A program made the position numbers and the translations under genes. From the IMG/VR virus record IMGVR_UViG_3300036774_000066, positions 64,001 to 128,000 of that record: a stretch of 64,000 nucleotides of DNA; one strand, given 5' to 3'. Positions 1-64,000 of this stretch are shown in pieces. The stretch comes from a virus. Positions within the stretch are counted from its first letter, which is position 1. Each line of letters starts with the position of its first letter. Under the pieces are notes generated by a model, which saw only the letters and a list, made by a program, of their open reading frames with translations, was not told the origin of the DNA and ran no database searches.

Positions 1-2586
1 AACAAAGGGATTCAACTTATTAGGCAAAGAAACCACCAACTCCCCGGTTGTATAACTAAGAAAAATCTCAGGTATTTCTGGCATCAAAACAGGGCTACCC
101 ACTATCAAGTGAAAATCTGCAAACTTTACGTTCTTAGGATATACAATCCTTCGGTCAAAGTTTCTTGCACTTTCTCTAATAGAAATAACATCAACAGCAT
201 CAGAAGGCTTAATAACAAGCATCTGCCAATCCTCATACTTTACTCCACGATAACCAACATCCACATACTTCAAGTCTACCATACCTAACGTCTTTACTTC
301 AGGTGCTACTCTTGTATATGCTGCCTTCACTTCGTCAAGACTTGAGTATTCATTTCTAAGTAACACTTCTACAAGAAAAACTCCCCAAGAGTAATCTGGA
401 ATATTACCCTTTTTTATCCCGATGAAATAAGAACACCTTCCTATTTCCCGCGTGCTCAAGACATAGTTATCCGGCAATTCCCTCATTATTCTTGACCAAA
501 GGTATCTGAAATTAGACGCAACATTCAAGTATGAATACTCCGGCTCTCTCCATAACTTCACCAGCAGTTTATTTTGCGCTTGTCCCATCTCATTGAATGA
601 CAAAACATCATCAACAGTTGTAGAAACATCAAACTCCCTCTCTACCCGAGCCAATCTTTTCTCTGCTGTATCACAATACCCACAAGCTACACACTCTCCT
701 TTAAGCTGTGCAGGAGTTGACAAACAATGATTGATCTGCTGAAACTGTCGGATACTTCTATTAACCCGTACAAGATACTCTTTGTTCCAATCAATAATAT
801 CATCGGGAAAGATAAAATCATAAGGCTTTTCATCAAAAACATCCTGTAAATCAATCCCCGCTCTATCAAGTTTCTCAATCAAAACCTTTACCCCGGCACC
901 GTCACAGTCCTTCTTGTACACCACCAAACTATGATTGATTGACATATCCACAAGGAAAGGGGTAAAGACCCTTCCTAAGTCAATCATCAACTGACTCACA
1001 AAATTAGTCCACGCCCTCGAAGAAAACCTTACCTGCATTCCCATTTCATCAACAAACATCCGCAGCATACCCTCAAACGCTCTCTCCTCTCTCAAAAACA
1101 TCAAGTAAGTATTCCTCTTCTCCCACGCCATCGGAGTATTCGTACAGTAAATCAGGTGAGTAAAAGAAACCTCAAACTTAATACCAGCAGTACGCAAACT
1201 CAAAGCATAATCCCGCATCTCTTGAATAAAAGATACAAACTCCTTTTTGTCTTCCTCTGTCTCTCTACCCGTATAAATGCAGTACAACTTCACACTTTGA
1301 AAATGATGGTCAATACATCTGCGAATAGCTACCTTAAATTCTTCAGTCGAAATATTCTTATTAAGGTAATGCCTCATTCTCTCTGATATACCCTCAAAAC
1401 CATAGGAGATACTTCTCATTCCCAACTTATTAGCAAGTGTAAAGTAATCAGAACGTGCTGCTATTATATCTGCCCTCATAGTCATAAACAGCACACGAGG
1501 ATAAATCTCAAGACCCAATTTCACAAGGTCAAGATACCGAGAATAGTAATTGTTATTGAAACTCAACCAGCCTATCGAATTACACATACCAAACTTACGG
1601 GAACTAATCAAGTCACTCCGAATACGCTCCAATGACTTTTCTCTCCATCCCCCAGAGATATTTCCCTCATGACAAAAGCTACAAGACCCTCCTGAACTGC
1701 ATCCCCAAGAGATAATCACGTCCATTCCATCATCAGCAGGTTCAATTGACGAATATATAATTTTTCTAACGTCTTTCGGACTTGAATCAAAAGACTCTTC
1801 TCTATGATACTTGACTTTATCAGGGGCATCATCAATTACCTTGTTTACTTTGCTAATTCTCCACCTGTCTTTGTACTCGTACTGATACGCAAGAGGATGC
1901 ACAAAGTTTTCAAATCGGAAAAACTTTCGCAGTCTCTCCTCTTTACTTGTGTAAGGCTCTAACAAAGTGTCAATTATCTTAGGAATTACACCCTCACCAT
2001 ACCCAATAAAAGCACCGTCAATCAATGCTGTTTCTTTCCCGTCCTCTGAACTTCCTAAAAATACGTCTACAAAATCAGCAGAGTTTCCACCAACAAAGAA
2101 AAAAGGAATCCGATCTTCCTTCATGCGCTGAGTGTGCCAAATAGGAATAGCCGAATGATGAAGCAACCACGGAAGATTCATCTTTTCAGGAAGAACTGAA
2201 TTAGAAATCAAAACTACATCGAAGTCGAGCACACTCCGATGAGAAGCCACACCATGCCACACAGGAAGTTTATGCTTTTCGTAAAGAGAGAAATTCTGCT
2301 TCTCCGGCATGAATGCTATATCAACATAAACCTGATCCCCCAGGTTTTGCTTTATCAAGCTAATCAAGATACCATCTGCTGACCCTTTACACTTGGACAA
2401 ACCCTTCATCATAAAAGCAAGTAACACTCGTATCCTTGCCTTATCGAAATTATCTGGATTGTCAAGGTTAGAATCATAAACAGAGATAATCCCAGGGTCA
2501 ACGAAAGTCTTAATGTTCTCCTCTAAAACTTTCTGTATATGCTCAGATGTATTTATTATTTCTCTGTCTGCTGACATTCTTGCCAT
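1..2586 (-). CDS. Radical SAM protein (TIGR03960-like, B12-binding-type N-terminus), possibly fused to a TIGR03936/DUF2344-like C-terminal domain; 3'-truncated by window edge
   Basis: Not in ORF track. Manually translated from ATG at 2586 with no in-frame stop to base 1. Motifs: FDVVLISNSVLPEKMNLPWLLHHSAIP...PFFFVGG; SWGCSSGGSCSFCHEG; GFEGISERMRHYLNK; VKLYCIYTGRETEED; NTPMAWE; C-terminal HCLS...ECVACGYC. Confidence 0.85.
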   Translation of the reverse strand, partial: MARMSADREIINTSEHIQKVLEENIKTFVDPGIISVYDSNLDNPDNFDKARIRVLLAFMMKGLSKCKGSADGILISLIKQNLGDQVYVDIAFMPEKQNFSLYEKHKLPVWHGVASHRSVLDFDVVLISNSVLPEKMNLPWLLHHSAIPIWHTQRMKEDRIPFFFVGGNSADFVDVFLGSSEDGKETALIDGAFIGYGEGVIPKIIDTLLEPYTSKEERLRKFFRFENFVHPLAYQYEYKDRWRISKVNKVIDDAPDKVKYHREESFDSSPKDVRKIIYSSIEPADDGMDVIISWGCSSGGSCSFCHEGNISGGWREKSLERIRSDLISSRKFGMCNSIGWLSFNNNYYSRYLDLVKLGLEIYPRVLFMTMRADIIAARSDYFTLANKLGMRSISYGFEGISERMRHYLNKNISTEEFKVAIRRCIDHHFQSVKLYCIYTGRETEEDKKEFVSFIQEMRDYALSLRTAGIKFEVSFTHLIYCTNTPMAWEKRNTYLMFLREERAFEGMLRMFVDEMGMQVRFSSRAWTNFVSQLMIDLGRVFTPFLVDMSINHSLVVYKKDCDGAGVKVLIEKLDRAGIDLQDVFDEKPYDFIFPDDIIDWNKEYLVRVNRSIRQFQQINHCLSTPAQLKGECVACGYCDTAEKRLARVEREFDVSTTVDDVLSFNEMGQAQNKLLVKLWREPEYSYLNVASNFRYLWSRIMRELPDNYVLSTREIGRCSYFIGIKKGNIPDYSWGVFLVEVLLRNEYSSLDEVKAAYTRVAPEVKTLGMVDLKYVDVGYRGVKYEDWQMLVIKPSDAVDVISIRESARNFDRRIVYPKNVKFADFHLIVGSPVLMPEIPEIFLSYTTGELVVSLPNKLNPFV

Positions 2587-2588
2587 AG

Positions 2589-2861
2589 CTACATATCCTC
2601 ACTCAATACTTTTTCAATGCCCAAAAGAATCTCTCCCCGCTGACCCTTATCCTCCGTTGACAAATACCCGCGAACTAACTTGACAATCCCCTCATAACCA
2701 TTGGACACTGCCTGCAAGTCAACGTCTTTCAACACACCCTTAGTTTCCAAAATAGACTTTAGGTATGCTATTCCATGAAGGTCTTTTGCTTCATCAGGTA
2801 ATAGAATACCTTTCTTTACAAGTAAGTGAACAAGAGACAGAAATGCAATATTGTCACTCAT
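2589..2861 (-). CDS. Hypothetical protein
   Basis: ORF track 2589..2894; ATG at 2861 has GGAG RBS. Confidence 0.6.
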   Translation of the reverse strand: MSDNIAFLSLVHLLVKKGILLPDEAKDLHGIAYLKSILETKGVLKDVDLQAVSNGYEGIVKLVRGYLSTEDKGQRGEILLGIEKVLSEDM

Positions 2862-2870
2862 AGTTCTCCA

Positions 2871-2901
2871 AAAAGAAAGCGGGTTTAAGAACAACCCGCC
2901 T
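2871..2901 (-). terminator. Intrinsic terminator
   Basis: GGCGGGTT-loop-AACCCGCT followed by TTCTTTT on minus strand. Confidence 0.6.
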
Positions 2902-2930
2902 CACTGCTCACAATGACATAAATCAACCTA

Positions 2931-3089
2931 CTAACTTTCCAACCTTACCCTACGCTTACCTCTCTCCCTATGGCTCAAACTTTTCCAAAAGTCCTTCTTC
3001 CACTTCCTAACTGCACGAGAAGTAAGATGAGAAACCTTTGGATTCTCAGGTACAAGAGTCACAAGATGCTTAACTACCAAACTTCGCAT
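2931..3089 (-). CDS. Small basic protein (52 aa, MRSLVVKHLV...RRVRLES)
   Basis: Below track cutoff; GAGG RBS, fills intergenic gap. Confidence 0.55.
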   Translation of the reverse strand: MRSLVVKHLVTLVPENPKVSHLTSRAVRKWKKDFWKSLSHRERGKRRVRLES

Positions 3090-3098
3090 AACAATACC

Positions 3099-4295
3099 TC
3101 AATTCTTTTTAGTAATGATAACACATTCCTTGTTACCAGCAGAAAACACTACCTTATCGTTGATAAAGGACACACTCACAAAGGCATCCCCCTTGAAAAC
3201 CCTTATGATAACTGCAAGGGTTTTCAAGGACACACCAAAAATTGCCTCCGAAGTAATGCCTTCCACTTTCTCCGAAATTGTAAAGTTAGAAACATCCCCT
3301 CTTCTATTTCTGAATACTCCCTTCAACGAATCTTTCCCAAAAACCAAGTCAACTACACCAGACGATTCAGGTATCCCGCTCAATGTGTTGACCTGTGAAG
3401 TAAGAAACGGCATATTGACAAAGTAACTTCCTGAACCCTTTACAAACGCAGTTTTATACTGTCCCACAAACTGCACATTCGTTTTAGGAAAGACATAGCT
3501 AAACTTATCTGATGTTAGAAAATACTTCTGGTCATAAGCAAAAATTTCCAAGTCAGCATTTCCTATTACAGCCAAGATTGACTGTATGAGAGTTATGTCA
3601 CTCCTTCGGATAATCACCGGAAAATACTCTTGCTTTATCCTTCCTACAACAGTACCATTACATGCGTAAATACCATCAGGTTCAACAAATATATAGTCAA
3701 AGTCTGAAATTTCCACAAAAGAAAGAATTGGGCTAATACTTTGGATAGAAGACAAAAGATCAGGGGTCTTTATTACTCCCTGTGAAGTAGGACTTCCGCT
3801 TACCATCCTTGACGTATAGATATTAGCATCCAGATTGAAAGTAGGTATGTAAATCTCCCCACCAAAAAAGTCCACAAAAACCTCTGGCTTACGGTGAATA
3901 AGATACACTTTCCCCTTATGCACTCTTGCCACTCTGTAAAACGTCTCAGCGTCTATTATCTTATGATTCGGAAAATGGTTATTCCTGCACGGAACAACAC
4001 ATGACATCAAAGAAACACCTTCACACATCTCGAACTTTGCACTTGTATCACTCATCAAGGTAATTCTCAGTGACCGAGAAATCACCATCTTTGTTACAGA
4101 CTTCTTGCTGATAAAAGGAAGAAGATAGGATAACAAAACTGAAGTGTCAAACTCCAAATAGTCAACACTGTCCGGCAACGTAACAGAACCAACATCCTTG
4201 AAATCATCTGACAAAGCCTCTTTACTAACTTCATCGTCAGATATTTCAACTTTACCTTGTAACTTGTCAAGCAAGTCCAACTTACTCTCAGCCAT
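3099..4295 (-). CDS. Putative DNA sliding clamp (DNA Pol III beta-like)
   Basis: ~400 aa with three repeated alpha/beta units, YACNGTVVG resembling the ATDG motif; replication/repair context. Confidence 0.6.
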   Translation of the reverse strand: MAESKLDLLDKLQGKVEISDDEVSKEALSDDFKDVGSVTLPDSVDYLEFDTSVLLSYLLPFISKKSVTKMVISRSLRITLMSDTSAKFEMCEGVSLMSCVVPCRNNHFPNHKIIDAETFYRVARVHKGKVYLIHRKPEVFVDFFGGEIYIPTFNLDANIYTSRMVSGSPTSQGVIKTPDLLSSIQSISPILSFVEISDFDYIFVEPDGIYACNGTVVGRIKQEYFPVIIRRSDITLIQSILAVIGNADLEIFAYDQKYFLTSDKFSYVFPKTNVQFVGQYKTAFVKGSGSYFVNMPFLTSQVNTLSGIPESSGVVDLVFGKDSLKGVFRNRRGDVSNFTISEKVEGITSEAIFGVSLKTLAVIIRVFKGDAFVSVSFINDKVVFSAGNKECVIITKKN

Positions 4296-4307
4296 TCAAG
4301 CCTCCTG

Positions 4308-5315
4308 TTATACCGAAATACCAAAATTCGTGAAGTATTGCTTAATAAATGTAAAAAGAGCAGGGTTATCTTTACACAAACGCAACAAACTCTCCCCAAT
4401 CTCAGAAGATATGTCCTGCTTCGACTTATCCTTCATCACCGCAATAAACTCACTCATCTTCTGAGATACTGCTTCCCGTTCAATCCTCACCAGACTGAAA
4501 ATTTGCTCTGCTGGCGCAACGGGAAGTGCCTCTTGCCTTACTTCGGCCTTCAGCCCTTCCCCAACTACCTTCACTGAAACAATGTCAAAGAACACGTCTC
4601 TGACACGGTTAATCGTATGTTTAGTACCACGAGAAAGAGCACCTGGACGAACAATCAACTTACCGTCAAGGTCAACCACGGGATACGGAACATGATCGTG
4701 ACCCATCAACAGACAATCCCACTTTGACGCTTTCACGTCATCCTGTAAAAAAGACTCTTCTTTTGTGATGGAAGTCAAACTATTTATCACAAAGGCATGA
4801 CCACAAAGCATCTTGTAATCAGCCTCCAAAGCTGGCTCTGGCAACGTGGGATTCAACACGTAATCTTGACCTTGCAGTAAAACCGTCTTACCGCCAACAT
4901 TAAAGGTCAGTGCCCCAAGTCTCCGTAAATGTTCCGATGAAAGTAAAACACCTAACGGACTCTTATTGACAGTCTCAGGATTTGCATGGTAAACATCATG
5001 ATTCCCAAATACCGTATACACCGGAACCTTAAACTCAGCAAAAGTATGAATTACTGTCGTCTTGTAAAGATCGGTCTGCGGCTTCTGGTGGTAAATATCC
5101 CCACCAATCAAAACAAAATCACACCCTGTTGCATCCGCTACCTTTGCCATCTTAGAAATCTTATTGAGAATAGTAACGGGGTAATTATCCTGCCGAGACA
5201 TCGGATTTATGTGATTGACATGAGGATCAGTAAAGAACAAAAAACGAAGTTCTTCCCTACGATCAGGAAAACTCTCCACCACCTTGTCAAGAAATTTCAA
5301 GAGAATATCACTCAT
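4308..5315 (-). CDS. Mre11/SbcD-like metallophosphoesterase nuclease
   Basis: TDPH, GGDIYH, GNHD, GHA, GHDH motifs; near Rad50/SbcC halves. Confidence 0.9.
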   Translation of the reverse strand: MSDILLKFLDKVVESFPDRREELRFLFFTDPHVNHINPMSRQDNYPVTILNKISKMAKVADATGCDFVLIGGDIYHQKPQTDLYKTTVIHTFAEFKVPVYTVFGNHDVYHANPETVNKSPLGVLLSSEHLRRLGALTFNVGGKTVLLQGQDYVLNPTLPEPALEADYKMLCGHAFVINSLTSITKEESFLQDDVKASKWDCLLMGHDHVPYPVVDLDGKLIVRPGALSRGTKHTINRVRDVFFDIVSVKVVGEGLKAEVRQEALPVAPAEQIFSLVRIEREAVSQKMSEFIAVMKDKSKQDISSEIGESLLRLCKDNPALFTFIKQYFTNFGISV

Positions 5316-5799
5316 CTTGCCTCAAATCTTTCACTACGGGAACTTCCTTGCACGCCTCAAACTCTGGACAATTGATGCACTCTGTCCAGACTTTCCTTGG
5401 TAAACTATCCCTTGAAACAGCATAAAATCCAGCCCGAAAGAAAAATTCAGGGATGTACGTCAACGCGAATACTCTGACTGCCCCTATTCTAACTGCCTCG
5501 TTTATTGCAAGATTTACAAAGTGTATACCAACACCATCTCTCTGCCATTTAGGGTCAACTACCAATGATCGTATCTCACAAAGAACATCACTACCCTTAC
5601 CACTCCACGTAGGAACTACTGAGACACACCCTATCACACACCCACGAACGCGAGCAACAAAAAAGTTAAACAAACTACTGTATATCTCATTACATGATCT
5701 CGGAAGCAAAACATTTTTCTTAGAGTGTAAAGAAATTAAACCATGAATACCCGATACATCAGAAACAACTGCTTTTCCAATTTCACAATCAAAGGTCAT
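5308..5799 (-). CDS. GNAT N-acetyltransferase (short ArgA-like)
   Basis: LLPRS..EIY, EIRSLVV...QRDGVG, VFALTY..EFF..AGF, LPRKVWTEC..CP. Confidence 0.85.
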   Translation of the reverse strand: MTFDCEIGKAVVSDVSGIHGLISLHSKKNVLLPRSCNEIYSSLFNFFVARVRGCVIGCVSVVPTWSGKGSDVLCEIRSLVVDPKWQRDGVGIHFVNLAINEAVRIGAVRVFALTYIPEFFFRAGFYAVSRDSLPRKVWTECINCPEFEACKEVPVVKDLRQDE

Positions 5800-5801
5800 T
5801 G

Positions 5802-6014
5802 TTACTTTTCATCCTCCTCAAGCGGGTCCAAAAGATCAGAGTCACCAGCTTCCATCATTCGATCTTCCAATAATTCTCCGTCTTCTTCATCTCTTGCACT
5901 TGTAAATAAATCAGGATCGGAGTGAGCAACCTTAGACTCTTCTATCAACTCATTATCTGCCTCACCGCTATCCACCGGAAAAATAGAATCTTCTGTATAG
6001 TTCTTACGTGCCAT
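5802..6014 (-). CDS. Small acidic hypothetical protein
   Basis: ORF with AGGAG RBS; D/E-rich. Confidence 0.6.
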   Translation of the reverse strand: MARKNYTEDSIFPVDSGEADNELIEESKVAHSDPDLFTSARDEEDGELLEDRMMEAGDSDLLDPLEEDEK

Positions 6015-6026
6015 ATTCCACGCTCC

Positions 6027-6287
6027 TTAATCCATGAACTTTGTCAAGTCAACATCAGACTCTTCAACACCTGTAGGCTTACCAGACTCAGGAGCAATTG
6101 AAGTCTTGATAGGCAAAAGAATACCAGATTTTTCTAAATATTTCTTTACTTCCAACAAGGATGGATATTGTTTTATTAAAGCAACCACCCCTGCATTATC
6201 CTTCCCCTCAGTTACTCCCTTCCACAAGTCAAGAAGAATCTGCTGAGACTCGGACAACCGTACTTCTTCATTGAAAACCATAGCCAT
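6027..6287 (-). CDS. Hypothetical protein
   Basis: ORF in tight operon. Confidence 0.6.
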   Translation of the reverse strand: MAMVFNEEVRLSESQQILLDLWKGVTEGKDNAGVVALIKQYPSLLEVKKYLEKSGILLPIKTSIAPESGKPTGVEESDVDLTKFMD

Positions 6288-6288
6288 A

Positions 6289-6453
6289 CTACTCTACCTT
6301 CGATCCTACCTGCTTCTCCCACTCCTCTCGCACACCCGGATGGGACAAGTGACATGGCTTTGATTCACCGTTAGGAAATTTCACAAATCCGGCATCCTCT
6401 GTTGCCTCAATATTCCTACCGCAAATCCCGCAACTAAGTTTCTCTTTTGACAT
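6289..6453 (-). CDS. Small putative Zn-binding protein (54 aa, MSKEKLSCGICG...PCHLSH)
   Basis: Below track cutoff; TGATG overlap with upstream stop; CxxC and CH..H. Confidence 0.6.
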   Translation of the reverse strand: MSKEKLSCGICGRNIEATEDAGFVKFPNGESKPCHLSHPGVREEWEKQVGSKVE

Positions 6454-7100
6454 CACTTCTCCTTTTTCAAGTCACCATGAACCATACGATAAATCGAAGT
6501 CGCATAAGAAGTAAACCGGACATCATGAGTCACCCACAATACAGAAAATCCCAAATCATCGGTACACTGACGAATGAATTTGAACAGTCCCTCCACATAC
6601 ACATCTGACAACTGCGAAAGAGACTCGTCCAAAATCACGAATCTACGCAACCCCAAAACCAACATAAAGTAAACTCTCAAAATAAACGAAACAACTGTCT
6701 GCACACCTCCACCAACCGAATCTCTCAGTTTACATTTACGAATTTCTCCATCCTTCTTTTCTACCAAAAACAACTCCGCAGTCTTCATATCACCCCGATC
6801 CGCAATATCAATCTCTATAGAGTAATCTCTATCATCAAAAATGGTTCTCATACCATAAGTCAAGAGTTCTTGTAATTTTCTGATACTCTTTTCAGAAAGT
6901 TCACCAATAAGAATCTTTGTAACCTCTATTGCTTTCTCAGTAAATTCAAGCTGTAAAACCTTATCGGTATGTTGCTGTTTTACATCAGCAAGAGTAATCT
7001 CAGTGCCGTTTATGGACTCCCGAGTAGCTTGAAGTTTTGCTTGACAGGAAACAAACAAATCTTCAAGTTTACGAGCCTTATCTAACAACACGTCAGACAT
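6453..7100 (-). CDS. Rad50/SbcC C-terminal half (ABC ATPase signature, Walker B, H-loop)
   Basis: Coiled coil, then VGGG, VILDESLSQL, VTHD; no Walker A. Confidence 0.85.
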   Translation of the reverse strand: MSDVLLDKARKLEDLFVSCQAKLQATRESINGTEITLADVKQQHTDKVLQLEFTEKAIEVTKILIGELSEKSIRKLQELLTYGMRTIFDDRDYSIEIDIADRGDMKTAELFLVEKKDGEIRKCKLRDSVGGGVQTVVSFILRVYFMLVLGLRRFVILDESLSQLSDVYVEGLFKFIRQCTDDLGFSVLWVTHDVRFTSYATSIYRMVHGDLKKEK

Positions 7101-7695
7101 TACTATTTCTCTCCTCATCAAGCATACGAATAATCTGAGTCACTTTCTCTGTAACAACGGACAGAGAATCCTCCGCGTCAACTATCAACCCATCACATTC
7201 TGTCTGGTAATACAAGTGAACTCTCCTCAAGTAATCCTCTCCCCTTGACTCTATGTTATCCCCTCGCCTCACACGGCGAGCCATTGCAACCTCAAAGGGT
7301 AAGTCTAAAATGATGTTAATATCTGGATTACAAACATCAGACATTTCTAACAATCTCTCAACAAAAAAAGCATGACCATAGGCAAACTCTTGATATGCTT
7401 TTGTTGAATAATACCACCTATCAGCAATGACCAACTTCCCCCTATGCAAAGCAGGTTTAACTATCTTATTAGATGCTTCTATCATAGAAGCGACAAACAA
7501 GAAAAGTTCAGTTTGCTTTTCCAACTTCTCCCTTGAGTTAAGAAGTACCCTCTTTAATTCTCCCCCTGTATACGTAGTTCCCGGTTCCCGCACAATAACC
7601 GCATCAGGGTACACCTTTCTCAAGTTCCGAATAACAGACGTAATTCCAGAACCGTTGATTCCCTCAATAGTAATGAATCGACCCTTTTCCATCAC
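7093..7695 (-). CDS. tmk: Thymidylate kinase-like protein
   Basis: FITIEGINGSGITS, REPG, LLF-like ELFLF, VIADRW, PDINIILD; P-loop Lys replaced by Ile. Confidence 0.85.
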   Translation of the reverse strand: MMEKGRFITIEGINGSGITSVIRNLRKVYPDAVIVREPGTTYTGGELKRVLLNSREKLEKQTELFLFVASMIEASNKIVKPALHRGKLVIADRWYYSTKAYQEFAYGHAFFVERLLEMSDVCNPDINIILDLPFEVAMARRVRRGDNIESRGEDYLRRVHLYYQTECDGLIVDAEDSLSVVTEKVTQIIRMLDEERNSNV

Positions 7696-7946
7696 ACTGT
7701 CACCTTTGACAAAATAGTTTCCATTGTAGACAAACTCTGGGTAAGAGAATCCGTCAATGTCTGAAGTTCTGAGGTAAGCTGCTCATAAGAAGTAATACCA
7801 AAATCAGCCTGAAGTTTCAGCAAAATAGCGTTCTTTTGCTCAGTCAAAGCCGTCTGCCTCGCTTGCAACTTCTTCAAGTTATCCTTGATAGTCTCAACCT
7901 TAGAACTGAGAAGGTTAAACCTGTCAACTATCGGATTATTTGCCAT
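7692..7946 (-). CDS. Short coiled-coil protein
   Basis: ATG 7946 with GGAGG RBS; heptad-rich. Confidence 0.65.
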   Translation of the reverse strand: MANNPIVDRFNLLSSKVETIKDNLKKLQARQTALTEQKNAILLKLQADFGITSYEQLTSELQTLTDSLTQSLSTMETILSKVTV

Positions 7947-9201
7947 GCACTCCTCCCTTATGTGAATCCAAAGGTTCTTGACAAAGAGGACAAACACCTA
8001 TCTCGTCCTTGTATTTCTCAAAATCTGCTTCTGCCTCGGTAAGACGTTTCTGCTCCTCCTCAATCTCTCCAGAAACACCAGACATTGAACCAAGTAAAGC
8101 GGAAAATAACCCTCCCATTTCCGAAAGACCCTTAAACCTATCCACCAAAGATTTCTCCGGTGGATTAGCTTGCTCTATAAGAAAAGCTAAAGACTTTTGT
8201 GCTTCTCCACACTGGAAAAGCTGAGAACCAACGTCGAAAAATCTCTGCGCAAAGTCACGTAACTTCTCCTCTTTATCAAGCAAACTCCGGTCGGGAATCT
8301 GAATGCTACTTATTATTGCCTCTCTGCCTTTTACCGCATTATCCGTTGCTATCAATTCAGAATCCAACTTAGAAATAACAGACAATGCCTCCATTAACTT
8401 TTGATAATTCCCAACCTGTGAAGGAACATTGGAGAAAGACAACAAAGGAAGTATCACCTCGTTGTCCAACAAAGTAACTGCACCAGATACTTGTTCTAAC
8501 TGAGGAACAACAGCTTCATACCCTTGCTTAATAGCAACCAACCTCTCATATTTTACCTTCCCTTTTCGCAAGCTAAGAAAGTCCGGCTCTGCCGCTGTAA
8601 TCTGAGCAAGGACAGCCTCTTTATTTTTCAACTGTAACAGGGAATTTTGGTATGCTGCAACCTGACCCTCCAACGCCACAAGTTCAGTCTTTATTTGCTT
8701 TGAGTCAACAACCATCTGCTTCAACACAGGTGTCAACTTCTTATCTTGCATCAACTGAGAAACAAAATCAAAAATGTAAGACGGAGAAGAAAAAACAAGA
8801 AAAGGCTCTTCCATCTGTCTCCAGATAAAAAGCCTCTCTTTATTGTCACGCACAACTATATCTTTTATACCAGCTTTTTCTAAGTCTTCCGGGGCAGTCT
8901 TACCCGTCCTCTTAAACTCCTTCTTGTTAATTACATACTCGGAGCCTCCTGTTCGACCCTTTATCCAAGAAACACTCAATTTTTCCCCATCATCTCCTTG
9001 AGGAAACACAATATCAACTTGACATTTCTCAGCATCATAATGAATAAAGTCACTTCCTTGATTAGAAAACAAGGCTGACTCTATTGCACGGCACAGAGAA
9101 GATTTGCCATGATTGGTAGAACCAACAACCATAGTAATGCCGTCTACATCAATTGCGGCATCACCTATGATCTGAAAAGACCTTACTCGTACACTAACCA
9201 C
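7936..9201 (-). CDS. Rad50/SbcC N-terminal half ending in Zn hook
   Basis: VRSFQ, Walker A GSTNHGKSS, Q-loop, long coiled coil, terminal CPLC. Confidence 0.88.
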   Translation of the reverse strand: MVSVRVRSFQIIGDAAIDVDGITMVVGSTNHGKSSLCRAIESALFSNQGSDFIHYDAEKCQVDIVFPQGDDGEKLSVSWIKGRTGGSEYVINKKEFKRTGKTAPEDLEKAGIKDIVVRDNKERLFIWRQMEEPFLVFSSPSYIFDFVSQLMQDKKLTPVLKQMVVDSKQIKTELVALEGQVAAYQNSLLQLKNKEAVLAQITAAEPDFLSLRKGKVKYERLVAIKQGYEAVVPQLEQVSGAVTLLDNEVILPLLSFSNVPSQVGNYQKLMEALSVISKLDSELIATDNAVKGREAIISSIQIPDRSLLDKEEKLRDFAQRFFDVGSQLFQCGEAQKSLAFLIEQANPPEKSLVDRFKGLSEMGGLFSALLGSMSGVSGEIEEEQKRLTEAEADFEKYKDEIGVCPLCQEPLDSHKGGVHGK

Positions 9202-9206
9202 AATAA

Positions 9207-9701
9207 TTATCTCCTGTAATCTCGTCGTTCCTTGTCATCCCGCCTGTCATCCCGCCTGTCATCCCTCCTGTCATCACGAAAATGGTAACGATCCCCAAAG
9301 CTATTGCCTCTCTTATTGACATAAATCAAAAAAGCCATGCAAATAGCATGTGCAGGATTAAGACTCTTGGCGACGTGCTTAAAGTAAATTCCTCGTTTTG
9401 CAAAGTCGCTTGGAAAGATACGAAGTTCACACCAGTATTCGTCTTCATCATGATTTCTCGATAAACGAAACCACGAAAATCCAGAGACAATAAACTCAAA
9501 ACAAAGCCCAATATCCCTCGAAAAAGGCCGAGGATTATCCTCGTTTCCTCCCTCTACTGCTTTTTCAATCAACCTGTCTATCTCTTCTCCCTCCCTGAGT
9601 TCATAAATTTCCTCTCTTGTAAGACCATCCCTTATGTCAACCTTCACATCTGCCCTTGTTTCAACCCTATCTTTCTCTTGTGGTTCTCTCTTGAAAAGCA
9701 T
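9207..9701 (-). CDS. Phage ABA-sandwich-domain-like protein with DDRR tail
   Basis: LTREEI..L..G.EIDRLI, PFSRDI, YWCEL, PAHAICMAFL. Confidence 0.6.
   Translation of the reverse strand: MLFKREPQEKDRVETRADVKVDIRDGLTREEIYELREGEEIDRLIEKAVEGGNEDNPRPFSRDIGLCFEFIVSGFSWFRLSRNHDEDEYWCELRIFPSDFAKRGIYFKHVAKSLNPAHAICMAFLIYVNKRGNSFGDRYHFRDDRRDDRRDDRRDDKERRDYRR
9233..9275. repeat. 12-bp tandem repeat (~3.6 copies) encoding DDRR
   Basis: tgtcatcccgcc units. Confidence 0.9.
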
Positions 9702-9729
9702 AGAATCTCCTTACATATACAGGTTTTTA

Positions 9730-10935
9730 TTACAGACGTTCTTTGGCTCTGAGAAAGTCAATCACTGCTGCCTCATTCTTAATAACCCACTCCTCCAATG
9801 CCCTCCTACCTTGACAAGAAGTTGTCAGACCATTCATATCTACATAGTAAAAAGCCTTGTTCTGCTTGACAGCACCCTCTTCCTGCAAAAGAAACGTGAA
9901 TGCTCGAATGTTAGAAATTCCCTTTCCGAAAAAGATAGAAATAACTGTCTTGATAAAAGGCATGGTAATCTTGTTCTTTACACATTCAGCAGTTATATCT
10001 GCTCCTATCTTTCTGGTAACTCCATCAACCGTCTCCTCAATCCAACTCGCTAACGAAATGTCAACCCGAATGTCCGGCCAAAACTCCAATGCCAGACCGC
10101 CAGCGGCCTTTACATGAGAAGAACCCCGAAAATCAAACTTTGTCCTTTTTTGATTAACAATAACAAGACTTGAGTTAGCCCGAGCAAAAGCAGCCTTGTA
10201 CTTTCCCAAGAAATTTCCTGTCAACCGAGAATGCCAGCCAGGTTCCGCATCCTCAATTTTAAGATCACCCGAAACTATCTTGTCAAACAGCATTGCAGTA
10301 ATGGAATCAACAACAACCAATTCAGGTACTCTATTACTTACCAGCAGAGAATCTATTATACTCTCTGTCTGCTCAAACGTATCCGGCTTAATAACTATAA
10401 AAGTCTTTTGATAGTAAGGTTCTAACCCAACCCCAAAAATCAAACTCTCATTCAACGCTTTCTCAACGTCAATAAGAATTGCAACACCACCAGATTGACA
10501 AACTCTCAAACACCAGCACAGCACACAGGTAGACTTTCCAAGTCCAGCATCCGAGTGAAGTTCAATAATCCTCCCTCGTGGTATGCCTCCACCAAAAATA
10601 TAATTAAACCCTATAGAACCAGAGTCAATAAAATCCACCTTACTACTCACACGAAACCTTTGTGCAAAATCAGCACATAGCGTATCAAAATCAGTTGACG
10701 GTTTACCAGCCTTTTCTTCTTTCCCTCCCCGTCTACCGCGAATCATCACGGAAGAAATAGAAGGAGGAAGAGAGGTAGCTGGAGGAACTGGAGGAACTGG
10801 AGGAACTGTCTTCGCATCTTCCGGCGTAACAATAGGTACAGTAGCAACAGACTCAGAAACAACAGGTGTAGAAACAACAGGTGCAGGCGCAGGTGCAGAA
10901 ACATTCTTCTTAGACTTTGCAAACTCTATAGGCAT
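9730..10935 (-). CDS. recA: RecA/UvsX-like recombinase with Pro-rich N-terminal extension
   Basis: GGGIPRGRIIEL, GLGKST, IDVEKAL, VVVDSITAM, NQ.R, GG.AL.F, VKNK. Confidence 0.92.
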   Translation of the reverse strand: MPIEFAKSKKNVSAPAPAPVVSTPVVSESVATVPIVTPEDAKTVPPVPPVPPATSLPPSISSVMIRGRRGGKEEKAGKPSTDFDTLCADFAQRFRVSSKVDFIDSGSIGFNYIFGGGIPRGRIIELHSDAGLGKSTCVLCWCLRVCQSGGVAILIDVEKALNESLIFGVGLEPYYQKTFIVIKPDTFEQTESIIDSLLVSNRVPELVVVDSITAMLFDKIVSGDLKIEDAEPGWHSRLTGNFLGKYKAAFARANSSLVIVNQKRTKFDFRGSSHVKAAGGLALEFWPDIRVDISLASWIEETVDGVTRKIGADITAECVKNKITMPFIKTVISIFFGKGISNIRAFTFLLQEEGAVKQNKAFYYVDMNGLTTSCQGRRALEEWVIKNEAAVIDFLRAKERL

Positions 10936-10950
10936 ACCACCGCTCCCCTT

Positions 10951-11592
10951 TCAATTGTCAACATACATAACAACCAAACCACGCATTTTCAATGACTCTT
11001 TCTCTGATAATACGGAAAACTTATCCTCCCACTTTAGACTTAATTCCAACGGAATATTCAATTTACGGATAAGATTATGGAAAGCCCACATCACCAACAA
11101 CAAAGCATCCGCACAATCACTCTGAATCTTCACATCACCACTCTTTGTAAACGTCGAAAACTTGAGATTATTCTCTCTTGCTAAGTAAAGTACAAAGTTC
11201 TTTATCTCTGACTTTGTAGACTTTCTTCCCATCAGCATGTGAATCTTGTTTGGATGAGCCAACATCAACTCACAGTTCCTTAACCCCTGCAAAATTATCA
11301 TATAGTCAAGAGCATACATCAAAGGGGAACTTAGATTGTATGGCACCGGATACTCAGAAACAAACAAGACCTCATGCGTTTCAACCTGTTTACTCTTTAG
11401 AAAATTCTCAATATTAGTAATCAGCAAGTCATAAATATCCCCCACACGACTAAGCCACGCATGAAACCGAAAATCCTTCTCCTCTTCCGACTTGAAAAGG
11501 AAAGTTGTAACTTCCAATGTATTGACATCAAGAAAGGATAGACCCAACTTGGCAGGAGCCGGGTCTATCCCACAGACATACTTATACTTCAT
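10951..11592 (-). CDS. RuvC-like Holliday junction resolvase
   Basis: GIDP, SEYP, DCADAL acidic tetrad pattern. Confidence 0.75.
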   Translation of the reverse strand: MKYKYVCGIDPAPAKLGLSFLDVNTLEVTTFLFKSEEEKDFRFHAWLSRVGDIYDLLITNIENFLKSKQVETHEVLFVSEYPVPYNLSSPLMYALDYMIILQGLRNCELMLAHPNKIHMLMGRKSTKSEIKNFVLYLARENNLKFSTFTKSGDVKIQSDCADALLLVMWAFHNLIRKLNIPLELSLKWEDKFSVLSEKESLKMRGLVVMYVDN

Positions 11593-11594
11593 TG

Positions 11595-12668
11595 TTACCT
11601 CAGAAAAGACTTGAGATTGGTTGCCTGTTGCGGCATTGCCTGAGACGCATCAGACTGACCAGAAACGAGCTTCATGAAGGAAGACTCGTTTAACACGCGG
11701 GCAATCACAGTCGGTAGCATGTTTTTCAAGGGAGAAACCCCTAACTGAGGATTACCATTCCACTTTATCATAACCTGCTCGCCCAACTGTGGGTACTGTC
11801 TCCACGTAGCCGGACCAACATTTTGCATGTGTAAAGTCTGAAATTTCTGGTCGGAACAAGTGACAATAAAGTCCAATGTGTCAATAGGGACATTCGCATC
11901 CAAAGCCTTGAGTGCCTTATACTCATCTTCCGCGAGGCTGAGATACATAACATCAAACTTCGCGGAAATAATTTGCCCTGTCATGTCCGTATCGTACAAT
12001 ACGATTGGGACAATGTATCGCACTGACGGGATTCCTAAGTTCTCACAGCACTTCCCCGAAAAGCAGTAGAAATAACCAAAATCGTCCAGCCAATGAGTCT
12101 TCACCACGGCAATCTGTCGGTCGATCATCCCCAACCGATATGTCGGTCCAACACTTGCCTTGAAACGGTTGATCGGGTATCTCTGGACCTCTACCCCGAA
12201 GGAACCCCACATAAACCCTGCTTGCGGAGGAGCCGCTGACGCTGACGCTGTAGGGCTTGGCATCATTGGAGGGGAAAAAGGTACAGGTGCCGGAGGAAAC
12301 ATCATCTGCTGCGGAGGAAACACCATTGCAGGGGCTTGTGGTGCCGGGACAGGTGCCGGGACAGGTGCCGGGACAGGTGCCGGGACAGGTGCCGAAGGCT
12401 GTGCAAAAATAGCAGGATTTACAGGAGGGACCGAAACGGGCTGTGAACTTACTGCTGGTGGAACTGCCTGGGAAGCAGCCAAAGCAGCGGAAATACGCTG
12501 CGCTGCATCGGGTGACTCTATCGCTGTTGCTGGTGTCAAGATAGCAGATGAAGCAACAGGAGCAGCAACGGGCTGCGGAGCCGCCTGTGCTGCTGGAGGA
12601 GTTACTTTACCTCCAAGAATATCATCCAAGCTAACAGAACCCAAAACAGGCTTACCATTCTCAGACAT
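11595..12668 (-). CDS. Putative ssDNA-binding protein (gp32-like, Zn-binding) with long Pro/Ala-rich N-terminus
   Basis: HW..YFYC...CC...RYIVPIVLYDTD, DF.V.C.D.KFQ; between HU and RuvC/RecA. Confidence 0.6.
   Translation of the reverse strand: MSENGKPVLGSVSLDDILGGKVTPPAAQAAPQPVAAPVASSAILTPATAIESPDAAQRISAALAASQAVPPAVSSQPVSVPPVNPAIFAQPSAPVPAPVPAPVPAPVPAPQAPAMVFPPQQMMFPPAPVPFSPPMMPSPTASASAAPPQAGFMWGSFGVEVQRYPINRFKASVGPTYRLGMIDRQIAVVKTHWLDDFGYFYCFSGKCCENLGIPSVRYIVPIVLYDTDMTGQIISAKFDVMYLSLAEDEYKALKALDANVPIDTLDFIVTCSDQKFQTLHMQNVGPATWRQYPQLGEQVMIKWNGNPQLGVSPLKNMLPTVIARVLNESSFMKLVSGQSDASQAMPQQATNLKSFLR
12340..12394. repeat. 12-bp tandem repeat (~4.6 copies) encoding APVP
   Basis: ggtgccgggaca units. 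Confidence 0.9.
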
Positions 12669-12725
12669 AAAATCCTCCATTGTTTACTTGACTTGACACT
12701 TACAACATGGATGGGACAACACCTT

Positions 12726-12747
12726 TAATACGCCCCAAAGGACAAAA
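12726..12747 (-). promoter_or_regulatory. Putative phage-sigma promoter TTTT-N11-CGTATTA
   Basis: Recurrent intergenic motif, just after a terminator, upstream of SSB. Confidence 0.6.
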
Positions 12748-12763
12748 ACCATTAGAGACAAAT

Positions 12764-12796
12764 AAAAAGCCTACGGAAGTAACTCCGTAGGCTTTT
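12764..12796 (-). terminator. Intrinsic terminator (possibly bidirectional)
   Basis: AAAAGCCTACGGA-loop-TCCGTAGGCTTTTT. Confidence 0.8.
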
Positions 12797-12820
12797 AGCA
12801 TCACTCGACCCAAGAAACTC

Positions 12821-13357
12821 CTATGCAATTTCCCCTGTTGGAGGAACCACCTGACCTGTCTCAATCAGACGTTCAACATCAACGTGGTTGATGGTCTGAA
12901 TCAACCACTTGAAATACTTGAACGAGGGCTTCCACCGGAAATGAGGAATCTCACCAAGCTGCGCGTACCGAGAAGTAGGCTTTGTTGCGATCTTGCGTGG
13001 AGGAGACATCTTGATATAAAATCTCCCCACACCAACCAGACTCAGCCGCTTCTTCTCGGACATTGCGGTATGCATGACAATTGAATCAAACGCCTCTTGG
13101 AAAAGTTCATACGCCAGATTTTGCGAAATCTGACCTTGACCTTTACCAATGAGAACCTTTGACAAATTGACTTGCAATAAGGCTTTGAATTTCTCCACTT
13201 CCGTCATGTCCAACTCCAGCTTGCGACGACTCCTTTTCCTTTTCGGAATCGGACCAACCGTTACGGCATCAGCAACGGGAGCAGCATCAGCAGCATCAGC
13301 AACGGGAACAGCAGGAACTTCGGCGGGTGCCGGAGTCGGATTCTGAACATCAGGCAT
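12821..13357 (-). CDS. HU/IHF-like DNA-binding protein
   Basis: RLSLVGVGRF...PPRK...PHFRWKPS; Ala/Pro-rich N-terminus. Confidence 0.7.
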   Translation of the reverse strand: MPDVQNPTPAPAEVPAVPVADAADAAPVADAVTVGPIPKRKRSRRKLELDMTEVEKFKALLQVNLSKVLIGKGQGQISQNLAYELFQEAFDSIVMHTAMSEKKRLSLVGVGRFYIKMSPPRKIATKPTSRYAQLGEIPHFRWKPSFKYFKWLIQTINHVDVERLIETGQVVPPTGEIA

Positions 13358-13419
13358 ACAACCTCCTCAAGAAGGGTAAAAATTTAACCGCACTCTACAA
13401 CAAAGCACTGCATAGCTAC

Positions 13420-13441
13420 TAATACGACACGACAAACAAAA
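13420..13441 (-). promoter_or_regulatory. Putative phage-sigma promoter TTTT-N11-CGTATTA
   Basis: Motif copy upstream of HU-like gene. Confidence 0.6.
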
Positions 13442-13475
13442 AACAGAAGACTATCATCCAAATCATTGAAATTAC

Positions 13476-13739
13476 TTACTTTCGCACATCCCTCCTTTCA
13501 ATAGCCTCACTCACTTTGATTACTCTACCTCCTATCAACTTATCATTCATCTCAGTAATTGCCTTCTTGACAAGTGCTTCATTTTCCATCTCTACAAAGG
13601 CATATCCCTTAGATTTTCCTGTCTCTTTATCTTTGACAATAAAAACACCTACCACTTTCCCACACTCAGAAAAAGCAGCTACCAACTCCTCTTCCGACAT
13701 TCTAAAAGGGATATTTCCAACGTAAACTCTTTTAGGCAC
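13476..13739 (-). CDS. RRM (RNP-1) RNA-binding protein
   Basis: RNP2 VYVGNI and RNP1 KGYAFVEM. Confidence 0.95.
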   Translation of the reverse strand: MPKRVYVGNIPFRMSEEELVAAFSECGKVVGVFIVKDKETGKSKGYAFVEMENEALVKKAITEMNDKLIGGRVIKVSEAIERRDVRK

Positions 13740-13760
13740 AACAAACTCCTTGAGAAATTG

Positions 13761-14279
13761 TTACTCTAAAAAAGATGAAGATGACGACGGTGGACGATCT
13801 GATTTTGGCGCATCATATTTCAACGTCCTTAATGCCCAAATACACTTATCCAACGTCTCTAATTTACTCCTTAGTATATTCTCAATATCTATCAGTCTCG
13901 AAATATAAAAATTCACGTCCTTAGAAAATTGTCGTACTGCACCATCCCCACACTCCCGCTCTGAATTATGGAGAAACACCCGTATCTGGATTTTCTTTGT
14001 TCCCAATTCGTGAAGGGTATTGGCAACCTGAATCAACTCAGACTCATACTCCGCAACCAACCGAGCAACAAATCCCCACTGTAAAATTCCGTTTTTGACA
14101 AGTTCATCAATTGTCGGAAATGTCCTTACCCTTGTACATGCTATTCCTATCGGACCAAACTCAGGGTTATCATTGGCAAGTCCCATCAAGTAATCCTTGA
14201 CAAGTCCCAAAAGTTTTTCTTGGGCAGCTATATTATATGCGGAGCTAACTACCGTAGTCGGTTGATGCAATACAGGCAT
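13761..14279 (-). CDS. Hypothetical helical protein
   Basis: ORF in operon. Confidence 0.6.
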   Translation of the reverse strand: MPVLHQPTTVVSSAYNIAAQEKLLGLVKDYLMGLANDNPEFGPIGIACTRVRTFPTIDELVKNGILQWGFVARLVAEYESELIQVANTLHELGTKKIQIRVFLHNSERECGDGAVRQFSKDVNFYISRLIDIENILRSKLETLDKCIWALRTLKYDAPKSDRPPSSSSSFLE

Positions 14280-14295
14280 TATTTACAAATCCTTC

Positions 14296-14991
14296 TCATA
14301 CTATCCATTTTAACTTACCTTCTCTATCTGCCTCAATTATTTCCCTTGCAGCAGATAGATAAGCAAAAGAATCTTGTGCTATTTTTGGGTTTCTCCAAGA
14401 AGCAGCAGGATGAGGAACAGCAAACACCAATAACTGCCTTCCGTGAAATCTTGTTTGGTAAACATCTCCGAATATCCGCATGATTGACATAAACTCATAG
14501 CCCATTGTCTGCTTCAAAGCATCCCCACCAAGGAGAAAGAGATACTTCATATTTGTCAACTTGAGAAATTCCAGATACTTCCAAACGGAACACCAAACAA
14601 GTTCTGTGTCTACGGGTGGACGATCCTTCTTGGTATGACAAAGGAGAGAATTAGTAATGTAGATTTTTGATCGGTCAACACCCACAGCCTCAAGATACTT
14701 CATAAACCACGAACCCGCAGTAGCGGATGGATAAAACGGTTGCCCGTGTACATCCTCTTCCCAACCAGGATTTCTCCCAACAAATACAGTATCAGAACCC
14801 ACATCCCCCTCTGGCAACACTACCTGTCTCGCCTCTTTCCTTGCCTCACATGACACACAAGTAGACATAGTAAATCTAAGGTGGTGGTAATCAAGGCCAG
14901 AAAAACTTGATATTACTGCTCTGTAATACCCCTGAAATTCTGGACGCTCATACACCAATTTTGTAAAGTGAGGCTTTATATATACGGACAT
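14296..14991 (-). CDS. Uracil-DNA glycosylase family 4-like (Fe-S)
   Basis: CxxC, VFVGRNPGWEED..GQPF, YITNSLLC, RPP...E...C, LLGG, PHPAA. Confidence 0.85.
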   Translation of the reverse strand: MSVYIKPHFTKLVYERPEFQGYYRAVISSFSGLDYHHLRFTMSTCVSCEARKEARQVVLPEGDVGSDTVFVGRNPGWEEDVHGQPFYPSATAGSWFMKYLEAVGVDRSKIYITNSLLCHTKKDRPPVDTELVWCSVWKYLEFLKLTNMKYLFLLGGDALKQTMGYEFMSIMRIFGDVYQTRFHGRQLLVFAVPHPAASWRNPKIAQDSFAYLSAAREIIEADREGKLKWIV

Positions 14992-15006
14992 TAGAGTTAC
15001 CTACAC

Positions 15007-15134
15007 AAAAAAGGAAAGAACCCCCTGCTCCCGGCGACCATTACCGTGTCTTCCACAACCGTTTGCGAGTTGCGCCTATTAAGTCATCGGTAAAATCGCA
15101 CCTGATAGGACAGGCAAGCATAAGGGTTCTTCCC
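15007..15134 (-). ncRNA. Candidate structured RNA A (multibranch, possible double pseudoknot, closed by long helix plus U-tract)
   Basis: GGGAAGAACCCTT/GGGGGTTCTTTCC plus TGCTT/GAGCA closing helix; inner stems CCTAT/ATAGG, CGCAACT/GGTTGTG, GAC/GTC; then TTTTTT. Confidence 0.6.
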
Positions 15135-15137
15135 GCA

Positions 15138-15866
15138 TCACTTTCTAAGGGTGAGTAAAAAGTAAAGAACTCTACTATCCAATGGCACTTCATTCTTAAT
15201 ACGCAAAGTCTCCACCAAACTAATAGGAATACTCTCTGGTTTCAAGACAGTTTCTAAGTTACCCATAAGCCCCAGATAATAGTCTGAAAATTTCGCTCCC
15301 CTTCGATTTTCCTTTTCTTTGAACTTGAAAAGAAAAGTCAAAACAGAAGAAAAAATCTCCCCTGCCAACATTCTCCTTCTTAACAAAAGGTACTCCTCAA
15401 TCAACTTTTCCTTAGACTCTCGCATTGCCTCAAACAACTCATACATCTTTTCGTGCCTCTCAAACAACTCAGTATACCAACGACCCAAAACAGCGGACAT
15501 CTTGATAAAGTACAAAAACTCATAGGCAGTCAGTAACTTCTTTTTTCCTTTCTCCGCCTCGGGACACGCATACCTCTCTACTGTTTTTGTCAGCTTGAGC
15601 CTCTTGACTTCCGATACATACTTAACAATGTCTGTCTCGTTATCAAACTTCCGATCTACCACATGAGAATCATTGGTTGTGACAATGATATAATCGGTAA
15701 ATCGGTACTGCATATTTCTGTCAACATCAGGTATTCTATCGTTTGGCTTGAGAAAATACATCACCTTACCTTTACAATCACTCCACTCAACGGACTCTAT
15801 ACGCTTATATCCGGGGAACAAAAAGTAAAGCAATTGCAAGGTATCTTTACTAAAGTAGATTTTCAT
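15138..15866 (-). CDS. Hypothetical protein (possible clamp-loader partner)
   Basis: ORF; near clamp-loader-like gene; function by context only. Confidence 0.55.
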   Translation of the reverse strand: MKIYFSKDTLQLLYFLFPGYKRIESVEWSDCKGKVMYFLKPNDRIPDVDRNMQYRFTDYIIVTTNDSHVVDRKFDNETDIVKYVSEVKRLKLTKTVERYACPEAEKGKKKLLTAYEFLYFIKMSAVLGRWYTELFERHEKMYELFEAMRESKEKLIEEYLLLRRRMLAGEIFSSVLTFLFKFKEKENRRGAKFSDYYLGLMGNLETVLKPESIPISLVETLRIKNEVPLDSRVLYFLLTLRK

Positions 15867-16042
15867 TCCATCCCAACTTCTTGATCCCCAAGACTCAGAT
15901 AGCCAGAATCGTCAAAATACCCTTCCTCCTCTTCATCAAAATCGCTTTCCTGCTCCTCTACTTCCTCCTCAGTAAACGCCTCTTCCTTCCAATACAACTG
16001 CCGCAACTCGTGAGAAGTAAACAGTGGATTTTCTATTGTCAT
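15863..16042 (-). CDS. Small highly acidic protein (59 aa, MTIENPLF...EEEEGYFDD)
   Basis: Below cutoff; ATGA overlaps at both ends. Confidence 0.6.
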   Translation of the reverse strand: MTIENPLFTSHELRQLYWKEEAFTEEEVEEQESDFDEEEEGYFDDSGYLSLGDQEVGME

Positions 16043-16518
16043 ACGAAAAACTGCCTTATTCTATCCCTCACTGGTAAGTCAGACTTTCCAATAAAATAAT
16101 TCAACGGATAAGAAGAAACTGCATGTCTGACTAATTCCTCGTCTGTTACCGACCCATCAGCAAACGACTCCTTCACAAACCGCAAACTATCTGCCTCTCT
16201 TTTCAACAATGTGGGGTACTTCTTTACAGTCTTAAACCTTGACAGCAAAATAGAGGAAATATTATCCTCAGACGCAAGACAAACAAGGGGAATAGTTGTC
16301 TCCTCTACGAACTTCAGCAACTTGGAATGGTATCTTCTCAATGCAGAAATATTTGACAATGCAACAGGCTCTTTCAATGTTATTCCTGAATATTCCCGTA
16401 TAAAGTCCTGTAATTCCTCCCGGTTAATAACAACATTTACTATAATCCCACAAGACGATATGTTCTGCTGCAAAGACACGATATTAGACGCAATGACTAA
16501 AGCAGGGTACTCGCTCAT
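16039..16518 (-). CDS. Degenerate clamp-loader (delta-prime/RFC-like) subunit
   Basis: KLLKFVEE...LVCLAS...ILLSRF resembles the LLK.LEE...SRC motif; no Walker A. Confidence 0.55.
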   Translation of the reverse strand: MSEYPALVIASNIVSLQQNISSCGIIVNVVINREELQDFIREYSGITLKEPVALSNISALRRYHSKLLKFVEETTIPLVCLASEDNISSILLSRFKTVKKYPTLLKREADSLRFVKESFADGSVTDEELVRHAVSSYPLNYFIGKSDLPVRDRIRQFFV

Positions 16519-16877
16519 TCACTTACCTTTTTCTCTTCCTCTATTACCCTGTTCGCTTCTTCGAGTCCGTCCAAAGCATCCTGAAACATCTTCCTGATTC
16601 CCTTATTGTCAAATTCCTCCGCTACCCACTTTGTATACTTCAAATCATTCTCCAATACCCACGGTAAAGTCTTTCCCCTATACTTACCAAAAGGAACAAC
16701 AAATTCCATCCATTTACCCGGCTGTGGTAGAAATTTAATGTACCCACAACCATGACAAAACCAGCCAATGTGCGGACCACACCGCTTGATATATGTCCGT
16801 AATGATTTACACTTTGGGCATGACCTATCATCACACTCCTGAATATGCCCATTCGGAAAATCCGTCAACTTGAGCAT
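16515..16877 (-). CDS. Zn-ribbon plus PFGKY(R)GK-domain protein (DUF3820-like)
   Basis: CPKC...C..CG; VPFGKYRGKTL..V...D..Y..W. Confidence 0.65.
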   Translation of the reverse strand: MLKLTDFPNGHIQECDDRSCPKCKSLRTYIKRCGPHIGWFCHGCGYIKFLPQPGKWMEFVVPFGKYRGKTLPWVLENDLKYTKWVAEEFDNKGIRKMFQDALDGLEEANRVIEEEKKVSE

Positions 16878-16886
16878 ACCTTACCC

Positions 16887-17432
16887 CTACACAAAGGATA
16901 ATGCCCGGCTCACCCAATTGCTAAGATACTTTACCTGTAAATTGGCAATGGAGAAAACTGACCCGCTCTGAATCTTATCCCCCAAATCTTTCATCACCAA
17001 GTCAATACAAAAGGAAACTCTCTTCTGTACGTAAGACTTTACTACAGTAGAAATATTACAGCTTGCCGCAGTTGCAAGGGTCTTAGGTCCAATCACTCCA
17101 TCCACAAAGACACCCAAAGACTTCTGCAAAAAACATGCTGCCTGAATCGGCCCATACAGCACACACGAATCAAAATGCACTCTATCAATTCTGTCAGGTA
17201 AAACATCGCACTTGCCAACAAGCCAATAGTCTGTTCTGTAAATATCTGCTACTTCTGAAGCAGATATATTCTTGACATCAGCAAAGGGAAGATGCATCCT
17301 GGCTCTATATGCACCATAAGAATTTTGTGTAATCCCAAAGTTCGTAGCCCCTCCATGATCTGTCGGGTCATTAACGTACCCACCCTCAAAAGCCAGCACA
17401 GAAGCCAAAGCAGAGTCAAAGTTCCTATTCAT
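16887..17432 (-). CDS. Endolysin, glycoside hydrolase family 108
   Basis: EGGYVNDPTDHGGATNFGIT, YRTDYW, DGVIGPKT. Confidence 0.92.
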   Translation of the reverse strand: MNRNFDSALASVLAFEGGYVNDPTDHGGATNFGITQNSYGAYRARMHLPFADVKNISASEVADIYRTDYWLVGKCDVLPDRIDRVHFDSCVLYGPIQAACFLQKSLGVFVDGVIGPKTLATAASCNISTVVKSYVQKRVSFCIDLVMKDLGDKIQSGSVFSIANLQVKYLSNWVSRALSFV

Positions 17433-17458
17433 ACGGTTACTCCATTCTACTAAGTTAT

Positions 17459-18457
17459 TTACATTCCCCAAGGCCATGCGCAATCTGATTCCCAATCGTA
17501 TGTTACTCCCTGTGGAAGATTTTTTATCATGTCTATTCCAATAGAATACCTCTCGTCTTCACTCAACTTGACCTTTACTATTTTGTCAATCTTATCCGTG
17601 TCACGCACCCTGTCAAGACTTACACGAAGTCCGCCCTTCAAAATAGCAACCTCTTTCTCCTTCGGGACATTAACCCACCCGTCAAAATACTCGTCAATAT
17701 CGTCAATCCTCTTGTGTGAAGGAACTACCTCAACTTTATGTAGATTATCCTCTTCATACAGGTTTGTCAACTTTTTCCTGCACTCCGAGATAATCTGACA
17801 AATCCTGTTGGCTGTCACCTTAAAAAAATCCGCTATTGCGAGAGGAGTCCAATCCTGTAAGTAAAGAAAATAGACCCAATAATGACAAAACCACACAGTA
17901 AATATGGGCTTTCTTTGTTCTACCCAATCAGATACAACTTGCCCATCAACCATACCCCACTTTTTGTATCTGTAAACATCAAACAACGGCTTATCCTTAT
18001 CCAAACCCTCATGAGTCCGTAACGTCCGAGAATTTGTAATCCTCTTTTTGGAAAGAACTTCCAACGCCTCCTGCATTATCAACTCACCCAAAACATTGAC
18101 ATTGTAAGGATCAGGAAATACATCATATATAGACATATCCCCATCATCACCGCCTCCAAGTGTAACTATCTTTACTGACCGCGCATTTTTCCTAAGAAGA
18201 TCAATCGCCTGATTTGCCATCCCGGTATACAAATAGCAAAACTTCGGGGCGGGAGGATTAGCGGTCTTTCCATACTCCTGCAAAAAATGGGACCGATGAA
18301 TCTTTTCAAGAAAAAACTCGTCAATAAAATCACCCATCTCCAGAAAGGAAGACATCACCGGAAACCGCTTGAATAACGAACAAGTAATGGGACGAAAAAA
18401 AGGCAGGGCTTCTTCAAACGTAAACGGAGCAGCAACGGCAATGGCGGGTGTATGCAT
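17459..18457 (-). CDS. Phage sigma70-family RNA polymerase sigma factor
   Basis: Region 2-like YLYTGMANQAIDLLRK; region 4 HTH TPLAIADFFKVTANRICQIISECRKKL. Confidence 0.72.
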   Translation of the reverse strand: MHTPAIAVAAPFTFEEALPFFRPITCSLFKRFPVMSSFLEMGDFIDEFFLEKIHRSHFLQEYGKTANPPAPKFCYLYTGMANQAIDLLRKNARSVKIVTLGGGDDGDMSIYDVFPDPYNVNVLGELIMQEALEVLSKKRITNSRTLRTHEGLDKDKPLFDVYRYKKWGMVDGQVVSDWVEQRKPIFTVWFCHYWVYFLYLQDWTPLAIADFFKVTANRICQIISECRKKLTNLYEEDNLHKVEVVPSHKRIDDIDEYFDGWVNVPKEKEVAILKGGLRVSLDRVRDTDKIDKIVKVKLSEDERYSIGIDMIKNLPQGVTYDWESDCAWPWGM

Positions 18458-18484
18458 TTACTCCTCCAACAAACTAAAAGGTTG

Positions 18485-18880
18485 TTATTTAGACAAAAGA
18501 TGTTTAAGTTCATCTTCAGATACTCCTAATCCTATAGACAATTTAGCTATAGTTTCGGTATTGACACCTCTGGTAACTCCACGGATAATCTTTGACAGGG
18601 ACATCTGAGAGATACCACAACGGAAAGCCAAGTCATGCTGCGAATACCCCAACTCAATCATCCTACCTTTTATATAGTTACCAAAAGCCGATGAATTTAC
18701 AGAAGAAAATAACTTCTCAAAATCCTGTTGAGGAATCGAGAGTTTTACGTGACTCCCATTTACAGAGGCAGAAACGTGGATACAATTTGCATCTTTGAAT
18801 AGATAATACCACGCCGTTGCATTACACACAAAGGTTTGACTTGATTTATCAGAATCAACTTTAATGCTTAATCGACTCAT
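18485..18880 (-). CDS. XRE-family HTH regulator
   Basis: GYSQHDLAFRCGISQMSLSKII.G...TIAKLS..LGVS. Confidence 0.8.
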   Translation of the reverse strand: MSRLSIKVDSDKSSQTFVCNATAWYYLFKDANCIHVSASVNGSHVKLSIPQQDFEKLFSSVNSSAFGNYIKGRMIELGYSQHDLAFRCGISQMSLSKIIRGVTRGVNTETIAKLSIGLGVSEDELKHLLSK

Positions 18881-19238
18881 GCTCTTTTCTCAATTCTTCC
18901 AAGATAAACCATCGAATCACTGACCCATGACAAAACCACCCACCCGGATGTTTGCAATCACACAGTAGAAAAAGATTCCCCTTCCGAGCTATCCCTACCA
19001 AAATATGAAACGCCGCTGCGAACTCCCTGTCCACAGCAAGCATAGATGAAAAATATCTTTTGTAAAGTCCACACGCTACATCCATCCCCCTTATATACAC
19101 AAACCCACAAGGAAGAAGAAATCTCGCCCAAAAAACCCACCACGGCAAAACTACATGCTTCTGCTCAAAAATGGACCCTCGCCCAATCTTGACCTCGTAC
19201 CTCCCCTTCCGATGGGACGATGATAGTATGTAAACCAT
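18861..19238 (-). CDS. DUF4326-like protein
   Basis: IGRGS...LLCDC.HP...CHG.VI. Confidence 0.6.
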   Translation of the reverse strand: MVYILSSSHRKGRYEVKIGRGSIFEQKHVVLPWWVFWARFLLPCGFVYIRGMDVACGLYKRYFSSMLAVDREFAAAFHILVGIARKGNLFLLCDCKHPGGWFCHGSVIRWFILEELRKEHESIKH

Positions 19239-19247
19239 GTATCCCTC

Positions 19248-19817
19248 TCACCTAATTACCAACACTCCTTTACGAATCATAATATTTCGCTTAGACAAAA
19301 CTCTCCCGTCTGCTCTAACGGAAGGCCCACGAGATACAGGGGAGACACGATTACTCAAGGAGGGATGCTGCACAACAGCAGTAGGAGAAATACTCGGAAT
19401 AGTCAACTCTCTTGACCAATAGCCACGATTGCCTATACCTACCCATACCCGATAACCCGTATCGGCTCTCACTGTGTCACTAATACACCCAATAAGACAC
19501 GTAACCGTGTCACAAGGAGGACGATTATTTCCACAAGTAGCAAATTCAACAGGAAGAGGAACCGTCAAATAGGAATGAGTCGCATACAGCGTCCATCTAT
19601 TATGTTCAAGTTCAAAAGTAAACATGCTATTCCCATAAAACCTTCCGTAGATAGCAACACCCCTCCCACATTGATATGTAGGAGTAAGTGAGGTAGGACC
19701 AAGAACCTTCACATAAACAGAATCCGTGTCCAGCATAGTAGGATTACCCAAACTATCAAGAACAACAGCACTTGACATACCACATATAACAAGAACAAGT
19801 GAAAGAACCTTACACAT
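19248..19817 (-). CDS. Secreted protein with signal peptide and basic C-terminal tail
   Basis: MCKVLSLVLVICGMSSA signal; Cys-rich; tail ...RADGRVL...RKGVLVIR. Confidence 0.65.
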   Translation of the reverse strand: MCKVLSLVLVICGMSSAVVLDSLGNPTMLDTDSVYVKVLGPTSLTPTYQCGRGVAIYGRFYGNSMFTFELEHNRWTLYATHSYLTVPLPVEFATCGNNRPPCDTVTCLIGCISDTVRADTGYRVWVGIGNRGYWSRELTIPSISPTAVVQHPSLSNRVSPVSRGPSVRADGRVLSKRNIMIRKGVLVIR

Positions 19818-19828
19818 GATACACCTCC

Positions 19829-21148
19829 TTAAAAAACCATTTCTTTTAGAAAATTCTCCTGTAACTCACATTGATCCGCGTTCTTGTCTACCCTCCATGC
19901 AATTAAACGACAATGCCTGATCCGCATTGCCCTTGATGAGATATTCTGCCCGTCGATCTCTGCAACCCGGCCTTCCCAATCGGGATGTAACCCACAGACC
20001 TTACCTCCTAACCCATCATCCATGTAAACCGTGATCGACTTCCGAAAATCCAGCGCCAGCCCGGAAACATGCCCAATCTCATGCTGCACACGCTCCCCGT
20101 TAGGCTTCACAAGCCACACGGAGAACTTCAAAGTTCCTACCATGTTCTCGTATGCCTTACCCTTCTCCCCCGGCTCCCACCCGCTCACAAACGCATCCAG
20201 CGTATCATTGAGAGGAGAATCCAGCAAAGACCCTGAAACAGTACGCTTAATCTTGATCCACTGACACCGCGCCCTACTCTCCTGTGCAAGGTATAGGGCA
20301 TTCTTATGCTTTGCAATAACCCCTTCTCCTTTGGCTGCAATTATCATGTCATGGAAAGCCTTCTTACCAACCACATCATAAACAGTCTCAAGAAACTCCA
20401 CATTCAAACCAGCAGATTTTTCAACAGAGGTAACAACACGGGCAACCTTCTCTCTATCACACTGACCCAATGCCCGATTACTTCCCTCTGTCAACCACTC
20501 GTTGTTAAAAAACATACAATCAAAACTGTAAAACTTCAGAGGACAGTTCTCGTTCTTCTGAATGTATAGGGAATCTGTGTCATTCAAACCTAACAAGGCG
20601 GTTACTGCGGACAACTGAGTATCCGTCTCCACTCCTCGTTTCTTCATCACAGTAGAAATAACAGGGTTAGTACAAACCAACTCTGAATCAGCAATGTAAG
20701 AATCAAACTGAGCACCCAATTCCTCAATGTTAAGATTCGGCTGGTATATGTTGGTATACTCTATTGGAAGATAATCCTTGACAGACACACCACGAGAATA
20801 GAAATGAAGCCCCTCACCTCTTACGAAAATTCTTATTAGTCGAACTCCGTCCATCTTCTCCTGAAATCCCCACAGATCAGTCTTCCAAATCTCCTCTTGC
20901 TTTTCGGGAGAGACTGCATTGAAGCGATTAGCCAACATTGGACTATCCATCTGTAAAATCAACTGCAAGTGCTTTGGAACACGACCATCGGGATACCGTA
21001 GCTTCAGGTGGTGATTGCGCAATGCAAGTATGTAATCATCCTTGGAGCACTTCTTCCCTGGTTTACTATTCTTAGTAGGCTCAACATACAAACCATACTG
21101 ACGACACTCTCTGTCCAAGTCTGCAATTGTCCGTACACCAATACCCAT
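19829..21148 (-). CDS. ATP-dependent DNA ligase
   Basis: EKMDGVR (KxDG), DSEL, FDC, EGVIAK, WIKIK, OB domain. Confidence 0.9.
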   Translation of the reverse strand: MGIGVRTIADLDRECRQYGLYVEPTKNSKPGKKCSKDDYILALRNHHLKLRYPDGRVPKHLQLILQMDSPMLANRFNAVSPEKQEEIWKTDLWGFQEKMDGVRLIRIFVRGEGLHFYSRGVSVKDYLPIEYTNIYQPNLNIEELGAQFDSYIADSELVCTNPVISTVMKKRGVETDTQLSAVTALLGLNDTDSLYIQKNENCPLKFYSFDCMFFNNEWLTEGSNRALGQCDREKVARVVTSVEKSAGLNVEFLETVYDVVGKKAFHDMIIAAKGEGVIAKHKNALYLAQESRARCQWIKIKRTVSGSLLDSPLNDTLDAFVSGWEPGEKGKAYENMVGTLKFSVWLVKPNGERVQHEIGHVSGLALDFRKSITVYMDDGLGGKVCGLHPDWEGRVAEIDGQNISSRAMRIRHCRLIAWRVDKNADQCELQENFLKEMVF

Positions 21149-21164
21149 GTCAAACTCCTATACG

Positions 21165-21560
21165 TCAATAATCCTGCATCTTTGAAACCTGTTGGCACCA
21201 ATTCAATGCTCGCATATTCCTACCGTCCTCATAGCAGGAATTTCCAGCCTTATCACCAAGTTTACCAATAATCCTTTGCAAAAAGAAAATCATCTCCTGC
21301 TGCACCGACCTATGCTGTGTAACAATCAGCCCGACAATTGCATCCGAGTCCAGCCCCTCAAAATCAAAAGGGATTTTGCTTGCCATGTCAGCAAAATCCC
21401 TTACAAAACCCTTGTATCTGTCAATCTTTTTTCTTACTGATTCCCTACACGCACACGTCTGACAAACGACCTCACCTTTCTGTACAGGTCCAACATTCTC
21501 CACATACAAGGTAGTACCGATAGTCTCTGCTTCTTTACGGCAGATAAAACAGATTGACAA
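21165..21560 (-). CDS. Hypothetical protein with CxxC pairs
   Basis: ORF. Confidence 0.6.
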   Translation of the reverse strand: MSICFICRKEAETIGTTLYVENVGPVQKGEVVCQTCACRESVRKKIDRYKGFVRDFADMASKIPFDFEGLDSDAIVGLIVTQHRSVQQEMIFFLQRIIGKLGDKAGNSCYEDGRNMRALNWCQQVSKMQDY

Positions 21561-21563
21561 AAC

Positions 21564-21797
21564 TCACCCCCGTCGTATGTCATCCCGTATGACCTCGACC
21601 CCGTGCTTTGTCAAAAACTTTATCACAGTATTATGCAGGATAATGTTGGGAACAAGCTGCCTCTTTACACGCACCTTCTTCACATCCCCCTTCTCTGCCC
21701 TTGCAAGCAGATCAATCAACTCAAACTTGCCCAAAGAAGCAAGTTCTGACCAAACAAAGAGCGCAACATCCTTCTCAAAGTCCTTTGCGATATTCAT
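21564..21797 (-). CDS. Hypothetical protein
   Basis: GGAGG RBS downstream of sigma70 promoter. Confidence 0.6.
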   Translation of the reverse strand: MNIAKDFEKDVALFVWSELASLGKFELIDLLARAEKGDVKKVRVKRQLVPNIILHNTVIKFLTKHGVEVIRDDIRRG

Positions 21798-21818
21798 AAC
21801 GCGCCTCCCTGATCTCTA

Positions 21819-21847
21819 AATATAGTCTTTGAAAACTATAAAGTCAA
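21819..21847 (-). promoter_or_regulatory. Sigma70-type early promoter
   Basis: TTGACT-17-TATATT. Confidence 0.8.
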
Positions 21848-21867
21848 GTCCTCATTTCAAAAACCCA

Positions 21868-22515
21868 TTAACGGTATAACTCTTCTCTCCTTTTCTGGTA
21901 TTCGCAACGCTTTCGACACCATGACGCTTGCCACTTAGACCTTCTTGCATATTTCCGATGTAACTTATGCATCTGAGGAAGATTGTCGGCGCAAATATTA
22001 TCCCAAATATCGTGCCAAACCGCATCAAAACTCAAACCTTCCGGCTTATATTCCAACGCATCAGCATTGATGAAGTGAACCCTGCTATCTTTCTCGAAGA
22101 CAGGCTTCACCAGGGAAAGAACATCAGCAGATTTTTCTACAACAAAAGCCCTCTTGACAAACGGCTCTCCCCTCTCGTCAATCTTGTTAAGAACAACATC
22201 AAGAGTAATCCCTAACCCCAAGCCGTTAATCAAAACAGTCCCTTCTGCTGCGCGGAAAAAGGGGAACTGATCTCTAATCTCGTCAGGGGTATTTGACATT
22301 ACCATTGTTCCACCCCGCTTCAAAGCCGCGTATGTCCCTGCTGGCACATACCTACCTCCCGCAGAGGAAAAGGCTGCACGCATGGCTCCAAACCTCTCAG
22401 CCTCTTCCGAAACTGTAAAGGTACTTACTGACCAATCGCCAGATATTCCATCTGGAACATCAACCGGAATAACTTCGGGCAACTCACCTGTAAAATGCCA
22501 CGGCTTCATAATCAC
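21868..22515 (-). CDS. SAM-dependent methyltransferase (spermidine-synthase-like fold)
   Basis: VLINGLGLG, VVEKS, ADA, FDAVWHDIW. Confidence 0.78.
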   Translation of the reverse strand: MIMKPWHFTGELPEVIPVDVPDGISGDWSVSTFTVSEEAERFGAMRAAFSSAGGRYVPAGTYAALKRGGTMVMSNTPDEIRDQFPFFRAAEGTVLINGLGLGITLDVVLNKIDERGEPFVKRAFVVEKSADVLSLVKPVFEKDSRVHFINADALEYKPEGLSFDAVWHDIWDNICADNLPQMHKLHRKYARRSKWQASWCRKRCEYQKRREELYR

Positions 22516-22525
22516 ATCCTCATAG

Positions 22526-22677
22526 TTGACAGGAGGAAAAAGGGGGAGGGGTAAACTTGGTTAGATCAACAACAGACTGCCGCTTCAATGCAATCCCTGA
22601 CCTCACGGACAGGATGCCTTGGACTCCACGATCATCTGTCTCCCCTCCCAAGTATAGCCGATCCCCTCCCCTGTCAA
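22526..22677 (-). ncRNA. Candidate structured RNA B (long imperfect hairpin with alternative pairings)
   Basis: TTGACAGG/CCTGTCAA, GGGGAGGGG/CCCCTCCCC plus TTTTT, ACTTGG/CCAAGT, GACAGAT/GTCTGTT, TCCTG/CAGGG. Confidence 0.55.
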
Positions 22678-22901
22678 TCCAAGATTACTTTCTTTTCCCT
22701 CTTGTATCTTCGGGCTGTTCGCGCTTGCTCAATCTTATGAAGATGTGCCTCGACTCCCACATTGGTAGTCCTATCAAAGACAGAAACAATATGATACTTC
22801 CAAAATGAATACGCCAAAGCCTTGACCTGTCCATAGGTCTTTGCCTTGGTCTGTGAGGAAAGATGCAAGTCTTTGAATCTCTGTACACACTTTTGACACA
22901 T
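22674..22901 (-). CDS. Hypothetical protein
   Basis: ORF. Confidence 0.5.
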   Translation of the reverse strand: MCQKCVQRFKDLHLSSQTKAKTYGQVKALAYSFWKYHIVSVFDRTTNVGVEAHLHKIEQARTARRYKREKKVILD

Positions 22902-22918
22902 AAAAATTTCCTATCAGA

Positions 22919-23230
22919 TCACTCTAACAACAACTTATACCGCGTCAAAAACGTGATCTTCCAAGCATCAGCAATTGCAGTACCTCTTTTGAACTCGCTC
23001 ATGGCTTCCTGCAATTCTTTCACATGAGTAGAAATTTTCCCGCCCTCGATATTCAGCTTCTTTTGGGCAATGTGAAGCACCTGACGAAAAGCCTCACGTT
23101 GAATAACCTGCTCCCCCAACTCATTCCCGTAAACACCAAAGAAAGCCAACAGCCACGTACAGAACTCCTCATTGTAAATGGGAATCCCAATACTGGTGTA
23201 CAGCGCATCCAACTCCTCTAACTCAGACAT
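22919..23230 (-). CDS. Hypothetical protein
   Basis: ORF, GAGG RBS before ATG 23230. Confidence 0.55.
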   Translation of the reverse strand: MSELEELDALYTSIGIPIYNEEFCTWLLAFFGVYGNELGEQVIQREAFRQVLHIAQKKLNIEGGKISTHVKELQEAMSEFKRGTAIADAWKITFLTRYKLLLE

Positions 23231-23231
23231 A

Positions 23232-23447
23232 CTAACCTCTTTCCCTTTCTCTAACAATCACCTTCTGTCCTCCCGCCAACGTGTGAATCTTTGTATTACC
23301 CTCACTGCAAGGAACATACCGTATTGACGGATGATACCTCGCGGCATCAATCAACTCCTTCACCACCTCTCTCGGAACAGGGGCAACCATGTATTCCCCG
23401 TCACCCAAACACGCCCTTGCAATATCAACTGCTTCTTGTATTTTCAT
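23232..23447 (-). CDS. Hypothetical protein
   Basis: ORF, GGAG RBS. Confidence 0.5.
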   Translation of the reverse strand: MKIQEAVDIARACLGDGEYMVAPVPREVVKELIDAARYHPSIRYVPCSEGNTKIHTLAGGQKVIVRERERG

Positions 23448-23451
23448 CAGG

Positions 23452-23892
23452 CTATTCTCCCATGTACGGAACAATCTTCTCCCCATCCCAATACCGAACA
23501 GGCTTACCGTTATACCGAAGATACTTCACCATACGCTGAAAATGACTTGCAGTAAAATTCTTCACTGCCATGTGAGGAGTGAAATATTTCCCCTGCCTAA
23601 CCAAGTGACTACCACCGCAAGTCTCCTCACCTACGGAATCTCCTACTCCAGTATCCCGACAAGCATACATAATATCAGTCAAGAAATGCTTGTTAAACTT
23701 ACGCCAAGCCACAATGCAGAAGGTTATCCTGTTGTAAACTGCTTTTGGATTATCTACATCCTGCTGAAAAATTACCCATGTCGGCATACTTTCCGGGTCT
23801 GCTTTTCCCTTTTCCTCACAAGCCATAGCAGACTCAGAACTTTCATACTCTTCCCCGCATATCTCACAGGCATACTTAGTTATGATCTTCAC
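23452..23892 (-). CDS. Hypothetical protein with N-terminal Zn finger
   Basis: YACEICG...CE. Confidence 0.6.
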   Translation of the reverse strand: MKIITKYACEICGEEYESSESAMACEEKGKADPESMPTWVIFQQDVDNPKAVYNRITFCIVAWRKFNKHFLTDIMYACRDTGVGDSVGEETCGGSHLVRQGKYFTPHMAVKNFTASHFQRMVKYLRYNGKPVRYWDGEKIVPYMGE

Positions 23893-23960
23893 TGACCCTC
23901 CTTGTACACGTCAAGCAAGGCATCCAATTCCTGATTACATTTTTTCCAGTTGACTCCAAA
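23889..23960 (-). pseudogene. Orphan 3' gene fragment (FGVNWKKCNQELDALLDVYKEGQ*), probable original end of the 24550..24987 gene
   Basis: Startless frame after HNH stop; shares FG...WKK and a TTTGGA repeat with the upstream gene's end. Confidence 0.55.
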
Positions 23961-23961
23961 G

Positions 23962-24546
23962 TTACAAACTCAGGTGCGTAACTATTCTTTTCACCTGTTC
24001 CTTAAACTCCTCAACAGACATTGTATGCTTCATATAATTGCACCGTTTACAACAAGAAACACAGTTTTCTTTTACATAACCAACAGAGTTATCTAATCTG
24101 TCAATACCATTATGGGTTAAAGCAGCATGTCGAATCGCTTCTTCAGAGTACCTTTTTGAGTGTGCCGGTCCATAGGTAGTAACCATACTTGGGGACGCTC
24201 CGCAATAGAAGCAATCAGAAGTAACTATGCCCCTAATCTCTTCATTGGTCAATTCAAATCTTAACCCTCGCACCTCTGCTCCACGTCTATAATTATCTAC
24301 AAAACGATTAAGACCATGCTCACCTTTTCCCTTTCTTGTCCTTTTACTTATAGATAATCTAAGAATGCATCCACAAGATTTAGTTTCCTCGCCATGTCCT
24401 TTTGTCAAATCTTTTGACCGAATTATCTTTTCTTTTCCACAATCACACGCACATAAAAAACAAACACACTTTCCCTTATTCTCCACTCTTCGGAGAACAA
24501 CTAATTTCCCAATTCTCTGCCCAGTCAACTCTATAAATTTCGGCAT
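23962..24546 (-). mobile_element. Free-standing HNH homing endonuclease
   Basis: LTGQRIGKL...C.CDCG...TKSCGC; CFYCG...GIDRLDN..GY...NCVSCC..CN..K. Confidence 0.85.
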
Positions 24547-24549
24547 ATC

Positions 24550-24987
24550 CTACTCACACAGCTTGTCACAGTAATAGTCATATTTCTTCCAACTAAAGGA
24601 AAGAAATCCAAAAAATACCTTACAGAATAACCATGAGGCAATGTCCCCAGCAACATGACCACGATGATAAGGACAATTCTTATCATAGCCCGCTTCTTGC
24701 GATTTAGGAATTTGTTTCAAGGTATACATTTCTTCATACTTCCGGTCAAAGTCGTCGCATTCTGGTGTTTTCACTCCCATCCACTCGCATATCAACCATT
24801 CAACAATCTCGTGAATGAAAACACCTGCTTCGTACATCCACGCTTCCTTATTAGACAATTCGGGAAACGCCAACTTGTAATCGGTAATCCTGATCTGCAA
24901 TACCCCATTCTCGTCCTCATACCAATCCCCACAAGTTGTAAATCTGTGCTCTCTGTGTGGTATTGTCTTGACATTGATCTTTAACAT
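24550..24987 (-). CDS. Putative metalloprotein (HExxE)
   Basis: CGDW, FIHEIVE, CPYH.GH. Confidence 0.6.
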   Translation of the reverse strand: MLKINVKTIPHREHRFTTCGDWYEDENGVLQIRITDYKLAFPELSNKEAWMYEAGVFIHEIVEWLICEWMGVKTPECDDFDRKYEEMYTLKQIPKSQEAGYDKNCPYHRGHVAGDIASWLFCKVFFGFLSFSWKKYDYYCDKLCE

Positions 24988-25004
24988 AGCAAGAAATCCT
25001 TTGG

Positions 25005-25268
25005 TTATCCTTTTATGAGAAGAGATACGATCACAACGAGGAGAAAAATCAAAGAGGAGACAAAGCAGACAGACCTATTAGTCAACCGGATATTGTAACT
25101 ATTCCGGTCCTTCCATCCCTCTGCATACCCTATGAAACGGGCATACCTCACCAACGCCTCAAGGTCCGTCTTCTCCTTGTCAAGGTGAAGATGCTGCTTG
25201 TCAACTGCATCTTGAATTATATCAGCCTCAGACATAGCTGAAATAGCAGACTTTCCACCGCCCCTCAT
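25005..25268 (-). CDS. Hypothetical protein with C-terminal TM helix
   Basis: Hydrophobic C-terminus. Confidence 0.55.
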   Translation of the reverse strand: MRGGGKSAISAMSEADIIQDAVDKQHLHLDKEKTDLEALVRYARFIGYAEGWKDRNSYNIRLTNRSVCFVSSLIFLLVVIVSLLIKG

Positions 25269-25582
25269 ACGATGTCCTTGAATTTCACTTCAATTTTATC
25301 AATTACAATATGATTCGCAATAGTTGGAGCTACAATTATGGTTTCCGGCACAACTTCCGACACTTCTACAGAAGCCACAGGAGCCGCCGCAACAACTTCT
25401 GACTCCGTAGTCTTTTCCGACTCCGGCTCCGGCTGCTTGACTTCAACACAGGCAGCACTACGAGGGGCAACCCGACCACATGCAGGGCTTGCACACTGCC
25501 ACGTATGCTCATGCTCCTTGACGTGAGGACAACCTTCCTTACTGACACCGCATGTTGATGCATGAGGACATACGAAATTCAT
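25265..25582 (-). CDS. Cys/His-rich hypothetical protein
   Basis: CPH..C...CPH...H.H..C..C. Confidence 0.6.
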   Translation of the reverse strand: MNFVCPHASTCGVSKEGCPHVKEHEHTWQCASPACGRVAPRSAACVEVKQPEPESEKTTESEVVAAAPVASVEVSEVVPETIIVAPTIANHIVIDKIEVKFKDIV

Positions 25583-25617
25583 AGACTATCCTTTCTCTTT
25601 ACAGATGTTAAAAACAA

Positions 25618-25830
25618 CTACATTGGAGTCTCCATTGGCCTTCCGCACTTCTGACAAACACGCCCCTCATTTGCACAAGACCTACACGTCACCGCCAAAT
25701 CCTCATGTAAGTCATACGTGCCATGTTCTTTGCACTCAGCAGTTCCTCTCTGCTGAAAAGAAAAAACAGCACGAGAGTAGAGCTTCGTGCAATCATCACA
25801 GAAGATGAAAAAATCTGCTGGCGAGTTCAT
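25618..25830 (-). CDS. Zn-finger protein
   Basis: Multiple CxxC. Confidence 0.6.
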   Translation of the reverse strand: MNSPADFFIFCDDCTKLYSRAVFSFQQRGTAECKEHGTYDLHEDLAVTCRSCANEGRVCQKCGRPMETPM

Positions 25831-26198
25831 ACGTCCTCCCCGGCCACAGAATCATGATACTCTTGCGGTTCGGAAAAGGGAGAATACTTTTCTCCTGCAT
25901 GAGAAACCGTACCCTTCAATCGCACATTGAGATCACGCAGAGACAGCGACGGAGGAATAGCAGCAACCTTCGCCGCAAAGTCCTCTTGACTCCCACGATT
26001 TACGACACCGGACACATCCTGTACAAGATCGGAGTTCCAAACCGGGCAAGTCCGAAAATTGCACTTGTCAGGCTGAGAAGCCAGGCGATTCTTGCACGAA
26101 ACGTAAAACTTGCCAGGAGTTCCCATGTACCCGAAATGTCGGTCGTCGCAATGCGACTGAAACACATGAAATGGGACAATCTTCTCTGAAACTGACAT
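25827..26198 (-). CDS. Hypothetical protein
   Basis: AGGAG RBS. Confidence 0.55.
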   Translation of the reverse strand: MSVSEKIVPFHVFQSHCDDRHFGYMGTPGKFYVSCKNRLASQPDKCNFRTCPVWNSDLVQDVSGVVNRGSQEDFAAKVAAIPPSLSLRDLNVRLKGTVSHAGEKYSPFSEPQEYHDSVAGEDV

Positions 26199-26213
26199 AC
26201 TCTTCTCCTTTAT

Positions 26214-26420
26214 TTATGCGAAACCTATTGCCATCAACACAACCTCTTCAATCCCATAGACACAACGAGAATCACACTCCTCACACTTGTACTCTCTCGC
26301 ATCCGGCTCTATCCCGGTAACTTTCGCCCCACATGCCAGACAATACCCAACACTCTCTCCAGAACGATATGCCTCTTGCAACTCCTTTACAGGTGGGTAT
26401 TTGTGAGACTCAGAAGTCAT
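26214..26420 (-). CDS. Zn-ribbon protein
   Basis: GYCLACG...EPDAREYKCEEC...VYG.EE. Confidence 0.65.
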   Translation of the reverse strand: MTSESHKYPPVKELQEAYRSGESVGYCLACGAKVTGIEPDAREYKCEECDSRCVYGIEEVVLMAIGFA

Positions 26421-26438
26421 GCTTTAACTCCCGAAGAT

Positions 26439-26470
26439 AAAAGAAGTGGCTGGCATTACACCAGCCACGC
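26439..26470 (-). terminator. Intrinsic terminator
   Basis: GTGGCTGG-loop-CCAGCCAC plus TTCTTTT. Confidence 0.75.
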
Positions 26471-26485
26471 TCCCCGCCCCACTGC

Positions 26486-27490
26486 TCAAGGAACTGCAAC
26501 CGCAACAGGCTGATTGACATTTACTGTGTCCAACTTGGCACACAGGTCAAAAGCCTTTTCTTTGATCGTCGCACCTGACCCGAACCAGATATTCTCAAGG
26601 CGCGAACTGGACTTTCCAATTGCCCGGTAGTAGTCCACATACTCCACAACCGAATTGTAAAGACCCCACGCGGTCCCTTTGAACTCAGGCAGGTCCGCAC
26701 CCTTAGCCTTTCCCTCAAAAAGTTCCTTGATCGTGTCCCTGACATTGATTGCACGAGTGGAGTTTCCGGTACTTGACGCGGAGGGAACCACGTACTCAAG
26801 GAAGTAGGCAAGCATCGCAGTATCAACCTGAATGGAAGCCATCTTACCAAAGATACCCTCCACCTTCTTAGCCTGTTCCTTGACAAGCCCCAAAATCCGC
26901 AGTCCCTCTTGCAGTCCGGCATCCATACTCTTCGTGTGCCGGACCTTGATGATCTTTGACGCACCGCCGACTGCCATTGACAAAGTATTCTGGCAAACCA
27001 CACGCACATTGGTCAAGGCAGCAGTCACGGAAGAAGTACCGTCATGGGAGTTTGACAGAAGAAGATACTCCTCAACAAGATCATCCTTGCCGATACGAAT
27101 TGAGTCAGGCAATTTCGCCAAGACCCAAATCCGTTGCCCATTGCCAAGTGCGCCCGCCGTATCATACACAGCGGCTTTCGCACCAACCACCGAGTCAAAA
27201 AATGCAAATGCATCCCGATTCTGCAAGGGAAGGTACTGCTTCCCAACATGCCCCAAAATCCCCGGAATCCCTGCCACGTCATCACGCTTCACGAAGTAAT
27301 GATCCGGGGAGGCATCAGCAAAGGAGCCATCAGGCATCGACAAGAAACACGGAGATTTCACCGCATTCCAATCCAGCCCTGCCGCGTGAATTGCATCCTT
27401 CGCGTTGAGAAGCCCCTGTACAATGGTCCCTTCCCCATGCCACGGTACTTTCCCCTGTCCTGAAAACATTGACTGCACGTTCGCTGGCAT
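26486..27490 (-). CDS. DUF932 family protein (phage/plasmid-like)
   Basis: VPWHG.G, AGLDW, QN.DAF.FFD, TAGAL..G, LLLSNSHDG, RVVCQNTL, GTAWGLYN.V.EY.D. Confidence 0.9.
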   Translation of the reverse strand: MPANVQSMFSGQGKVPWHGEGTIVQGLLNAKDAIHAAGLDWNAVKSPCFLSMPDGSFADASPDHYFVKRDDVAGIPGILGHVGKQYLPLQNRDAFAFFDSVVGAKAAVYDTAGALGNGQRIWVLAKLPDSIRIGKDDLVEEYLLLSNSHDGTSSVTAALTNVRVVCQNTLSMAVGGASKIIKVRHTKSMDAGLQEGLRILGLVKEQAKKVEGIFGKMASIQVDTAMLAYFLEYVVPSASSTGNSTRAINVRDTIKELFEGKAKGADLPEFKGTAWGLYNSVVEYVDYYRAIGKSSSRLENIWFGSGATIKEKAFDLCAKLDTVNVNQPVAVAVP

Positions 27491-27576
27491 ACCAACACCC
27501 CTTTCTTAAAAGTTTGTTTGAGACTCTTACATCATCTCTTTGTCTCTCGCTCATTCCCTACACTCCCTACACTCTA

Positions 27577-27605
27577 AATATAACCTATTTCAAAAGAAAA
27601 GTCAA
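27577..27605 (-). promoter_or_regulatory. Sigma70-type early promoter
   Basis: TTGACT-17-TATATT. Confidence 0.8.
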
Positions 27606-27633
27606 TAGTTTTTGAATCTTTTTTTCTTCCTCT

Positions 27634-28044
27634 CTAAGTCCTTGATTTTTCATCAGGTACAACAGGCTCGTCCGCTGAATATTTATACAACACTTGTAGG
27701 GCAGTCTTAATCTCCTCGAAATTTTCTCTGGTGATCCTCAGTTTCCCGCTATCCGGCAAGTCCTGATACTTCCTCCTCAAAACCTGTTTCCGATACTGCA
27801 CTTCAATCTCGTCTGTCAACGGCTCGTAGTATGTTCTGCTGTGCATTCTCGTACCATCATCACTGCCCACAAGATACCCGTCAGACTTTCTTACAAATCC
27901 CTTAATTGGACTTTCCTTCGTCCCTGCAACCCGAATAATCCATTTCGCATCTGTCTCCCCAAGGATAGTCTTGATAAGAACCGTACTGCCATAATTGACA
28001 GTACAGTAAATCCTATCCCCTATCTTCAAACCAGACAAATCCAT
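27634..28044 (-). CDS. Hypothetical protein
   Basis: GGAGG RBS. Confidence 0.6.
   Translation of the reverse strand: MDLSGLKIGDRIYCTVNYGSTVLIKTILGETDAKWIIRVAGTKESPIKGFVRKSDGYLVGSDDGTRMHSRTYYEPLTDEIEVQYRKQVLRRKYQDLPDSGKLRITRENFEEIKTALQVLYKYSADEPVVPDEKSRT
27635..27647 (-). promoter_or_regulatory. IHF-like site
   Basis: AATCAAGGACTTA matches WATCAA-N4-TTR, about 30 bp upstream of -35. Confidence 0.55.
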
Positions 28045-28052
28045 AGTTCCTC

Positions 28053-28385
28053 CTAAAGAACCGTCTTAATCCAACAAAGCGCATCGGGAGGCCACTTGTC
28101 AAGAGAAACCTTCTGGTCAGCCCAATCATACAAGCGACCGAAGTAAACATCAAACGCATCTTTATCATCATCCTCTTCCTCAACAAACCGTTCAAAGTCA
28201 GCCATGATGTCTGTCAAGATCAATGCGGCATGTGAGGCTTCCCCAAACCTCGCCCGGACCTTCGGAAGAAGCTGCCCTTTTATCTTCTCCACAATGTCCT
28301 TAGACAACTCCAAAACGGTTATTTCGTCTCGCTTTGTCCGTTCCCAAACATCCTGTATGTCAAGCTCAAACAACCAATTCGCCAT
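28053..28385 (-). CDS. Hypothetical protein
   Basis: ORF; LYDWAD...CWI. Confidence 0.6.
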   Translation of the reverse strand: MANWLFELDIQDVWERTKRDEITVLELSKDIVEKIKGQLLPKVRARFGEASHAALILTDIMADFERFVEEEDDDKDAFDVYFGRLYDWADQKVSLDKWPPDALCWIKTVL

Positions 28386-28400
28386 AGCACTTCCCCTTTG

Positions 28401-28877
28401 TTATCTCGTGACTATCAGCCTATTAAACCCCTTATCAAAGTTCTGCGGTTGTTTCCTGTAGTTCCAATTCTCAGTAAATCCTGCCTCTGTGTAAATACCC
28501 ATCGGGTAAACACACATAGCAATAAACTCTGCATCTACCCGGACTTCTCCCCGTACTCTCATGTATGCTTCAACCGTCTCAATCAAAGCAAGTACAGCCC
28601 TTGCAGGCGTATCACAGAATATCAAAACAAGCACCAGTAAAGCACTTGCCTCGAACTTCGGAAGATGAAACACAGCAATTCTCTTTTCCATCAGATCAAT
28701 CAAGTGAGCGTACTTCCGAGTTTCCTCCAACATTCCTTCCAAATCAGCAGTATTCCCTTTGTCCATCAAAGCAATCTTGATAAGCACCGAACTTTCCTCT
28801 TTAGTTAGAGGACGTACCTCATACGGAGTTGTAGCAACCAACGGATAATCAGGGACCATCAAGTTACGCAATGTCAT
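28401..28877 (-). CDS. Hypothetical protein
   Basis: GAGG RBS. Confidence 0.6.
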   Translation of the reverse strand: MTLRNLMVPDYPLVATTPYEVRPLTKEESSVLIKIALMDKGNTADLEGMLEETRKYAHLIDLMEKRIAVFHLPKFEASALLVLVLIFCDTPARAVLALIETVEAYMRVRGEVRVDAEFIAMCVYPMGIYTEAGFTENWNYRKQPQNFDKGFNRLIVTR

Positions 28878-28893
28878 ACGTCACCTCTCCGGT

Positions 28894-28915
28894 TAATACG
28901 ATTTTATCCTACAAA
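28894..28915 (-). promoter_or_regulatory. Putative phage-sigma promoter variant TTTG-N11-CGTATTA
   Basis: Motif variant upstream of 28877 start. Confidence 0.45.
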
Positions 28916-29188
28916 CTTCTTAGATAATGAACCAAGAAGATGCTCTCCTATTCGGCAAGGAGTATTACCCCTCTCATACTGCTCATGCGCAAAGCAAGGA
29001 GTCTCATTGTACCAAGGCATAGCATGAACAGCATAAGAATATTCACCGGGCTTACTCCCTTGTAAATGCTTACACGGACCAATGCCCTCATGGAAAACAA
29101 TATTGCCTTCCACCGGACCCTTTACAGGATCGTCAACAATAGGAACACATAAGCGAATGCAGCAGTAACCGCAATGCAAACAAATCAT
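28904..29188 (-). CDS. YkgJ-like Cys-cluster protein
   Basis: CLHCGYCC...PCKHL; ATG 29188 with GAGG RBS. Confidence 0.6.
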   Translation of the reverse strand: MICLHCGYCCIRLCVPIVDDPVKGPVEGNIVFHEGIGPCKHLQGSKPGEYSYAVHAMPWYNETPCFAHEQYERGNTPCRIGEHLLGSLSKKFVG

Positions 29189-29189
29189 G

Positions 29190-29384
29190 TTATCCTCGCT
29201 GTACCATCCAAAACTCGTCACCCCACTCATCCACGTTAGGTACAGGCAAAGCATGACTAAGCATCTCATGAAGTTTCTTATTCTCTTTTTCCAACCTTTC
29301 ATACTCCTCAATGTAAACCCAAACCCCCGCTGGATTTTCCAACATTTCTCGGTTTGCATAACAAGGCAAATACTTCTTAGGCAT
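29190..29384 (-). CDS. Hypothetical protein
   Basis: Start inside 18-bp repeat. Confidence 0.55.
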   Translation of the reverse strand: MPKKYLPCYANREMLENPAGVWVYIEEYERLEKENKKLHEMLSHALPVPNVDEWGDEFWMVQRG

Positions 29385-29682
29385 GACCAGACCTTTCATA
29401 TCTTAAAAGATACTCAATATCCTATCCTAAAGAAATACTCAATTGCCGAATGCACGAGAATCAGGTGCGTCTTTGTCCTGAAATATTCATACGGATTGTA
29501 AAGATTCAAAGCAAGTTCCCGGTACATATCCGGGTAGAACTTCTTGACCAACGCATTGACCTTACGTTTGCAAGCTCTCTTCGCTCCCTGCATCAGTCGC
29601 TCCCACTCCGCAGAAGTGCAGTCCACACATCTTGTCTCATACTCTATGGTAACGTCACTGTACTGCATGACCAGACCTTTCA
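29381..29682. repeat. 18-bp direct repeat at 29381-29398 and 29665-29682 (RBS plus ATG)
   Basis: gcatgaccagacctttca twice. Confidence 0.85.
29414..29668 (-). CDS. Hypothetical protein
   Basis: ILVHSAIEYFF; start inside repeat. Confidence 0.6.
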   Translation of the reverse strand: MQYSDVTIEYETRCVDCTSAEWERLMQGAKRACKRKVNALVKKFYPDMYRELALNLYNPYEYFRTKTHLILVHSAIEYFFRIGY

Positions 29683-29966
29683 ATGTCTCGAAGAAAGTTG
29701 CAGACCTTCAACACGGCAGGATACGGGACACAATACTGCATCCCCACAACCTGCATAGAAATATCACCTTCACGAATCCCCTCTTTGTAAAGCTGCTCGG
29801 CAAGGACCGCGAGCGGATCATTCTCAATGACTGCCTGTATCCTTGCCGCAATCTGCTTTTGTGTAGATAGCACTTTTTTTACCTCACCGTATTTGGCATC
29901 CGGCAGGTACTTTTTCACGCTATCTGTCACTCTCTGGATTGTTTTGTCTCTCATTTCATACTCCAC
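29655..29966 (-). CDS. Hypothetical protein
   Basis: ORF. Confidence 0.55.
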   Translation of the reverse strand: MEYEMRDKTIQRVTDSVKKYLPDAKYGEVKKVLSTQKQIAARIQAVIENDPLAVLAEQLYKEGIREGDISMQVVGMQYCVPYPAVLKVCNFLRDIERSGHAVQ

Positions 29967-30397
29967 TTTCCGTCAACGATCTTTCCCCTTGGGTAATCTT
30001 TCGGGTCAAGCCCGATGTCCCGAATCGACCCAAGAAGCAGATCATAGTTGTCTTCAATCCGGCTCCCGTGCCGTCGCACATACTCCCCCAACTCGATCTC
30101 TTGTGTGTGACCTACATGGTCAATAATATCCTTGACACACAGAGAAACCTTTGCAGTGACCTCTACCTTGACCCGAACAGCAATAGCCGGAATACTCAGG
30201 CTGTCCACCAAAACCGGGCTTAAAGTCAAGTCCTGCTTAGAAAGGTCTTGTATCGTGTGAATAGCCTCATCGTCGGTCAGGATTACCTTATCCTTGCCAA
30301 CAATAGCCGCGTTGATCTCGGAGAAAGGCAGGTCACATTTCCCGTCCGTCAGACACCGCAATGCAGTTCTCAAATCATAAACCTTGACTTTTGCCAT
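29951..30397 (-). CDS. Hypothetical protein
   Basis: ORF. Confidence 0.55.
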   Translation of the reverse strand: MAKVKVYDLRTALRCLTDGKCDLPFSEINAAIVGKDKVILTDDEAIHTIQDLSKQDLTLSPVLVDSLSIPAIAVRVKVEVTAKVSLCVKDIIDHVGHTQEIELGEYVRRHGSRIEDNYDLLLGSIRDIGLDPKDYPRGKIVDGKWSMK

Positions 30398-30403
30398 AAA
30401 CAC

Positions 30404-30598
30404 CTACCCCTTTCTTTTAAGATAATTGTGGTATTCCTTCACCATGTCATCTGTATTCTTCCATCCGGCAACCGTCAGAAGGTGATGATCCTGATTGACA
30501 ATCGAAGCAGCACCAGAAATCAAGTCAAGATCATACAACGAGGTAGAAATAGCCTCGTGCTTTTCGTCATACTTTGTAAATGCTCTGTACTTAGGCAC
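30404..30598 (-). CDS. Hypothetical protein
   Basis: GAGG RBS, GTG start. Confidence 0.5.
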   Translation of the reverse strand: MPKYRAFTKYDEKHEAISTSLYDLDLISGAASIVNQDHHLLTVAGWKNTDDMVKEYHNYLKRKG

Positions 30599-30600
30599 AA

Positions 30601-30795
30601 TTACCTCTTATCAAGCGAGGTAAGGGAATTAGAACACCTCACCCGACTCACCAAAACCCGACTCGTCACAACAGCATCCTTGAAGCACACAACATACTTC
30701 TCCGAATCTGACTCCTCCCGGTCCAACTCCAACCGTATAACAGCATTGGGAGTTCCAGCCGGATAATCCTCGTATCTCTTGACTCTCTTGCTCAT
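30601..30795 (-). CDS. Hypothetical protein
   Basis: AGGAG RBS. Confidence 0.5.
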   Translation of the reverse strand: MSKRVKRYEDYPAGTPNAVIRLELDREESDSEKYVVCFKDAVVTSRVLVSRVRCSNSLTSLDKR

Positions 30796-30866
30796 ACTCT
30801 ATTCTCCTTTCCCATCCACTTATATAAGGCGCAAAATCTATACCTGATATATCAAAGGAAATCCCA

Positions 30867-31250
30867 CTAAACCGCCAAGTCCTTGTCCATAAGGGACATA
30901 AGACGGCTCAAGTCTGTAACGGAGAGAACTTGCTTCCAGTACCTTGTGATTTTTGCCTTGAGTATGGCAAACTGCTTTGCACTCAAGACCCGTCCCGCCT
31001 GAACCTGTCTCGCAAAACTTGACAGGATTTCAGCATCATAGGCACCAAACCCCACCCCATTGTCCTCCACCGTCTTTTCTATCTGCTGTTCTGCTGCTGT
31101 CTGTCGCGCATACACGACCTCCAAAGCCCGGAGTGCCCATCTCGGGTCAGTCCGCAGCTTCCCTTGCACGTACACCGCTATCTGCTTCTTGGTGTACTTC
31201 TTGGCCTTCAAAACAACTTTCTGCGTTCCCGTCTCTACTTGGCTACTCAT
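30867..31250 (-). CDS. Conserved-looking phage early protein
   Basis: YARQT..EQ....T...NGVGF...DA.ILSSFA.Q...LS.KQ; first gene after promoter. Confidence 0.65.
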   Translation of the reverse strand: MSSQVETGTQKVVLKAKKYTKKQIAVYVQGKLRTDPRWALRALEVVYARQTAAEQQIEKTVEDNGVGFGAYDAEILSSFARQVQAGRVLSAKQFAILKAKITRYWKQVLSVTDLSRLMSLMDKDLAV

Positions 31251-31274
31251 AACTTCGATCTCCTCTCTACTTCT

Positions 31275-31303
31275 AATATACAACGAATCAAGGGAAAAGT
31301 CAA
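31275..31303 (-). promoter_or_regulatory. Sigma70-type early promoter
   Basis: TTGACT-17-TATATT; IHF-like TTTCAATGACTTA at 31333-31345. Confidence 0.8.
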
Positions 31304-31351
31304 TAGTTTTCAAAACTTTTTTCTAACCTCTGTAAGTCATTGAAAACAAAT

Positions 31352-31383
31352 AAAAAGGGCAAGAACCTTTCGGCCCATGCCCC
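31352..31383 (-). terminator. Intrinsic terminator
   Basis: GGGCA...TGCCC with GAAA-capped inner stem plus TTTTT. Confidence 0.65.
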
Positions 31384-31418
31384 ATCACCATTCCACAACA
31401 ACCTTTTAGGAAATAAGG

Positions 31419-32231
31419 CTAAGTCGTACACTCCTTCAAAACTTCCTGCATCGCAGCAACTCCCACAGCATCCCCAGACGATTGACAGTCTGCCATAATT
31501 GACTGAGTATAGCGAGAATGGTAGTGATCCCTAATCAAGTCTTTCTTGCGTGTAAACCACCCTCCAATATGAGGAGGATAGACTACTTCTTTTCCTACTG
31601 CCCGTGCTCCTGTTGAATCCGGGGGAACCTGTGCCACAATATCTCGCCCGTTAATCACACGAGTACAGTCAACAGGAAGCATATTATACTGGTCCCTAAA
31701 GTCCTTCGTCCCTGCCCTTGGACACCCGAAAAAGATTGCTGAGTGTGGTATGTCAAGCTGCTTCCCAACATACCCAGAGCAAAGCGTTCCTAACGCCCCA
31801 CCCCTGGAATGACCTGTAATCAGAAGACTTTTCAGCTTCCAGAACCTCCAAAAACTTCCAGCACTCTTCTTGGTCACATGCTCTACATCTTCCTCACCAA
31901 TAGACTGCTTGATATACTGCAACAAATACTGAGTAACCGAAGGCTCAAAGTATTCCCATGATGTAAAGAATCCCTTATGCACAACATCACTTTCCCATTC
32001 AGACTTTCCAGCCAAAGGCAAAATATCAAAGTTAGACACCCACCCAAGATCATCTGACGTTGGACAAAAGGCAATCACAATTCGATCAGAAAATTCTGCT
32101 ATAAAGGCATAGTCAGTATCGTTCCACATAGGAGTAAAAATCAAACTGTCCGCTACAAGAGGGTGCGACGAATCCTCTGGCTTATGAGAAGCCCTCTCTG
32201 CAAACCGCCATGCATCTGCAATTGCTTTCAT
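31419..32231 (-). CDS. Class 3 lipase (alpha/beta hydrolase)
   Basis: VHKGF, ITGHSRGGAL, FGCPR.G, RV.N.RDIV..VPP, DH. Confidence 0.85.
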   Translation of the reverse strand: MKAIADAWRFAERASHKPEDSSHPLVADSLIFTPMWNDTDYAFIAEFSDRIVIAFCPTSDDLGWVSNFDILPLAGKSEWESDVVHKGFFTSWEYFEPSVTQYLLQYIKQSIGEEDVEHVTKKSAGSFWRFWKLKSLLITGHSRGGALGTLCSGYVGKQLDIPHSAIFFGCPRAGTKDFRDQYNMLPVDCTRVINGRDIVAQVPPDSTGARAVGKEVVYPPHIGGWFTRKKDLIRDHYHSRYTQSIMADCQSSGDAVGVAAMQEVLKECTT

Positions 32232-32241
32232 AAATCATCTC

Positions 32242-32919
32242 TTAACATCTGGAAAATCCACACGTACACGAAACACAGCCAGACTCATGCCGTAATTTCG
32301 CTCTACAGTCAGGGCAAAGTCCTTGACTTACCCAAAAATCTTCCCCTCTCCCCTCGTCACCAACAACCCTATGGGGTATAACTCCCAATCGTTCTGCCTT
32401 CTCAACAATTGACTCTTCCTTGTATTTCTGTTCCTCAACTTGATGTATGCGAACTTCTCTTGCCTCAATAGACTTTTCTCTAAGGTCTTCCGTCGCAGAA
32501 AAAATCGCCTTCAGTTCCCCTTGATGCTGTTCAAAAAACTTTTGCGCTTGTAAAGTCTTCTTCATTGCAGACGCTAAAGCCCGCGAACAAGAGGAATTTC
32601 CTGTCTTCTTAAACGCCTCATCCTTTCCGGCACGGTATCGTGCTGTCGGACACACCTCTGACTCCAATTGGTCAATAATCTCCTCAATAGGAGTTCCCCT
32701 CTGTAAGTGCAAAGAGACAAGCCGCCCCGTCATCTTTGTACTTGACGCACACCCACCCTTAGAGGATGATCCACAAAACACCTCTATCAACCGTACCTTA
32801 TCGTGCCAATTAAACTTAATAGAGAAGAATGCGGCACCACAACCTGTTTCTTCTCTGAATGTAAGTCCAATGGTAGGATTATCTCTGTGAACTCTTGACA
32901 GATTTGTAGTGTCATCCAT
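32242..32919 (-). CDS. TSCPD-domain protein (class II RNR C-terminal, NrdJb-like) with terminal Zn ribbon
   Basis: TGCG, EVF...KGGC, GRLVSL.LQ.G...EII.QL...C, SSC..A; CPDC...ESGC..C.CGFSRC. Confidence 0.8.
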   Translation of the reverse strand: MDDTTNLSRVHRDNPTIGLTFREETGCGAAFFSIKFNWHDKVRLIEVFCGSSSKGGCASSTKMTGRLVSLHLQRGTPIEEIIDQLESEVCPTARYRAGKDEAFKKTGNSSCSRALASAMKKTLQAQKFFEQHQGELKAIFSATEDLREKSIEAREVRIHQVEEQKYKEESIVEKAERLGVIPHRVVGDEGRGEDFWVSQGLCPDCRAKLRHESGCVSCTCGFSRC

Positions 32920-33410
32920 CAGAACTTCTCTCTTTCCTCTGTAAACATTTTATCCGTGACCTCTTTACACTTTAACTCGTCCACATTCGGAAAAATACCC
33001 ATCATGTGCTCGACAAAGCACAGAGTATTCTTTACCATCGCTTGCGGGTCAAGTTTGGTAAGGTCTAACTTGTAAACATCCCCATATCTCCATGTTCCCT
33101 TATTTGCATACTTAGTTCCAAAAAACTCCTTGTGAATCTCAGTCACCGAGTGCATTAACTCAAGCTGCTCCGGCACATCAGGATCAGCACAACACAAAAA
33201 TCCCTGAATCATACAATCGGCAAGGTCACGCATTGTCAAGCCTTTAACTTCAGTCTTTCCACGCTCCCCTTGGTCTGTCCACATCTGACCATTATAGGGA
33301 CGGTCCCTCGAATTGTCATAGTCAGACGATCCAAGAGTTGCAGAAAGTAAATGATCCAACTTCTTTTCAAAAGCTGGATCATCTACATCGACCACCGGAA
33401 CACCCTGCAT
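32919..33410 (-). CDS. Hypothetical protein
   Basis: ORF. Confidence 0.6.
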   Translation of the reverse strand: MQGVPVVDVDDPAFEKKLDHLLSATLGSSDYDNSRDRPYNGQMWTDQGERGKTEVKGLTMRDLADCMIQGFLCCADPDVPEQLELMHSVTEIHKEFFGTKYANKGTWRYGDVYKLDLTKLDPQAMVKNTLCFVEHMMGIFPNVDELKCKEVTDKMFTEEREKF

Positions 33411-33411
33411 A

Positions 33412-33849
33412 CTATCCCTTTGAAAAATCCGTGAGTTCCCCTACCCTCTTGACAAGTCTATCCTTGATCGTCGGGGCTTTCTTCAGTCGCGGATTCTTGT
33501 CATTGACCTCAATATACCCCTGCCGATTCTCAATGTGCTTCCACACCTCGCATCTTTGCAGATGCATAAGAAACGGCACAATGGCTGTGAATCTGCGAGT
33601 TACCCGGTCTTCCTGCTCTGTAAAGTCCAAGAAGGAAGTTGTACTCCGAAACGTGTACTTCGTAGACCGCATCCAGAAGCCTCCATTGGGCATCCTCTCA
33701 AGCACAAGAGTAATAGGCTTTCCTCCTATGGCTCGAAAAAGATGTATGTCTTCCCCCTTGACTGCGACCTGAAAGTAACCCTCCCCAATCAATCCGGCAA
33801 CTGCCGCCTTCGTTGACATACGCTTAACAACAGACTTAGCAGCACTCAT
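33412..33849 (-). CDS. Hypothetical protein
   Basis: ORF. Confidence 0.6.
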   Translation of the reverse strand: MSAAKSVVKRMSTKAAVAGLIGEGYFQVAVKGEDIHLFRAIGGKPITLVLERMPNGGFWMRSTKYTFRSTTSFLDFTEQEDRVTRRFTAIVPFLMHLQRCEVWKHIENRQGYIEVNDKNPRLKKAPTIKDRLVKRVGELTDFSKG

Positions 33850-34247
33850 TTTGTCAACCTCCTTACTTCAACACGTTTAGGTTTAATCAACTCCTCCACC
33901 TCAAGATGTATGCTACATGCCTTGTTTACAGCAGATACAAGTTCCTTCACCTGATTGTAACATGCAACATTTTCAGATACCCATATTGACGTATAAACTC
34001 TAATCCTGCTCCTCTTCTCCTTTGTCTCTCCCTCAGACTCCGCTGCATCTCTCTTGGAAAATCCCAATTTCTTTCTCCGTTTGTAAAACAAACTCATGTC
34101 CAACTTGAACTTTGGATGCGCCTCCTCAAACTGTGTAAAAGTAGCAGTAGGATTTTCTCTCAAAAAACGATCTACAAGACCGTAATTGATCTTCCTACGC
34201 TTCTTTACTTCCGATACACCTAACTCAGCCACAGCGTCCGTTTCCAT
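33846..34247 (-). CDS. Basic hypothetical protein (possible DNA-binding)
   Basis: K/R-rich; FL.ENP.A...YKRRKKLG. Confidence 0.55.
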   Translation of the reverse strand: METDAVAELGVSEVKKRRKINYGLVDRFLRENPTATFTQFEEAHPKFKLDMSLFYKRRKKLGFSKRDAAESEGETKEKRSRIRVYTSIWVSENVACYNQVKELVSAVNKACSIHLEVEELIKPKRVEVRRLTK

Positions 34248-34280
34248 AGCAACATCCTTTCTTCTTACAACATCATGAGT

Positions 34281-34357
34281 AAAAAAGGAGTCCTGTATAG
34301 AGGCCCATCCTCACCCTGCAAGGAGCAAACAAGAGAGCAAAGAGGTACAGGACTCCC
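34281..34357 (-). ncRNA. Candidate structured RNA C (terminator-like helix enclosing a ~48-nt insert)
   Basis: GGAGTCCTGTA/TACAGGACTCC (11 bp) plus TTTTTT; inner CCTC/GAGG, TTTGC/GCAGG, pyrimidine loop with CTCCTT. Confidence 0.5.
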
Positions 34358-34362
34358 ACCCG

Positions 34363-34554
34363 TCAAAGCTGTTTCTGAAATGTACTCCCAGAAGGAAAAC
34401 TGTTCGGCAACTTGATGTCATACGTGGTATCAGATATAACCTTCTGACCCGGAGAACAAAAATCACTGGCACTAACAGGGTCACTAAGATCATCAAGGAT
34501 AGAAATACACTCATCGCTCCCCGACTCGTTACTGCAATGGATAATGCGAACCAT
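34363..34554 (-). CDS. Hypothetical protein
   Basis: GGAG RBS. Confidence 0.45.
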   Translation of the reverse strand: MVRIIHCSNESGSDECISILDDLSDPVSASDFCSPGQKVISDTTYDIKLPNSFPSGSTFQKQL

Positions 34555-34556
34555 AA

Positions 34557-35141
34557 TTACTCCCTTATGTCAAGAGATTCCGACTCAAACTTCTCAAACG
34601 ACTTCATCCCCTTGATCTTCCCGGCCAACGCCTTACTAACCTTGTTGTACCAGGCAATATCCTTCTGACGCTTCTTGACCGTTTTGTTATACTCAGTCAC
34701 GAAAGCCAGAAACGCAGCATGAAAATCCTTTCGCCTCTTCCGCATATTATTGGTCCCGGTAATCAATCTCTCCCTCACGGCCTGCCGCCACTTGACAAGA
34801 TCATCAACCGTATTATCCTCAACTGCCTTTGCTTCCTGCACACAATGAAGAGCACTTTCCAAGTGAAGATTTAGAAACTCAGTAGAAAAAGACTTGCCAT
34901 GCGTCCATCTCTGACGCAGAAACTCCATCGTTCCTTCCGGGTCAAGTCCGATTCTCGCTCCTTCAGCAAAAATTCCTTCATACAACAACTTACGGTCTTT
35001 CCGAGCATTCTCCTTGACAAAATCATCTGCGATCCTTTTTGCACTATTGTCTATCTCAACAACCCGCTTTACATCATCAACATCAACGGTCTTCCTGACC
35101 TTAGCAACAGGGTTTCTTCTTACAACTTTCGTAGCCATCAT
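34557..35141 (-). CDS. Hypothetical helical protein
   Basis: AGGAG RBS. Confidence 0.6.
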   Translation of the reverse strand: MMATKVVRRNPVAKVRKTVDVDDVKRVVEIDNSAKRIADDFVKENARKDRKLLYEGIFAEGARIGLDPEGTMEFLRQRWTHGKSFSTEFLNLHLESALHCVQEAKAVEDNTVDDLVKWRQAVRERLITGTNNMRKRRKDFHAAFLAFVTEYNKTVKKRQKDIAWYNKVSKALAGKIKGMKSFEKFESESLDIRE

Positions 35142-35153
35142 ACACTCCTTCGG

Positions 35154-35507
35154 TTATCCGTTAATGGGGAAAAACGGCTCGTCACACTGCTCCAAACGTA
35201 CTTCCTCTGAAAGTGACCTCTGATACTTCTTACAAAAGCCAATACACCCTTCCTCAAGTGGAACATCCAAGTAAGTACACCCTTTACACGAAACACTCTC
35301 CACCTTGTAGTATTTGTATCCCCGTGCTATTCGCTTGGAGAAAAACGACCCGACAGAAGGTGCCGCCATCCACTCCTTCACTACCTCTTCCGAAACATCA
35401 TGATACTCATATAACGATCCGTTTTTGAACTTGACCTGAAGAACTTTTTTCGCAGGATTATGTGCGTATGCCTCAATGTTGGAAGAAGTAACCGGACTCA
35501 GCTTCAT
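35154..35507 (-). CDS. KTSC-domain protein with C-terminal Cys cluster
   Basis: VTSSNI.......L.V.F.NGS.YEY..V....W..A.SVGSFF...I. Confidence 0.88.
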   Translation of the reverse strand: MKLSPVTSSNIEAYAHNPAKKVLQVKFKNGSLYEYHDVSEEVVKEWMAAPSVGSFFSKRIARGYKYYKVESVSCKGCTYLDVPLEEGCIGFCKKYQRSLSEEVRLEQCDEPFFPING

Positions 35508-35534
35508 TTTCTCTCCTTTTATGGGTTCCCTTGA

Positions 35535-35556
35535 TAATACGTAAAAACACAAAAAA
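35535..35556 (-). promoter_or_regulatory. Putative phage-sigma promoter TTTT-N11-CGTATTA
   Basis: Upstream of KTSC gene. Confidence 0.55.
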
Positions 35557-35582
35557 GGGGAAGAGCTTTCACTCCTCCCCTC
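35551..35582 (-). terminator. Intrinsic terminator ending candidate RNA D
   Basis: AGGGGAGGAGT-GAAA-GCTCTTCCCCT plus TTTTT. Confidence 0.8.
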
Positions 35583-35790
35583 CGGTCAAGCTGCCGTGCG
35601 ACAAAGCCGCTGCTCTACTTTGCCGCGTTACCCCACTACGGGCCTACACTTTTGTTGATAGAGCGTAGTGGCTCCACCCTTTTGTGTGCAGGGGCGAGAT
35701 GTTGGTGCCCTGTAAGTTTCGGCAACTTTCTCTAACGAACCGGGCATCCTTCGGGAAAACCCCGTAAGGCACGCGCTGGTCCGCTCTCTG
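35551..35790 (-). ncRNA. Candidate stand-alone ~235-nt structured RNA D
   Basis: Flanked by promoter motif and terminator; GC-rich; stems GCGGACC/GGTTCGT, CGGG/CCCG, AAGTTGCCG/CGGCAGCTT, CCACTACG/CGTAGTGG, GCGGCAAAG/CTTTGTCGC. Confidence 0.7.
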
Positions 35791-35791
35791 T

Positions 35792-35813
35792 TAATACGCT
35801 GACCTCTCCAAAA
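35792..35813 (-). promoter_or_regulatory. Putative phage-sigma promoter TTTT-N11-CGTATTA
   Basis: Directly upstream of RNA D. Confidence 0.6.
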
Positions 35814-35817
35814 ATCA

Positions 35818-36219
35818 TCAGGACTTAGGCTTGTACTTTCGCAACAGACGACCATTACAATACGTCCCGGCTTTGTCCCATTGCCAAGGAGCATACCGAA
35901 ATACTGCTACCTCAACAGAATCCCCCTTCACCACATTGGCAAACTGACGGTCCTCGGAAGAAAAAGTCACGACCTCGTTGCCAATGTCAAGATCAACTGC
36001 AAAGGAAAATGTACCAGAGGGAAGCCCACCACCGGCACTACGCCCGGCAACCACAGACATACTCATGTTGGAACACGCCGTTACCTTTCCGATAAACTCC
36101 TTCCGAGAAAAGAACTTGTACCCCGCAGTATAGATAAGACTCCCGATGATTCCCACGATCACGACCACAACCATCAACTCAATGAGAGTGAAACCACGCA
36201 ACCACTTCTTCTGAAACAC
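35818..36219 (-). CDS. Type IV prepilin-like protein (N-terminal cleavage/methylation motif)
   Basis: GTG 36219 with GGGAG RBS; MFQKKWLRG|FTLIELMVVVVIVGII. Confidence 0.8.
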   Translation of the reverse strand: MFQKKWLRGFTLIELMVVVVIVGIIGSLIYTAGYKFFSRKEFIGKVTACSNMSMSVVAGRSAGGGLPSGTFSFAVDLDIGNEVVTFSSEDRQFANVVKGDSVEVAVFRYAPWQWDKAGTYCNGRLLRKYKPKS

Positions 36220-36243
36220 AACAGGCTCCCTTCTGTAAATGTG

Positions 36244-36331
36244 AAAAGGTACAAGGATAACTGGTTTTCGTGGCACACACCACGCGGGGAATCCCGTAAC
36301 CGCCTATTAGCCCTTCGCTATCCCTGTACCC
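36244..36331 (-). ncRNA. Candidate structured RNA E (14-bp helix plus U-tract enclosing a 3-way junction)
   Basis: GGTACAGGGATAGC/GTTATCCTTGTACC plus TTTT; inner GGTT/AACC, CGGG/CCCG, CGTGGT/GCCACG. Confidence 0.55.
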
Positions 36332-36342
36332 AAAAATCCTTC

Positions 36343-36561
36343 TTACAACCTGATTCCAAGGTAAGACATACGTACCCGCCACGATTTATGAAAAGCCTGT
36401 AGAAAAGTCTTTGCAAGGAAGGATGACCCGGTAAGCATGTCTATCAATACGTGGGAATCGGGAATATGCTTTAGACCTTCCTGCTTTCCCCTGTACTCAG
36501 ATAGAAGCAAAACGGAAATCACATCCCAACGATGAAGTTTTCTTTTCTTTCGTCTTCTCAT
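36343..36561 (-). CDS. Hypothetical protein
   Basis: GAGG RBS. Confidence 0.5.
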   Translation of the reverse strand: MRRRKKRKLHRWDVISVLLLSEYRGKQEGLKHIPDSHVLIDMLTGSSFLAKTFLQAFHKSWRVRMSYLGIRL

Positions 36562-36569
36562 TCATTACC

Positions 36570-36779
36570 TCAATCAACTATGGCATTCGCAGCATTCTCC
36601 ATCCTCTGTCGCAAAGAACTCTCCCCTGACAACCGAGTCACTCTCTTGACTGCATCGGAATATTCCTCTCCATCTCCAGCAACACGGTCTTTCCAACAAT
36701 CAAGATTCTCCCCACGAACAATCTCCCTGAGTCGGGCATCACACCGCATATTACCACAAGTTGAACATGACTTTTTCAT
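36570..36779 (-). CDS. Hypothetical protein
   Basis: GAGG RBS; CSTCG. Confidence 0.55.
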   Translation of the reverse strand: MKKSCSTCGNMRCDARLREIVRGENLDCWKDRVAGDGEEYSDAVKRVTRLSGESSLRQRMENAANAIVD

Positions 36780-36788
36780 AGACTTACC

Positions 36789-37334
36789 TCACGACCGCAC
36801 GTTAAGGTCAAAGGTATACTGCAACTCAATTTCCTCTGCCTCTTTGTTAATCTTCTGCATCTCTGCAAGCGCAGCATTCCAGCGATCAACCAAGACGGAA
36901 GCCTTACTTGACTTATCCCCAAACAAGGGATTTTTGGGCTGGATTCCGTACTCCAAACGGTCAGCCGGAAGATCGTTCTGCAAGTACCCCTGATTGCTTT
37001 CAATGATCTTCTTGAGGTTGACAACAGGAGAGGAGTCATACCCAATGAGGAAGCTCAACGTGGGATTCTTGCCGGAGTCCGAAATCCTTACCTCGATGTT
37101 GTACATGCCATAGTTAAATGTATACCGGACAGGCATGGAAGAAAGACCCTCCTTGTCAAGCGAGTCCCGAACCTTTCCCTCAAGCCGTTTCGTGATCTTC
37201 TTGCCGTCTTCCGATTCCAGCCCGGCAATCACGGCACGGCACACCTTGGAACTCAGTCGGTTCCACTCAATACGTTCCTTAGACTCTTCAACAATCTTTT
37301 CCAACACCAGCGGCTTAACAAACCCGATTGACAT
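36789..37334 (-). CDS. Hypothetical protein
   Basis: GGAGG RBS before ATG 37334. Confidence 0.6.
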   Translation of the reverse strand: MSIGFVKPLVLEKIVEESKERIEWNRLSSKVCRAVIAGLESEDGKKITKRLEGKVRDSLDKEGLSSMPVRYTFNYGMYNIEVRISDSGKNPTLSFLIGYDSSPVVNLKKIIESNQGYLQNDLPADRLEYGIQPKNPLFGDKSSKASVLVDRWNAALAEMQKINKEAEEIELQYTFDLNVRS

Positions 37335-37335
37335 A

Positions 37336-37587
37336 TCAGCCTCCCACCCCAACGGGGTAATAGTATTTAAGATACACCTCTTGGAGAATTTCAAAAGGAA
37401 CTTCCCCGCACTTCGGACAGGCATACTTCGCTGCCTCTGCCCGGAAAGCATCACCCTGTTTAATTGCATTCGCTATCAAAGAACACGCTTGCGCCTCTTC
37501 CTTCTCTCCACACATTTCCCAAAGGGCCGCAGCTTCGGCCCACTGATTCATCCGCTCTTTCTCTCTTGCTTTCTGCCGAATCATCAT
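37336..37587 (-). CDS. Hypothetical protein
   Basis: GGAGG RBS; first gene after promoter. Confidence 0.6.
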   Translation of the reverse strand: MMIRQKAREKERMNQWAEAAALWEMCGEKEEAQACSLIANAIKQGDAFRAEAAKYACPKCGEVPFEILQEVYLKYYYPVGVGG

Positions 37588-37603
37588 ACTGACCTCCACT
37601 CTT

Positions 37604-37632
37604 AATATACAACAACTACAAGGAAAAGTCAA
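37604..37632 (-). promoter_or_regulatory. Sigma70-type early promoter
   Basis: TTGACT-17-TATATT; IHF-like AATCAATGACTTA at 37663-37675. Confidence 0.8.
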
Positions 37633-37680
37633 CAAAAATATTCAAAAACTTTTAATTCCTTGTAAGTCATTGATTTTCAA

Positions 37681-37752
37681 TCAGTCCTTTGCCCCTGAAA
37701 GTATCCTGAAAAAAGCCATCACCGCGAGGATTATCACAATCAGCGTCAGCAT
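37681..37752 (-). CDS. 23-aa hydrophobic peptide (MLTLIVIILAVMAFFRILSGAKD)
   Basis: AAAGGGG RBS; sits alone between a terminator and a promoter. Confidence 0.45.
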   Translation of the reverse strand: MLTLIVIILAVMAFFRILSGAKD

Positions 37753-37816
37753 ACAAGCCCCTTTCTTTTAGTTGTTTCTCTGTCTCCAATATATAATATC
37801 GCAAATCTCATGCCCC

Positions 37817-37856
37817 AAAAAGAAAACCCTCAAAACAAGCTAATTTTGAGGGTTTC
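37817..37856 (-). terminator. Intrinsic terminator
   Basis: AAACCCTCAAAA-loop-TTTTGAGGGTTT plus TCTTTTT. Confidence 0.8.
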
Positions 37857-37915
37857 CTTAAAACCTGTAGACTTATCTCACATAACCCCCACAGAAGGAG
37901 AAAAGAACTCTCTCG

Positions 37916-38692
37916 TCACTCGCTCAATGTTTTGTGGATCGTCCAAAAGTCATCTGACAAATTCCGATCTGCGAGATAGTCATACGGAATTGTAAAATGC
38001 CCTGTCATTCCCCACGTCGCACCCCACGAGTTACGGACCAAAAACCGCTTCTGAGTATCATCATAGCCTACACACAGCACGGCATGACCTCCAAGAACCT
38101 GCTCACCAGACTTAGGCATATCCACAATACCCGTCTGTGCAACATACGAACCCTCAAAACTCTCATACACGGTAAACCCAAAAACAAAAGGATACCCCAA
38201 GGATAACTGAGTTCGCATGTCGTCAACTGTATTAAGACGGGTATAACTTAACGAATCAGCAATCTTATGTGGGGAAGCTGCTGCATAGCAAGACAATGAA
38301 GGCTTCTTTGTAAACCTTGAAATAATATACGGCCACATACTCTCAGGGCACACCCCCAAAGAAAACAAAGTCTTCACCCCGTCTCGTATCGCAGCACCGG
38401 AGTCATACCTGACAGTACCTTCAAGTTTCCTTTCGTTATAGTAGATAAAAAGACGACTGAACATTATTGGAGTCTTCTTATCCTTCAAGTCAAGAAACTC
38501 GATTGCAGCAGAAAGGGCATTGGCAGTACATGATCCCAACTGTCCCTGATCGTAAACAGGAGGACAAAAAGTTCTCAAATCTACCACAGGGGGAAGGGAA
38601 GGAATACTCTTTTTGTAAACATGGTCGCGTCTGTCAGGTAAATCCGGCTTCCATCCGTATCTACTCATCTCAGGCTTTGAAAAAATCCACAT
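37916..38692 (-). CDS. C1 family (papain-like) cysteine peptidase
   Basis: DQGQLGSCTANA, SRLFIYY, GGHAV, RNSWG..WG. Confidence 0.93.
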   Translation of the reverse strand: MWIFSKPEMSRYGWKPDLPDRRDHVYKKSIPSLPPVVDLRTFCPPVYDQGQLGSCTANALSAAIEFLDLKDKKTPIMFSRLFIYYNERKLEGTVRYDSGAAIRDGVKTLFSLGVCPESMWPYIISRFTKKPSLSCYAAASPHKIADSLSYTRLNTVDDMRTQLSLGYPFVFGFTVYESFEGSYVAQTGIVDMPKSGEQVLGGHAVLCVGYDDTQKRFLVRNSWGATWGMTGHFTIPYDYLADRNLSDDFWTIHKTLSE

Positions 38693-38718
38693 AACTCCTC
38701 CTCTGTTAAAGTATAGAG

Positions 38719-39216
38719 TCAAGCTGGCTGAACTGAGTCCAACGAATCCACCCGAAATTCAGCATCGTCATAATGGATCAAAAAATATCGGTTACACCCG
38801 GCATTGACCTCCCTAACCGCGAGATTCTGAAACATCACAATATCCCCCACATTTACGTCAGGACGGCTGTAATTCCGACCCTTGGGAACATCAATCACCT
38901 GTTGACCAAAGCTGTTCCTACGCCCTCCCCCGGATGACCAATACACCGATTTCTCTCCAAGCCGCACAACCTTACCTATCCTCCACACACGCCAACACGT
39001 CGCCGGAATAATCAATCCAACTTTAGACTTTACTTCCTGCACAAGTGGCTCGACCATGATATAAGGCCCGATGATCGTCAACATATCGGCAACAATCAAC
39101 TCTCGACCACAACCCATACATCTACGACTCTCCCGTGCCTCTAAGACTTTTCCCTCGTCAACATCTTTCCATTCCCGTGTCTTGAGACAAAATTGGCAAG
39201 CATACGGCTCACTCAT
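38719..39216 (-). CDS. GroES/Cpn10-like co-chaperonin with N-terminal Zn finger
   Basis: IMVEP....SKVGLIIP, GKVVRLG, DVNVGDIVMF, YFLI..DD; two CxxC at N-terminus. Confidence 0.72.
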   Translation of the reverse strand: MSEPYACQFCLKTREWKDVDEGKVLEARESRRCMGCGRELIVADMLTIIGPYIMVEPLVQEVKSKVGLIIPATCWRVWRIGKVVRLGEKSVYWSSGGGRRNSFGQQVIDVPKGRNYSRPDVNVGDIVMFQNLAVREVNAGCNRYFLIHYDDAEFRVDSLDSVQPA

Positions 39217-39419
39217 TCCCGTAACTCCTTTACAACAGGGGATGCTTCACAAACTACAAACTGATTAGACTGTCCTGCCATTACCTCATGTCTAAAAATA
39301 TCATTGTAAACAGGCTCTCCGTCCCGAAACTCCAAAACAAACGTCGGACGTGTAATAGCCGCTACACACTTCACAGGACGACCTTCAAGGATATATCTCT
39401 TTCCTACTTGTAAAGTCAT
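39213..39419 (-). CDS. Hypothetical protein
   Basis: ATGA-coupled ORF. Confidence 0.55.
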   Translation of the reverse strand: MTLQVGKRYILEGRPVKCVAAITRPTFVLEFRDGEPVYNDIFRHEVMAGQSNQFVVCEASPVVKELRE

Positions 39420-39685
39420 AGCTCAGTTTCTTCTTTCTCATCAAATTCAAGTGCAAAGGAAATAAAACTCTCCTCTTGCTTATCATCTCTCAACACAACA
39501 GAAAATCCTAAAAATGTGTGCTCTACCCTCACCCTCACTTCAAACCCAAACTCTTCCCTGACCAAAACCTCTGTATAAGCAATCAACTCACGTAAAGATA
39601 TTTCCGAAGGAGAAATAAAGTATCTCTTCACCGGAACGCGAAGTCTATCCACCAAATCCTGAAGTAAAGCAGTGTCAAGCATCAA
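39416..39685 (-). CDS. Hypothetical protein
   Basis: Coupled ORF. Confidence 0.55.
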   Translation of the reverse strand: MMLDTALLQDLVDRLRVPVKRYFISPSEISLRELIAYTEVLVREEFGFEVRVRVEHTFLGFSVVLRDDKQEESFISFALEFDEKEETEL

Positions 39686-39942
39686 AGATACCCATTTCCA
39701 TTACAACGATCACAAGAAACCTCAACCCCTATACCAAGTTCTCTCTTTCCTCGACCCCAACAAGTCATACAAGCATCCCGTAAATCTTTCAACATAACAG
39801 AAACAGTAGGATTATCTAAGTTTCTCCCGAAGCGAACAAAAACCATGTCCTCCTTTTGATTACACAACTCCGCATTATCAACAACGCAACTTCCTAAAGT
39901 TACGTGATGTACTGTAGTACCAATTGCAGGCTTTTCTATCAT
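39682..39942 (-). CDS. Protein with DnaJ-type CxxCxGxG Zn finger
   Basis: CMTCWGRG...CDRCNGNG. Confidence 0.6.
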   Translation of the reverse strand: MIEKPAIGTTVHHVTLGSCVVDNAELCNQKEDMVFVRFGRNLDNPTVSVMLKDLRDACMTCWGRGKRELGIGVEVSCDRCNGNGYL

Positions 39943-40391
39943 ACTTTACTGCTCCCGTCGTTCACAGGCTCCTCATCGGGATAAGGATTATTGACAAAAT
40001 TCAATGCAACATCAGCCTGCAACATCTTCAAAATAGTACACTCCGCACAAACCTTAGTAAGAATATCTGCATGTTCTTTACTTTTAGTGGTACATATTAT
40101 ATCTACAACCCAATCAACATCATCCTCACCTTCTTTTTGCATGTTTTCTACAATGTCAATGGCAATATCTCCAAAACCCTTAACATTATCAGAAAAACAA
40201 GCACGATTATCCCTCCTAAGAAGATGCGCAGTTATTCCTCTCCCTATGCACACCCCAACCGCCGTCTCCACAAAGTCAAGAGCAGAGGGATTCTTCTTGC
40301 CAGAACTTCCGACAAAGGTTACTCGACCACCTACCCCTTCCCAAGTCACCTCTACCGCTTCACAAGTACGTATGTCCAGTTTAACCGCCAT
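39939..40391 (-). CDS. OsmC/Ohr-like protein
   Basis: NPS.LD...AVGVCIG and second Cys in AECTILKML. Confidence 0.6.
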   Translation of the reverse strand: MAVKLDIRTCEAVEVTWEGVGGRVTFVGSSGKKNPSALDFVETAVGVCIGRGITAHLLRRDNRACFSDNVKGFGDIAIDIVENMQKEGEDDVDWVVDIICTTKSKEHADILTKVCAECTILKMLQADVALNFVNNPYPDEEPVNDGSSKV

Positions 40392-40708
40392 CACTCTCCT
40401 CCCGAACAATGAAAAAATCCACTGTACTTACACTGGTAAACTTGGTTATGCCCATACGTATAGGCATAAAAACATGCAGACTCTTCTGAAAAGTGGTTCA
40501 ACTTTCCACAGACACAATACCTTGACAAGGTATGCCTAACCTTCTCAAAGCAAGAAGGACACAACCACTCTTTAGCCTCTTTACTAAATGCAAGTCCTTT
40601 CGCAAACCACTTCTTCTTTAAGCCATCCTCTATCTCACGCCCTACCCTAACTATTAGTTTCTCACTAAAACACACAGAGCAAGGATATTCATACAATTCC
40701 CTGCTCAA
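40391..40708 (-). CDS. Cys-rich hypothetical protein
   Basis: Multiple CxxC. Confidence 0.55.
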   Translation of the reverse strand: MSRELYEYPCSVCFSEKLIVRVGREIEDGLKKKWFAKGLAFSKEAKEWLCPSCFEKVRHTLSRYCVCGKLNHFSEESACFYAYTYGHNQVYQCKYSGFFHCSGGE

Positions 40709-40926
40709 TTGGGCAACTTCCTTATCTCAGGTTCAACTCCAAAAGTAGTACGGACATACTCAGCCCCATACCCAGGGGTAGTCTCAAACTGCATATTCAT
40801 TCCACCCTGCTCACGCATCCCCATAGCATAAACCATAGGATTAGAATACTGAGTGAAAAATACCACAGTATCATTATACCCCTCTCGGGTAAAAACAAAA
40901 ACTTTGTCAACCTGTACCTGAAACAT
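40705..40926 (-). CDS. Hypothetical protein
   Basis: ATG 40926 coupled to upstream stop. Confidence 0.55.
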   Translation of the reverse strand: MFQVQVDKVFVFTREGYNDTVVFFTQYSNPMVYAMGMREQGGMNMQFETTPGYGAEYVRTTFGVEPEIRKLPN

Positions 40927-41078
40927 CACTTCTCTCCCAACAATCTCAAAATTCTCTTTTGTCGTTTCTTCTTTGCACAAGTAACGCAAAAAGAGGGGTT
41001 CTTGAGTTTACACGCAACACATGGGTCTTTTGTGATCCTATCCATATCCTCATCAGAAATTTCATCTTCTTGCTTCAT
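40926..41078 (-). CDS. Small Zn-binding protein (50 aa, MKQEDEIS...PCVAC...FCVTC)
   Basis: Below cutoff; fills gap, coupled at both ends. Confidence 0.55.
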   Translation of the reverse strand: MKQEDEISDEDMDRITKDPCVACKLKNPSFCVTCAKKKRQKRILRLLGEK

Positions 41079-41348
41079 CTATACGCATGTCCTAAACATC
41101 AACCGAGAAGAAAATTTCTTTCCCCTTGACTCATCAAAATATGAAAAGCGCACCACACAAGACTCGCAAGCAATATCCCCCGAAGTCAAGGTAACTGAAA
41201 TAACATCTTCTTTAATAGAAATTGTCCTATTTACAGAGACAGAATCTCCTCCGTCCTTGGACAATAACAGGTTGACATACTTCTTGTAAACATCTTCTTT
41301 CCAAGGCACCTTAAAAGACAAAACCGGAGGACTTGTTACTATCATCAT
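41079..41348 (-). CDS. Hypothetical protein
   Basis: ORF. Confidence 0.5.
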   Translation of the reverse strand: MMIVTSPPVLSFKVPWKEDVYKKYVNLLLSKDGGDSVSVNRTISIKEDVISVTLTSGDIACESCVVRFSYFDESRGKKFSSRLMFRTCV

Positions 41349-41351
41349 AGA

Positions 41352-43532
41352 CTATCCTTTCGGAACCCACATATTATTTTTATAGACAAAAGGAAACAGC
41401 GTTCCCCATGTCCTACCTATCGAAATCTCTGCCAACATCGGAACTTTCCACTCAGTAATTTTGATTTCCATGATATTCTGCAACATCAAGACCATTTCTG
41501 TAAACTTCGCCGGATTTCTTGCGTCTATCGAGAAGTTTATCTCATCGTGAATGGATGACTTGAGATAAATCCCATCATCTCTACCAATCCAATTTCGACA
41601 CTTGTTGTATATGTTAATCAAAGAAATTCGCATCATGTCTGCTGCGCAACCCTGAACAGGGTGATTCGTACAAGTCCTATCTGCATATCCAGACATTCTT
41701 CTGCTGCCAAGCGAATACCAATGTCTAAGTCTGCGCTTACGCCCAAAATAAGTGGAAATATACCCGTTACGTCTCCCAAAATTCATCACACCGTCACACC
41801 AACTCCGAATACCAATAAGACCTTCCCACCACCTGTCAAGTAAAACCTGTGCCTCTATTTCAGATATTCCAAGCTGACGTGAAAATGTCTTAGACCCACC
41901 TTGGTATAATGCTCCAAAGTTTAACGCTTTTGCAGCCTTCCTTTTTTCCTTGTCATATAAGGATTCGTCATTGTTACATATACACATCAAAGCAGTAGAC
42001 TTATGCACATCTTTATTGTTTGTAAAAGCATCTATCCAAACAGGCTCGTTCGCTAAATTTGCTGGAATCCGTAACTCCTGTGCTGCATAATCAATTGACA
42101 CCCACAGATGATATGGGTAATTTGGCTTGTATGCAGCACGTATGTTCTCGTCAAGTGAAAAACCCTCAATCCCGTCCTTACCATCAACCTTCTCAAAACG
42201 GTAATTCAGGAAGGAAAATATATCTGGTGAGTCTACAGAAACAGGTTCTTCTATTGCCTTGTAATATGCAGGGTGCGGCTTTGGAATCGCTTGACCGTTA
42301 ATCTTGCAAAAATACTTATTCTTTGCATCAGAACCAGAGGCGAAACGCCCCGTGGGTACAGCGTTATGTTTGTAGGCAAATCTGACGCCTCCTCCCAAAT
42401 CCTCTCTCCATTCATTCAAAAACGGCTTACAATATGTCGTCTCAAACTTCTTCAGCTTCTTATACCTGACCAACAAAGGTATAACCGGATGCTGACCTAT
42501 TAACTCCTCCAATGCCTCTTCATCCGTAGAGATACTCTTTCCTGATTTTGTCATCTTCTTAGGCTGTATTCCAAGCCTCTGTAAAGCAATCAGTAATTGC
42601 TTCGTTGATCCTAACCCAAAACTATACCCAAAATGAGCGAAAATCTCCATTGACAAATTAGCCAACTTATCTGTAACTTCTGAATCCAGCTTCTTAACCA
42701 AATCTCTGTCAATTTTAACAGGGTCATCTTCCATTACCATTAAAGGCACCAGAACTTGATTGTCAATATCGCATACAAATTTCATCTCTTCATATACATG
42801 ATACAAGACAAAAATCAAATTGTACGGGGCAAGCACGTCATCACACGCATACGCAAAGCAGTCATTCGGGTCATTGTATGCAAAGTTCGTTACCTCCTCC
42901 CGTTCACTCCCTACGCTATCCCCCGCCTCTCCATCCCCTTCGGAACCTCCCTCCCCATCCTGACTACCCTTCTCCCCTTCCGGTCCTTCCATGACCTCCT
43001 CGAAGGTCTTCATCTTCCACCCAAGAAAGTGCAAAGCTGACCATTTCAAGTTAGGCATTCGGACATTCGTATCTGCGTTGAATGTAACCACGGATAAGTC
43101 AAAGTAAGGCATCTGGTCAATATCCATAAACTTTCCGAGTCCGGCCTTCTTTAATACTCTATAATCAAACCGATAATTGTAGAATAATGCACGCTTCGCA
43201 TATTTACAAAAAGCAGCAACTACCCGTAAAGCCAAATCAAGAGGTACATTCTTTCCAACATGGTGTCCTACAGGCATGTAAAAGGCTTGTGTTTTACTTA
43301 TAGCAATAGAAATTCCAACAAGATTTTCCTTCTCTGTGTTCAACCCTGTCGTCTCTGTGTCAATCGAAATTAGTTCTGGCTGAAAAGCATGTGCAGCAGC
43401 AATCAGATTATTCAACTGATCTTCTGTTGTAATCAAACGCCTATCTTGACCTGAAGGATAATTCGGGTCCGGCTGTGCAGCACTGTACCAATGCTTATAT
43501 CCCTTTTGACGGGCATCTTTCCCAATTGGCAT
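41352..43532 (-). CDS. polA: Family A DNA polymerase (3'-5' exo plus polymerase)
   Basis: DTETTGL, YACDD, TGRFAS, DYAAQELR, RKAAKALNFGALY, NHPVQG.AAD, IHDEI. Confidence 0.95.
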   Translation of the reverse strand: MPIGKDARQKGYKHWYSAAQPDPNYPSGQDRRLITTEDQLNNLIAAAHAFQPELISIDTETTGLNTEKENLVGISIAISKTQAFYMPVGHHVGKNVPLDLALRVVAAFCKYAKRALFYNYRFDYRVLKKAGLGKFMDIDQMPYFDLSVVTFNADTNVRMPNLKWSALHFLGWKMKTFEEVMEGPEGEKGSQDGEGGSEGDGEAGDSVGSEREEVTNFAYNDPNDCFAYACDDVLAPYNLIFVLYHVYEEMKFVCDIDNQVLVPLMVMEDDPVKIDRDLVKKLDSEVTDKLANLSMEIFAHFGYSFGLGSTKQLLIALQRLGIQPKKMTKSGKSISTDEEALEELIGQHPVIPLLVRYKKLKKFETTYCKPFLNEWREDLGGGVRFAYKHNAVPTGRFASGSDAKNKYFCKINGQAIPKPHPAYYKAIEEPVSVDSPDIFSFLNYRFEKVDGKDGIEGFSLDENIRAAYKPNYPYHLWVSIDYAAQELRIPANLANEPVWIDAFTNNKDVHKSTALMCICNNDESLYDKEKRKAAKALNFGALYQGGSKTFSRQLGISEIEAQVLLDRWWEGLIGIRSWCDGVMNFGRRNGYISTYFGRKRRLRHWYSLGSRRMSGYADRTCTNHPVQGCAADMMRISLINIYNKCRNWIGRDDGIYLKSSIHDEINFSIDARNPAKFTEMVLMLQNIMEIKITEWKVPMLAEISIGRTWGTLFPFVYKNNMWVPKG

Positions 43533-43996
43533 CAGACTTTCCTATTCAATAACGTATTCATAAAAGACAAACAAACCATATTCGCATAACTCAAAAAGTC
43601 TACTCTCTGTGCAATGAATTTCGATCTCTCAAAAAGCAAGTTGCCCCTCAAGTCAATCCTCTCAATGTCCGCGTACCCATGCAAAATCTCGTCTGGGACA
43701 TCCCCCCGAGAACGTAAAGTTCTTTCTATATCAACATCGGTATACCCAAGAAACACCAACACATCATAAGGCCGATACTGTTTAGCCTCTGAAAAGCAAT
43801 GCAGACAATCCTTAAATATCTTTCCTGACCTTCTTCCTCCTGCTTCATCGTCATGGAAGGGACAGAAACAAAGCTGCCCAACATAAGGGTCTTCCAATCC
43901 TACCTGTTCAAGTAAAGGCAGGATTTTGAAGTCCTTGTTCGCCCACCGTATCAATACTCCTCTTGACAAAGGCATAGGCTCATTTTTTCTCCCCAC
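43532..43996 (-). CDS. Primase Zn-binding-domain protein (CHC2-like), no TOPRIM
   Basis: CPFHDD...S.K.....HCFS. Confidence 0.7.
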   Translation of the reverse strand: MGRKNEPMPLSRGVLIRWANKDFKILPLLEQVGLEDPYVGQLCFCPFHDDEAGGRRSGKIFKDCLHCFSEAKQYRPYDVLVFLGYTDVDIERTLRSRGDVPDEILHGYADIERIDLRGNLLFERSKFIAQRVDFLSYANMVCLSFMNTLLNRKV

Positions 43997-44138
43997 TAAC
44001 CAAGGGGTTTCCCAAGGAAGAAAGAGACGAAATAGCTATATCAACCGAAACCACAAAGCCACTTAGCAGAAACATAATAGACAAAATAAGAAAAATTCCT
44101 GTAATACCGTGTCTCTGAACCACTGAAAAAATCGGCAT
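43980..44138 (-). CDS. Small membrane protein (52 aa)
   Basis: MPIFSVVQRHGITGIFLILSIMFLLSGFVV; GGAGG RBS. Confidence 0.45.
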   Translation of the reverse strand: MPIFSVVQRHGITGIFLILSIMFLLSGFVVSVDIAISSLSSLGNPLVSGEKK

Positions 44139-44139
44139 A

Positions 44140-45531
44140 CTACCCTCCAAATCCAGGTAAGGTATTCGTTACCAGTAATTGTGTAAAGTCAACAGGAGCA
44201 GAAACTCCTCCCGTTCCTTTTTCATCTCCGACAACACAATATTCAGGGTCAAAAAAGACAGTAACAGGACTTTCAAAGGTAGTCACATATCTATTCTTTG
44301 GTAAATTTATCAATATCTCCTTTCTTTGCTTCAGGGAATCCGAAGTATAAACAAACGACACGTATGTTGAATCTCTCTCCAATGCGTTTATCTCAGCCAA
44401 CGCAGTAAGAGGGTATGCTCCCTCTACCCCTCCCCTCGTTGGCTTTCTGACAATATCATACCACGTCCTATTTGTCTGAGATAACATCATCAGGGAAAAT
44501 GAAGTCCCGTGAAAGTCCATACAAAGATTGTTGAAAAAAGCAACGTACCTATTCGCTGGCTCTTCCATATCATGTGGAGCAAGAAACTTGAACTTCTGCG
44601 CGTAATCCACAACCATGTAATGAATCGGAAAATTCAGCCTTGACAAGCGAGACAAAATACCAGAAAATGACGTATTTGAAAAGTCAGAAATATCAAGTAT
44701 TTCCAACTTGCCATGCTCAGAGTTATTCAACAAGTCATCGCTTACTTCATCGAGTATATGGCTCTGCTCCTCTGGATTCATAGTTGCAAAAATTATCTTT
44801 TCCTTCGGAACCGGACGAAAGATACTCCTGAATTTTTCGTGTTTGGAATGCCTTGACAAAAAGTAAGACATCAACAAGTGCTTCGGCATCTCAAACGACA
44901 AATACACACCATTCAAACCACATCTAACAGAATTTCCATACGCCGCCGACAACCCCAACGTGGTCTTTCCTTGACCTGCAAACCCTCCCACTGAGTACAT
45001 AGTCCCGAATGCAATCCCTCTCAGATGCTCGTCCAACTCCTTTACAAACGTCAACATTCCTACAGGCGCAGACTTCCTCTTCAGATACGCTTCTTTGAAA
45101 CTAAGTTGCTTCTGCTCAGTTACAGAAGAAACTTTCTCCAATACCTTAGAAATCTGCGAAAGAAGCTGGTCCTTAGATAACTTACTTATGCCCTTTGAAA
45201 TCTCCAATAACGACCTTGACAACTCGCCTTTTTGAACAGCATCTTGATGTATCTCAATGTACCCAAGAAATTCCGCAATGTTAATATCATCTTTCAATGC
45301 TGGAACTGACCCTGTATACCCCATGTTCCCTATGATAAAATCAAGGGAAGGAATTTCCTTAGACTTTACAACAAGTCCAGAAATACGATTCAACAGCGGA
45401 TCATCCAATACAGGAAGTACCGCCTGAAGCAATGCACACTTCTTCTCAAACGGTTGACCACCGAGAAGGTAGCCAATCATGTAATCAACAGGAGTGTAGT
45501 TGATATATGTAGTATTACTTTGTTCCGACAT
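44140..45531 (-). CDS. DnaB-like replicative helicase
   Basis: GFAGQGKTT, LSFEM, VVDY, LSQ.NR, LERDS, KNR. Confidence 0.88.
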   Translation of the reverse strand: MSEQSNTTYINYTPVDYMIGYLLGGQPFEKKCALLQAVLPVLDDPLLNRISGLVVKSKEIPSLDFIIGNMGYTGSVPALKDDINIAEFLGYIEIHQDAVQKGELSRSLLEISKGISKLSKDQLLSQISKVLEKVSSVTEQKQLSFKEAYLKRKSAPVGMLTFVKELDEHLRGIAFGTMYSVGGFAGQGKTTLGLSAAYGNSVRCGLNGVYLSFEMPKHLLMSYFLSRHSKHEKFRSIFRPVPKEKIIFATMNPEEQSHILDEVSDDLLNNSEHGKLEILDISDFSNTSFSGILSRLSRLNFPIHYMVVDYAQKFKFLAPHDMEEPANRYVAFFNNLCMDFHGTSFSLMMLSQTNRTWYDIVRKPTRGGVEGAYPLTALAEINALERDSTYVSFVYTSDSLKQRKEILINLPKNRYVTTFESPVTVFFDPEYCVVGDEKGTGGVSAPVDFTQLLVTNTLPGFGG

Positions 45532-45880
45532 TCTTTTTCTTCTTTGCTATTCTCCTGTGATAAAAAAGAATCATAGCCCTCACGCACTTCTCCAACTCCG
45601 AAGGCTTTGTAGGGTATGCCAACTCAGCCACAGCACCCAAGTAAAACCTCTTCGCTATTGGTGTTGACAAAGAAGGAACATCCCTCACAACAACATACAC
45701 AATCCCGCTCAATCTTAAATAGATGTATCTCCAAACTGTAAACTTAGCATTAGAGATAAAAAGGTACTTGGTTTTAACCGACAAAATTCCCTTGACAGAC
45801 TCATACTCGTATCCACACTGCCCAAGCACGAGTGTCAAAATATCCGCAGATTCTTTATCAAGAAACACTGAAACTTTCAC
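45515..45880 (-). CDS. Degenerate receiver (CheY-like) domain protein
   Basis: GTG 45880 with AGGAG RBS; VFLD...L...L...GY, LGA..L.YP....EL...V.A; no phospho-Asp. Confidence 0.4.
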   Translation of the reverse strand: MKVSVFLDKESADILTLVLGQCGYEYESVKGILSVKTKYLFISNAKFTVWRYIYLRLSGIVYVVVRDVPSLSTPIAKRFYLGAVAELAYPTKPSELEKCVRAMILFYHRRIAKKKKNVGTK

Positions 45881-46745
45881 TCTTTTTTCTCCTTTTCTTA
45901 GGTTCTTCTTCTCTCGGAAGTGGCTCAACTCCTCTTCCCGCCCTCCCTGGATCACTTGCCGCATACGTTATCTTTTTCTCCGCGACGGAAGAAGAGGGTG
46001 GAGGTGGAATCTTCTTTTCAGGCTCAGGCTTCTTTACCGGGGGAGAAACAGAAGGGGCTGGCTGCGGCTTTACTGCTGGTTTTGACAAAACAGGCTGCGG
46101 CTTCGGTAAAACGTCTCTCACACCTGTAGTATTTCCCTCGTATCGAAGTGTATGAAACCCCACAGACCCTAAAAAATCAGCTATGTCAACATTCCCAACT
46201 GTTTCTCCTTGCAACCTCTCTCCGTTCTTGTAGTAATATCTACTGTAAACCGGAAACGCCTTGCCCTTCACAAACACCCATGTATATCTTCTACGCATCT
46301 GCCTATGCTCAATCAAGTTCGCAAAGAGATTAGGCAGACTATTGTTTACATGCTCATGGAACCCCGCATATATCGCAAGAAATTCATAACACGCCAAATC
46401 TGCTAACCCACGGCACGGCTCAATCTCAGGCGTACTTTGCACAAAAATCTTGATAATATCATCCGTCTCTATTTTCCTGAACGAGTTTGAAAATCCCGCC
46501 CTCGCCCAAAAATAAGCTGCTGCCCAATTCACAATTCGAGGGTCAGTCACATTGACATAGTAGACAATATCACGCGCAAGGTTCTCGTTCTTCAACTGTT
46601 CCGCTATCCTCGCATCCCCTGTAATCTCTCCAATAGCCAAATCAATCACCCTCTGCATTGAGTCATACTGAAAGCAACCACATGGCACCCAAAGCCCTTC
46701 TGCGTTCTTATAGTACCTGTTCCCATCACAAACACTACAAGCCAT
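45858..46745 (-). CDS. DnaC/IstB-like helicase loader candidate with Pro/Lys-rich tail
   Basis: N-terminal C..C.G...PC.C; LIEHR...R.TW; upstream of DnaB; Walker A not evident. Confidence 0.55.
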   Translation of the reverse strand: MACSVCDGNRYYKNAEGLWVPCGCFQYDSMQRVIDLAIGEITGDARIAEQLKNENLARDIVYYVNVTDPRIVNWAAAYFWARAGFSNSFRKIETDDIIKIFVQSTPEIEPCRGLADLACYEFLAIYAGFHEHVNNSLPNLFANLIEHRQMRRRYTWVFVKGKAFPVYSRYYYKNGERLQGETVGNVDIADFLGSVGFHTLRYEGNTTGVRDVLPKPQPVLSKPAVKPQPAPSVSPPVKKPEPEKKIPPPPSSSVAEKKITYAASDPGRAGRGVEPLPREEEPKKRRKKSESFSVS

Positions 46746-46766
46746 AAACCCTCCACACTCAATACG

Positions 46767-48305
46767 TCAAACTGCCCTTATTCCATCAGGCTGTTGTAAA
46801 ATAAACGCTCTGTCCTCCGCAGACATCTTGCCTATCTCTTTCTTCCTCCACAACAAATCCTTCCGCATCTTGACAATGTAGCCTTTAGAAACTTCAGCAC
46901 CAATCTCCGGCAAATTCGGGTTCTTTGAAACAACCTTCGTGATCTTGTCTGCGTTGTGCTCCAACATCAACCTCTTGTACGAGTCAATTGTTCCCTCTGC
47001 CACTATGATATACACTTCCATAAACTCATGCTCAGTGTTCATGCGCACCACACGCCCGACCACCTGTATAAACTCACCAATAGAAAATGTCAAGTTGAAA
47101 AAGATAACTGTATTCGATACCTGCAAGTTCAGACTTTCCCCGCCCGCGCCCGTCATAAGTATGATTGACCTCGGGGCAAACTCATTAACGATCTGCTCCC
47201 TCTTGGCAAGCGTCGTGCTTCCTGTGACTACATGCAAGTCTACTCCACAGAACCTACCTCCTATCAGGTACTTCAGCCTGTCAAGTGACTCCCTCAATGA
47301 AGAGTACACAATCACTGCCTTTCCTTCTGCCAACTTCTTCTCAATCAACTCCAAACACTTCGCTTCCTTAGATGTATACAAACAACTTGACTGAGTTGGA
47401 ATAGAAAAATCACTGCCCCTCAAACAAGTGTCCACGGCTATCTGTAAATCCGGCAACCTCGCCGCAAAATCCTTGTACGTCCCTCCCAAAATACCCATAG
47501 CTGCACGTAAATAGATCAGATTTTCCTGCCTTGACAAAACCACAGGCTCATAGCTAAACCGTACATCAAAATCCCTAAATCTTGACATAACATACGGCTT
47601 AATCAACTCCCGCAGGATTTCCAAGTTCCTGTATCCGACTATATCAAATATCGTCCGTAAACCTAACTTCCTCATCTTTCTAATAGTAAACTGCATCATA
47701 AACTGAGTCTTTGTTCCTAACACACCAGGAAACATGAAGTTGACCAACACGTATAGGTCTTCTATGTGATTCAGCAATGGCGTAGCCGTCAACCCCCAAC
47801 AAACTAAACTATGCTGCTTCAACACTTTACATAATCCATACCAAGTAATGCCCTTCTTCTTGTCATTCTCTCGGTAAAACTGACCCTTCTTGATTTTATG
47901 CATTTCGTCCAATACCAACACAACGCTCTGCCCTCTCAAGTATAGCTTCTCCAAGTAGAGTTTTGCATCCTCCAACTGATGATACGTGACTATCGTTATG
48001 TCCTCTTCCCCCGGTGTCAAAGGTGCATACTCCGTCATCGACCACTCAGGGCGACAAAGGAAATACTTGTAATGAGTCTCACCCTCAATCTCTTTCAACC
48101 AAGTAACCGTAGCTGACTTTGTACACACAACAAGTAAATGGAATTTTTTGTCAGGGTTCTTTCTGCGTAAAGCCTCAAAGGAAACCAAAGCCGCGTATGT
48201 CTTCCCCAAACCTGTCCCAAAAGCAAGTATATGATCGGACGGCTTCGACAAGACCTGTAAAGCCTCAACCTGTTCGGGAGCTAATAGCATGTCAAAGTGA
48301 CCCAT
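46767..48305 (-). CDS. SNF2-like superfamily 2 helicase
   Basis: GTGLGKT, DEMH, LTATP..N, GGESLNL, Q..GRV.R. Confidence 0.9.
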   Translation of the reverse strand: MGHFDMLLAPEQVEALQVLSKPSDHILAFGTGLGKTYAALVSFEALRRKNPDKKFHLLVVCTKSATVTWLKEIEGETHYKYFLCRPEWSMTEYAPLTPGEEDITIVTYHQLEDAKLYLEKLYLRGQSVVLVLDEMHKIKKGQFYRENDKKKGITWYGLCKVLKQHSLVCWGLTATPLLNHIEDLYVLVNFMFPGVLGTKTQFMMQFTIRKMRKLGLRTIFDIVGYRNLEILRELIKPYVMSRFRDFDVRFSYEPVVLSRQENLIYLRAAMGILGGTYKDFAARLPDLQIAVDTCLRGSDFSIPTQSSCLYTSKEAKCLELIEKKLAEGKAVIVYSSLRESLDRLKYLIGGRFCGVDLHVVTGSTTLAKREQIVNEFAPRSIILMTGAGGESLNLQVSNTVIFFNLTFSIGEFIQVVGRVVRMNTEHEFMEVYIIVAEGTIDSYKRLMLEHNADKITKVVSKNPNLPEIGAEVSKGYIVKMRKDLLWRKKEIGKMSAEDRAFILQQPDGIRAV

Positions 48306-48352
48306 TGCTTAATCCTACTCCTATCCTTAATCCAAATAGACTAATAACCCAC

Positions 48353-48393
48353 AAAATCAAACAGGAGAAGAAATTTCATTTCCCTCTCCTGTT
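48353..48393 (-). terminator. Possible terminator hairpin
   Basis: AACAGGAGA...TCTCCTGTT plus TGATTTT. Confidence 0.5.
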
Positions 48394-48515
48394 CTTTCTG
48401 AAACATTGGTATTTGTTATATGAGCAATGTCCTCTTCCCCTATTGGTTTTTATGCCGTAAGGTTCGGAGTCCAAGACTCTCAAAGTGTTAGAAAATGCAC
48501 GATGTTTGTCCTATT

Positions 48516-48899
48516 CTATCCGTTTCTCTTTTTACCTTCCCAACTCTTAAAACCCTTTATCTCATTATACGCTTTTTCCCAATTTCCCCGGAAGGTTATT
48601 CCCATATCGTCCAAATACACGTCAGCAAAAATTTTCCTTGAGTCATGAGTTTGATCTGGATTCTCGTTCACATGGTCATACGGTATTCTATTAGCGTCAA
48701 GGTACTTTTTCAACAACCCTTCTTCTTCTCTCGCTGTCCAAATAATAATCATCCACCCCTCATCGTGGAGTTTCTGAAGATACTCCGCAGCACCCTCAAT
48801 AGGAGAACCAAAGACACCCTTACCCTTATCTCCCTCAGAATAATCTGCAATAACTCCGTCAAAGTCAACTGCGAGAGTTTTTCTTCTTTTCTCTGCCAT
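48516..48899 (-). CDS. HAD-family phosphatase (cap-less)
   Basis: VDFDGVI, IWTAR, K..ADVYLDD. Confidence 0.85.
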   Translation of the reverse strand: MAEKRRKTLAVDFDGVIADYSEGDKGKGVFGSPIEGAAEYLQKLHDEGWMIIIWTAREEEGLLKKYLDANRIPYDHVNENPDQTHDSRKIFADVYLDDMGITFRGNWEKAYNEIKGFKSWEGKKRNG

Positions 48900-49533
48900 A
48901 CTGTTCTTCCTCTGCCTTGTCTAAAAACTTGTTTACATCTGGACTAAGCATCAACGGTAGAAACTTCTTTACTTTTGAGTCAGGCCAATTCCACCACTGT
49001 AAACGAAGGAATCTCTTGATAGTCTTTGAATCAAAACGCACCTTAATAACTTTAGCAGGATTTCCACCAACAACAGTGTAGGGAGGAACATCTTTTGTGA
49101 CAACAGAGTGAGTCGCTACACAAGCCCCATCCCCAACGGTAACTCCATGAAGAATCGTTGCGTCGTTCGCTATCCAAACATCATTTCCGATAACAACCGG
49201 ACCTTTCGACTTCGGGTGTCCTTTTATCCTCCACGCAGCCTCACAAAAAATGGTAAAGGGATACGTTGTAGCCCAATCCATTCTGTGATCTCCGTTAATG
49301 AAAATAACCGAATTGGCAATAGAACAATATGATCCTATTGTCAAGTTTCCTCCATACTCACGCCGCCCACAAACCTGCACCTGTCCAATATAAGTGTGTT
49401 TTCCAACAAAAACCCACGGATAAGTCTCAAGAAATCTCTGCGTCATCAAAGCAGAGCTATTTGTGATATATGTATTTACAGCACGAAGATACTGCTCCTC
49501 AGACATTCCTTCATGAAAGTCAACATCAGGCAT
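48865..49533 (-). CDS. CatB/Vat-like hexapeptide-repeat O-acetyltransferase
   Basis: IGSYCSIA, H...ATTYPF, KGPVVIGNDVWI, VTKDVPPY.VVGGNPA, WWNW. Confidence 0.9.
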   Translation of the reverse strand: MPDVDFHEGMSEEQYLRAVNTYITNSSALMTQRFLETYPWVFVGKHTYIGQVQVCGRREYGGNLTIGSYCSIANSVIFINGDHRMDWATTYPFTIFCEAAWRIKGHPKSKGPVVIGNDVWIANDATILHGVTVGDGACVATHSVVTKDVPPYTVVGGNPAKVIKVRFDSKTIKRFLRLQWWNWPDSKVKKFLPLMLSPDVNKFLDKAEEEQYGREKKKNSRS

Positions 49534-49972
49534 ATAGGCTCTCCAAAGAAATACCACAATAGGCACAAATCAAGCTAACCAAAATATCTTCTTTTTTCAA
49601 AACCCCATTTACAAGTAAAAGCAAGAGCAAATTCCGTAGCACAGAAACAGTTTCCCCAGATAACTCAGGGATATGCGTTGTACACTCCGAAAAAAGAACA
49701 TGCTTGCACTTGTAAACATTAGAACAAACTCTACATTTACTCTGAACAAACCTCTCATGAAAATCCCTACCATGCTTCTCAATCCATTGCAACCCGAAAT
49801 CATCTCCGGGGTCTTTATGTATCCTTTCCCCTTCCACCCACTTCTCAAGTTCCATCATGTGAGTTTCAGCGATTTGTTTCCTCTTGTAAACACTACTCCC
49901 CACTAATACCTGTAGATTTTTCTTAATCTCTCTACTCTTTTTTCTCCCAAGAAGCCAACGTAAAAAGTGCAT
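49526..49972 (-). CDS. Hypothetical protein
   Basis: KW.EGE...DPG....QWI..HG..F; Cys cluster. Confidence 0.55.
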   Translation of the reverse strand: MHFLRWLLGRKKSREIKKNLQVLVGSSVYKRKQIAETHMMELEKWVEGERIHKDPGDDFGLQWIEKHGRDFHERFVQSKCRVCSNVYKCKHVLFSECTTHIPELSGETVSVLRNLLLLLLVNGVLKKEDILVSLICAYCGISLESLYA

Positions 49973-49975
49973 AAA

Positions 49976-50941
49976 TCACCCCGCAATTGGCAATTTCACA
50001 GGCACATACTCCTTGTTTGAAAACGGTAGAAACCTCACAAAATCCCCTTTAACCTGACTTAGCTTGTACTGCTCAATAAAATCCCACGTACTGTTGCACC
50101 GATAAACAGGAAGACCTTCAATAAAGCGTGCCTTCATCAGACTAAAAAGAGAAATCATTGAATCTGGACTCTCTCGCAGCATCTCAACCCACTTCGCATC
50201 TTTCTTCTCATCCCCTCGATAGTCCGACTGCAAAAATCTCTCTGGACTACCAAACAAATTTGCGATCCTTGCCCCTAAACTCCTCGGGAAACGTGGATAA
50301 CCCGGCCCAAGGGAGTCACTACTATCCCCTCCACATACAGACCTAAAGAATGGCACGTTCTCAGGCTCACAACCCTTGAAAGTCTCCCTAACCTCTGGTA
50401 TCCCCCGTTCAATGAATTTACTTCCATCGCACTTATTCCATAAGACACACCTATCGTTTACACACTGCATCAAATCTTTATCATAGCCATAAATCAAAAT
50501 CTTACTTGCACTACCGGATAGTTTCTTAGACAAAGTATAAATAATATCATCACCCTCATACCCGTCATAGGCTGACAAATAAACATTAGGAAATAGTGAG
50601 GCTGACTGAATTATCTCAAACAGTTTCTTCCAAATATCCGGCCTATACTCTCTCTTGGATTTATACTCTGGATGTTCCTTCTTTCTGAGATTATTTCTTG
50701 AATCAAGACAAAGAATAATAGGAGAATCAGGACTTCTCCGTATCATCATAAGTAAACCCATCAAAAACCCATGAATATCCCCTGTGGAAGTCATTATTCC
50801 CGAATGGTCATCTATCACGCTAAAATCTGTGTACCCATAGAAAGACTTATGCAAAAGCCACGAGCTATCCACAAGGAAAATCTTGTTTACAAATCCATAA
50901 AGCGGACGCAACTCTGACTGTTCTGTGACATGCGCTTCCAT
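49976..50941 (-). CDS. 5'-3' exonuclease / flap endonuclease
   Basis: LVDSS, PEYK..R, YEGDDII, DKDLMQ, GDSSD. Confidence 0.9.
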   Translation of the reverse strand: MEAHVTEQSELRPLYGFVNKIFLVDSSWLLHKSFYGYTDFSVIDDHSGIMTSTGDIHGFLMGLLMMIRRSPDSPIILCLDSRNNLRKKEHPEYKSKREYRPDIWKKLFEIIQSASLFPNVYLSAYDGYEGDDIIYTLSKKLSGSASKILIYGYDKDLMQCVNDRCVLWNKCDGSKFIERGIPEVRETFKGCEPENVPFFRSVCGGDSSDSLGPGYPRFPRSLGARIANLFGSPERFLQSDYRGDEKKDAKWVEMLRESPDSMISLFSLMKARFIEGLPVYRCNSTWDFIEQYKLSQVKGDFVRFLPFSNKEYVPVKLPIAG

Positions 50942-50947
50942 GAGATA

Positions 50948-50969
50948 CTATACGTTTTCTCCTGAAAAA
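50948..50969 (-). promoter_or_regulatory. Putative phage-sigma promoter variant TTTT-N11-CGTATAG
   Basis: Motif variant; would give a near-leaderless mRNA. Confidence 0.4.
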
Positions 50970-50998
50970 AGAAACCCCGCAAGCAATCTCGCGGGGCC
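50965..50998 (-). terminator. Intrinsic terminator
   Basis: CCCCGCGAG-loop-CTTGCGGGG plus TTTCTTTTTT. Confidence 0.8.
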
Positions 50999-51016
50999 AC
51001 AATCCAAAAATACAAA

Positions 51017-51544
51017 TTAAGCTGAAATAGGTGGAGAATCTTGAGGAGACTCAGAAGAATCTTCTTTACTCTGCACCGGAAAAGGTAATTCCTTTTCAGA
51101 CTTTTCAGGATCACCTATGTAACCCTCCGTTGCCTTTCTCGTCTCCCTTCGTACAATATCCAACTTCTCCACAACACTGTCAATTGCCTTGACAATGCCA
51201 GGATTATCTATCTCTCCGCTCAAAATTGTATCCCCAACTTCTCCAACGATCAAGTCACACCCTGCATCGGAAAGAGCCTTGCACAGCATCTTAAATTCAA
51301 TGCTGAATCTCTCCTTCTCAGGATTATCCGTAGGATTATCGTTCTTAAAAAGCTGCTGTCGCAAAAAGACCTTCACAGCCTGACCAACAGCACAAGTAAA
51401 CCGCATCTCACCAATGACCTTCGTTCCCTCCGGCAAAACCGGAGCCTCCTGTGGAGAAGGCTGAAAAAACCGAATGCGATGAAACACAGTGTGCTTGGTG
51501 ACAGCACGCTCAAACTCAGAAAACTTCACATACGAATGAATCAT
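51017..51544 (-). CDS. Hypothetical protein (monocistronic)
   Basis: GGAGG RBS; own promoter motif and terminator. Confidence 0.65.
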   Translation of the reverse strand: MIHSYVKFSEFERAVTKHTVFHRIRFFQPSPQEAPVLPEGTKVIGEMRFTCAVGQAVKVFLRQQLFKNDNPTDNPEKERFSIEFKMLCKALSDAGCDLIVGEVGDTILSGEIDNPGIVKAIDSVVEKLDIVRRETRKATEGYIGDPEKSEKELPFPVQSKEDSSESPQDSPPISA

Positions 51545-51566
51545 GAAAATTCCTCCTGTTTCTTAC

Positions 51567-51588
51567 TAATACGACCAAAGCTAAAAAA
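51567..51588 (-). promoter_or_regulatory. Putative phage-sigma promoter TTTT-N11-CGTATTA
   Basis: Motif copy at structural/replication boundary. Confidence 0.6.
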
Positions 51589-51597
51589 TCACACAGA

Positions 51598-52764
51598 CTA
51601 CCCAATGGACTTTGTGAACCGCACAACGAAACTGGAAATAATTGTTGAATAAGTCGGCAAGTCCACATACTCATCACCAACCAATTGCAGTATCTTCAAT
51701 GACCCATCAGTCCGTACCAAGACAGCCCCGTTCACATACTGACTATTATTAACAAAAGCAAAGGGAAGAAGAACTTCCTGTGACGGCAGGTAGTCAGATG
51801 CAAGAAAAACGTCCGTATAAACCGGACCCGTAACAAGACCGCCAAATCCCTGAAATACCATTTCCACAACAACACCGTTAGTAGCAGGATTTGAGGTAAA
51901 CCTACTCACAAACACCTTCGGGTGTGTAGGAGAAATACCTCCAGAACATCCATTAACTGTTATACTATACAAGTGGGAAAGATCAGGAAGTAAAGGATCA
52001 AGCTCGTTATACAACTCGTCAAGGGACTGCTTAACTGTTCTTACCGTTGCTCCAGTAGCAACATTGTAAAACACCTCGTCAGCCATCACATCCCGCTTAG
52101 GAATATAAGGCAGCCCCTCGTAGCCTCCAATAGCAAAGCTACAATTTCCAGCTTCAAACAAAGTAAGAGAACCGCCAGACATTGTATATGGGGTAAACCC
52201 ACCACACTCAATTTTCAAAACCAACCGAGAAAAGTAGGCTGCGTCGGCACAAAGAGTAGAAACCCACAATCTATGTAAACGCCCGTCACCCGGATGCTTA
52301 TAGTCACCCCGAACATTGGCAAACTCCGTAAACGTACCACCTGTAGCATTGATAGACCCAATACGAATACGAACATTCGGTAAAGAAGTAGCAACATCGC
52401 ATGAAAAAGTAACCACCCTGTCCACACAAACATCTTTAGGAATAAACTGAAGTATAGTATGTGGAGAGGACACTAAACCTAAATCCAAAATATTCCCAAC
52501 AACAAACTTCACCCCTCCCCTAAAGGAGGACTGATCTATTGTAACAACTTCATGACTACTTATATCAAAAGTAGTAAATCCTGAATCAAGGTAACTATCC
52601 GCTATGTCAACCCACCACTTATCACAAAATTCCTGCGGATTAGCTACCACACGAGGAAAGGTATTAAGCCGATTAAGAAACTGCGGGTTATAGCACCGAC
52701 TCACCATGTTCTGTAACAAGGGGGAAAACCCGGCAACACTTCCCTCACTATTAGTCATATTCAT
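51598..52764 (-). CDS. Putative tail fibre / receptor-binding-associated protein
   Basis: Beta-rich; end of baseplate operon; C-terminal YLPS...G.V.V.TDG.L. Confidence 0.55.
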   Translation of the reverse strand: MNMTNSEGSVAGFSPLLQNMVSRCYNPQFLNRLNTFPRVVANPQEFCDKWWVDIADSYLDSGFTTFDISSHEVVTIDQSSFRGGVKFVVGNILDLGLVSSPHTILQFIPKDVCVDRVVTFSCDVATSLPNVRIRIGSINATGGTFTEFANVRGDYKHPGDGRLHRLWVSTLCADAAYFSRLVLKIECGGFTPYTMSGGSLTLFEAGNCSFAIGGYEGLPYIPKRDVMADEVFYNVATGATVRTVKQSLDELYNELDPLLPDLSHLYSITVNGCSGGISPTHPKVFVSRFTSNPATNGVVVEMVFQGFGGLVTGPVYTDVFLASDYLPSQEVLLPFAFVNNSQYVNGAVLVRTDGSLKILQLVGDEYVDLPTYSTIISSFVVRFTKSIG

Positions 52765-52793
52765 ACCTCTACTCCATTCGTGTAAATAATGAC

Positions 52794-55700
52794 TTATTTC
52801 ATCTTTGCCAAGTAACGTCCACAAGGAACCATTGCAGATAGAAAAGCATCACAAGAGTACGACCTATAGGTAGGTAAACTATCCCCAAAAGAAAGCATAA
52901 TTGCAATTTGTCCACCACTCATCTTAGAAACTGAGAACAAAGCAGCAAACACACTATCCCCAAACCCAAGGGGAAAGTAAGTCTCAAAGTCTACCGCTTC
53001 AGAGTGGATATGTTGACCAATAGCAGTATTATTTGATTCAAAAATACCTTGTTGAAGAACAAGATACTCAAAAGAGAAAGCAATAGCATGACGAATATCA
53101 TAGTTAAAATGACCTGAATAAAAATATTCCAGAAGAGAACCTCTGTCCTTGTACACATCACACGGCATTGCTCGCACAAACTGAACAGCACTCCCTAAAG
53201 AATACTCATGTGAAGGAAATGCTGCTGAAACCGCTCTTCCGTCAAAAGGAATAACAGCCCGTGCAATGTAGTTATGTAAAGGATGGTTAAACATTCCGTT
53301 AAGCTGGTCCAGCAGGTTTATTACGCCTCTCGATGGTATCACCCGCATATTCTTATACCCAGAGCCAAGAGTGGAAACTAACACAGGGTTCTCCGGTACG
53401 TAAACTACCTTACTCTCACTTACCCACGGACCACCTACCAAAGTAAAACAAGCACCTCCAGCATGGACTCTTGGTGCATACTCTGTATAAAAAACAAGAG
53501 TATCATCCGGCAAATTCCCTATGGCGTCATCATACCGAAGAGCATGGTCCATCGCACCACGACCCTGATACATCGCATTCTGTGATGTACCACTTCCGTT
53601 TCTATCAACCATTCCCAATACTATCTTACAAAGTAAAGAGGTCACTACGGTACTCGATCCAAAGTTACCCAGATAACTCTTAATACCATACGTCCTATAC
53701 ACCTTATCGTCCTTAAAGATATTACATATTGTCAAAAAATATGGATGATTAACAGTTTCATCAGAATTTTCAAGGTATGGACAAGCAGAATCAGGAATAT
53801 CCTTTCTCCAATACTGAGAGTAATGCAAATCTTCTGACCATCTTGGAATATCCGACATCATCCAGTATATTCCAGTAGTAGAAAATCCATAAAGAACTTT
53901 CAAGTGATCTTTTGGTCCATAACCCCTACTTCCATCATAATCCTCAGAAACGGTAAGCCAAACCTTGTATGTACCAAACCCACACTCTGCTTCCATAATC
54001 ACAGAAATCTCCGTAGGTAAATCACTGCCTGTCAATATATCCGTATCTGTAACAGGGGTCAGCGCAATGTTATCCCACACAACCCCATCAGCAGATTCCG
54101 CATACGTCACTATAGCGTCAGAATCGTTAATAAACCACATCTTAAACCGAGGTGTAGGAAGTGAAGTACCTGCACCCGTGTCAAACATCACACATGCTTT
54201 TATGATATTAGTTCCATGTCCAGTCAATCCAGTGCAAAGTGTAGGACCAGTCCAATTAACTCCGTCTGTTGACACATACATATTCAACTGGTGCAAAAGA
54301 TTAGTGGCAAAAAGATAATACTTCATTGTCACAACAGCAGCCTTTACAACAGATATACCATTCACGTTATTCATATCTCCACAATCAGGCAAACCTGCAC
54401 AAGGAACAGGGGAAGAAAAACTATTAAGGTCAGTTGACGAATACAGGTCAAATCCTCCTGTAGCAGTATTAGCAACCCAAACTTTGTACTTTCCGTCAGA
54501 ATCTCTCATACAACTACCGAAGGGGCGAAATTCTGACTGAGGAAGGGTAACAGGGGTAGTAGGATTTCCGTCAAGTGCAATTTGATCTGATATAAAAGCA
54601 AAGGTATGAATCCTTCTCGTTTGTTCATCAAAACCAAGAGGCTCATACTGGTTATATCCAAACGCCTCCATCAAAGGAGTCCCATTCGAGGTCATGCTGA
54701 AGTTTCTTGCCTTCCCCCAAACGGGAGTCCTGTCAAGAAAAGAAGACCCACGAGAAAACTTAATGTAAACCTCACCTACCATTCCATCATGTGAATGTAC
54801 TGAGTATCCTTCATAACTTCCAATATTTCCAGACTGCACATACCCTTGTATTGCTGCACCTGTCAAAGAAGTCCAAGACATATTTACAGTTGCGCCATTA
54901 CTCGCCCAACGAAATTTAGGAACCATACCAGTAAATACCACATGATCTCCAGCACCACCATTCCATGAAGGAAGCATCTGTAAATCAGCCTTCACCCAAT
55001 GCCCAATTTGGTTGTACTCAAAAAATCCAGTAGGAATACACAGATTACCCGGATCGTCAATATCGGAAATAAAACAAATTGCAGCCTGACTCTCCTCTGC
55101 GTCTGACCAAACTTGACGTATTCCATCAGGGGCAGCAGGTATGCCATTATTTGTAATAATTTTATACTTCAACTGTGTTCCAGCAAGAGTTGAATTGCGA
55201 ATACCCATACCCTCAAAATGCCTATTCCCATAAATATCCAACTGTGTAGAAACAACTCCATCAGGTAGGCTATATTGAGAATACCAGTTGGTACTTAATG
55301 ACCCTCCCATAAGTTTCTTCATCGTCTTTTGATAAACTTCTTCCCAATCAAAAGTCCCAAGAGTAACGGTATGCCGCATATCCATTACATCCCGCTCCGC
55401 AATAATAGGAAAGGAAAGAAGATCAGGACGTGAAGAACCTCCATTGATATTTGCTTCACTGAAGGCAGCTTGATTTCTCCGATGCACAAAACAAATAGGA
55501 ATACACCAAGCTAACCCGCCAACTCCCAAAGATGTATCCCCCGAAGCAGCAAATAAGCCATAGTCAGAAGAAACAATTACAAAGTTAGCGGTTGAAGAAT
55601 CAGAGCTTCTCTTTCCCTGTGCGAAAAGGGCAGCATTCGTCAATATATTCTTAGGAATAACAGAGTTAGTTGTGGAGTCCTCAAAATCAAGAGAGAAAAC

Positions 55701-56543
55701 CCGTATCCTATATCTCACCTGAATGTACTTTCCTGTTACTCTGTCAACATAGATAGTTCCAACCACAGAAGGATGTGTCGGGTCAAGAGTCCCGTAAACA
55801 GTTCCACTCACGTAAGGATAGTCTACATTGGTAATTGTTGTCGGAGCAGTATCATCCGGTAAATTACTTGCAGGTCCATACTGAGTATTTCCGTAGTAGA
55901 AAAACTTGGAAGTTGACAAATCTATTCTCTCCCGCCACACTTCCAAAAATGCCATATCCTGTCTTTTACCAAACACAGGAGCATCAGGAAATCTAATAGT
56001 AATATCCGGCCTACTCCCATCAAAAGAATTAGAAGTCAAGACAAGCTGATACCCGTTCACAAGAACAACAACATCTGTACCATTTGACTTAATGCGAACA
56101 CTATTATCTACCAAACCTCCCTTATCACAAACAAGATCACCAGGGGATAGCATACTCTCCAAGTCAGTTCCTACAGTAAATTCCTTTACATCCCCAGTAT
56201 TTCCAGAAAGAAATCCAGAGGCAGCAATACTTCTTCTGTAAAGAGCATCCCTCTCAATAGAAGAAAGACCTCCAAAACTATAATCCACTGTGTCAAGATA
56301 CCCAAGTATGTCATCCACCTTCTTAGCAACAAAAGAGTCACGAGCACCAAGACTCTGAAATACGGGCTTCTCCGCAGGCGCGTACACGGGAGTCGTCGTA
56401 TTCCAATACGATATGTCAAACACCGCATCAGGCTTAAAAGAATCCCCCCAATTCAAGTAAGAATTTGGGTCAGGAGGATTATTCAAGTTGTTCCACGAAG
56501 GAAATCCCAAGTCATCACGAATTTTAGTGATTCCAGTAGCCAT
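52794..56543 (-). CDS. Large tail/baseplate protein with beta-propeller (Asp-box-like) region
   Basis: RQDMAFLEVW, RYRIRV, CIPICFVHRRN, RPD...DMRH; STDGVNW, SADGVVW, STTGIYW repeats. Confidence 0.65.
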   Translation of the reverse strand: MATGITKIRDDLGFPSWNNLNNPPDPNSYLNWGDSFKPDAVFDISYWNTTTPVYAPAEKPVFQSLGARDSFVAKKVDDILGYLDTVDYSFGGLSSIERDALYRRSIAASGFLSGNTGDVKEFTVGTDLESMLSPGDLVCDKGGLVDNSVRIKSNGTDVVVLVNGYQLVLTSNSFDGSRPDITIRFPDAPVFGKRQDMAFLEVWRERIDLSTSKFFYYGNTQYGPASNLPDDTAPTTITNVDYPYVSGTVYGTLDPTHPSVVGTIYVDRVTGKYIQVRYRIRVFSLDFEDSTTNSVIPKNILTNAALFAQGKRSSDSSTANFVIVSSDYGLFAASGDTSLGVGGLAWCIPICFVHRRNQAAFSEANINGGSSRPDLLSFPIIAERDVMDMRHTVTLGTFDWEEVYQKTMKKLMGGSLSTNWYSQYSLPDGVVSTQLDIYGNRHFEGMGIRNSTLAGTQLKYKIITNNGIPAAPDGIRQVWSDAEESQAAICFISDIDDPGNLCIPTGFFEYNQIGHWVKADLQMLPSWNGGAGDHVVFTGMVPKFRWASNGATVNMSWTSLTGAAIQGYVQSGNIGSYEGYSVHSHDGMVGEVYIKFSRGSSFLDRTPVWGKARNFSMTSNGTPLMEAFGYNQYEPLGFDEQTRRIHTFAFISDQIALDGNPTTPVTLPQSEFRPFGSCMRDSDGKYKVWVANTATGGFDLYSSTDLNSFSSPVPCAGLPDCGDMNNVNGISVVKAAVVTMKYYLFATNLLHQLNMYVSTDGVNWTGPTLCTGLTGHGTNIIKACVMFDTGAGTSLPTPRFKMWFINDSDAIVTYAESADGVVWDNIALTPVTDTDILTGSDLPTEISVIMEAECGFGTYKVWLTVSEDYDGSRGYGPKDHLKVLYGFSTTGIYWMMSDIPRWSEDLHYSQYWRKDIPDSACPYLENSDETVNHPYFLTICNIFKDDKVYRTYGIKSYLGNFGSSTVVTSLLCKIVLGMVDRNGSGTSQNAMYQGRGAMDHALRYDDAIGNLPDDTLVFYTEYAPRVHAGGACFTLVGGPWVSESKVVYVPENPVLVSTLGSGYKNMRVIPSRGVINLLDQLNGMFNHPLHNYIARAVIPFDGRAVSAAFPSHEYSLGSAVQFVRAMPCDVYKDRGSLLEYFYSGHFNYDIRHAIAFSFEYLVLQQGIFESNNTAIGQHIHSEAVDFETYFPLGFGDSVFAALFSVSKMSGGQIAIMLSFGDSLPTYRSYSCDAFLSAMVPCGRYLAKMK

Positions 56544-56554
56544 CGGAAAACTCC

Positions 56555-57127
56555 TTATGTATTAGAACCAAAACGAATCTGATGCCAAATGTCAAGGACC
56601 ATCGAATGATTCACAGGGAGAGGGGTTGTCAGCCTCTTGTAAGCCATAATCTCATTTTCTTTACCCTCATACACTGTATCTCGCCAAGCAACAGTAGGAA
56701 ATAAACCTTCCTCTGTAATAACTATACTGGCAGGAGGAACAAACCCCGTTACTTTATACGTTATGAAAGAATCAGGATAGGAAGGCAAAGGAGAAGTATC
56801 TACTGCGGGAAACCCCAACGTAAGACCAGAATACAGCACTTGACCAGCCGGATATAAACCAACAGAAGGAGATTCAAGGTGAGTTCTATTCGGGTCCAAA
56901 GGTTCTGAAGAAAGAGGAGGTAACTTAATTCCAAGACACATGGTACTTATACGTCTTGACGCATAAGTAATAGGATCAGTTGCCATCAAAGCAACATGCC
57001 TTCTCCCACAAAGAGGAATAAAATTCTTCTCTTCAAACAGAAGAGTAGGAGTACCCCGAAAGTCCTTTCTCTCCCACTGAAAAATTCTCAAAAATCCCTC
57101 TATCACACAAAAATCTTCTTGATACAT
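56555..57127 (-). CDS. Baseplate/tail-fibre attachment-type protein
   Basis: EKN.I...GR, ITEEGLF, W.IRF; GGAG RBS. Confidence 0.55.
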   Translation of the reverse strand: MYQEDFCVIEGFLRIFQWERKDFRGTPTLLFEEKNFIPLCGRRHVALMATDPITYASRRISTMCLGIKLPPLSSEPLDPNRTHLESPSVGLYPAGQVLYSGLTLGFPAVDTSPLPSYPDSFITYKVTGFVPPASIVITEEGLFPTVAWRDTVYEGKENEIMAYKRLTTPLPVNHSMVLDIWHQIRFGSNT

Positions 57128-57143
57128 AGCCGCTCCCAGATAA

Positions 57144-59147
57144 TCAATAAGGATAGCCCATGCTCTCGTAAAGTGGCACGGAATGGTCATTATGATCGTA
57201 TATCCACAGTTTATCGGTTTGACAATCGTTGTTATGAAGAACAGACCCACCACCAGCTAAATTAAACCCTGAACCCGCTTGCAACTGAAACTTGCTAAAT
57301 GAGTAACTCTTATCAGGGGCAAGATGATATTCCCCATAAGTATCAACATTCGCAGCACTATTAACTATATGAGAATCAGGAAAAGCATTCCATCCAGACC
57401 CATCATTGTAATATCCTGTTACAACATTACCAACCCTTTTGATTCTTAACTGTACTTCCTTGTAAGGTGTCCAAGTAAACGTAGCAAAAAGAGCGTTTGT
57501 ATTTGTAACCCAAACAAAAACATTCTGTCCAGGGGTAGTATGGCTACCTACACCAACAACAACCCAATCTATGCCAAGTAAATCTATCAATCTCAAAAAG
57601 ATTCCATTGCCAGCAAGAACATTCTGGAAAGCAGACATTTTTATATTGAAGTCAAGTTGAATATCCCCATTGATATTAGAAAAAAGTCTCCAATATACTC
57701 CGTGGTCAACGGCATTTCCAAGAGTAGCACAATAATCACTACTCAAAGGAGGACGTACATCTAACACATACTTACTCAGAAATTCCACATCCCAACCCGA
57801 GTCAATAACACCTCCGTCAAAATCATCCATTTCATACGTTTCCAAGTAAACCCAAGAAGGAGAAGCAGCATGATTATGAAAAGCACACCACCCTCGATGA
57901 GGATAATCCCCTAAACAATCAGGAGGCCAACTGGAACAATAGCTATGGTCATAGTAAGCATCTCTATAAATATCCCATTCAGCAGATGTATGTGTGATAG
58001 AATCACTATGAGTATCAATCGCTAAATGATCGTGCTTCGGAGGAGGACAACACGTACTCCCATGAGTCAAGCAATCTGAAGGCTTCCAAGGAAAGGATTC
58101 TGTAAAGGGACTCGGCTTAATACCCAACGGATCAGTCAAAATATGCAAATAGAATTTTGTAAAATCCTCAGTAATTGGAAAAATATCTCCACACTGGTCC
58201 TTATCACAATCAGGTCCAATAAACTTAACCGCTGCATAAATCTCATACAATATATGCGCCGGAATCACCTCATCAATTCTCTTTACAATATCGTCAAATG
58301 CAGCAGGTATTAAACTGATAAAAAAGGAAAAGTCAGGCTGAATCCTTATCATTGAATCAGGAAAATATACCCACTCATTCACTGGCTTGTGCTTACCAAA
58401 AATATCCTTATTCTCTGCGGGAATATCCCTTGTCCTAACATCTATGTACCTACGATCATTCCTATCATTCTTATTTGACCAGACAAACAGAACAGTAACA
58501 TCTCTTCCAATAGACTCAAAAAGAACCTCATACCCTCGCGGAACACCCTTCAAACGATACCACTGTGTCGCCCATTTTAACTCATTTCTGCGAATACTCT
58601 CAGAGGAAAGAGGAGGAAACACTATCCACGAAGGAGGATCAGTAACAGTTGTAGGAACTATGTGCTTATTCCCATTTATCTGACTCTTATATGTCTCTCC
58701 ATCATAGTAAACCAAACTGTTATAGTGATACTCCGTGTCTTTATCCCATGCACCACCAACAGGAGAAGGAAGTATCAAGTTATCAAAAATAAACTCATAT
58801 CCAATAGTCCTTGCTAAGTAAGTGAGAAAAGAAACAGGTACTTCATCCGGGTCCATCAAAGAAGATAGTCTCTTAATCTCATTTCTCAAACTCTCTACTG
58901 CGTCAACTGTCTGACCATTAGAATCAACAAAGGAAGAAGTACCCTCTAAGAATATCTTTTGTACCAAGAAAAGAATATACCGAATAATACCTCTACCATT
59001 CGGGTCTTCCTTTGGAAAAACAGCAAGAGGATTCATCGGATCAGACGGATTATTTACATCTCCGTCAATATGACGATCTTTTGGCACAGGGGAATCAGCC
59101 CAATCCCCCTGTCCAAAACGCCAAAAATTTCTTCGCGTCCAATCCAT
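57144..59147 (-). CDS. Baseplate protein (P2 gpI/tail-I-like) with CBM-like and lectin-like domains
   Basis: DPDEVP..FL.YLA..IG, Y.LKG...G; WDKDTEY..NSLVYYDGETYKS; C-terminal LRIKRVGN..TGYY..G..W. Confidence 0.7.
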   Translation of the reverse strand: MDWTRRNFWRFGQGDWADSPVPKDRHIDGDVNNPSDPMNPLAVFPKEDPNGRGIIRYILFLVQKIFLEGTSSFVDSNGQTVDAVESLRNEIKRLSSLMDPDEVPVSFLTYLARTIGYEFIFDNLILPSPVGGAWDKDTEYHYNSLVYYDGETYKSQINGNKHIVPTTVTDPPSWIVFPPLSSESIRRNELKWATQWYRLKGVPRGYEVLFESIGRDVTVLFVWSNKNDRNDRRYIDVRTRDIPAENKDIFGKHKPVNEWVYFPDSMIRIQPDFSFFISLIPAAFDDIVKRIDEVIPAHILYEIYAAVKFIGPDCDKDQCGDIFPITEDFTKFYLHILTDPLGIKPSPFTESFPWKPSDCLTHGSTCCPPPKHDHLAIDTHSDSITHTSAEWDIYRDAYYDHSYCSSWPPDCLGDYPHRGWCAFHNHAASPSWVYLETYEMDDFDGGVIDSGWDVEFLSKYVLDVRPPLSSDYCATLGNAVDHGVYWRLFSNINGDIQLDFNIKMSAFQNVLAGNGIFLRLIDLLGIDWVVVGVGSHTTPGQNVFVWVTNTNALFATFTWTPYKEVQLRIKRVGNVVTGYYNDGSGWNAFPDSHIVNSAANVDTYGEYHLAPDKSYSFSKFQLQAGSGFNLAGGGSVLHNNDCQTDKLWIYDHNDHSVPLYESMGYPY

Positions 59148-59150
59148 AAG

Positions 59151-61187
59151 CTACTCTTGTATGTCAACAGACTTAACGGTCAAAAGTTGATACGCCGCAA
59201 CAGGAACCTCATCTCCATAAGCAATAGAAGGTATAACTCCTGCCCAAAGAGTAAAAGAAATTACTCCGGTAGTTTGACCAATAGCAGTGTAAAGCAAGTG
59301 TTTGTGAAAAGAAAGTCCAGGTACAAAGGTTGCAAACAAGGTATATATCGCTTTTCTTATGTTGTTCTTAACAGTGACACGATCAAACTTCAAATCAACT
59401 ATCAAATTGGAAATAATAATATCAATATAAGAAGGTTGCCCATCCAAAACTTCTGTCTGCACAACAGACATTCCAACATCCCCTTGATACTGTGATCCTA
59501 TGAGATTTCCAGCATTCAAGTAATCTCTCAAGTCATCTAAAAGATTCGGCTTAGACGCATCCGTCGCGGATACATACTGCACCGAGTCAACAATCCCATC
59601 TCCATCTGTATCAAGTTCAACAGGACACCAAATATACACAAGCATCACGTTAGCCATGTACGAAGGATAATAGGTATTCAATAGAAAATCGTATGTTCCT
59701 GCAACAGGAACTCCCCCTGAAACATTCCCAAGAGCATAATGCCCACCTCCCAAATCCTTGAGAGGGACAGTCAAGGGAATCTGGTGATTCAAGTTGTCTG
59801 CGTCATTCTGTGGCCGAATTACAGCAGCCTTACCCGCAGAACCCCAAGAAGGAGAAACGTACTTCAAAGCTAAAGTCAAGATGTCATTCTTTGTGATTGC
59901 CCTCTCTGTAGTCTTAAACCACCCCGGAGCCAGATAACGAATATGATCCAAACTCTCCTTGTCAACACCACCAAAACCTCCTGATGTATTTACATTGTTC
60001 ACTGTGAAAGGAGTTTCAATGGTATTCACATACCCCACCACATTTCCCGAAGCAACTCCTTTAATAACATGATTTCCTGCTACTCCTCCACCTGTGCGAT
60101 AAAACAGAACTACGTCAACAGTAGGTATTGCTCCATGTGTCAATCCATCCCCAAAAGCAATCTTGAGATTCCCCTTTTCCGTAAACTGTATTACGTAAAC
60201 TTGATCTGTCGGCGTAGCAAGATTCAAGGTATTTTTTGATTGCTGTTCCCATCTCGCACCATTCACAAATACAACCCATGAATCTTCAATCACACTCCCC
60301 TGTGAAGAAACAAACTTCTGAAAATCCCCTCCCGGCTCGGGCGTAAAAACATCTGCCTGTGAAGTACCCTCAAGTAAAGCAAGACCGTACACATTCTGAG
60401 CAGAGTCAACAACCCACCAAGGATCACCAACCACATTCGTCGGCTGATGACCTATATTTCCATCTTGTAAACTTCGATAAGTCCCGCCATTGAAAAAACA
60501 AATCTCTCCTGCATGAAAAGTCACACTGGATGTCCAATATAACGGATATTCACCAAGAAAATCACGCAATACCCAATTAAGGTCTTCCGAAACTATGTAC
60601 AAACCACCAACCTGAGTAATAGAAATCTTCTTAGGAACTGTCAAACTTGAATACGGCGCATCACCAGGATTAGGAAAATCCAACAAATTTATAGCAGCAA
60701 ATTTTCCAGTAGAAATTTCTTTCTTTGCAAAGTAAGCCAACTCAAGATTCAGATTATCCACAACAAAACTGGAAGGAGGAACAACAGCATGAGTTGTTGT
60801 GTCAAAATAAGCTCCCCGTAATTCCAAAACTTGACCAGAAGGAATCACAGGAACTCCACGTACAGGTACTCTTGCTGCCACAGGAGCAGTTGGTGTATAT
60901 CCAAGCAAATTCGTAATATGAAGCATCCCACGGTAACGCTCCACTACGTCAATAAAGCTATTATTCGCAACCTTATCCATGTTAAAGGAAAGAACGTCAG
61001 ACAAATAAGAAATCAAATCCATATAAGCAACACCAATATTCGATTCAAACAAATCATTCCAAAAAGGAGTGTCATGCGCCTGTACCCATGTACGCAATGC
61101 CTCTTTCATCAAGGAGAAATCCCTTGACGAATAACGCACCTCTTCCAAAGGCTTAAATATCTCTTGGACTAAAGGAGAAATTGCCAT
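59151..61187 (-). CDS. Baseplate wedge protein (T4 gp6/baseplate J-like) with CBM-like insert
   Basis: YSSRDF, LLGY.P, FGDG..GAIP, YRTGGG..GN, GG.D.ES, RAIT..D. Confidence 0.85.
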   Translation of the reverse strand: MAISPLVQEIFKPLEEVRYSSRDFSLMKEALRTWVQAHDTPFWNDLFESNIGVAYMDLISYLSDVLSFNMDKVANNSFIDVVERYRGMLHITNLLGYTPTAPVAARVPVRGVPVIPSGQVLELRGAYFDTTTHAVVPPSSFVVDNLNLELAYFAKKEISTGKFAAINLLDFPNPGDAPYSSLTVPKKISITQVGGLYIVSEDLNWVLRDFLGEYPLYWTSSVTFHAGEICFFNGGTYRSLQDGNIGHQPTNVVGDPWWVVDSAQNVYGLALLEGTSQADVFTPEPGGDFQKFVSSQGSVIEDSWVVFVNGARWEQQSKNTLNLATPTDQVYVIQFTEKGNLKIAFGDGLTHGAIPTVDVVLFYRTGGGVAGNHVIKGVASGNVVGYVNTIETPFTVNNVNTSGGFGGVDKESLDHIRYLAPGWFKTTERAITKNDILTLALKYVSPSWGSAGKAAVIRPQNDADNLNHQIPLTVPLKDLGGGHYALGNVSGGVPVAGTYDFLLNTYYPSYMANVMLVYIWCPVELDTDGDGIVDSVQYVSATDASKPNLLDDLRDYLNAGNLIGSQYQGDVGMSVVQTEVLDGQPSYIDIIISNLIVDLKFDRVTVKNNIRKAIYTLFATFVPGLSFHKHLLYTAIGQTTGVISFTLWAGVIPSIAYGDEVPVAAYQLLTVKSVDIQE

Positions 61188-61191
61188 AGTA

Positions 61192-61725
61192 TCATCCTAC
61201 GTTTGAAACAATCCTCAATGACCCAACCGCCGCTTTTTGTGCCTGTAAATACAAATCAACTGGCAAACCTGATTCTATAATAGTGTAGTTATGGTGTATC
61301 GCAACATCAGACCCACTTGAAAAAACATTGATAGACAACAGGTTAATCCGTGGTTCCCATGTCCGTATCGCATCTGTCATGTAAACAACAATCTCTGCCC
61401 TTAGTACAGCGTCGTTAGGCTCAAAGAGAATATCTAAGAAATGTGATCCAAAGAGAGGCTGCATCAACCTTCCACCTACTCTCGTCGTGTAAATCATCAA
61501 AATGGAAGCCTTGACAAGTTCATTCGTACACTTCACACCAAGGCGACCGTCTTTTCTTGGAGCGGTAGGAACTGCGGCACCCTTCCACCTACACCCAAAC
61601 TGCTGTAACACAGGAGGAGGAGCATACCCTTGTATCTCTTTCGGAATAGCAGGATTAGCTGTCCACGCATGAGGATCAGTAAGTTGCGTCTGGTAAAGTT
61701 CTGTCTCAAAAGGAATGTTAGCCAT
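61192..61725 (-). CDS. Baseplate gp25/GPW-like protein
   Basis: SI..I..T..G.R.MQP.FGS....LFEPND...AI..WEPRI. Confidence 0.88.
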   Translation of the reverse strand: MANIPFETELYQTQLTDPHAWTANPAIPKEIQGYAPPPVLQQFGCRWKGAAVPTAPRKDGRLGVKCTNELVKASILMIYTTRVGGRLMQPLFGSHFLDILFEPNDAVLRAEIVVYMTDAIRTWEPRINLLSINVFSSGSDVAIHHNYTIIESGLPVDLYLQAQKAAVGSLRIVSNVG

Positions 61726-61739
61726 AACATTAAGTCTAT

Positions 61740-62177
61740 CTATGCAATCGGAATTTCTCTTGCCCCTTCTTGCTTCTTAACAGAGGAAAGCATCGGCGGA
61801 GGTTTATCATATACCCATGTCCATCCGTAAATATCCGTTGCAGGTAATCCCTGTCCACCACTACCGCTTCCTTTGTCAAGATGCTTCTTTGAGTTAAACT
61901 CCATCAATAAATTCTGATACTTAGTCACAGTTGGGTCTTGTGAAGTGGATGCCTGCCTCTTATCATCCTCCGATTGCCCGGAAAGACTGTATGCAAAATA
62001 CTTGGCAAAAAAGGAAGGAGGGGTAACAGACGGATCAGCAAACACATCCTTCTTCAAGTCAACAAAGAAAGAGTCAACCTTCGCTTCAATTGCTATCGTC
62101 TGTGCAGAAATAGCGTCAGTTACAGCCGTGGACATTGCCTCAATTGCAGCTACTACATCGTCAAGAGTTGCAGCCAT
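61740..62177 (-). CDS. Hypothetical virion-module protein
   Basis: ORF in baseplate operon. Confidence 0.55.
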   Translation of the reverse strand: MAATLDDVVAAIEAMSTAVTDAISAQTIAIEAKVDSFFVDLKKDVFADPSVTPPSFFAKYFAYSLSGQSEDDKRQASTSQDPTVTKYQNLLMEFNSKKHLDKGSGSGGQGLPATDIYGWTWVYDKPPPMLSSVKKQEGAREIPIA

Positions 62178-62180
62178 GTA

Positions 62181-62495
62181 CTACTCCGAAAAAGTTACAG
62201 GGGAACCTTGAATAATCACACCGGAACCAGAAGGACCAACTACAGAATCCATTACTCGTGCAAACCCAAACCCATTGTCTCCCTTTGTCACAGTAGAACC
62301 TCCCACAACCGAACCTGTCCCACATATCGTACAATTAAGCTGGACTTGATCTCCTTGACGTACAACAAAACTTCCGTCTAACTTCTTAGTCTTATCACCA
62401 GAAATCAAGTACCCGCCAGGAGGTTGATTATACGGATATGAGTTATGTGCGCAATTGTATTGAACCATGTCATTATTACGTCCTACTGCTTGCAT
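62181..62495 (-). CDS. PAAR-like spike tip protein
   Basis: VGR..D, VVRQGD, FARVMD, I.QGS..TF; Cys/His metal ligands. Confidence 0.8.
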   Translation of the reverse strand: MQAVGRNNDMVQYNCAHNSYPYNQPPGGYLISGDKTKKLDGSFVVRQGDQVQLNCTICGTGSVVGGSTVTKGDNGFGFARVMDSVVGPSGSGVIIQGSPVTFSE

Positions 62496-62496
62496 G

Positions 62497-63210
62497 TCAA
62501 TACAACCTACTTGCCATTGATGATAAATCCTGCCGCATACCTGTACACGTATTCATCACAGCCTGATCTTCATTCTTCATTGTCTGGACATTTCCCTGTG
62601 CATCAAAAGATACCTGAGACTTCAAAGAATTGTATCTAATAACAGCAGGGTCATTCTGAGAGGCAGGATATTTTGCTATTAAGCAATAAAGTGTATTGTC
62701 GGTTGCCTGTATCAAGGTATAAATACCAGAATTTTTAACCAACGTATCGAAGGCTTCCTTCATTCTGGCAATCAATCCCAAAGGAGACTTCGCAATTGCC
62801 CCTGAAACGACCTGTGCGGCCTGTGCCTGTGCTTCCTTGGCCTTTGTATTCGCTAACTGGACATACGTGGTAGCCATAGCTAATACGGCTGCTGGAGGGT
62901 TTGCAGGATCAAAAGGACCATTGTTCGCTATATACGTCTCTACCCAATCAATAAACATCTGCGCATTCGGTAAAACACAAACAGCAATAGGACATCCCAG
63001 AATCAAATCAAGATACTCCTCCATTGTCAGCAAGTGAACATCCGGCAACTTGAACTTGAGCATCAATTCCCCAAGGTCAAGACCCTGAGAATACTTTTCC
63101 AACTTTGCACTGACTTTGTTTGCCTTGTCAACAACAACACTCAATTTCGAGTTTATAGTAGATAAAAACTTGATAGAACTATCAAAGAGGTCTTGACAAG
63201 AGTATGCCAT
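62497..63210 (-). CDS. Hypothetical helical protein between spike and PAAR genes
   Basis: ORF. Confidence 0.6.
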   Translation of the reverse strand: MAYSCQDLFDSSIKFLSTINSKLSVVVDKANKVSAKLEKYSQGLDLGELMLKFKLPDVHLLTMEEYLDLILGCPIAVCVLPNAQMFIDWVETYIANNGPFDPANPPAAVLAMATTYVQLANTKAKEAQAQAAQVVSGAIAKSPLGLIARMKEAFDTLVKNSGIYTLIQATDNTLYCLIAKYPASQNDPAVIRYNSLKSQVSFDAQGNVQTMKNEDQAVMNTCTGMRQDLSSMASRLY

Positions 63211-63212
63211 AT

Positions 63213-63875
63213 CTATATTCCACCATACGAGTTATTCTGAATCTGTACAGCCTTATGTACCAACTGCCCAGGAGTTTCCTCTACCATTCCTCCATCAGCC
63301 TTTAGTTTCCATTGCCCGCCTACCAAAAAGTTACAATCACCAGACACATTTACAGTTAAATCACCATTGACAGTAATATCCATGTCATTCTTTGTTGAAT
63401 CTATAAGAACTGAGTTCCCATTCTTGTCAGATATTTCTACTGATTCTTTTCCGCTCTTGTCTACAAACTTCAAGTAATGCCCACTTCGGGTCTTTATGAT
63501 TCGTACTTCGGGGTAATCTGTTTGTGCCTCTTTTGGAATTTCCGTTTGTCCGTTAGGAGAACCGTACCAAGTCCCTACCCACACAGGATATTGATATTCT
63601 CCATTGATAAATGTTATCCAAACAGTATCCCCCTTGTTCGGAATGAAAACAAACCCATAGTTATTCCCACCTCCATCAAGGGCCATGTACTCCGTCCAAG
63701 GTAGCCTATCTGTATCATTTCTATAATCCTCGTCATGAATAAACGGAATGTAAACCTTCAGTCTTCCCCGTTTATCAGGGTCATTATTGTCCACGCACCA
63801 GCCACGATAAATACCACCAAGCCGCTCCTGTGGGGTCATACCGTCCTTAATCATCTGTGCCGGAGTCAAATTCAT
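63213..63875 (-). CDS. Baseplate spike (gp5/gpV OB-fold plus beta-helix)
   Basis: YRG..VDN.DP...GRLKV.IP, LPW, P..GD.VW..F..G...YPVW.G, TRSGH. Confidence 0.9.
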   Translation of the reverse strand: MNLTPAQMIKDGMTPQERLGGIYRGWCVDNNDPDKRGRLKVYIPFIHDEDYRNDTDRLPWTEYMALDGGGNNYGFVFIPNKGDTVWITFINGEYQYPVWVGTWYGSPNGQTEIPKEAQTDYPEVRIIKTRSGHYLKFVDKSGKESVEISDKNGNSVLIDSTKNDMDITVNGDLTVNVSGDCNFLVGGQWKLKADGGMVEETPGQLVHKAVQIQNNSYGGI

Positions 63876-64000
63876 TTAGGCTCTACAACCTTTGTAACAA
63901 GATTTGATTCCCTTACCTCTCGCAAAATACTTCCTATCTTTGTTCTCGTCTCAAGGTCTAACTGTGAAGCTGACCTTGGAGTATTCATAGAATTTCTTGA
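63872..64000 (-). CDS. C-terminus of upstream gene (probably baseplate hub); 5'-truncated
   Basis: Open frame SRNSMNTP...VEPK* ending in ATGA overlap. Confidence 0.45.
   Translation of the reverse strand, partial: SRNSMNTPRSASQLDLETRTKIGSILREVRESNLVTKVVEPK

Follow-up and report, generated by a model that had tools for sequence, protein, structure and literature searches.

Four stem-and-U-run elements between phage genes

The window analysed here comprises bases 64001-128000 of the 156.6-kb IMG/VR record IMGVR_UViG_3300036774_000066, which represents an uncultured phage. Nearly all genes of the window lie on its minus strand, and the four elements at issue, E1-E4, are therefore read on this coding strand (Table 1). 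E1 starts 3 nt past the stop codon of a 242-aa gene and precedes a UDG gene starting at 14991. The stop codon of a 75-aa ORF lies within an outer 8-bp helix of E2, which also encloses the U-run, and a methyltransferase gene follows (start 22506). E3 starts 6 nt past the stop of a 63-aa gene (34363-34554), with the next gene starting at 34247, and E4 starts 12 nt past the stop of a 72-aa ORF (36343-36561), with a pilin-like gene downstream (GTG start at 36219). All four elements begin 2-12 nt past a stop codon, and their U-runs end 15-35 nt ahead of the next start codon, much as the original prediction had placed them.

Table 1. Coordinates of the elements and neighbouring features, with folding energies in kcal/mol
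Feature	Position	Strand	5' arm	3' arm	Insert	U-run	Fold (region; energy; z)	Span of closing helix (energy)
E1	15007..15134	-	15123-15134 GGGAAGAACCCU	15013-15024	98 nt, 15025-15122	U6, 15007-15012	15000-15140; -52.4; -3.4	122 nt (-51.0)
E2	22526..22677	-	22663-22671 GGGGAGGGG	22543-22551 CCCCUCCCC	111 nt, 22552-22662	C then U5, 22537-22541	22520-22685; -67.8; -2.8	129 nt (-56.5)
E2 outer helix		-	22670-22677 UUGACAGG	22526-22533 CCUGUCAA
E3	34281..34357	-	34346-34356 GGAGUCCUGUA	34287-34297	48 nt, 34298-34345	U6, 34281-34286	34275-34362; -33.3; -3.1	70 nt (-28.9)
E4	36244..36331	-	36317-36330	36248-36261	55 nt, 36262-36316, three small hairpins	U4, 36244-36247	36238-36336; -40.5; -4.4	83 nt (-38.4)
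Promoter-like motif GTTTG-N12-CGTATTA, 62 nt upstream of E1	15197..15203	-
Short-loop terminator	35557..35580	-
Short-loop terminator	12769-12792
Short-loop terminator	26446-26468
Short-loop terminator	37822-37857
Short-loop terminator	48359-48394
Short-loop terminator	50973-50998

The presence of four intergenic elements with a stem, a U-run and an oversized loop is confirmed, as is the predicted arrangement of a closing helix followed by a U-run. The closing helices are G+C-rich (12 bp in E1, 9 in E2, 11 in E3 and 14 in E4, with 6-8 G-C pairs each) and abut runs of U4-U6, the junction reading CC then U6, C+U5, U6 and U4, respectively. A CC at the end of the 3' arm directly before U4-U6 is common to E1-E4 and the 12 short terminators of the genome. 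In each of the four, no local hairpin can abut the U-run and the long-range helix alone places a stem there; the best fold lacking this helix is 10-18 kcal/mol less stable than the closed form. When the arms are joined by a tetraloop they reach -18.6 to -21.7 kcal/mol (E1, as a GAAA hairpin, -18.6), compared with -13 to -26 kcal/mol for ordinary terminators. E3 is overall a rod-like hairpin in which all 11 closing pairs are Watson-Crick; its near-continuous helix of ~23 bp is interrupted on the 3' side by a 7-nt bulge.

The 111 intergenic U4+ runs of the coding strand were scanned for this architecture, with 12 dinucleotide shuffles of the 200 nt upstream of each run as a control. This intergenic, coding-strand set contained a long-span stem at 4 of the 111 runs and a short hairpin at 12, and the shuffles yielded 0 long-span stems and 2 short hairpins in total. 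The opposite strand gave no long-span match, either here or in the relative G001, and coding sequence gave about 1-3 per genome. No such intergenic elements were found in T4 (first 50 kb) or SPP1 (44 kb), scanned identically; such elements are thus no generic feature at four in 64 kb, and random loop growth offers no obvious explanation.

Short terminators and the junctions in relatives

Ordinary short-loop terminators occur in the window, as had been claimed; they span 22-40 nt, with stems of 9-18 bp, energies of -13 to -26 kcal/mol and runs of U4-U7. We compared terminator positions with those of G001, the sole sequenced relative, and drew on further relatives for the E1 and E2 junctions. 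Most short terminators recur at the corresponding position in G001, and none of the four long-span elements (0/4) keeps its position there. The proposal that E1-E4 form a class of their own is thus borne out by their distinct geometry and by this lack of positional retention.

The four elements all lie at junctions or in blocks that differ from G001. At the E1 junction, three relatives have a gap of 3-22 nt and no element, and G001 carries an 81-aa ORF and a tRNA-Met gene. A second RNA slot differs as well, holding a tmRNA in G001 (Rfam, 128.6 bits) and a plain terminator in this phage. At the E2 junction, the upstream gene overlaps, abuts or lies 14 nt from the methyltransferase gene in its five nearest homologues. 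With gaps, a tRNA or overlapping genes in place of E1 and E2, a conserved role for the elements finds no support.

Inserts and the promoter-like motif before E1

The inserts look unconstrained. Their predicted length of 48-110 nt holds (48-111 nt), but the independent folding ascribed to them does not: taken alone and compared with composition-matched shuffles, they give z scores of -1.4 (E1), -2.0 (E2), +0.07 (E3) and -0.8 (E4), spanning -2.0 to +0.1. Shuffles fold as well and the inserts are not conserved, two of the three outcomes that the original prediction had named as counting against it. We found no common k-mer or motif among E1-E4, no common inner topology among their folds, and no Rfam family match even at E<=5. 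The geometry is alike in all four and no similarity exists between the elements, just as originally described. Comparison of the elements with both phage genomes by blastn-short returned only noise, each is a single copy, and exact stem-arm scans of viral (E2, E4), genome (E1) and metagenome (E3) collections yielded no related copy, the few matches being due to chance, with unrelated inserts and no U-run. The E1 3' arm and the end of the upstream gene resemble each other over 14 nt of T-rich coding sequence. The inserts have 50-58% G+C compared with 43% for the genome and its intergenic DNA, which hints at RNA-level selection or a foreign origin. Pairing between the E1 insert and the E1 arms is avoided to a degree that none of 300 shuffles reached.

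ARAGORN detected no tRNA in the window or genome, and no T-arm or D-arm is seen in the folds of E1-E4. Nor does a 7-nt T-loop hairpin precede any 3' arm, and on these features a tRNA or tRNA-like identity was rejected.

The promoter-like motif before E1 falls within the final codons of the 242-aa gene, and E1 alone of the four elements has it upstream. The pattern TTT-N-CGTATTA has 10 matches on the coding strand, against 0 on the opposite one. Relatives without E1 have the motif as well, there within conserved codons. Should it be active, the transcript bearing the UDG, orf172 and RRM genes would have E1 as its first structure; the RRM gene encodes a protein with an RRM_1 domain (82.6 bits). 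A sigma-70-like match was found only at E2, with an off-optimal 15-nt spacer.

Proposed terminators with expanded loops and competing explanations

On the best explanation, in which our confidence is about even, E1-E4 are intrinsic terminators of recent, lineage-specific origin whose loops have expanded. Like canonical intrinsic terminators, they have a G+C-rich stem running onto U4-U6, on the coding strand and past a stop codon; unlike them, their loop is 48-111 nt and partly branched rather than 3-10 nt, and they therefore fall outside standard terminator definitions. The stem would be a normal one, with the usual loop of 3-8 nt replaced by lineage-specific sequence. With RNA polymerase on the U-run, the 3' arm would pair with a 5' arm made 60-120 nt earlier, and formation of the G+C-rich helix right against the U-run would release part of the transcripts. 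The remainder would read through into the next gene, itself without a promoter, and the elements would lower expression in steps along the long unidirectional gene arrays, leaving the upstream message with a stably folded 3' end. From the observed geometry, strand and intergenic specificity, energetics, canonical-like arms and U-run, and absence from the relatives' junctions, we infer that E1-E4 terminate transcription, and that they do so partially. Each directly precedes a gene with no space for a promoter in between, so any termination must be partial and would then be attenuation in a loose sense. The inserts are probably not functional RNA but acquired sequence or evolutionary filler. Catalogues of proven terminators, in which loops measure 3-10 nt, count against this interpretation (bioRxiv 10.64898/2026.05.29.728758). 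So do the G+C-rich inserts, the position of E1 past a probable promoter in the relative's tRNA slot, and the lack of such elements in T4 and SPP1. A further point against it is that the 5' arms are partly occupied in the nascent RNA before the 3' arm appears, with P(unpaired) of 0.32-0.76.

If the inserts are instead functional, E1-E4 might be cargo small-RNA genes or 3'-UTR-derived sRNAs of ~80-180 nt that act in trans, the closing helix serving as both a terminal P1 stem and a terminator, with release by termination or processing. We regard this as unlikely overall, and E1 as its best candidate. T4 RNAs C and D are examples of small stable RNAs that occupy phage tRNA slots, and E1-E4 resemble such RNAs in having a long terminal stem that closes a variable centre. 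E1 also sits at exactly the junction that bears tRNA-Met in G001, 62 nt downstream of a motif with a 10-to-0 strand bias, and the second slot with its G001 tmRNA, the G+C enrichment of the inserts and the pairing avoidance of the E1 insert point the same way, as does the presence in the same genome of a strongly structured stand-alone RNA candidate, RNA D (z -6.0). Unlike the phage RNAs, however, E1-E4 have no ARAGORN tRNA, T-arm, D-arm or other tRNA feature and no sequence family; shuffles fold as well as their inserts do alone, no homologue or second copy emerged from Rfam, G001 or the stem-arm scans, and the motif, found before E1 only, lies in codons conserved in relatives that lack E1. 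The bolder version, in which orphan structured small RNAs are swappable cargo of the lineage and occupy the relative's tRNA and tmRNA slots, with a stem that doubles as a terminator and a role in trans once they are released from operon transcripts (for example, as host-defence decoys or as RRM/KTSC partners), strikes us as decidedly improbable. The original prediction had proposed conditional attenuators or, alternatively, processing stems of the RNase III type. In such an attenuator an RRM or KTSC protein or a ligand would bind the insert and decide whether the closing helix forms, and we find this highly improbable. Riboswitches and protein-dependent attenuators, such as the T-box, TRAP and PyrR types, likewise place structured RNA with a stem and U-run directly before the regulated gene. 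Every element directly precedes a gene that depends on read-through, the 5' arms of E3 and E4 are partly sequestered in nascent RNA, and E1 would, with an active motif, stand at the head of the transcript that includes the RRM gene. In E1-E4, however, the terminator stem is the outermost helix and not a separate downstream hairpin, and there is neither a conserved aptamer, by Rfam, nor a consistent antiterminator. The best upstream partners of the 5' arms reach -6 to -8 kcal/mol versus -19 to -21 kcal/mol for the terminator duplex and are not significant (p 0.37-0.83). Arm-insert pairing stands out only for the E2 3' arm, which can pair with another G-run copy inside the insert (-18.8 kcal/mol, p 0.007), and marginally for the E4 5' arm (p 0.047); the E2 pairing is itself of the terminator type. 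Given no significant upstream antiterminator, no consistent internal switch and a closed form favoured so strongly, the claim of conditionality is not sustained. A common RRM/KTSC reader fares no better, since the elements share no motif or topology that one protein could recognise and the RRM gene, like the UDG and methyltransferase genes, is kept in relatives without such a leader. No test supports a coordinated system of RNA control, and the undescribed regulatory layer that had been proposed would, if true, matter more than termination.

Explanations that dispense with termination or with RNA function were weighed as well. E1-E4 may be RNase III-type processing or 3'-stabilising stems, which would separate messages by being cleaved or by stopping 3' exonucleases, the U-run being incidental; we think this quite improbable. 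In T7, too, RNase III sites are found past a stop codon and ahead of the following ribosome-binding site, where they form irregular hairpins in a polycistronic phage message, and E3, with its helix of ~23 bp and asymmetric 3'-side bulge, resembles them most closely. E1 and E2 reach ~17-19 bp if flanking pairs are counted. Sites of the T7 type have about two turns of near-continuous double helix, often with an internal loop; E3 has its ~23 bp and bulge, and the closing helices of E1, E2 and E4 give way to junctions after 9-14 bp. Closing helices of 9-14 bp that lead into junctions are short for an RNase III substrate. The hairpins of T7 early mRNA (R0.3, R1.1 and others) lack a U-run and are kept across T7-like phages; the stems of E1-E4 all end exactly at a U-run, on the coding strand only, neither of which a cleavage site needs, and none is conserved. 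The elements might also have arisen at the DNA level, as MITE-like inverted-repeat insertions or scars of illegitimate insertion in a terminator loop, with no added RNA function. Terminal inverted repeats of 9-14 bp around unrelated G+C-rich sequence, at junctions that all differ from the relative, would be consistent with such an origin, but we judge it very unlikely: the elements are single copies in this genome and G001 with only chance matches in collections, inspection revealed no target-site duplication or direct repeats beside the arms, and coding-strand restriction with a one-sided U-run is unexpected for a MITE. Identity as a MITE or REP-like repeat was rejected on the single copies and the missing target-site duplication. 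T4-type phages carry PeSL cassettes, repeated and sequence-conserved motifs that include an early promoter (PMC2839356, PMC4122927). These too are terminator-like stem-loops by small accessory genes in variable regions of a large phage genome; E1-E4, unlike them, have no common sequence, and only E2 has a promoter-like match. Identity as PeSL cassettes was rejected, there being no repeated, conserved promoter and stem-loop sequence.

If E1-E4 do terminate transcription as terminators with expanded loops, standard finders that allow loops of up to ~10 nt would overlook roughly one in four stop signals of the lineage, and a terminator stem can tolerate a branched insert of 50-110 nt. Both points would be of use, in phage annotation and in the design of terminators bearing an RNA payload. 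Position-stable short terminators next to long-span ones with fast turnover would also offer a small view of how the regulatory punctuation of phages evolves. As expected from fast turnover of a terminator variant, G001 has long-span stem-and-U-run elements of its own at non-homologous sites, among them one at 36877-36970, which lies 4 nt past a stop codon and has a stem of 11 bp and U6.

Long-span stem and U-run elements of the replication module

The phage record spans 156,609 bp at 43% G+C, and the window covers its bases 64001-128000. Since nearly all genes have minus-strand orientation, that is the strand on which the four intergenic elements considered here (E1 to E4) were read. They fall in a replication module that encodes a family A DNA polymerase, a DnaB-like helicase, an SNF2 helicase, a 5'-3' exonuclease and an ATP-dependent ligase, together with a UDG-family protein, an RRM protein and a KTSC protein. 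The RRM gene lies at 13476-13739 and the KTSC gene at 35154-35552. A search of the phage collection yielded no close cultured phage, the polymerase being at most 26% identical to that of any record. The single relative in IMG/VR, G001, is 167,660 bp long with about 70% protein identity; scans with the UDG and polymerase proteins, and with an alignment of each, returned nothing further, and a set of 5.8 billion proteins added a few short contigs. The lineage is rare.

Each element consists of a G+C-rich closing helix that encloses an insert and abuts a U-run. With corrected gene ends, a stop codon lies 2-12 nt ahead of each of the four, and 15-35 nt separate the end of its U-run from the next start codon, which leaves no room for a promoter ahead of the following gene. 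A type IV prepilin-like leader with an N-methylation motif (MFQKKWLRGFTLIE) marks the protein encoded after E4, which matches Pfam N_methyl and the PHROG annotation 'pilin'.

To place these elements among other sites, the 200 nt upstream of every run of four or more U residues were folded, and sites were kept if a helix of 6 bp or more abutted the run and the enclosed structure reached -0.38 kcal/mol per nt or lower. The coding strand gave about 20 distinct sites, mostly 22-44 nt hairpins that are ordinary terminators, along with E1 to E4 and one intragenic site; the opposite strand gave three short bidirectional terminators and no long-span site. Among 111 intergenic U-runs, 4 long-span and 12 short sites were found, against totals of 0 and 2 in twelve dinucleotide shuffles. 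In the last 30-60 nt before each of the four U-runs no local hairpin reaches the run, and therefore only the long-range helix can. The scan and its shuffle and opposite-strand controls all confirm the elements as an observation, and the original prediction described them correctly as a helix and U-run set between a stop codon and the next gene. Applied to T4 (first 50 kb) and SPP1 (44 kb, 43.7% G+C), the scan gave no intergenic long-span element. Set against this small baseline, the frequency in the present phage, where such elements make up about one quarter of the stem and U-run sites, does not look generic.

Coordinates of the elements and associated features (window numbering unless G001 is named)
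Feature	Position	Strand	Description
E1	15013-15134	minus	closing helix 12 bp; insert 98 nt; U6 at 15007-15012
E2	22543-22671	minus	closing helix 9 bp (8 G-C); insert 111 nt; C+U5, the U5 at 22537-22541; outer 8-bp helix brackets U-run
E3	34287-34356	minus	closing helix 11 Watson-Crick bp; insert 48 nt; U6 at 34281-34286
E4	36248-36330	minus	closing helix 14 bp; insert 55 nt; U4 at 36244-36247
Gene before E3	34363-34554		corrected end; start three bases past preceding stop codon
Gene after E4	35818-36219	minus	133-aa pilin-like protein; GTG start at 36219
Promoter-like sequence, E2 5' side	22640-22677	minus	TTGACA-N15-TATACT
TTT-N(9-13)-CGTATTA copies	12726, 13420, 15197, 28894, 35535, 35792, 51567; others outside window	minus	mostly in gaps just after terminators
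TTGACT-N17-TATATT, three identical	21819-21847, 27577-27605, 31275-31303	minus	sigma-70-like; intergenic gaps
Hairpin and U-run sites inside ORFs	21370-21400, 8797-8840		G001 86714-86742, 73759-73789
Block with methyltransferase and E2	21868-25600		about 3.7 kb; no counterpart at syntenic position in G001
Block with E3 and E4	33000-41300		almost devoid of G001 orthologues
RNA D	35551-35790	minus	structured-RNA candidate
Spot syntenic to G001 tmRNA	48306-48515		ordinary terminator at 48359-48394 only
G001 long-span element (clearest)	G001 36877-36970		11-bp stem; 72-nt insert; U6; 4 nt after stop codon, 24 nt before next gene
G001 tRNA-Met (CAT)	G001 80197-80271		preceded by 81-aa ORF
G001 tmRNA	G001 108278-108693		full length; Rfam RF00023, 128.6 bits
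Non-coding sequence before G001 tmRNA	G001 108694-108935		about 240 nt; strongly folding

Arms, inserts and their turnover

The arms look like terminator stems. When closed by a GAAA loop they fold at -18.6 to -21.7 kcal/mol, inside the range of the short terminators of the same genome, with which they share a CC directly before the U-run, and forming the closing helix lowers the energy by 10-18 kcal/mol relative to the best alternative fold. The inserts had been described as independently folding, a claim that did not hold up: their stability when folded alone does not exceed that of dinucleotide shuffles (z of -1.4, -2.0, +0.07 and -0.8 for E1 to E4). Their topologies are unlike one another, one forming a three-way junction, one a rod, one a bulged rod and one a set of three small hairpins, and they have no k-mer in common beyond chance. 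Searches of each element against both phage genomes with blastn-short gave only noise, with no likeness among the elements or to other sequence in either genome, and blastx of the inserts revealed no protein remnant. Rfam assigned no family to the elements, whether the whole window was searched at the gathering score or the short loci at E<=5; ARAGORN found no tRNA in them, and a tRNA-type identity was rejected for want of any such features. The small ORFs that flank the elements lack the mutual homology that a cassette would predict. The sole positive signal from the inserts is their G+C content, 50-58% versus 43% for both the genome and its intergenic DNA.

No element homologous to E1-E4 is present in G001 or in the handful of short related contigs. 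At the E1 junction, between a 242-aa gene and the UDG gene, the gap measures 5 nt in a 71% relative, 3 nt in a 50% relative and 22 nt in a more distant one, and G001 has an ORF and a tRNA gene there. The methyltransferase downstream of E2 has 760 homologues, and in its five nearest contexts the upstream gene overlaps it, abuts it or lies 14 nt away. E1 is the only element outside variable blocks that have no G001 counterpart. For at least 10 of the short terminators G001 has a terminator in the matching place, whereas its own long-span stem and U-run elements lie at unrelated sites, so the architecture is a recurring habit of the lineage in which single elements are young and replaceable. Two hairpin and U-run sites inside ORFs also keep their positions in G001, one with an identical tail, and may be intragenic terminators or pause sites.

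Possible functions of the elements

We give about even chances to the view that E1 to E4 are intrinsic terminators with greatly expanded loops and fast turnover, which would partially terminate transcription inside long unidirectional operons and would leave stable 3' ends on the upstream RNA. Control of such stops by a protein or ligand, the conditional attenuation raised in the original prediction, is the least likely reading, since no antiterminator design emerged from the 120 nt upstream or from the inserts. The best upstream partners of the 5' arms reach -6 to -8 kcal/mol, compared with -19 to -21 for the terminator duplex, and are no better than shuffles (p 0.37-0.83). The 3' arm of E1 does resemble the end of the upstream gene, but that copy and the 5' arm pair no better than shuffles. 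The 5' arms are to some extent paired in the nascent RNA (unpaired probability 0.32-0.76), as would be expected of random sequence. Pairing between insert and arm is unremarkable except in E2, where the 3' arm has a further possible partner in a second G-run, GGGAGGGGAG, and the resulting fold would again be a terminator. None of composition-controlled folding, motif sharing, switch design and conservation supports the wider claim of a coordinated RNA layer that the RRM and KTSC proteins would read.

That the elements are cargo or the source of 3'-derived small RNAs seems doubtful, and would concern mainly E1. In its favor, a putative promoter motif (CGTATTA class) lies 62 nt upstream of E1, within the final codons of the 242-aa gene, and the same slot holds a tRNA in G001; together these keep the small-RNA reading of E1 alive. 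If the motif is active, E1 would either be the first structure of the UDG/orf172/RRM transcript or make up the body of a roughly 180-nt small RNA. Its activity is uncertain, however, because relatives that lack E1 carry the motif at the same place, where it coincides with the conserved codons R-I-K-N-E-V-P. RNase III-type processing stems are an unlikely alternative to expanded-loop terminators, and insertion of inverted repeats at the DNA level is slightly more so, given that no element has a second copy in either phage genome and no target-site duplication is visible. Mobile repeats were also rejected: the arm-pattern matches, 0 in viral, 3 in genome and 4 in metagenome collections, were all chance, with unrelated inserts and no U-run.

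A promoter nested in the loop fails as a general explanation, as only E2 has such a sequence, with 11 of 12 matches, a short spacer and an overlap with the upstream ORF stop codon; the idea was dropped because the second copy of the G-run, downstream of that sequence, could still close a terminator. The 5' side of E2 also carries four G-runs, GGGG-A-GGGG-N13-GGG-A-GGGG, from which an RNA G-quadruplex could arise and compete with the stem.

Promoter motifs, RNA-gene slots and RNA D

The genome has 10 copies of the TTT-N(9-13)-CGTATTA motif on its coding strand and none on the other, and the motif is likely a phage-specific promoter. Only one exact copy is found in G001, so the -10-like element there probably differs. 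Beside this class, the three identical sigma-70-like sequences suggest a set of host-polymerase (early) promoters.

The phage studied here has no tmRNA or tRNA at all. The G001 tRNA in the E1 slot and the G001 tmRNA show that RNA genes enter these junctions, and the E1 junction is a hotspot for their gain.

RNA D begins just past a CGTATTA motif and finishes in an ordinary terminator, and no PHROG matches the overlapping 88-aa ORF. RNA D folds at a predicted -109 kcal/mol, far better than chance (z of -6.0), and has 58% G+C; E1 to E4 are much weaker structured-RNA candidates beside it, and it stands on its own evidence.

Follow-up and report, generated by a model that had tools for sequence, protein, structure and literature searches.

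The locus and its surroundings

The window, that is the whole stretch of 64,000 nucleotides analysed here, corresponds to bases 64001-128000 of a 156.6-kb IMG/VR virus record, an uncultured phage of ~157 kb rated 93% complete. Nearly all genes are carried by the minus strand, with a plus-strand GC skew of about -0.26, and they encode a family-A DNA polymerase, DnaB-like and SNF2-type helicases, a UvsX-like recombinase, a ligase and baseplate-wedge proteins. The element described here, RNA D, lies within the 310 nt that separate a pilin-like gene (35818-36219) from a KTSC gene (35154-35507). Its features are listed below from 5' to 3'; helices and hairpins are those of the predicted fold, and 'the relative' is a related phage, described in the next section, that carries a homologue.

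35818..36219, minus strand: pilin-like gene with an N-terminal methylation motif (PF07963, E 2.2e-7); stop codon at 35820-35818
35792..35814, minus strand: promoter-like motif TTTTTG-N10-CGTATTA, beginning 4 nt past the pilin-like stop codon; TTTTTG at 35814-35809, CGTATTA at 35798-35792
35734..35785, minus strand: imperfect 5' hairpin of ~52 nt, outside the conserved core; MFE and centroid structures agree on it, and the relative has no clear counterpart
35720..35728, minus strand: 5' strand of the predicted closing helix, AAGUUGCCG, 9 bp, pairing with 35588-35596; the relative's closing helix differs in sequence
35692..35710, minus strand: predicted hairpin Ha, GGGC / 11-nt loop ACCAACAUCUC / GCCC; the relative has a longer hairpin at this place
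35644..35691, minus strand: predicted hairpin Hb, with a 6-bp stem, an A-rich 7x7 internal loop (ACAAAAG/AACAAAA), an 8-bp stem and the loop CACUAC (35665-35670)
35630..35643, minus strand: predicted hairpin Hc, with a 4-bp stem and the loop GUAGUG (35634-35639), fully complementary to the Hb loop
35598..35626, minus strand: predicted hairpin Hd, with a 10-bp stem, 3 nt past Hc and 1 nt ahead of the closing helix
35588..35596, minus strand: 3' strand of the predicted closing helix, CGGCAGCUU
35548..35583, minus strand: intrinsic terminator GGAGGGGAGGAGU-GAAA-GCUCUUCCCCU followed by U6, with a 13-bp GC-rich stem and a GAAA loop (hairpin 35554-35583), also found by a terminator scan
35535..35556, minus strand: second promoter-like motif, TTTTTTGTG-N6-CGTATTA, downstream of the terminator and ahead of the KTSC ribosome-binding site; CGTATTA at 35541-35535
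35154..35507, minus strand: KTSC gene, 117 aa, with a C-terminal four-Cys tail (PF13619, E 5.6e-20), the conserved 3' neighbour of RNA D; ATG at 35507

The ~205 nt between the first CGTATTA and the terminator are GC-rich and hold no credible ORF. The open frames of the gap are an 88-aa frame starting inside the pilin gene, a 42-aa GTG frame without a Shine-Dalgarno sequence and a TTG frame of 29 codons that begins in the closing helix. No plausible ORF start was found in the gap and none of the frames is conserved in the relative, on which ground the TTG frame was rejected as a candidate gene. The GC skew of the RNA body is 0.04, versus ~0.26 in coding sequence. The initial annotation of this DNA had described a GC-rich stretch that lacks a credible ORF and ends in a GAAA-capped terminator, and the ORF check, the fold and the terminator scan uphold that description. 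A possible pairing of 35597-35609 with the pilin mRNA (35868-35880) was discarded because, as one of 19 inverted pairs of this kind, it does not exceed what chance would give, and conservation is lacking.

The Shine-Dalgarno sequence of the KTSC gene, AAAGGAGAG, comes after the second CGTATTA and ahead of the ATG. The assignment of this gene to the KTSC family, under the same motif as the RNA, had been made at the outset and is confirmed by the PF13619 match and by the CGTATTA at 35541-35535. KTSC is regarded as a nucleic-acid-binding domain and has been described as DNA-binding (PMC9503650). Related solved structures are 7x8c and 4rgi (KTSC alone) and 8wiv (KTSC fused to the HerA helicase C-terminus). 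A structure model of the window protein is confident for residues 1-70 only. The tail of this KTSC subfamily (window 35154-35507, minus strand) contains four invariant cysteines (C74, C77, C92 and C108) and has a zinc-ribbon-like look.

The surroundings of the gap are variable. Between a GroES-like gene and KTSC lies an island that spans 35818-38722 in the window and 14715-16662 in L025, the contig of the relative. In the window it contains a peptidase-like gene (37916-38722), a 226-aa ORF and the pilin-like gene, and in the relative unrelated small ORFs. The pilin-like gene is thus the 5' neighbour of the RNA in the window genome only, and it is absent at that position in the relative. Just upstream of its ribosome-binding site is another structured element, RNA E (window 36229-36331, minus strand), in which a 15-bp closing helix surrounds three small hairpins and is followed by a U-run (z -3.35); it looks like a branched intrinsic terminator. 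On the other side of KTSC, the window has a 194-aa gene; a short contig, L021, has a Dam-type methyltransferase gene (390-1256) there instead, flanked by KTSC and the homologue of 33846-34247.

Predicted fold and its counterpart in a related phage

The whole stretch folds with an MFE of -113.3 kcal/mol (z -5.2 to -5.31) and, minus the terminator, with -87.8 kcal/mol (z -4.32) and identical MFE and centroid structures. The genome has 35 intergenic gaps of at least 120 nt, two of which exceed 500 nt and were skipped; among the 33 scored on the gene strand, the RNA D gap has the best z-score, the lowest energy per nucleotide (-0.428) and the highest GC content (0.55 vs ~0.43). Its opposite strand reaches a z-score of only -0.88. 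The second most structured gap of the genome, at 143945-144080 of the record and hence outside the window, is 136 nt long with a GC content of 0.51, and its z-score is -4.7 for the gene strand and -0.9 for the opposite one.

According to the fold predictions, the core of RNA D (~145 nt, 35584-35728) is a five-way junction made of the closing helix and hairpins Ha to Hd, with the variable 5' hairpin ahead of it and the strong intrinsic terminator 4 nt behind. The initial annotation had proposed a 5' hairpin and a multibranch domain closed by AAGUUGCCG/CGGCAGCUU, both of which are recovered, with three hairpins inside the domain, where four are predicted. Neither of the two kissing pairs that it had suggested survives: CUCUA/UAGAG is not conserved in the relative, and ACAC/GUGU is merely part of a regular stem.

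The relative was reached via its DNA polymerase (P0156), 73% identical to that of the window and encoded on contigs of 165-168 kb, and the RNA homologue via synteny. Over the 491 aligned bases (L025 16640-17130), L025 does not differ from L028, a locus of IMG/VR record G001; this record carries direct terminal repeats, and its completeness is rated at 100%. The relatives stem from JGI samples 3300032046, 3300031772 and 3300027896. The two phages share their gene order from the polymerase to the GroES-like gene, followed by the unrelated variable island, KTSC and further shared genes; the KTSC proteins are 49% identical. The adjacency of RNA and KTSC is thus kept in two phages although the flanks on both sides differ. 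The gap upstream of KTSC is 462 nt long in the relative and consists of two parts, a branched long helix and then the RNA D homologue. The former (L025 16664-16833, plus strand) measures 170 nt and combines a branched insert with a 21-bp closing helix and U6 (z -3.36). It directly follows a 173-aa gene, and 20 nt separate its end from the RNA D homologue; it is of RNA E-like design, without evident sequence similarity to RNA E. At L025 16841-16866 (plus strand) there is also a mini-ORF, namely a perfect Shine-Dalgarno GGAGGA, an AUG, three codons and a UGA, which overlaps the 5' strand of the relative's closing helix and has no counterpart in the window.

The MFE structure of the relative's RNA, computed independently, has the same helix order as the window RNA: closing helix, first hairpin, Hb, Hc, Hd and closing strand. 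Its Hb consists of a 5-bp stem, an A-rich 6x7 internal loop and an 8-11-bp stem (GGGCU / AACAAA / GUACAGGGAGC / GUUAU / GCUCUGUAC / CUAAAAA / AGCCC), and its Hc of a 4-bp stem with a 6-nt loop; Hd is longer than that of the window. The junction spacers are equal in both RNAs (Ha/Hb 0 nt, Hb/Hc 0 nt, Hc-Hd 3 nt and Hd-closing helix 1 nt), and an ACAUCU stretch near Ha is unpaired in both. Downstream of the relative's RNA come a 6-nt linker, a G-rich terminator, a T-run, CGTATTG, the ribosome-binding site and KTSC. The relative's core is not unusually stable (z -1.24).

The two RNAs are ~46% identical over 120 shared columns of a model-derived alignment (A9), in which 95.7% of the cells pair and 18 pairs, distributed over all seven helices, show double changes, figures that are inflated because the alignment was fitted to the structure. 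RNAalifold on both sequences gave 37 pairs, 16 of them compensatory. Hb shows five compensatory pairs and Hd four; the covariation rests on two distinct sequences, so these counts are few. The single-sequence model R1 scored 11.9 bits at the relative's locus and also 11.9 bits at a coding-region decoy in L025, so homology rests on synteny and architecture rather than on score.

The Hb and Hc loops provide an independent test, because the kissing helix is not part of the fitted model. In the window, the loops CACUAC (35670-35665) and GUAGUG (35639-35634) are perfect complements and, with flanking bases, would form 8 bp (-13.6 kcal/mol). The corresponding loops of the relative are CGUUAU and GUAACG. 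All six pairs are kept, with A-U replaced by G-C and C-G by U-A in double changes, and another C-G by a U-G wobble. A 6-nt Watson-Crick match between loops arose in 1 of 600 shuffles of the window RNA, and adjacent loops with at least five Watson-Crick pairs in 6 of 600 shuffles of the relative's RNA.

Judged from the fold predictions and this comparison, the gap encodes a specifically folded RNA structure that is evolutionarily maintained and under selection. Rfam 15 gave no match in the window at the gathering score; at E<=10, the region 35300-36100 yielded four noise matches (snoRNAs, a lncRNA and Va-907), all far below gathering. ARAGORN found no tRNA or tmRNA genes in the window, in keeping with the lack of such hallmarks remarked on in the initial annotation, whose description of a non-coding, structured RNA of no described family, ending in an intrinsic terminator, also stands in the light of the fold, the Rfam searches and the covariation. 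RNA D is an undescribed family of which two members were found, those of the window and of G001. Both possess a closing helix, Hb with an A-rich internal loop, an adjacent 4-bp Hc whose loop is complementary to that of Hb, Hd, and a terminator upstream of KTSC.

Promoter-like motif and distribution of the RNA

The gene strand of the genome contains CGTATTA 14 times and the opposite strand four times. Non-coding DNA, which makes up 8% of the genome, holds six or seven of the 14, each 8-10 nt past a T-run and 23-70 nt before a start codon. Occurrences of the bipartite motif, T-run(G/A)-N8-10-CGTATT(A/G), were noted at window positions 51573, 35798, 35541, 28900, 13426 and 12732 (minus strand) and, in the relative, at 56089 and 71576 of the reverse complement of G001, with orthologous positions kept in the two phages. 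For instance, TTTTTTA-N8-CGTATTA precedes the gene at 51017-51544 and its orthologue in G001, with differing flanks. The KTSC-proximal version, TTTTTTGTG-N6-8-CGTATT[AG], is conserved in the window, in L025 and in a third contig, L003, with different spacers. To judge from where it is conserved, the motif behaves as an expression signal. Its spacing does not appear to fit sigma-70, and it probably represents a class of promoter specific to the phage, present in few copies per genome. As it sits between the terminator and the KTSC ribosome-binding site in all three contigs, KTSC seems to have a start signal of its own.

The situation differs for the RNA itself. The initial annotation had given it its own promoter, and the full motif does precede it in the window; in the relative, only TTTTGGAG, the T-run/GGAG half, is kept, and GCTACTT stands where the window has CGTATTA. 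In the MFE structure of the relative, this GCTACTT segment supplies the 5' strand of the closing helix, an alternative closing helix being available downstream, and the relative's RNA is preceded by a terminator-like element. Therefore, the 5' end and the mode of transcription may differ between the two phages, or the RNA may in addition be produced as a 3' UTR. A stand-alone gene with its own promoter is plausible for the window genome, going by the motif, and is not a conserved property; nor is a discrete transcript with the window's 5' end a conserved feature, because the segment of the relative equivalent to CGTATTA pairs as closing helix.

Other KTSC loci were also considered. An exhaustive HMMER search with the KTSC protein retrieved two full-length relatives, on the short contigs L021, which begins at the KTSC gene and hence has no upstream sequence, and L022 (KTSC 47% identical), in which the upstream region is AT-rich, unstructured and without RNA D. 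In L003/L004 (KTSC 54% identical), KTSC is preceded by a structured stretch of ~115 nt (z -3.8), with a 9-bp closing helix, a very similar GAAA-capped terminator 4 nt further on and then the promoter motif. This stretch abuts the upstream stop codon, with no promoter motif before it. Its body could not be aligned with the window RNA by MAFFT or by either model (R1 and R2), and we treat it as analogous to RNA D; Rfam revealed nothing relevant on L003 and L022. G-rich terminators like that of the window come after the RNA in L025 and after the stretch in L003, a sequence type that is generic, since T7-like phages use it after the capsid gene.

RNA D is single-copy in the window genome and in G001. 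Model R2 picked up no copy in 12 further viral KTSC loci, nor in the ~1 Mb of loci taken from distant polymerase relatives. The same model detected only the two known members in five whole phage records, leaving three other large phage records without RNA D. Scans of IMG/VR with single KTSC, pilin-like and DNA-polymerase proteins returned nothing close, a word-index protein search with the 133-aa neighbour found no homologue locus, and a metagenome scan with the KTSC alignment gave only L022 again. Searching for the terminator sequence as a pattern retrieved only unrelated T7-like capsid terminators. A degenerate pattern based on Hb gave 25 matches in IMG/VR, of which only the known relative is real, and at least 120 matches in prokaryote genomes; in the first 100 of those loci, model R2 found nothing but local hairpin matches. 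Most KTSC genes are without such an RNA. The RNA-protein module suggested in the initial annotation finds co-occurrence in two phages, plus the analogous, unalignable element of L003, and none in L022 and the 12 viral KTSC loci.

Known RNAs and possible roles of RNA D

Among known systems, riboswitches offer a similar layout. The lysine riboswitch is a five-way junction with kissing loops, and its architecture (RF00168), P1 plus four hairpins, resembles that predicted in the window and in the relative. More generally, lysine and purine-type riboswitches have a P1-closed junction, a kiss between the loops of neighbouring hairpins and a terminator directly downstream, as predicted for RNA D. However, the kiss of the lysine riboswitch is between hairpins 1 and 2 (L2-L3) and that of RNA D between hairpins 2 and 3; there is no RF00168 match at E<=10, and the downstream gene is not one of lysine metabolism, KTSC being merely named after a LysRS C-terminal domain. 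Two other candidates were rejected. The T-box leader (RF00230) gave no match at E<=10, and the T-box-like GGGUGGAGCC is inside Hb, ~90 nt upstream of the terminator. A type III antitoxin RNA of the ToxI kind would have tandem direct repeats, and there are no tandem repeats in 35450-35900.

These likenesses raise the possibility that RNA D is a cis-acting leader of KTSC, a riboswitch or attenuator whose junction senses a metabolite or the KTSC protein and controls read-through of the terminator. Classic riboswitches place a structured domain ahead of a short linker, a strong terminator and the gene; this arrangement is kept in two phages, with an analogous form in L003, and in both RNAs a GCCCCU could pair with an AGGGG at the start of the terminator. 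That pairing, however, amounts to 5 bp and involves different structural positions in the two RNAs, while the sole long alternative pairing of the window, a 15-nt complementarity between 35673-35687 and the 3' strand of the terminator, is absent in L025, so that no conserved terminator/antiterminator switch was found. The terminators are 12-15 bp long and form in the MFE structure of every construct folded, no riboswitch family matches even at E<=10 and, unlike in riboswitches, a promoter-like motif separates terminator and ribosome-binding site in three contigs, which makes KTSC independent of read-through. We consider a leader function possible but unlikely, and favour a stable stand-alone structured RNA, acting in an RNP or as a self-pairing scaffold.

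It is more doubtful still that RNA D is a structure associated with the terminator of a 3' UTR, which would end transcripts, protect them from 3' exonucleases and do nothing more. Other elements that combine a branched long helix and a U-run are indeed found in the genome and in its relative, namely RNA E, the 170-nt element of L025 and those of further gaps; the structured stretch of L003 abuts a stop codon without a promoter motif, and the relative's RNA lacks the CGTATTA half. Nevertheless, protection does not require a five-way junction, fixed spacers, an A-rich loop and loops that covary at ~46% identity. Moreover, the promoter motif of the window is placed between the upstream stop codon and the RNA, and a terminator-like element already precedes the RNA of the relative. 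As for a decayed gene remnant, a small protein gene or a chance structure, GC-rich sequence does fold well and contain long open frames, and there are only two homologues, but the extreme strand-specific z-score, the lack of conservation of the frames, the compensatory changes in every helix and in the kissing pair, and the syntenic position make a non-functional sequence most improbable.

Discrete structured RNAs are known from other phages as well. The small stable RNAs C and D of T4 (species 1 and 2), like other small RNAs encoded by large virulent phages, are discrete, structured and non-coding and have no function assigned to them; for RNAs C and D we know of no model in Rfam. The two T4 RNAs belong to a tRNA cluster and are processed with the tRNAs, whereas the window has no tRNA genes, and RNA D has its own promoter motif and terminator. 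Phi29 pRNA (RF00044) and the self-assembling RNAs ROOL, GOLLD and OLE come from phages or are associated with them, are structured and have complementary loops that pair, as proposed for RNA D. In pRNA and in ROOL/GOLLD, the loop pairs are intermolecular and build rings or cages; the loops of RNA D are complementary and covarying, and would pair either within or between molecules. RNA D has no sequence or model similarity to any of these RNAs and is far smaller than ROOL and GOLLD. Phi29 is a podovirus, in contrast to the large phage of RNA D, with its T4-like replication and baseplate genes and family-A polymerase, and no link to packaging genes was seen. Some covarying 'tertiary' kissing contacts of ROOL and GOLLD proved to be intermolecular (bioRxiv 10.1101/2024.12.08.627333).

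Pairing of the Hb and Hc loops between molecules appears geometrically plausible for RNA D as well, because, with the predicted lengths of Hb (~14 bp plus the large internal loop) and Hc (4 bp), the RNA would have to bend sharply at the A-rich internal loop for a kiss within one molecule. By analogy, RNA D might self-assemble into dimers or rings, possibly decorated by KTSC, an idea to which we give only a slim chance.

We propose the following mechanism. In the window genome, the RNA would be transcribed from the TTTTTG-N10-CGTATTA promoter as a discrete RNA of ~235-245 nt, and it may additionally form the 3' end of the transcript of the pilin-like gene. It would act as a stable structured RNA and not as a switch. 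By pairing, the loops of Hb and Hc would either hold the RNA in a compact fold or join molecules hand in hand, and docking sites might be offered by the A-rich internal loop, which is conserved, and by the ACAUCU stretch left unpaired. The KTSC protein is the obvious candidate partner, because the RNA and the gene stay together while both flanks change. This neighbouring, zinc-ribbon-like protein, expressed from the same promoter class, would most likely join the RNA in a small RNP during infection. RNA and KTSC form a candidate module, linked by conserved adjacency. For the best explanation as a whole, i.e. a maintained folded RNA, made as a discrete transcript from its own promoter and forming an RNP with KTSC, we estimate a probability of about 50%.

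Only a few of the structured RNAs that phages encode have a known role, and large environmental phages are little explored in this respect. RNA D is compact (~150 nt), small enough for direct structural and biochemical work. KTSC is a widespread domain, thought to bind nucleic acid, without a defined function, and if the RNP is real, RNA D would give KTSC a first concrete ligand. Should the loops pair between molecules, RNA D would represent a new natural self-assembling RNA, in a lineage without a known RNA machine of that kind.
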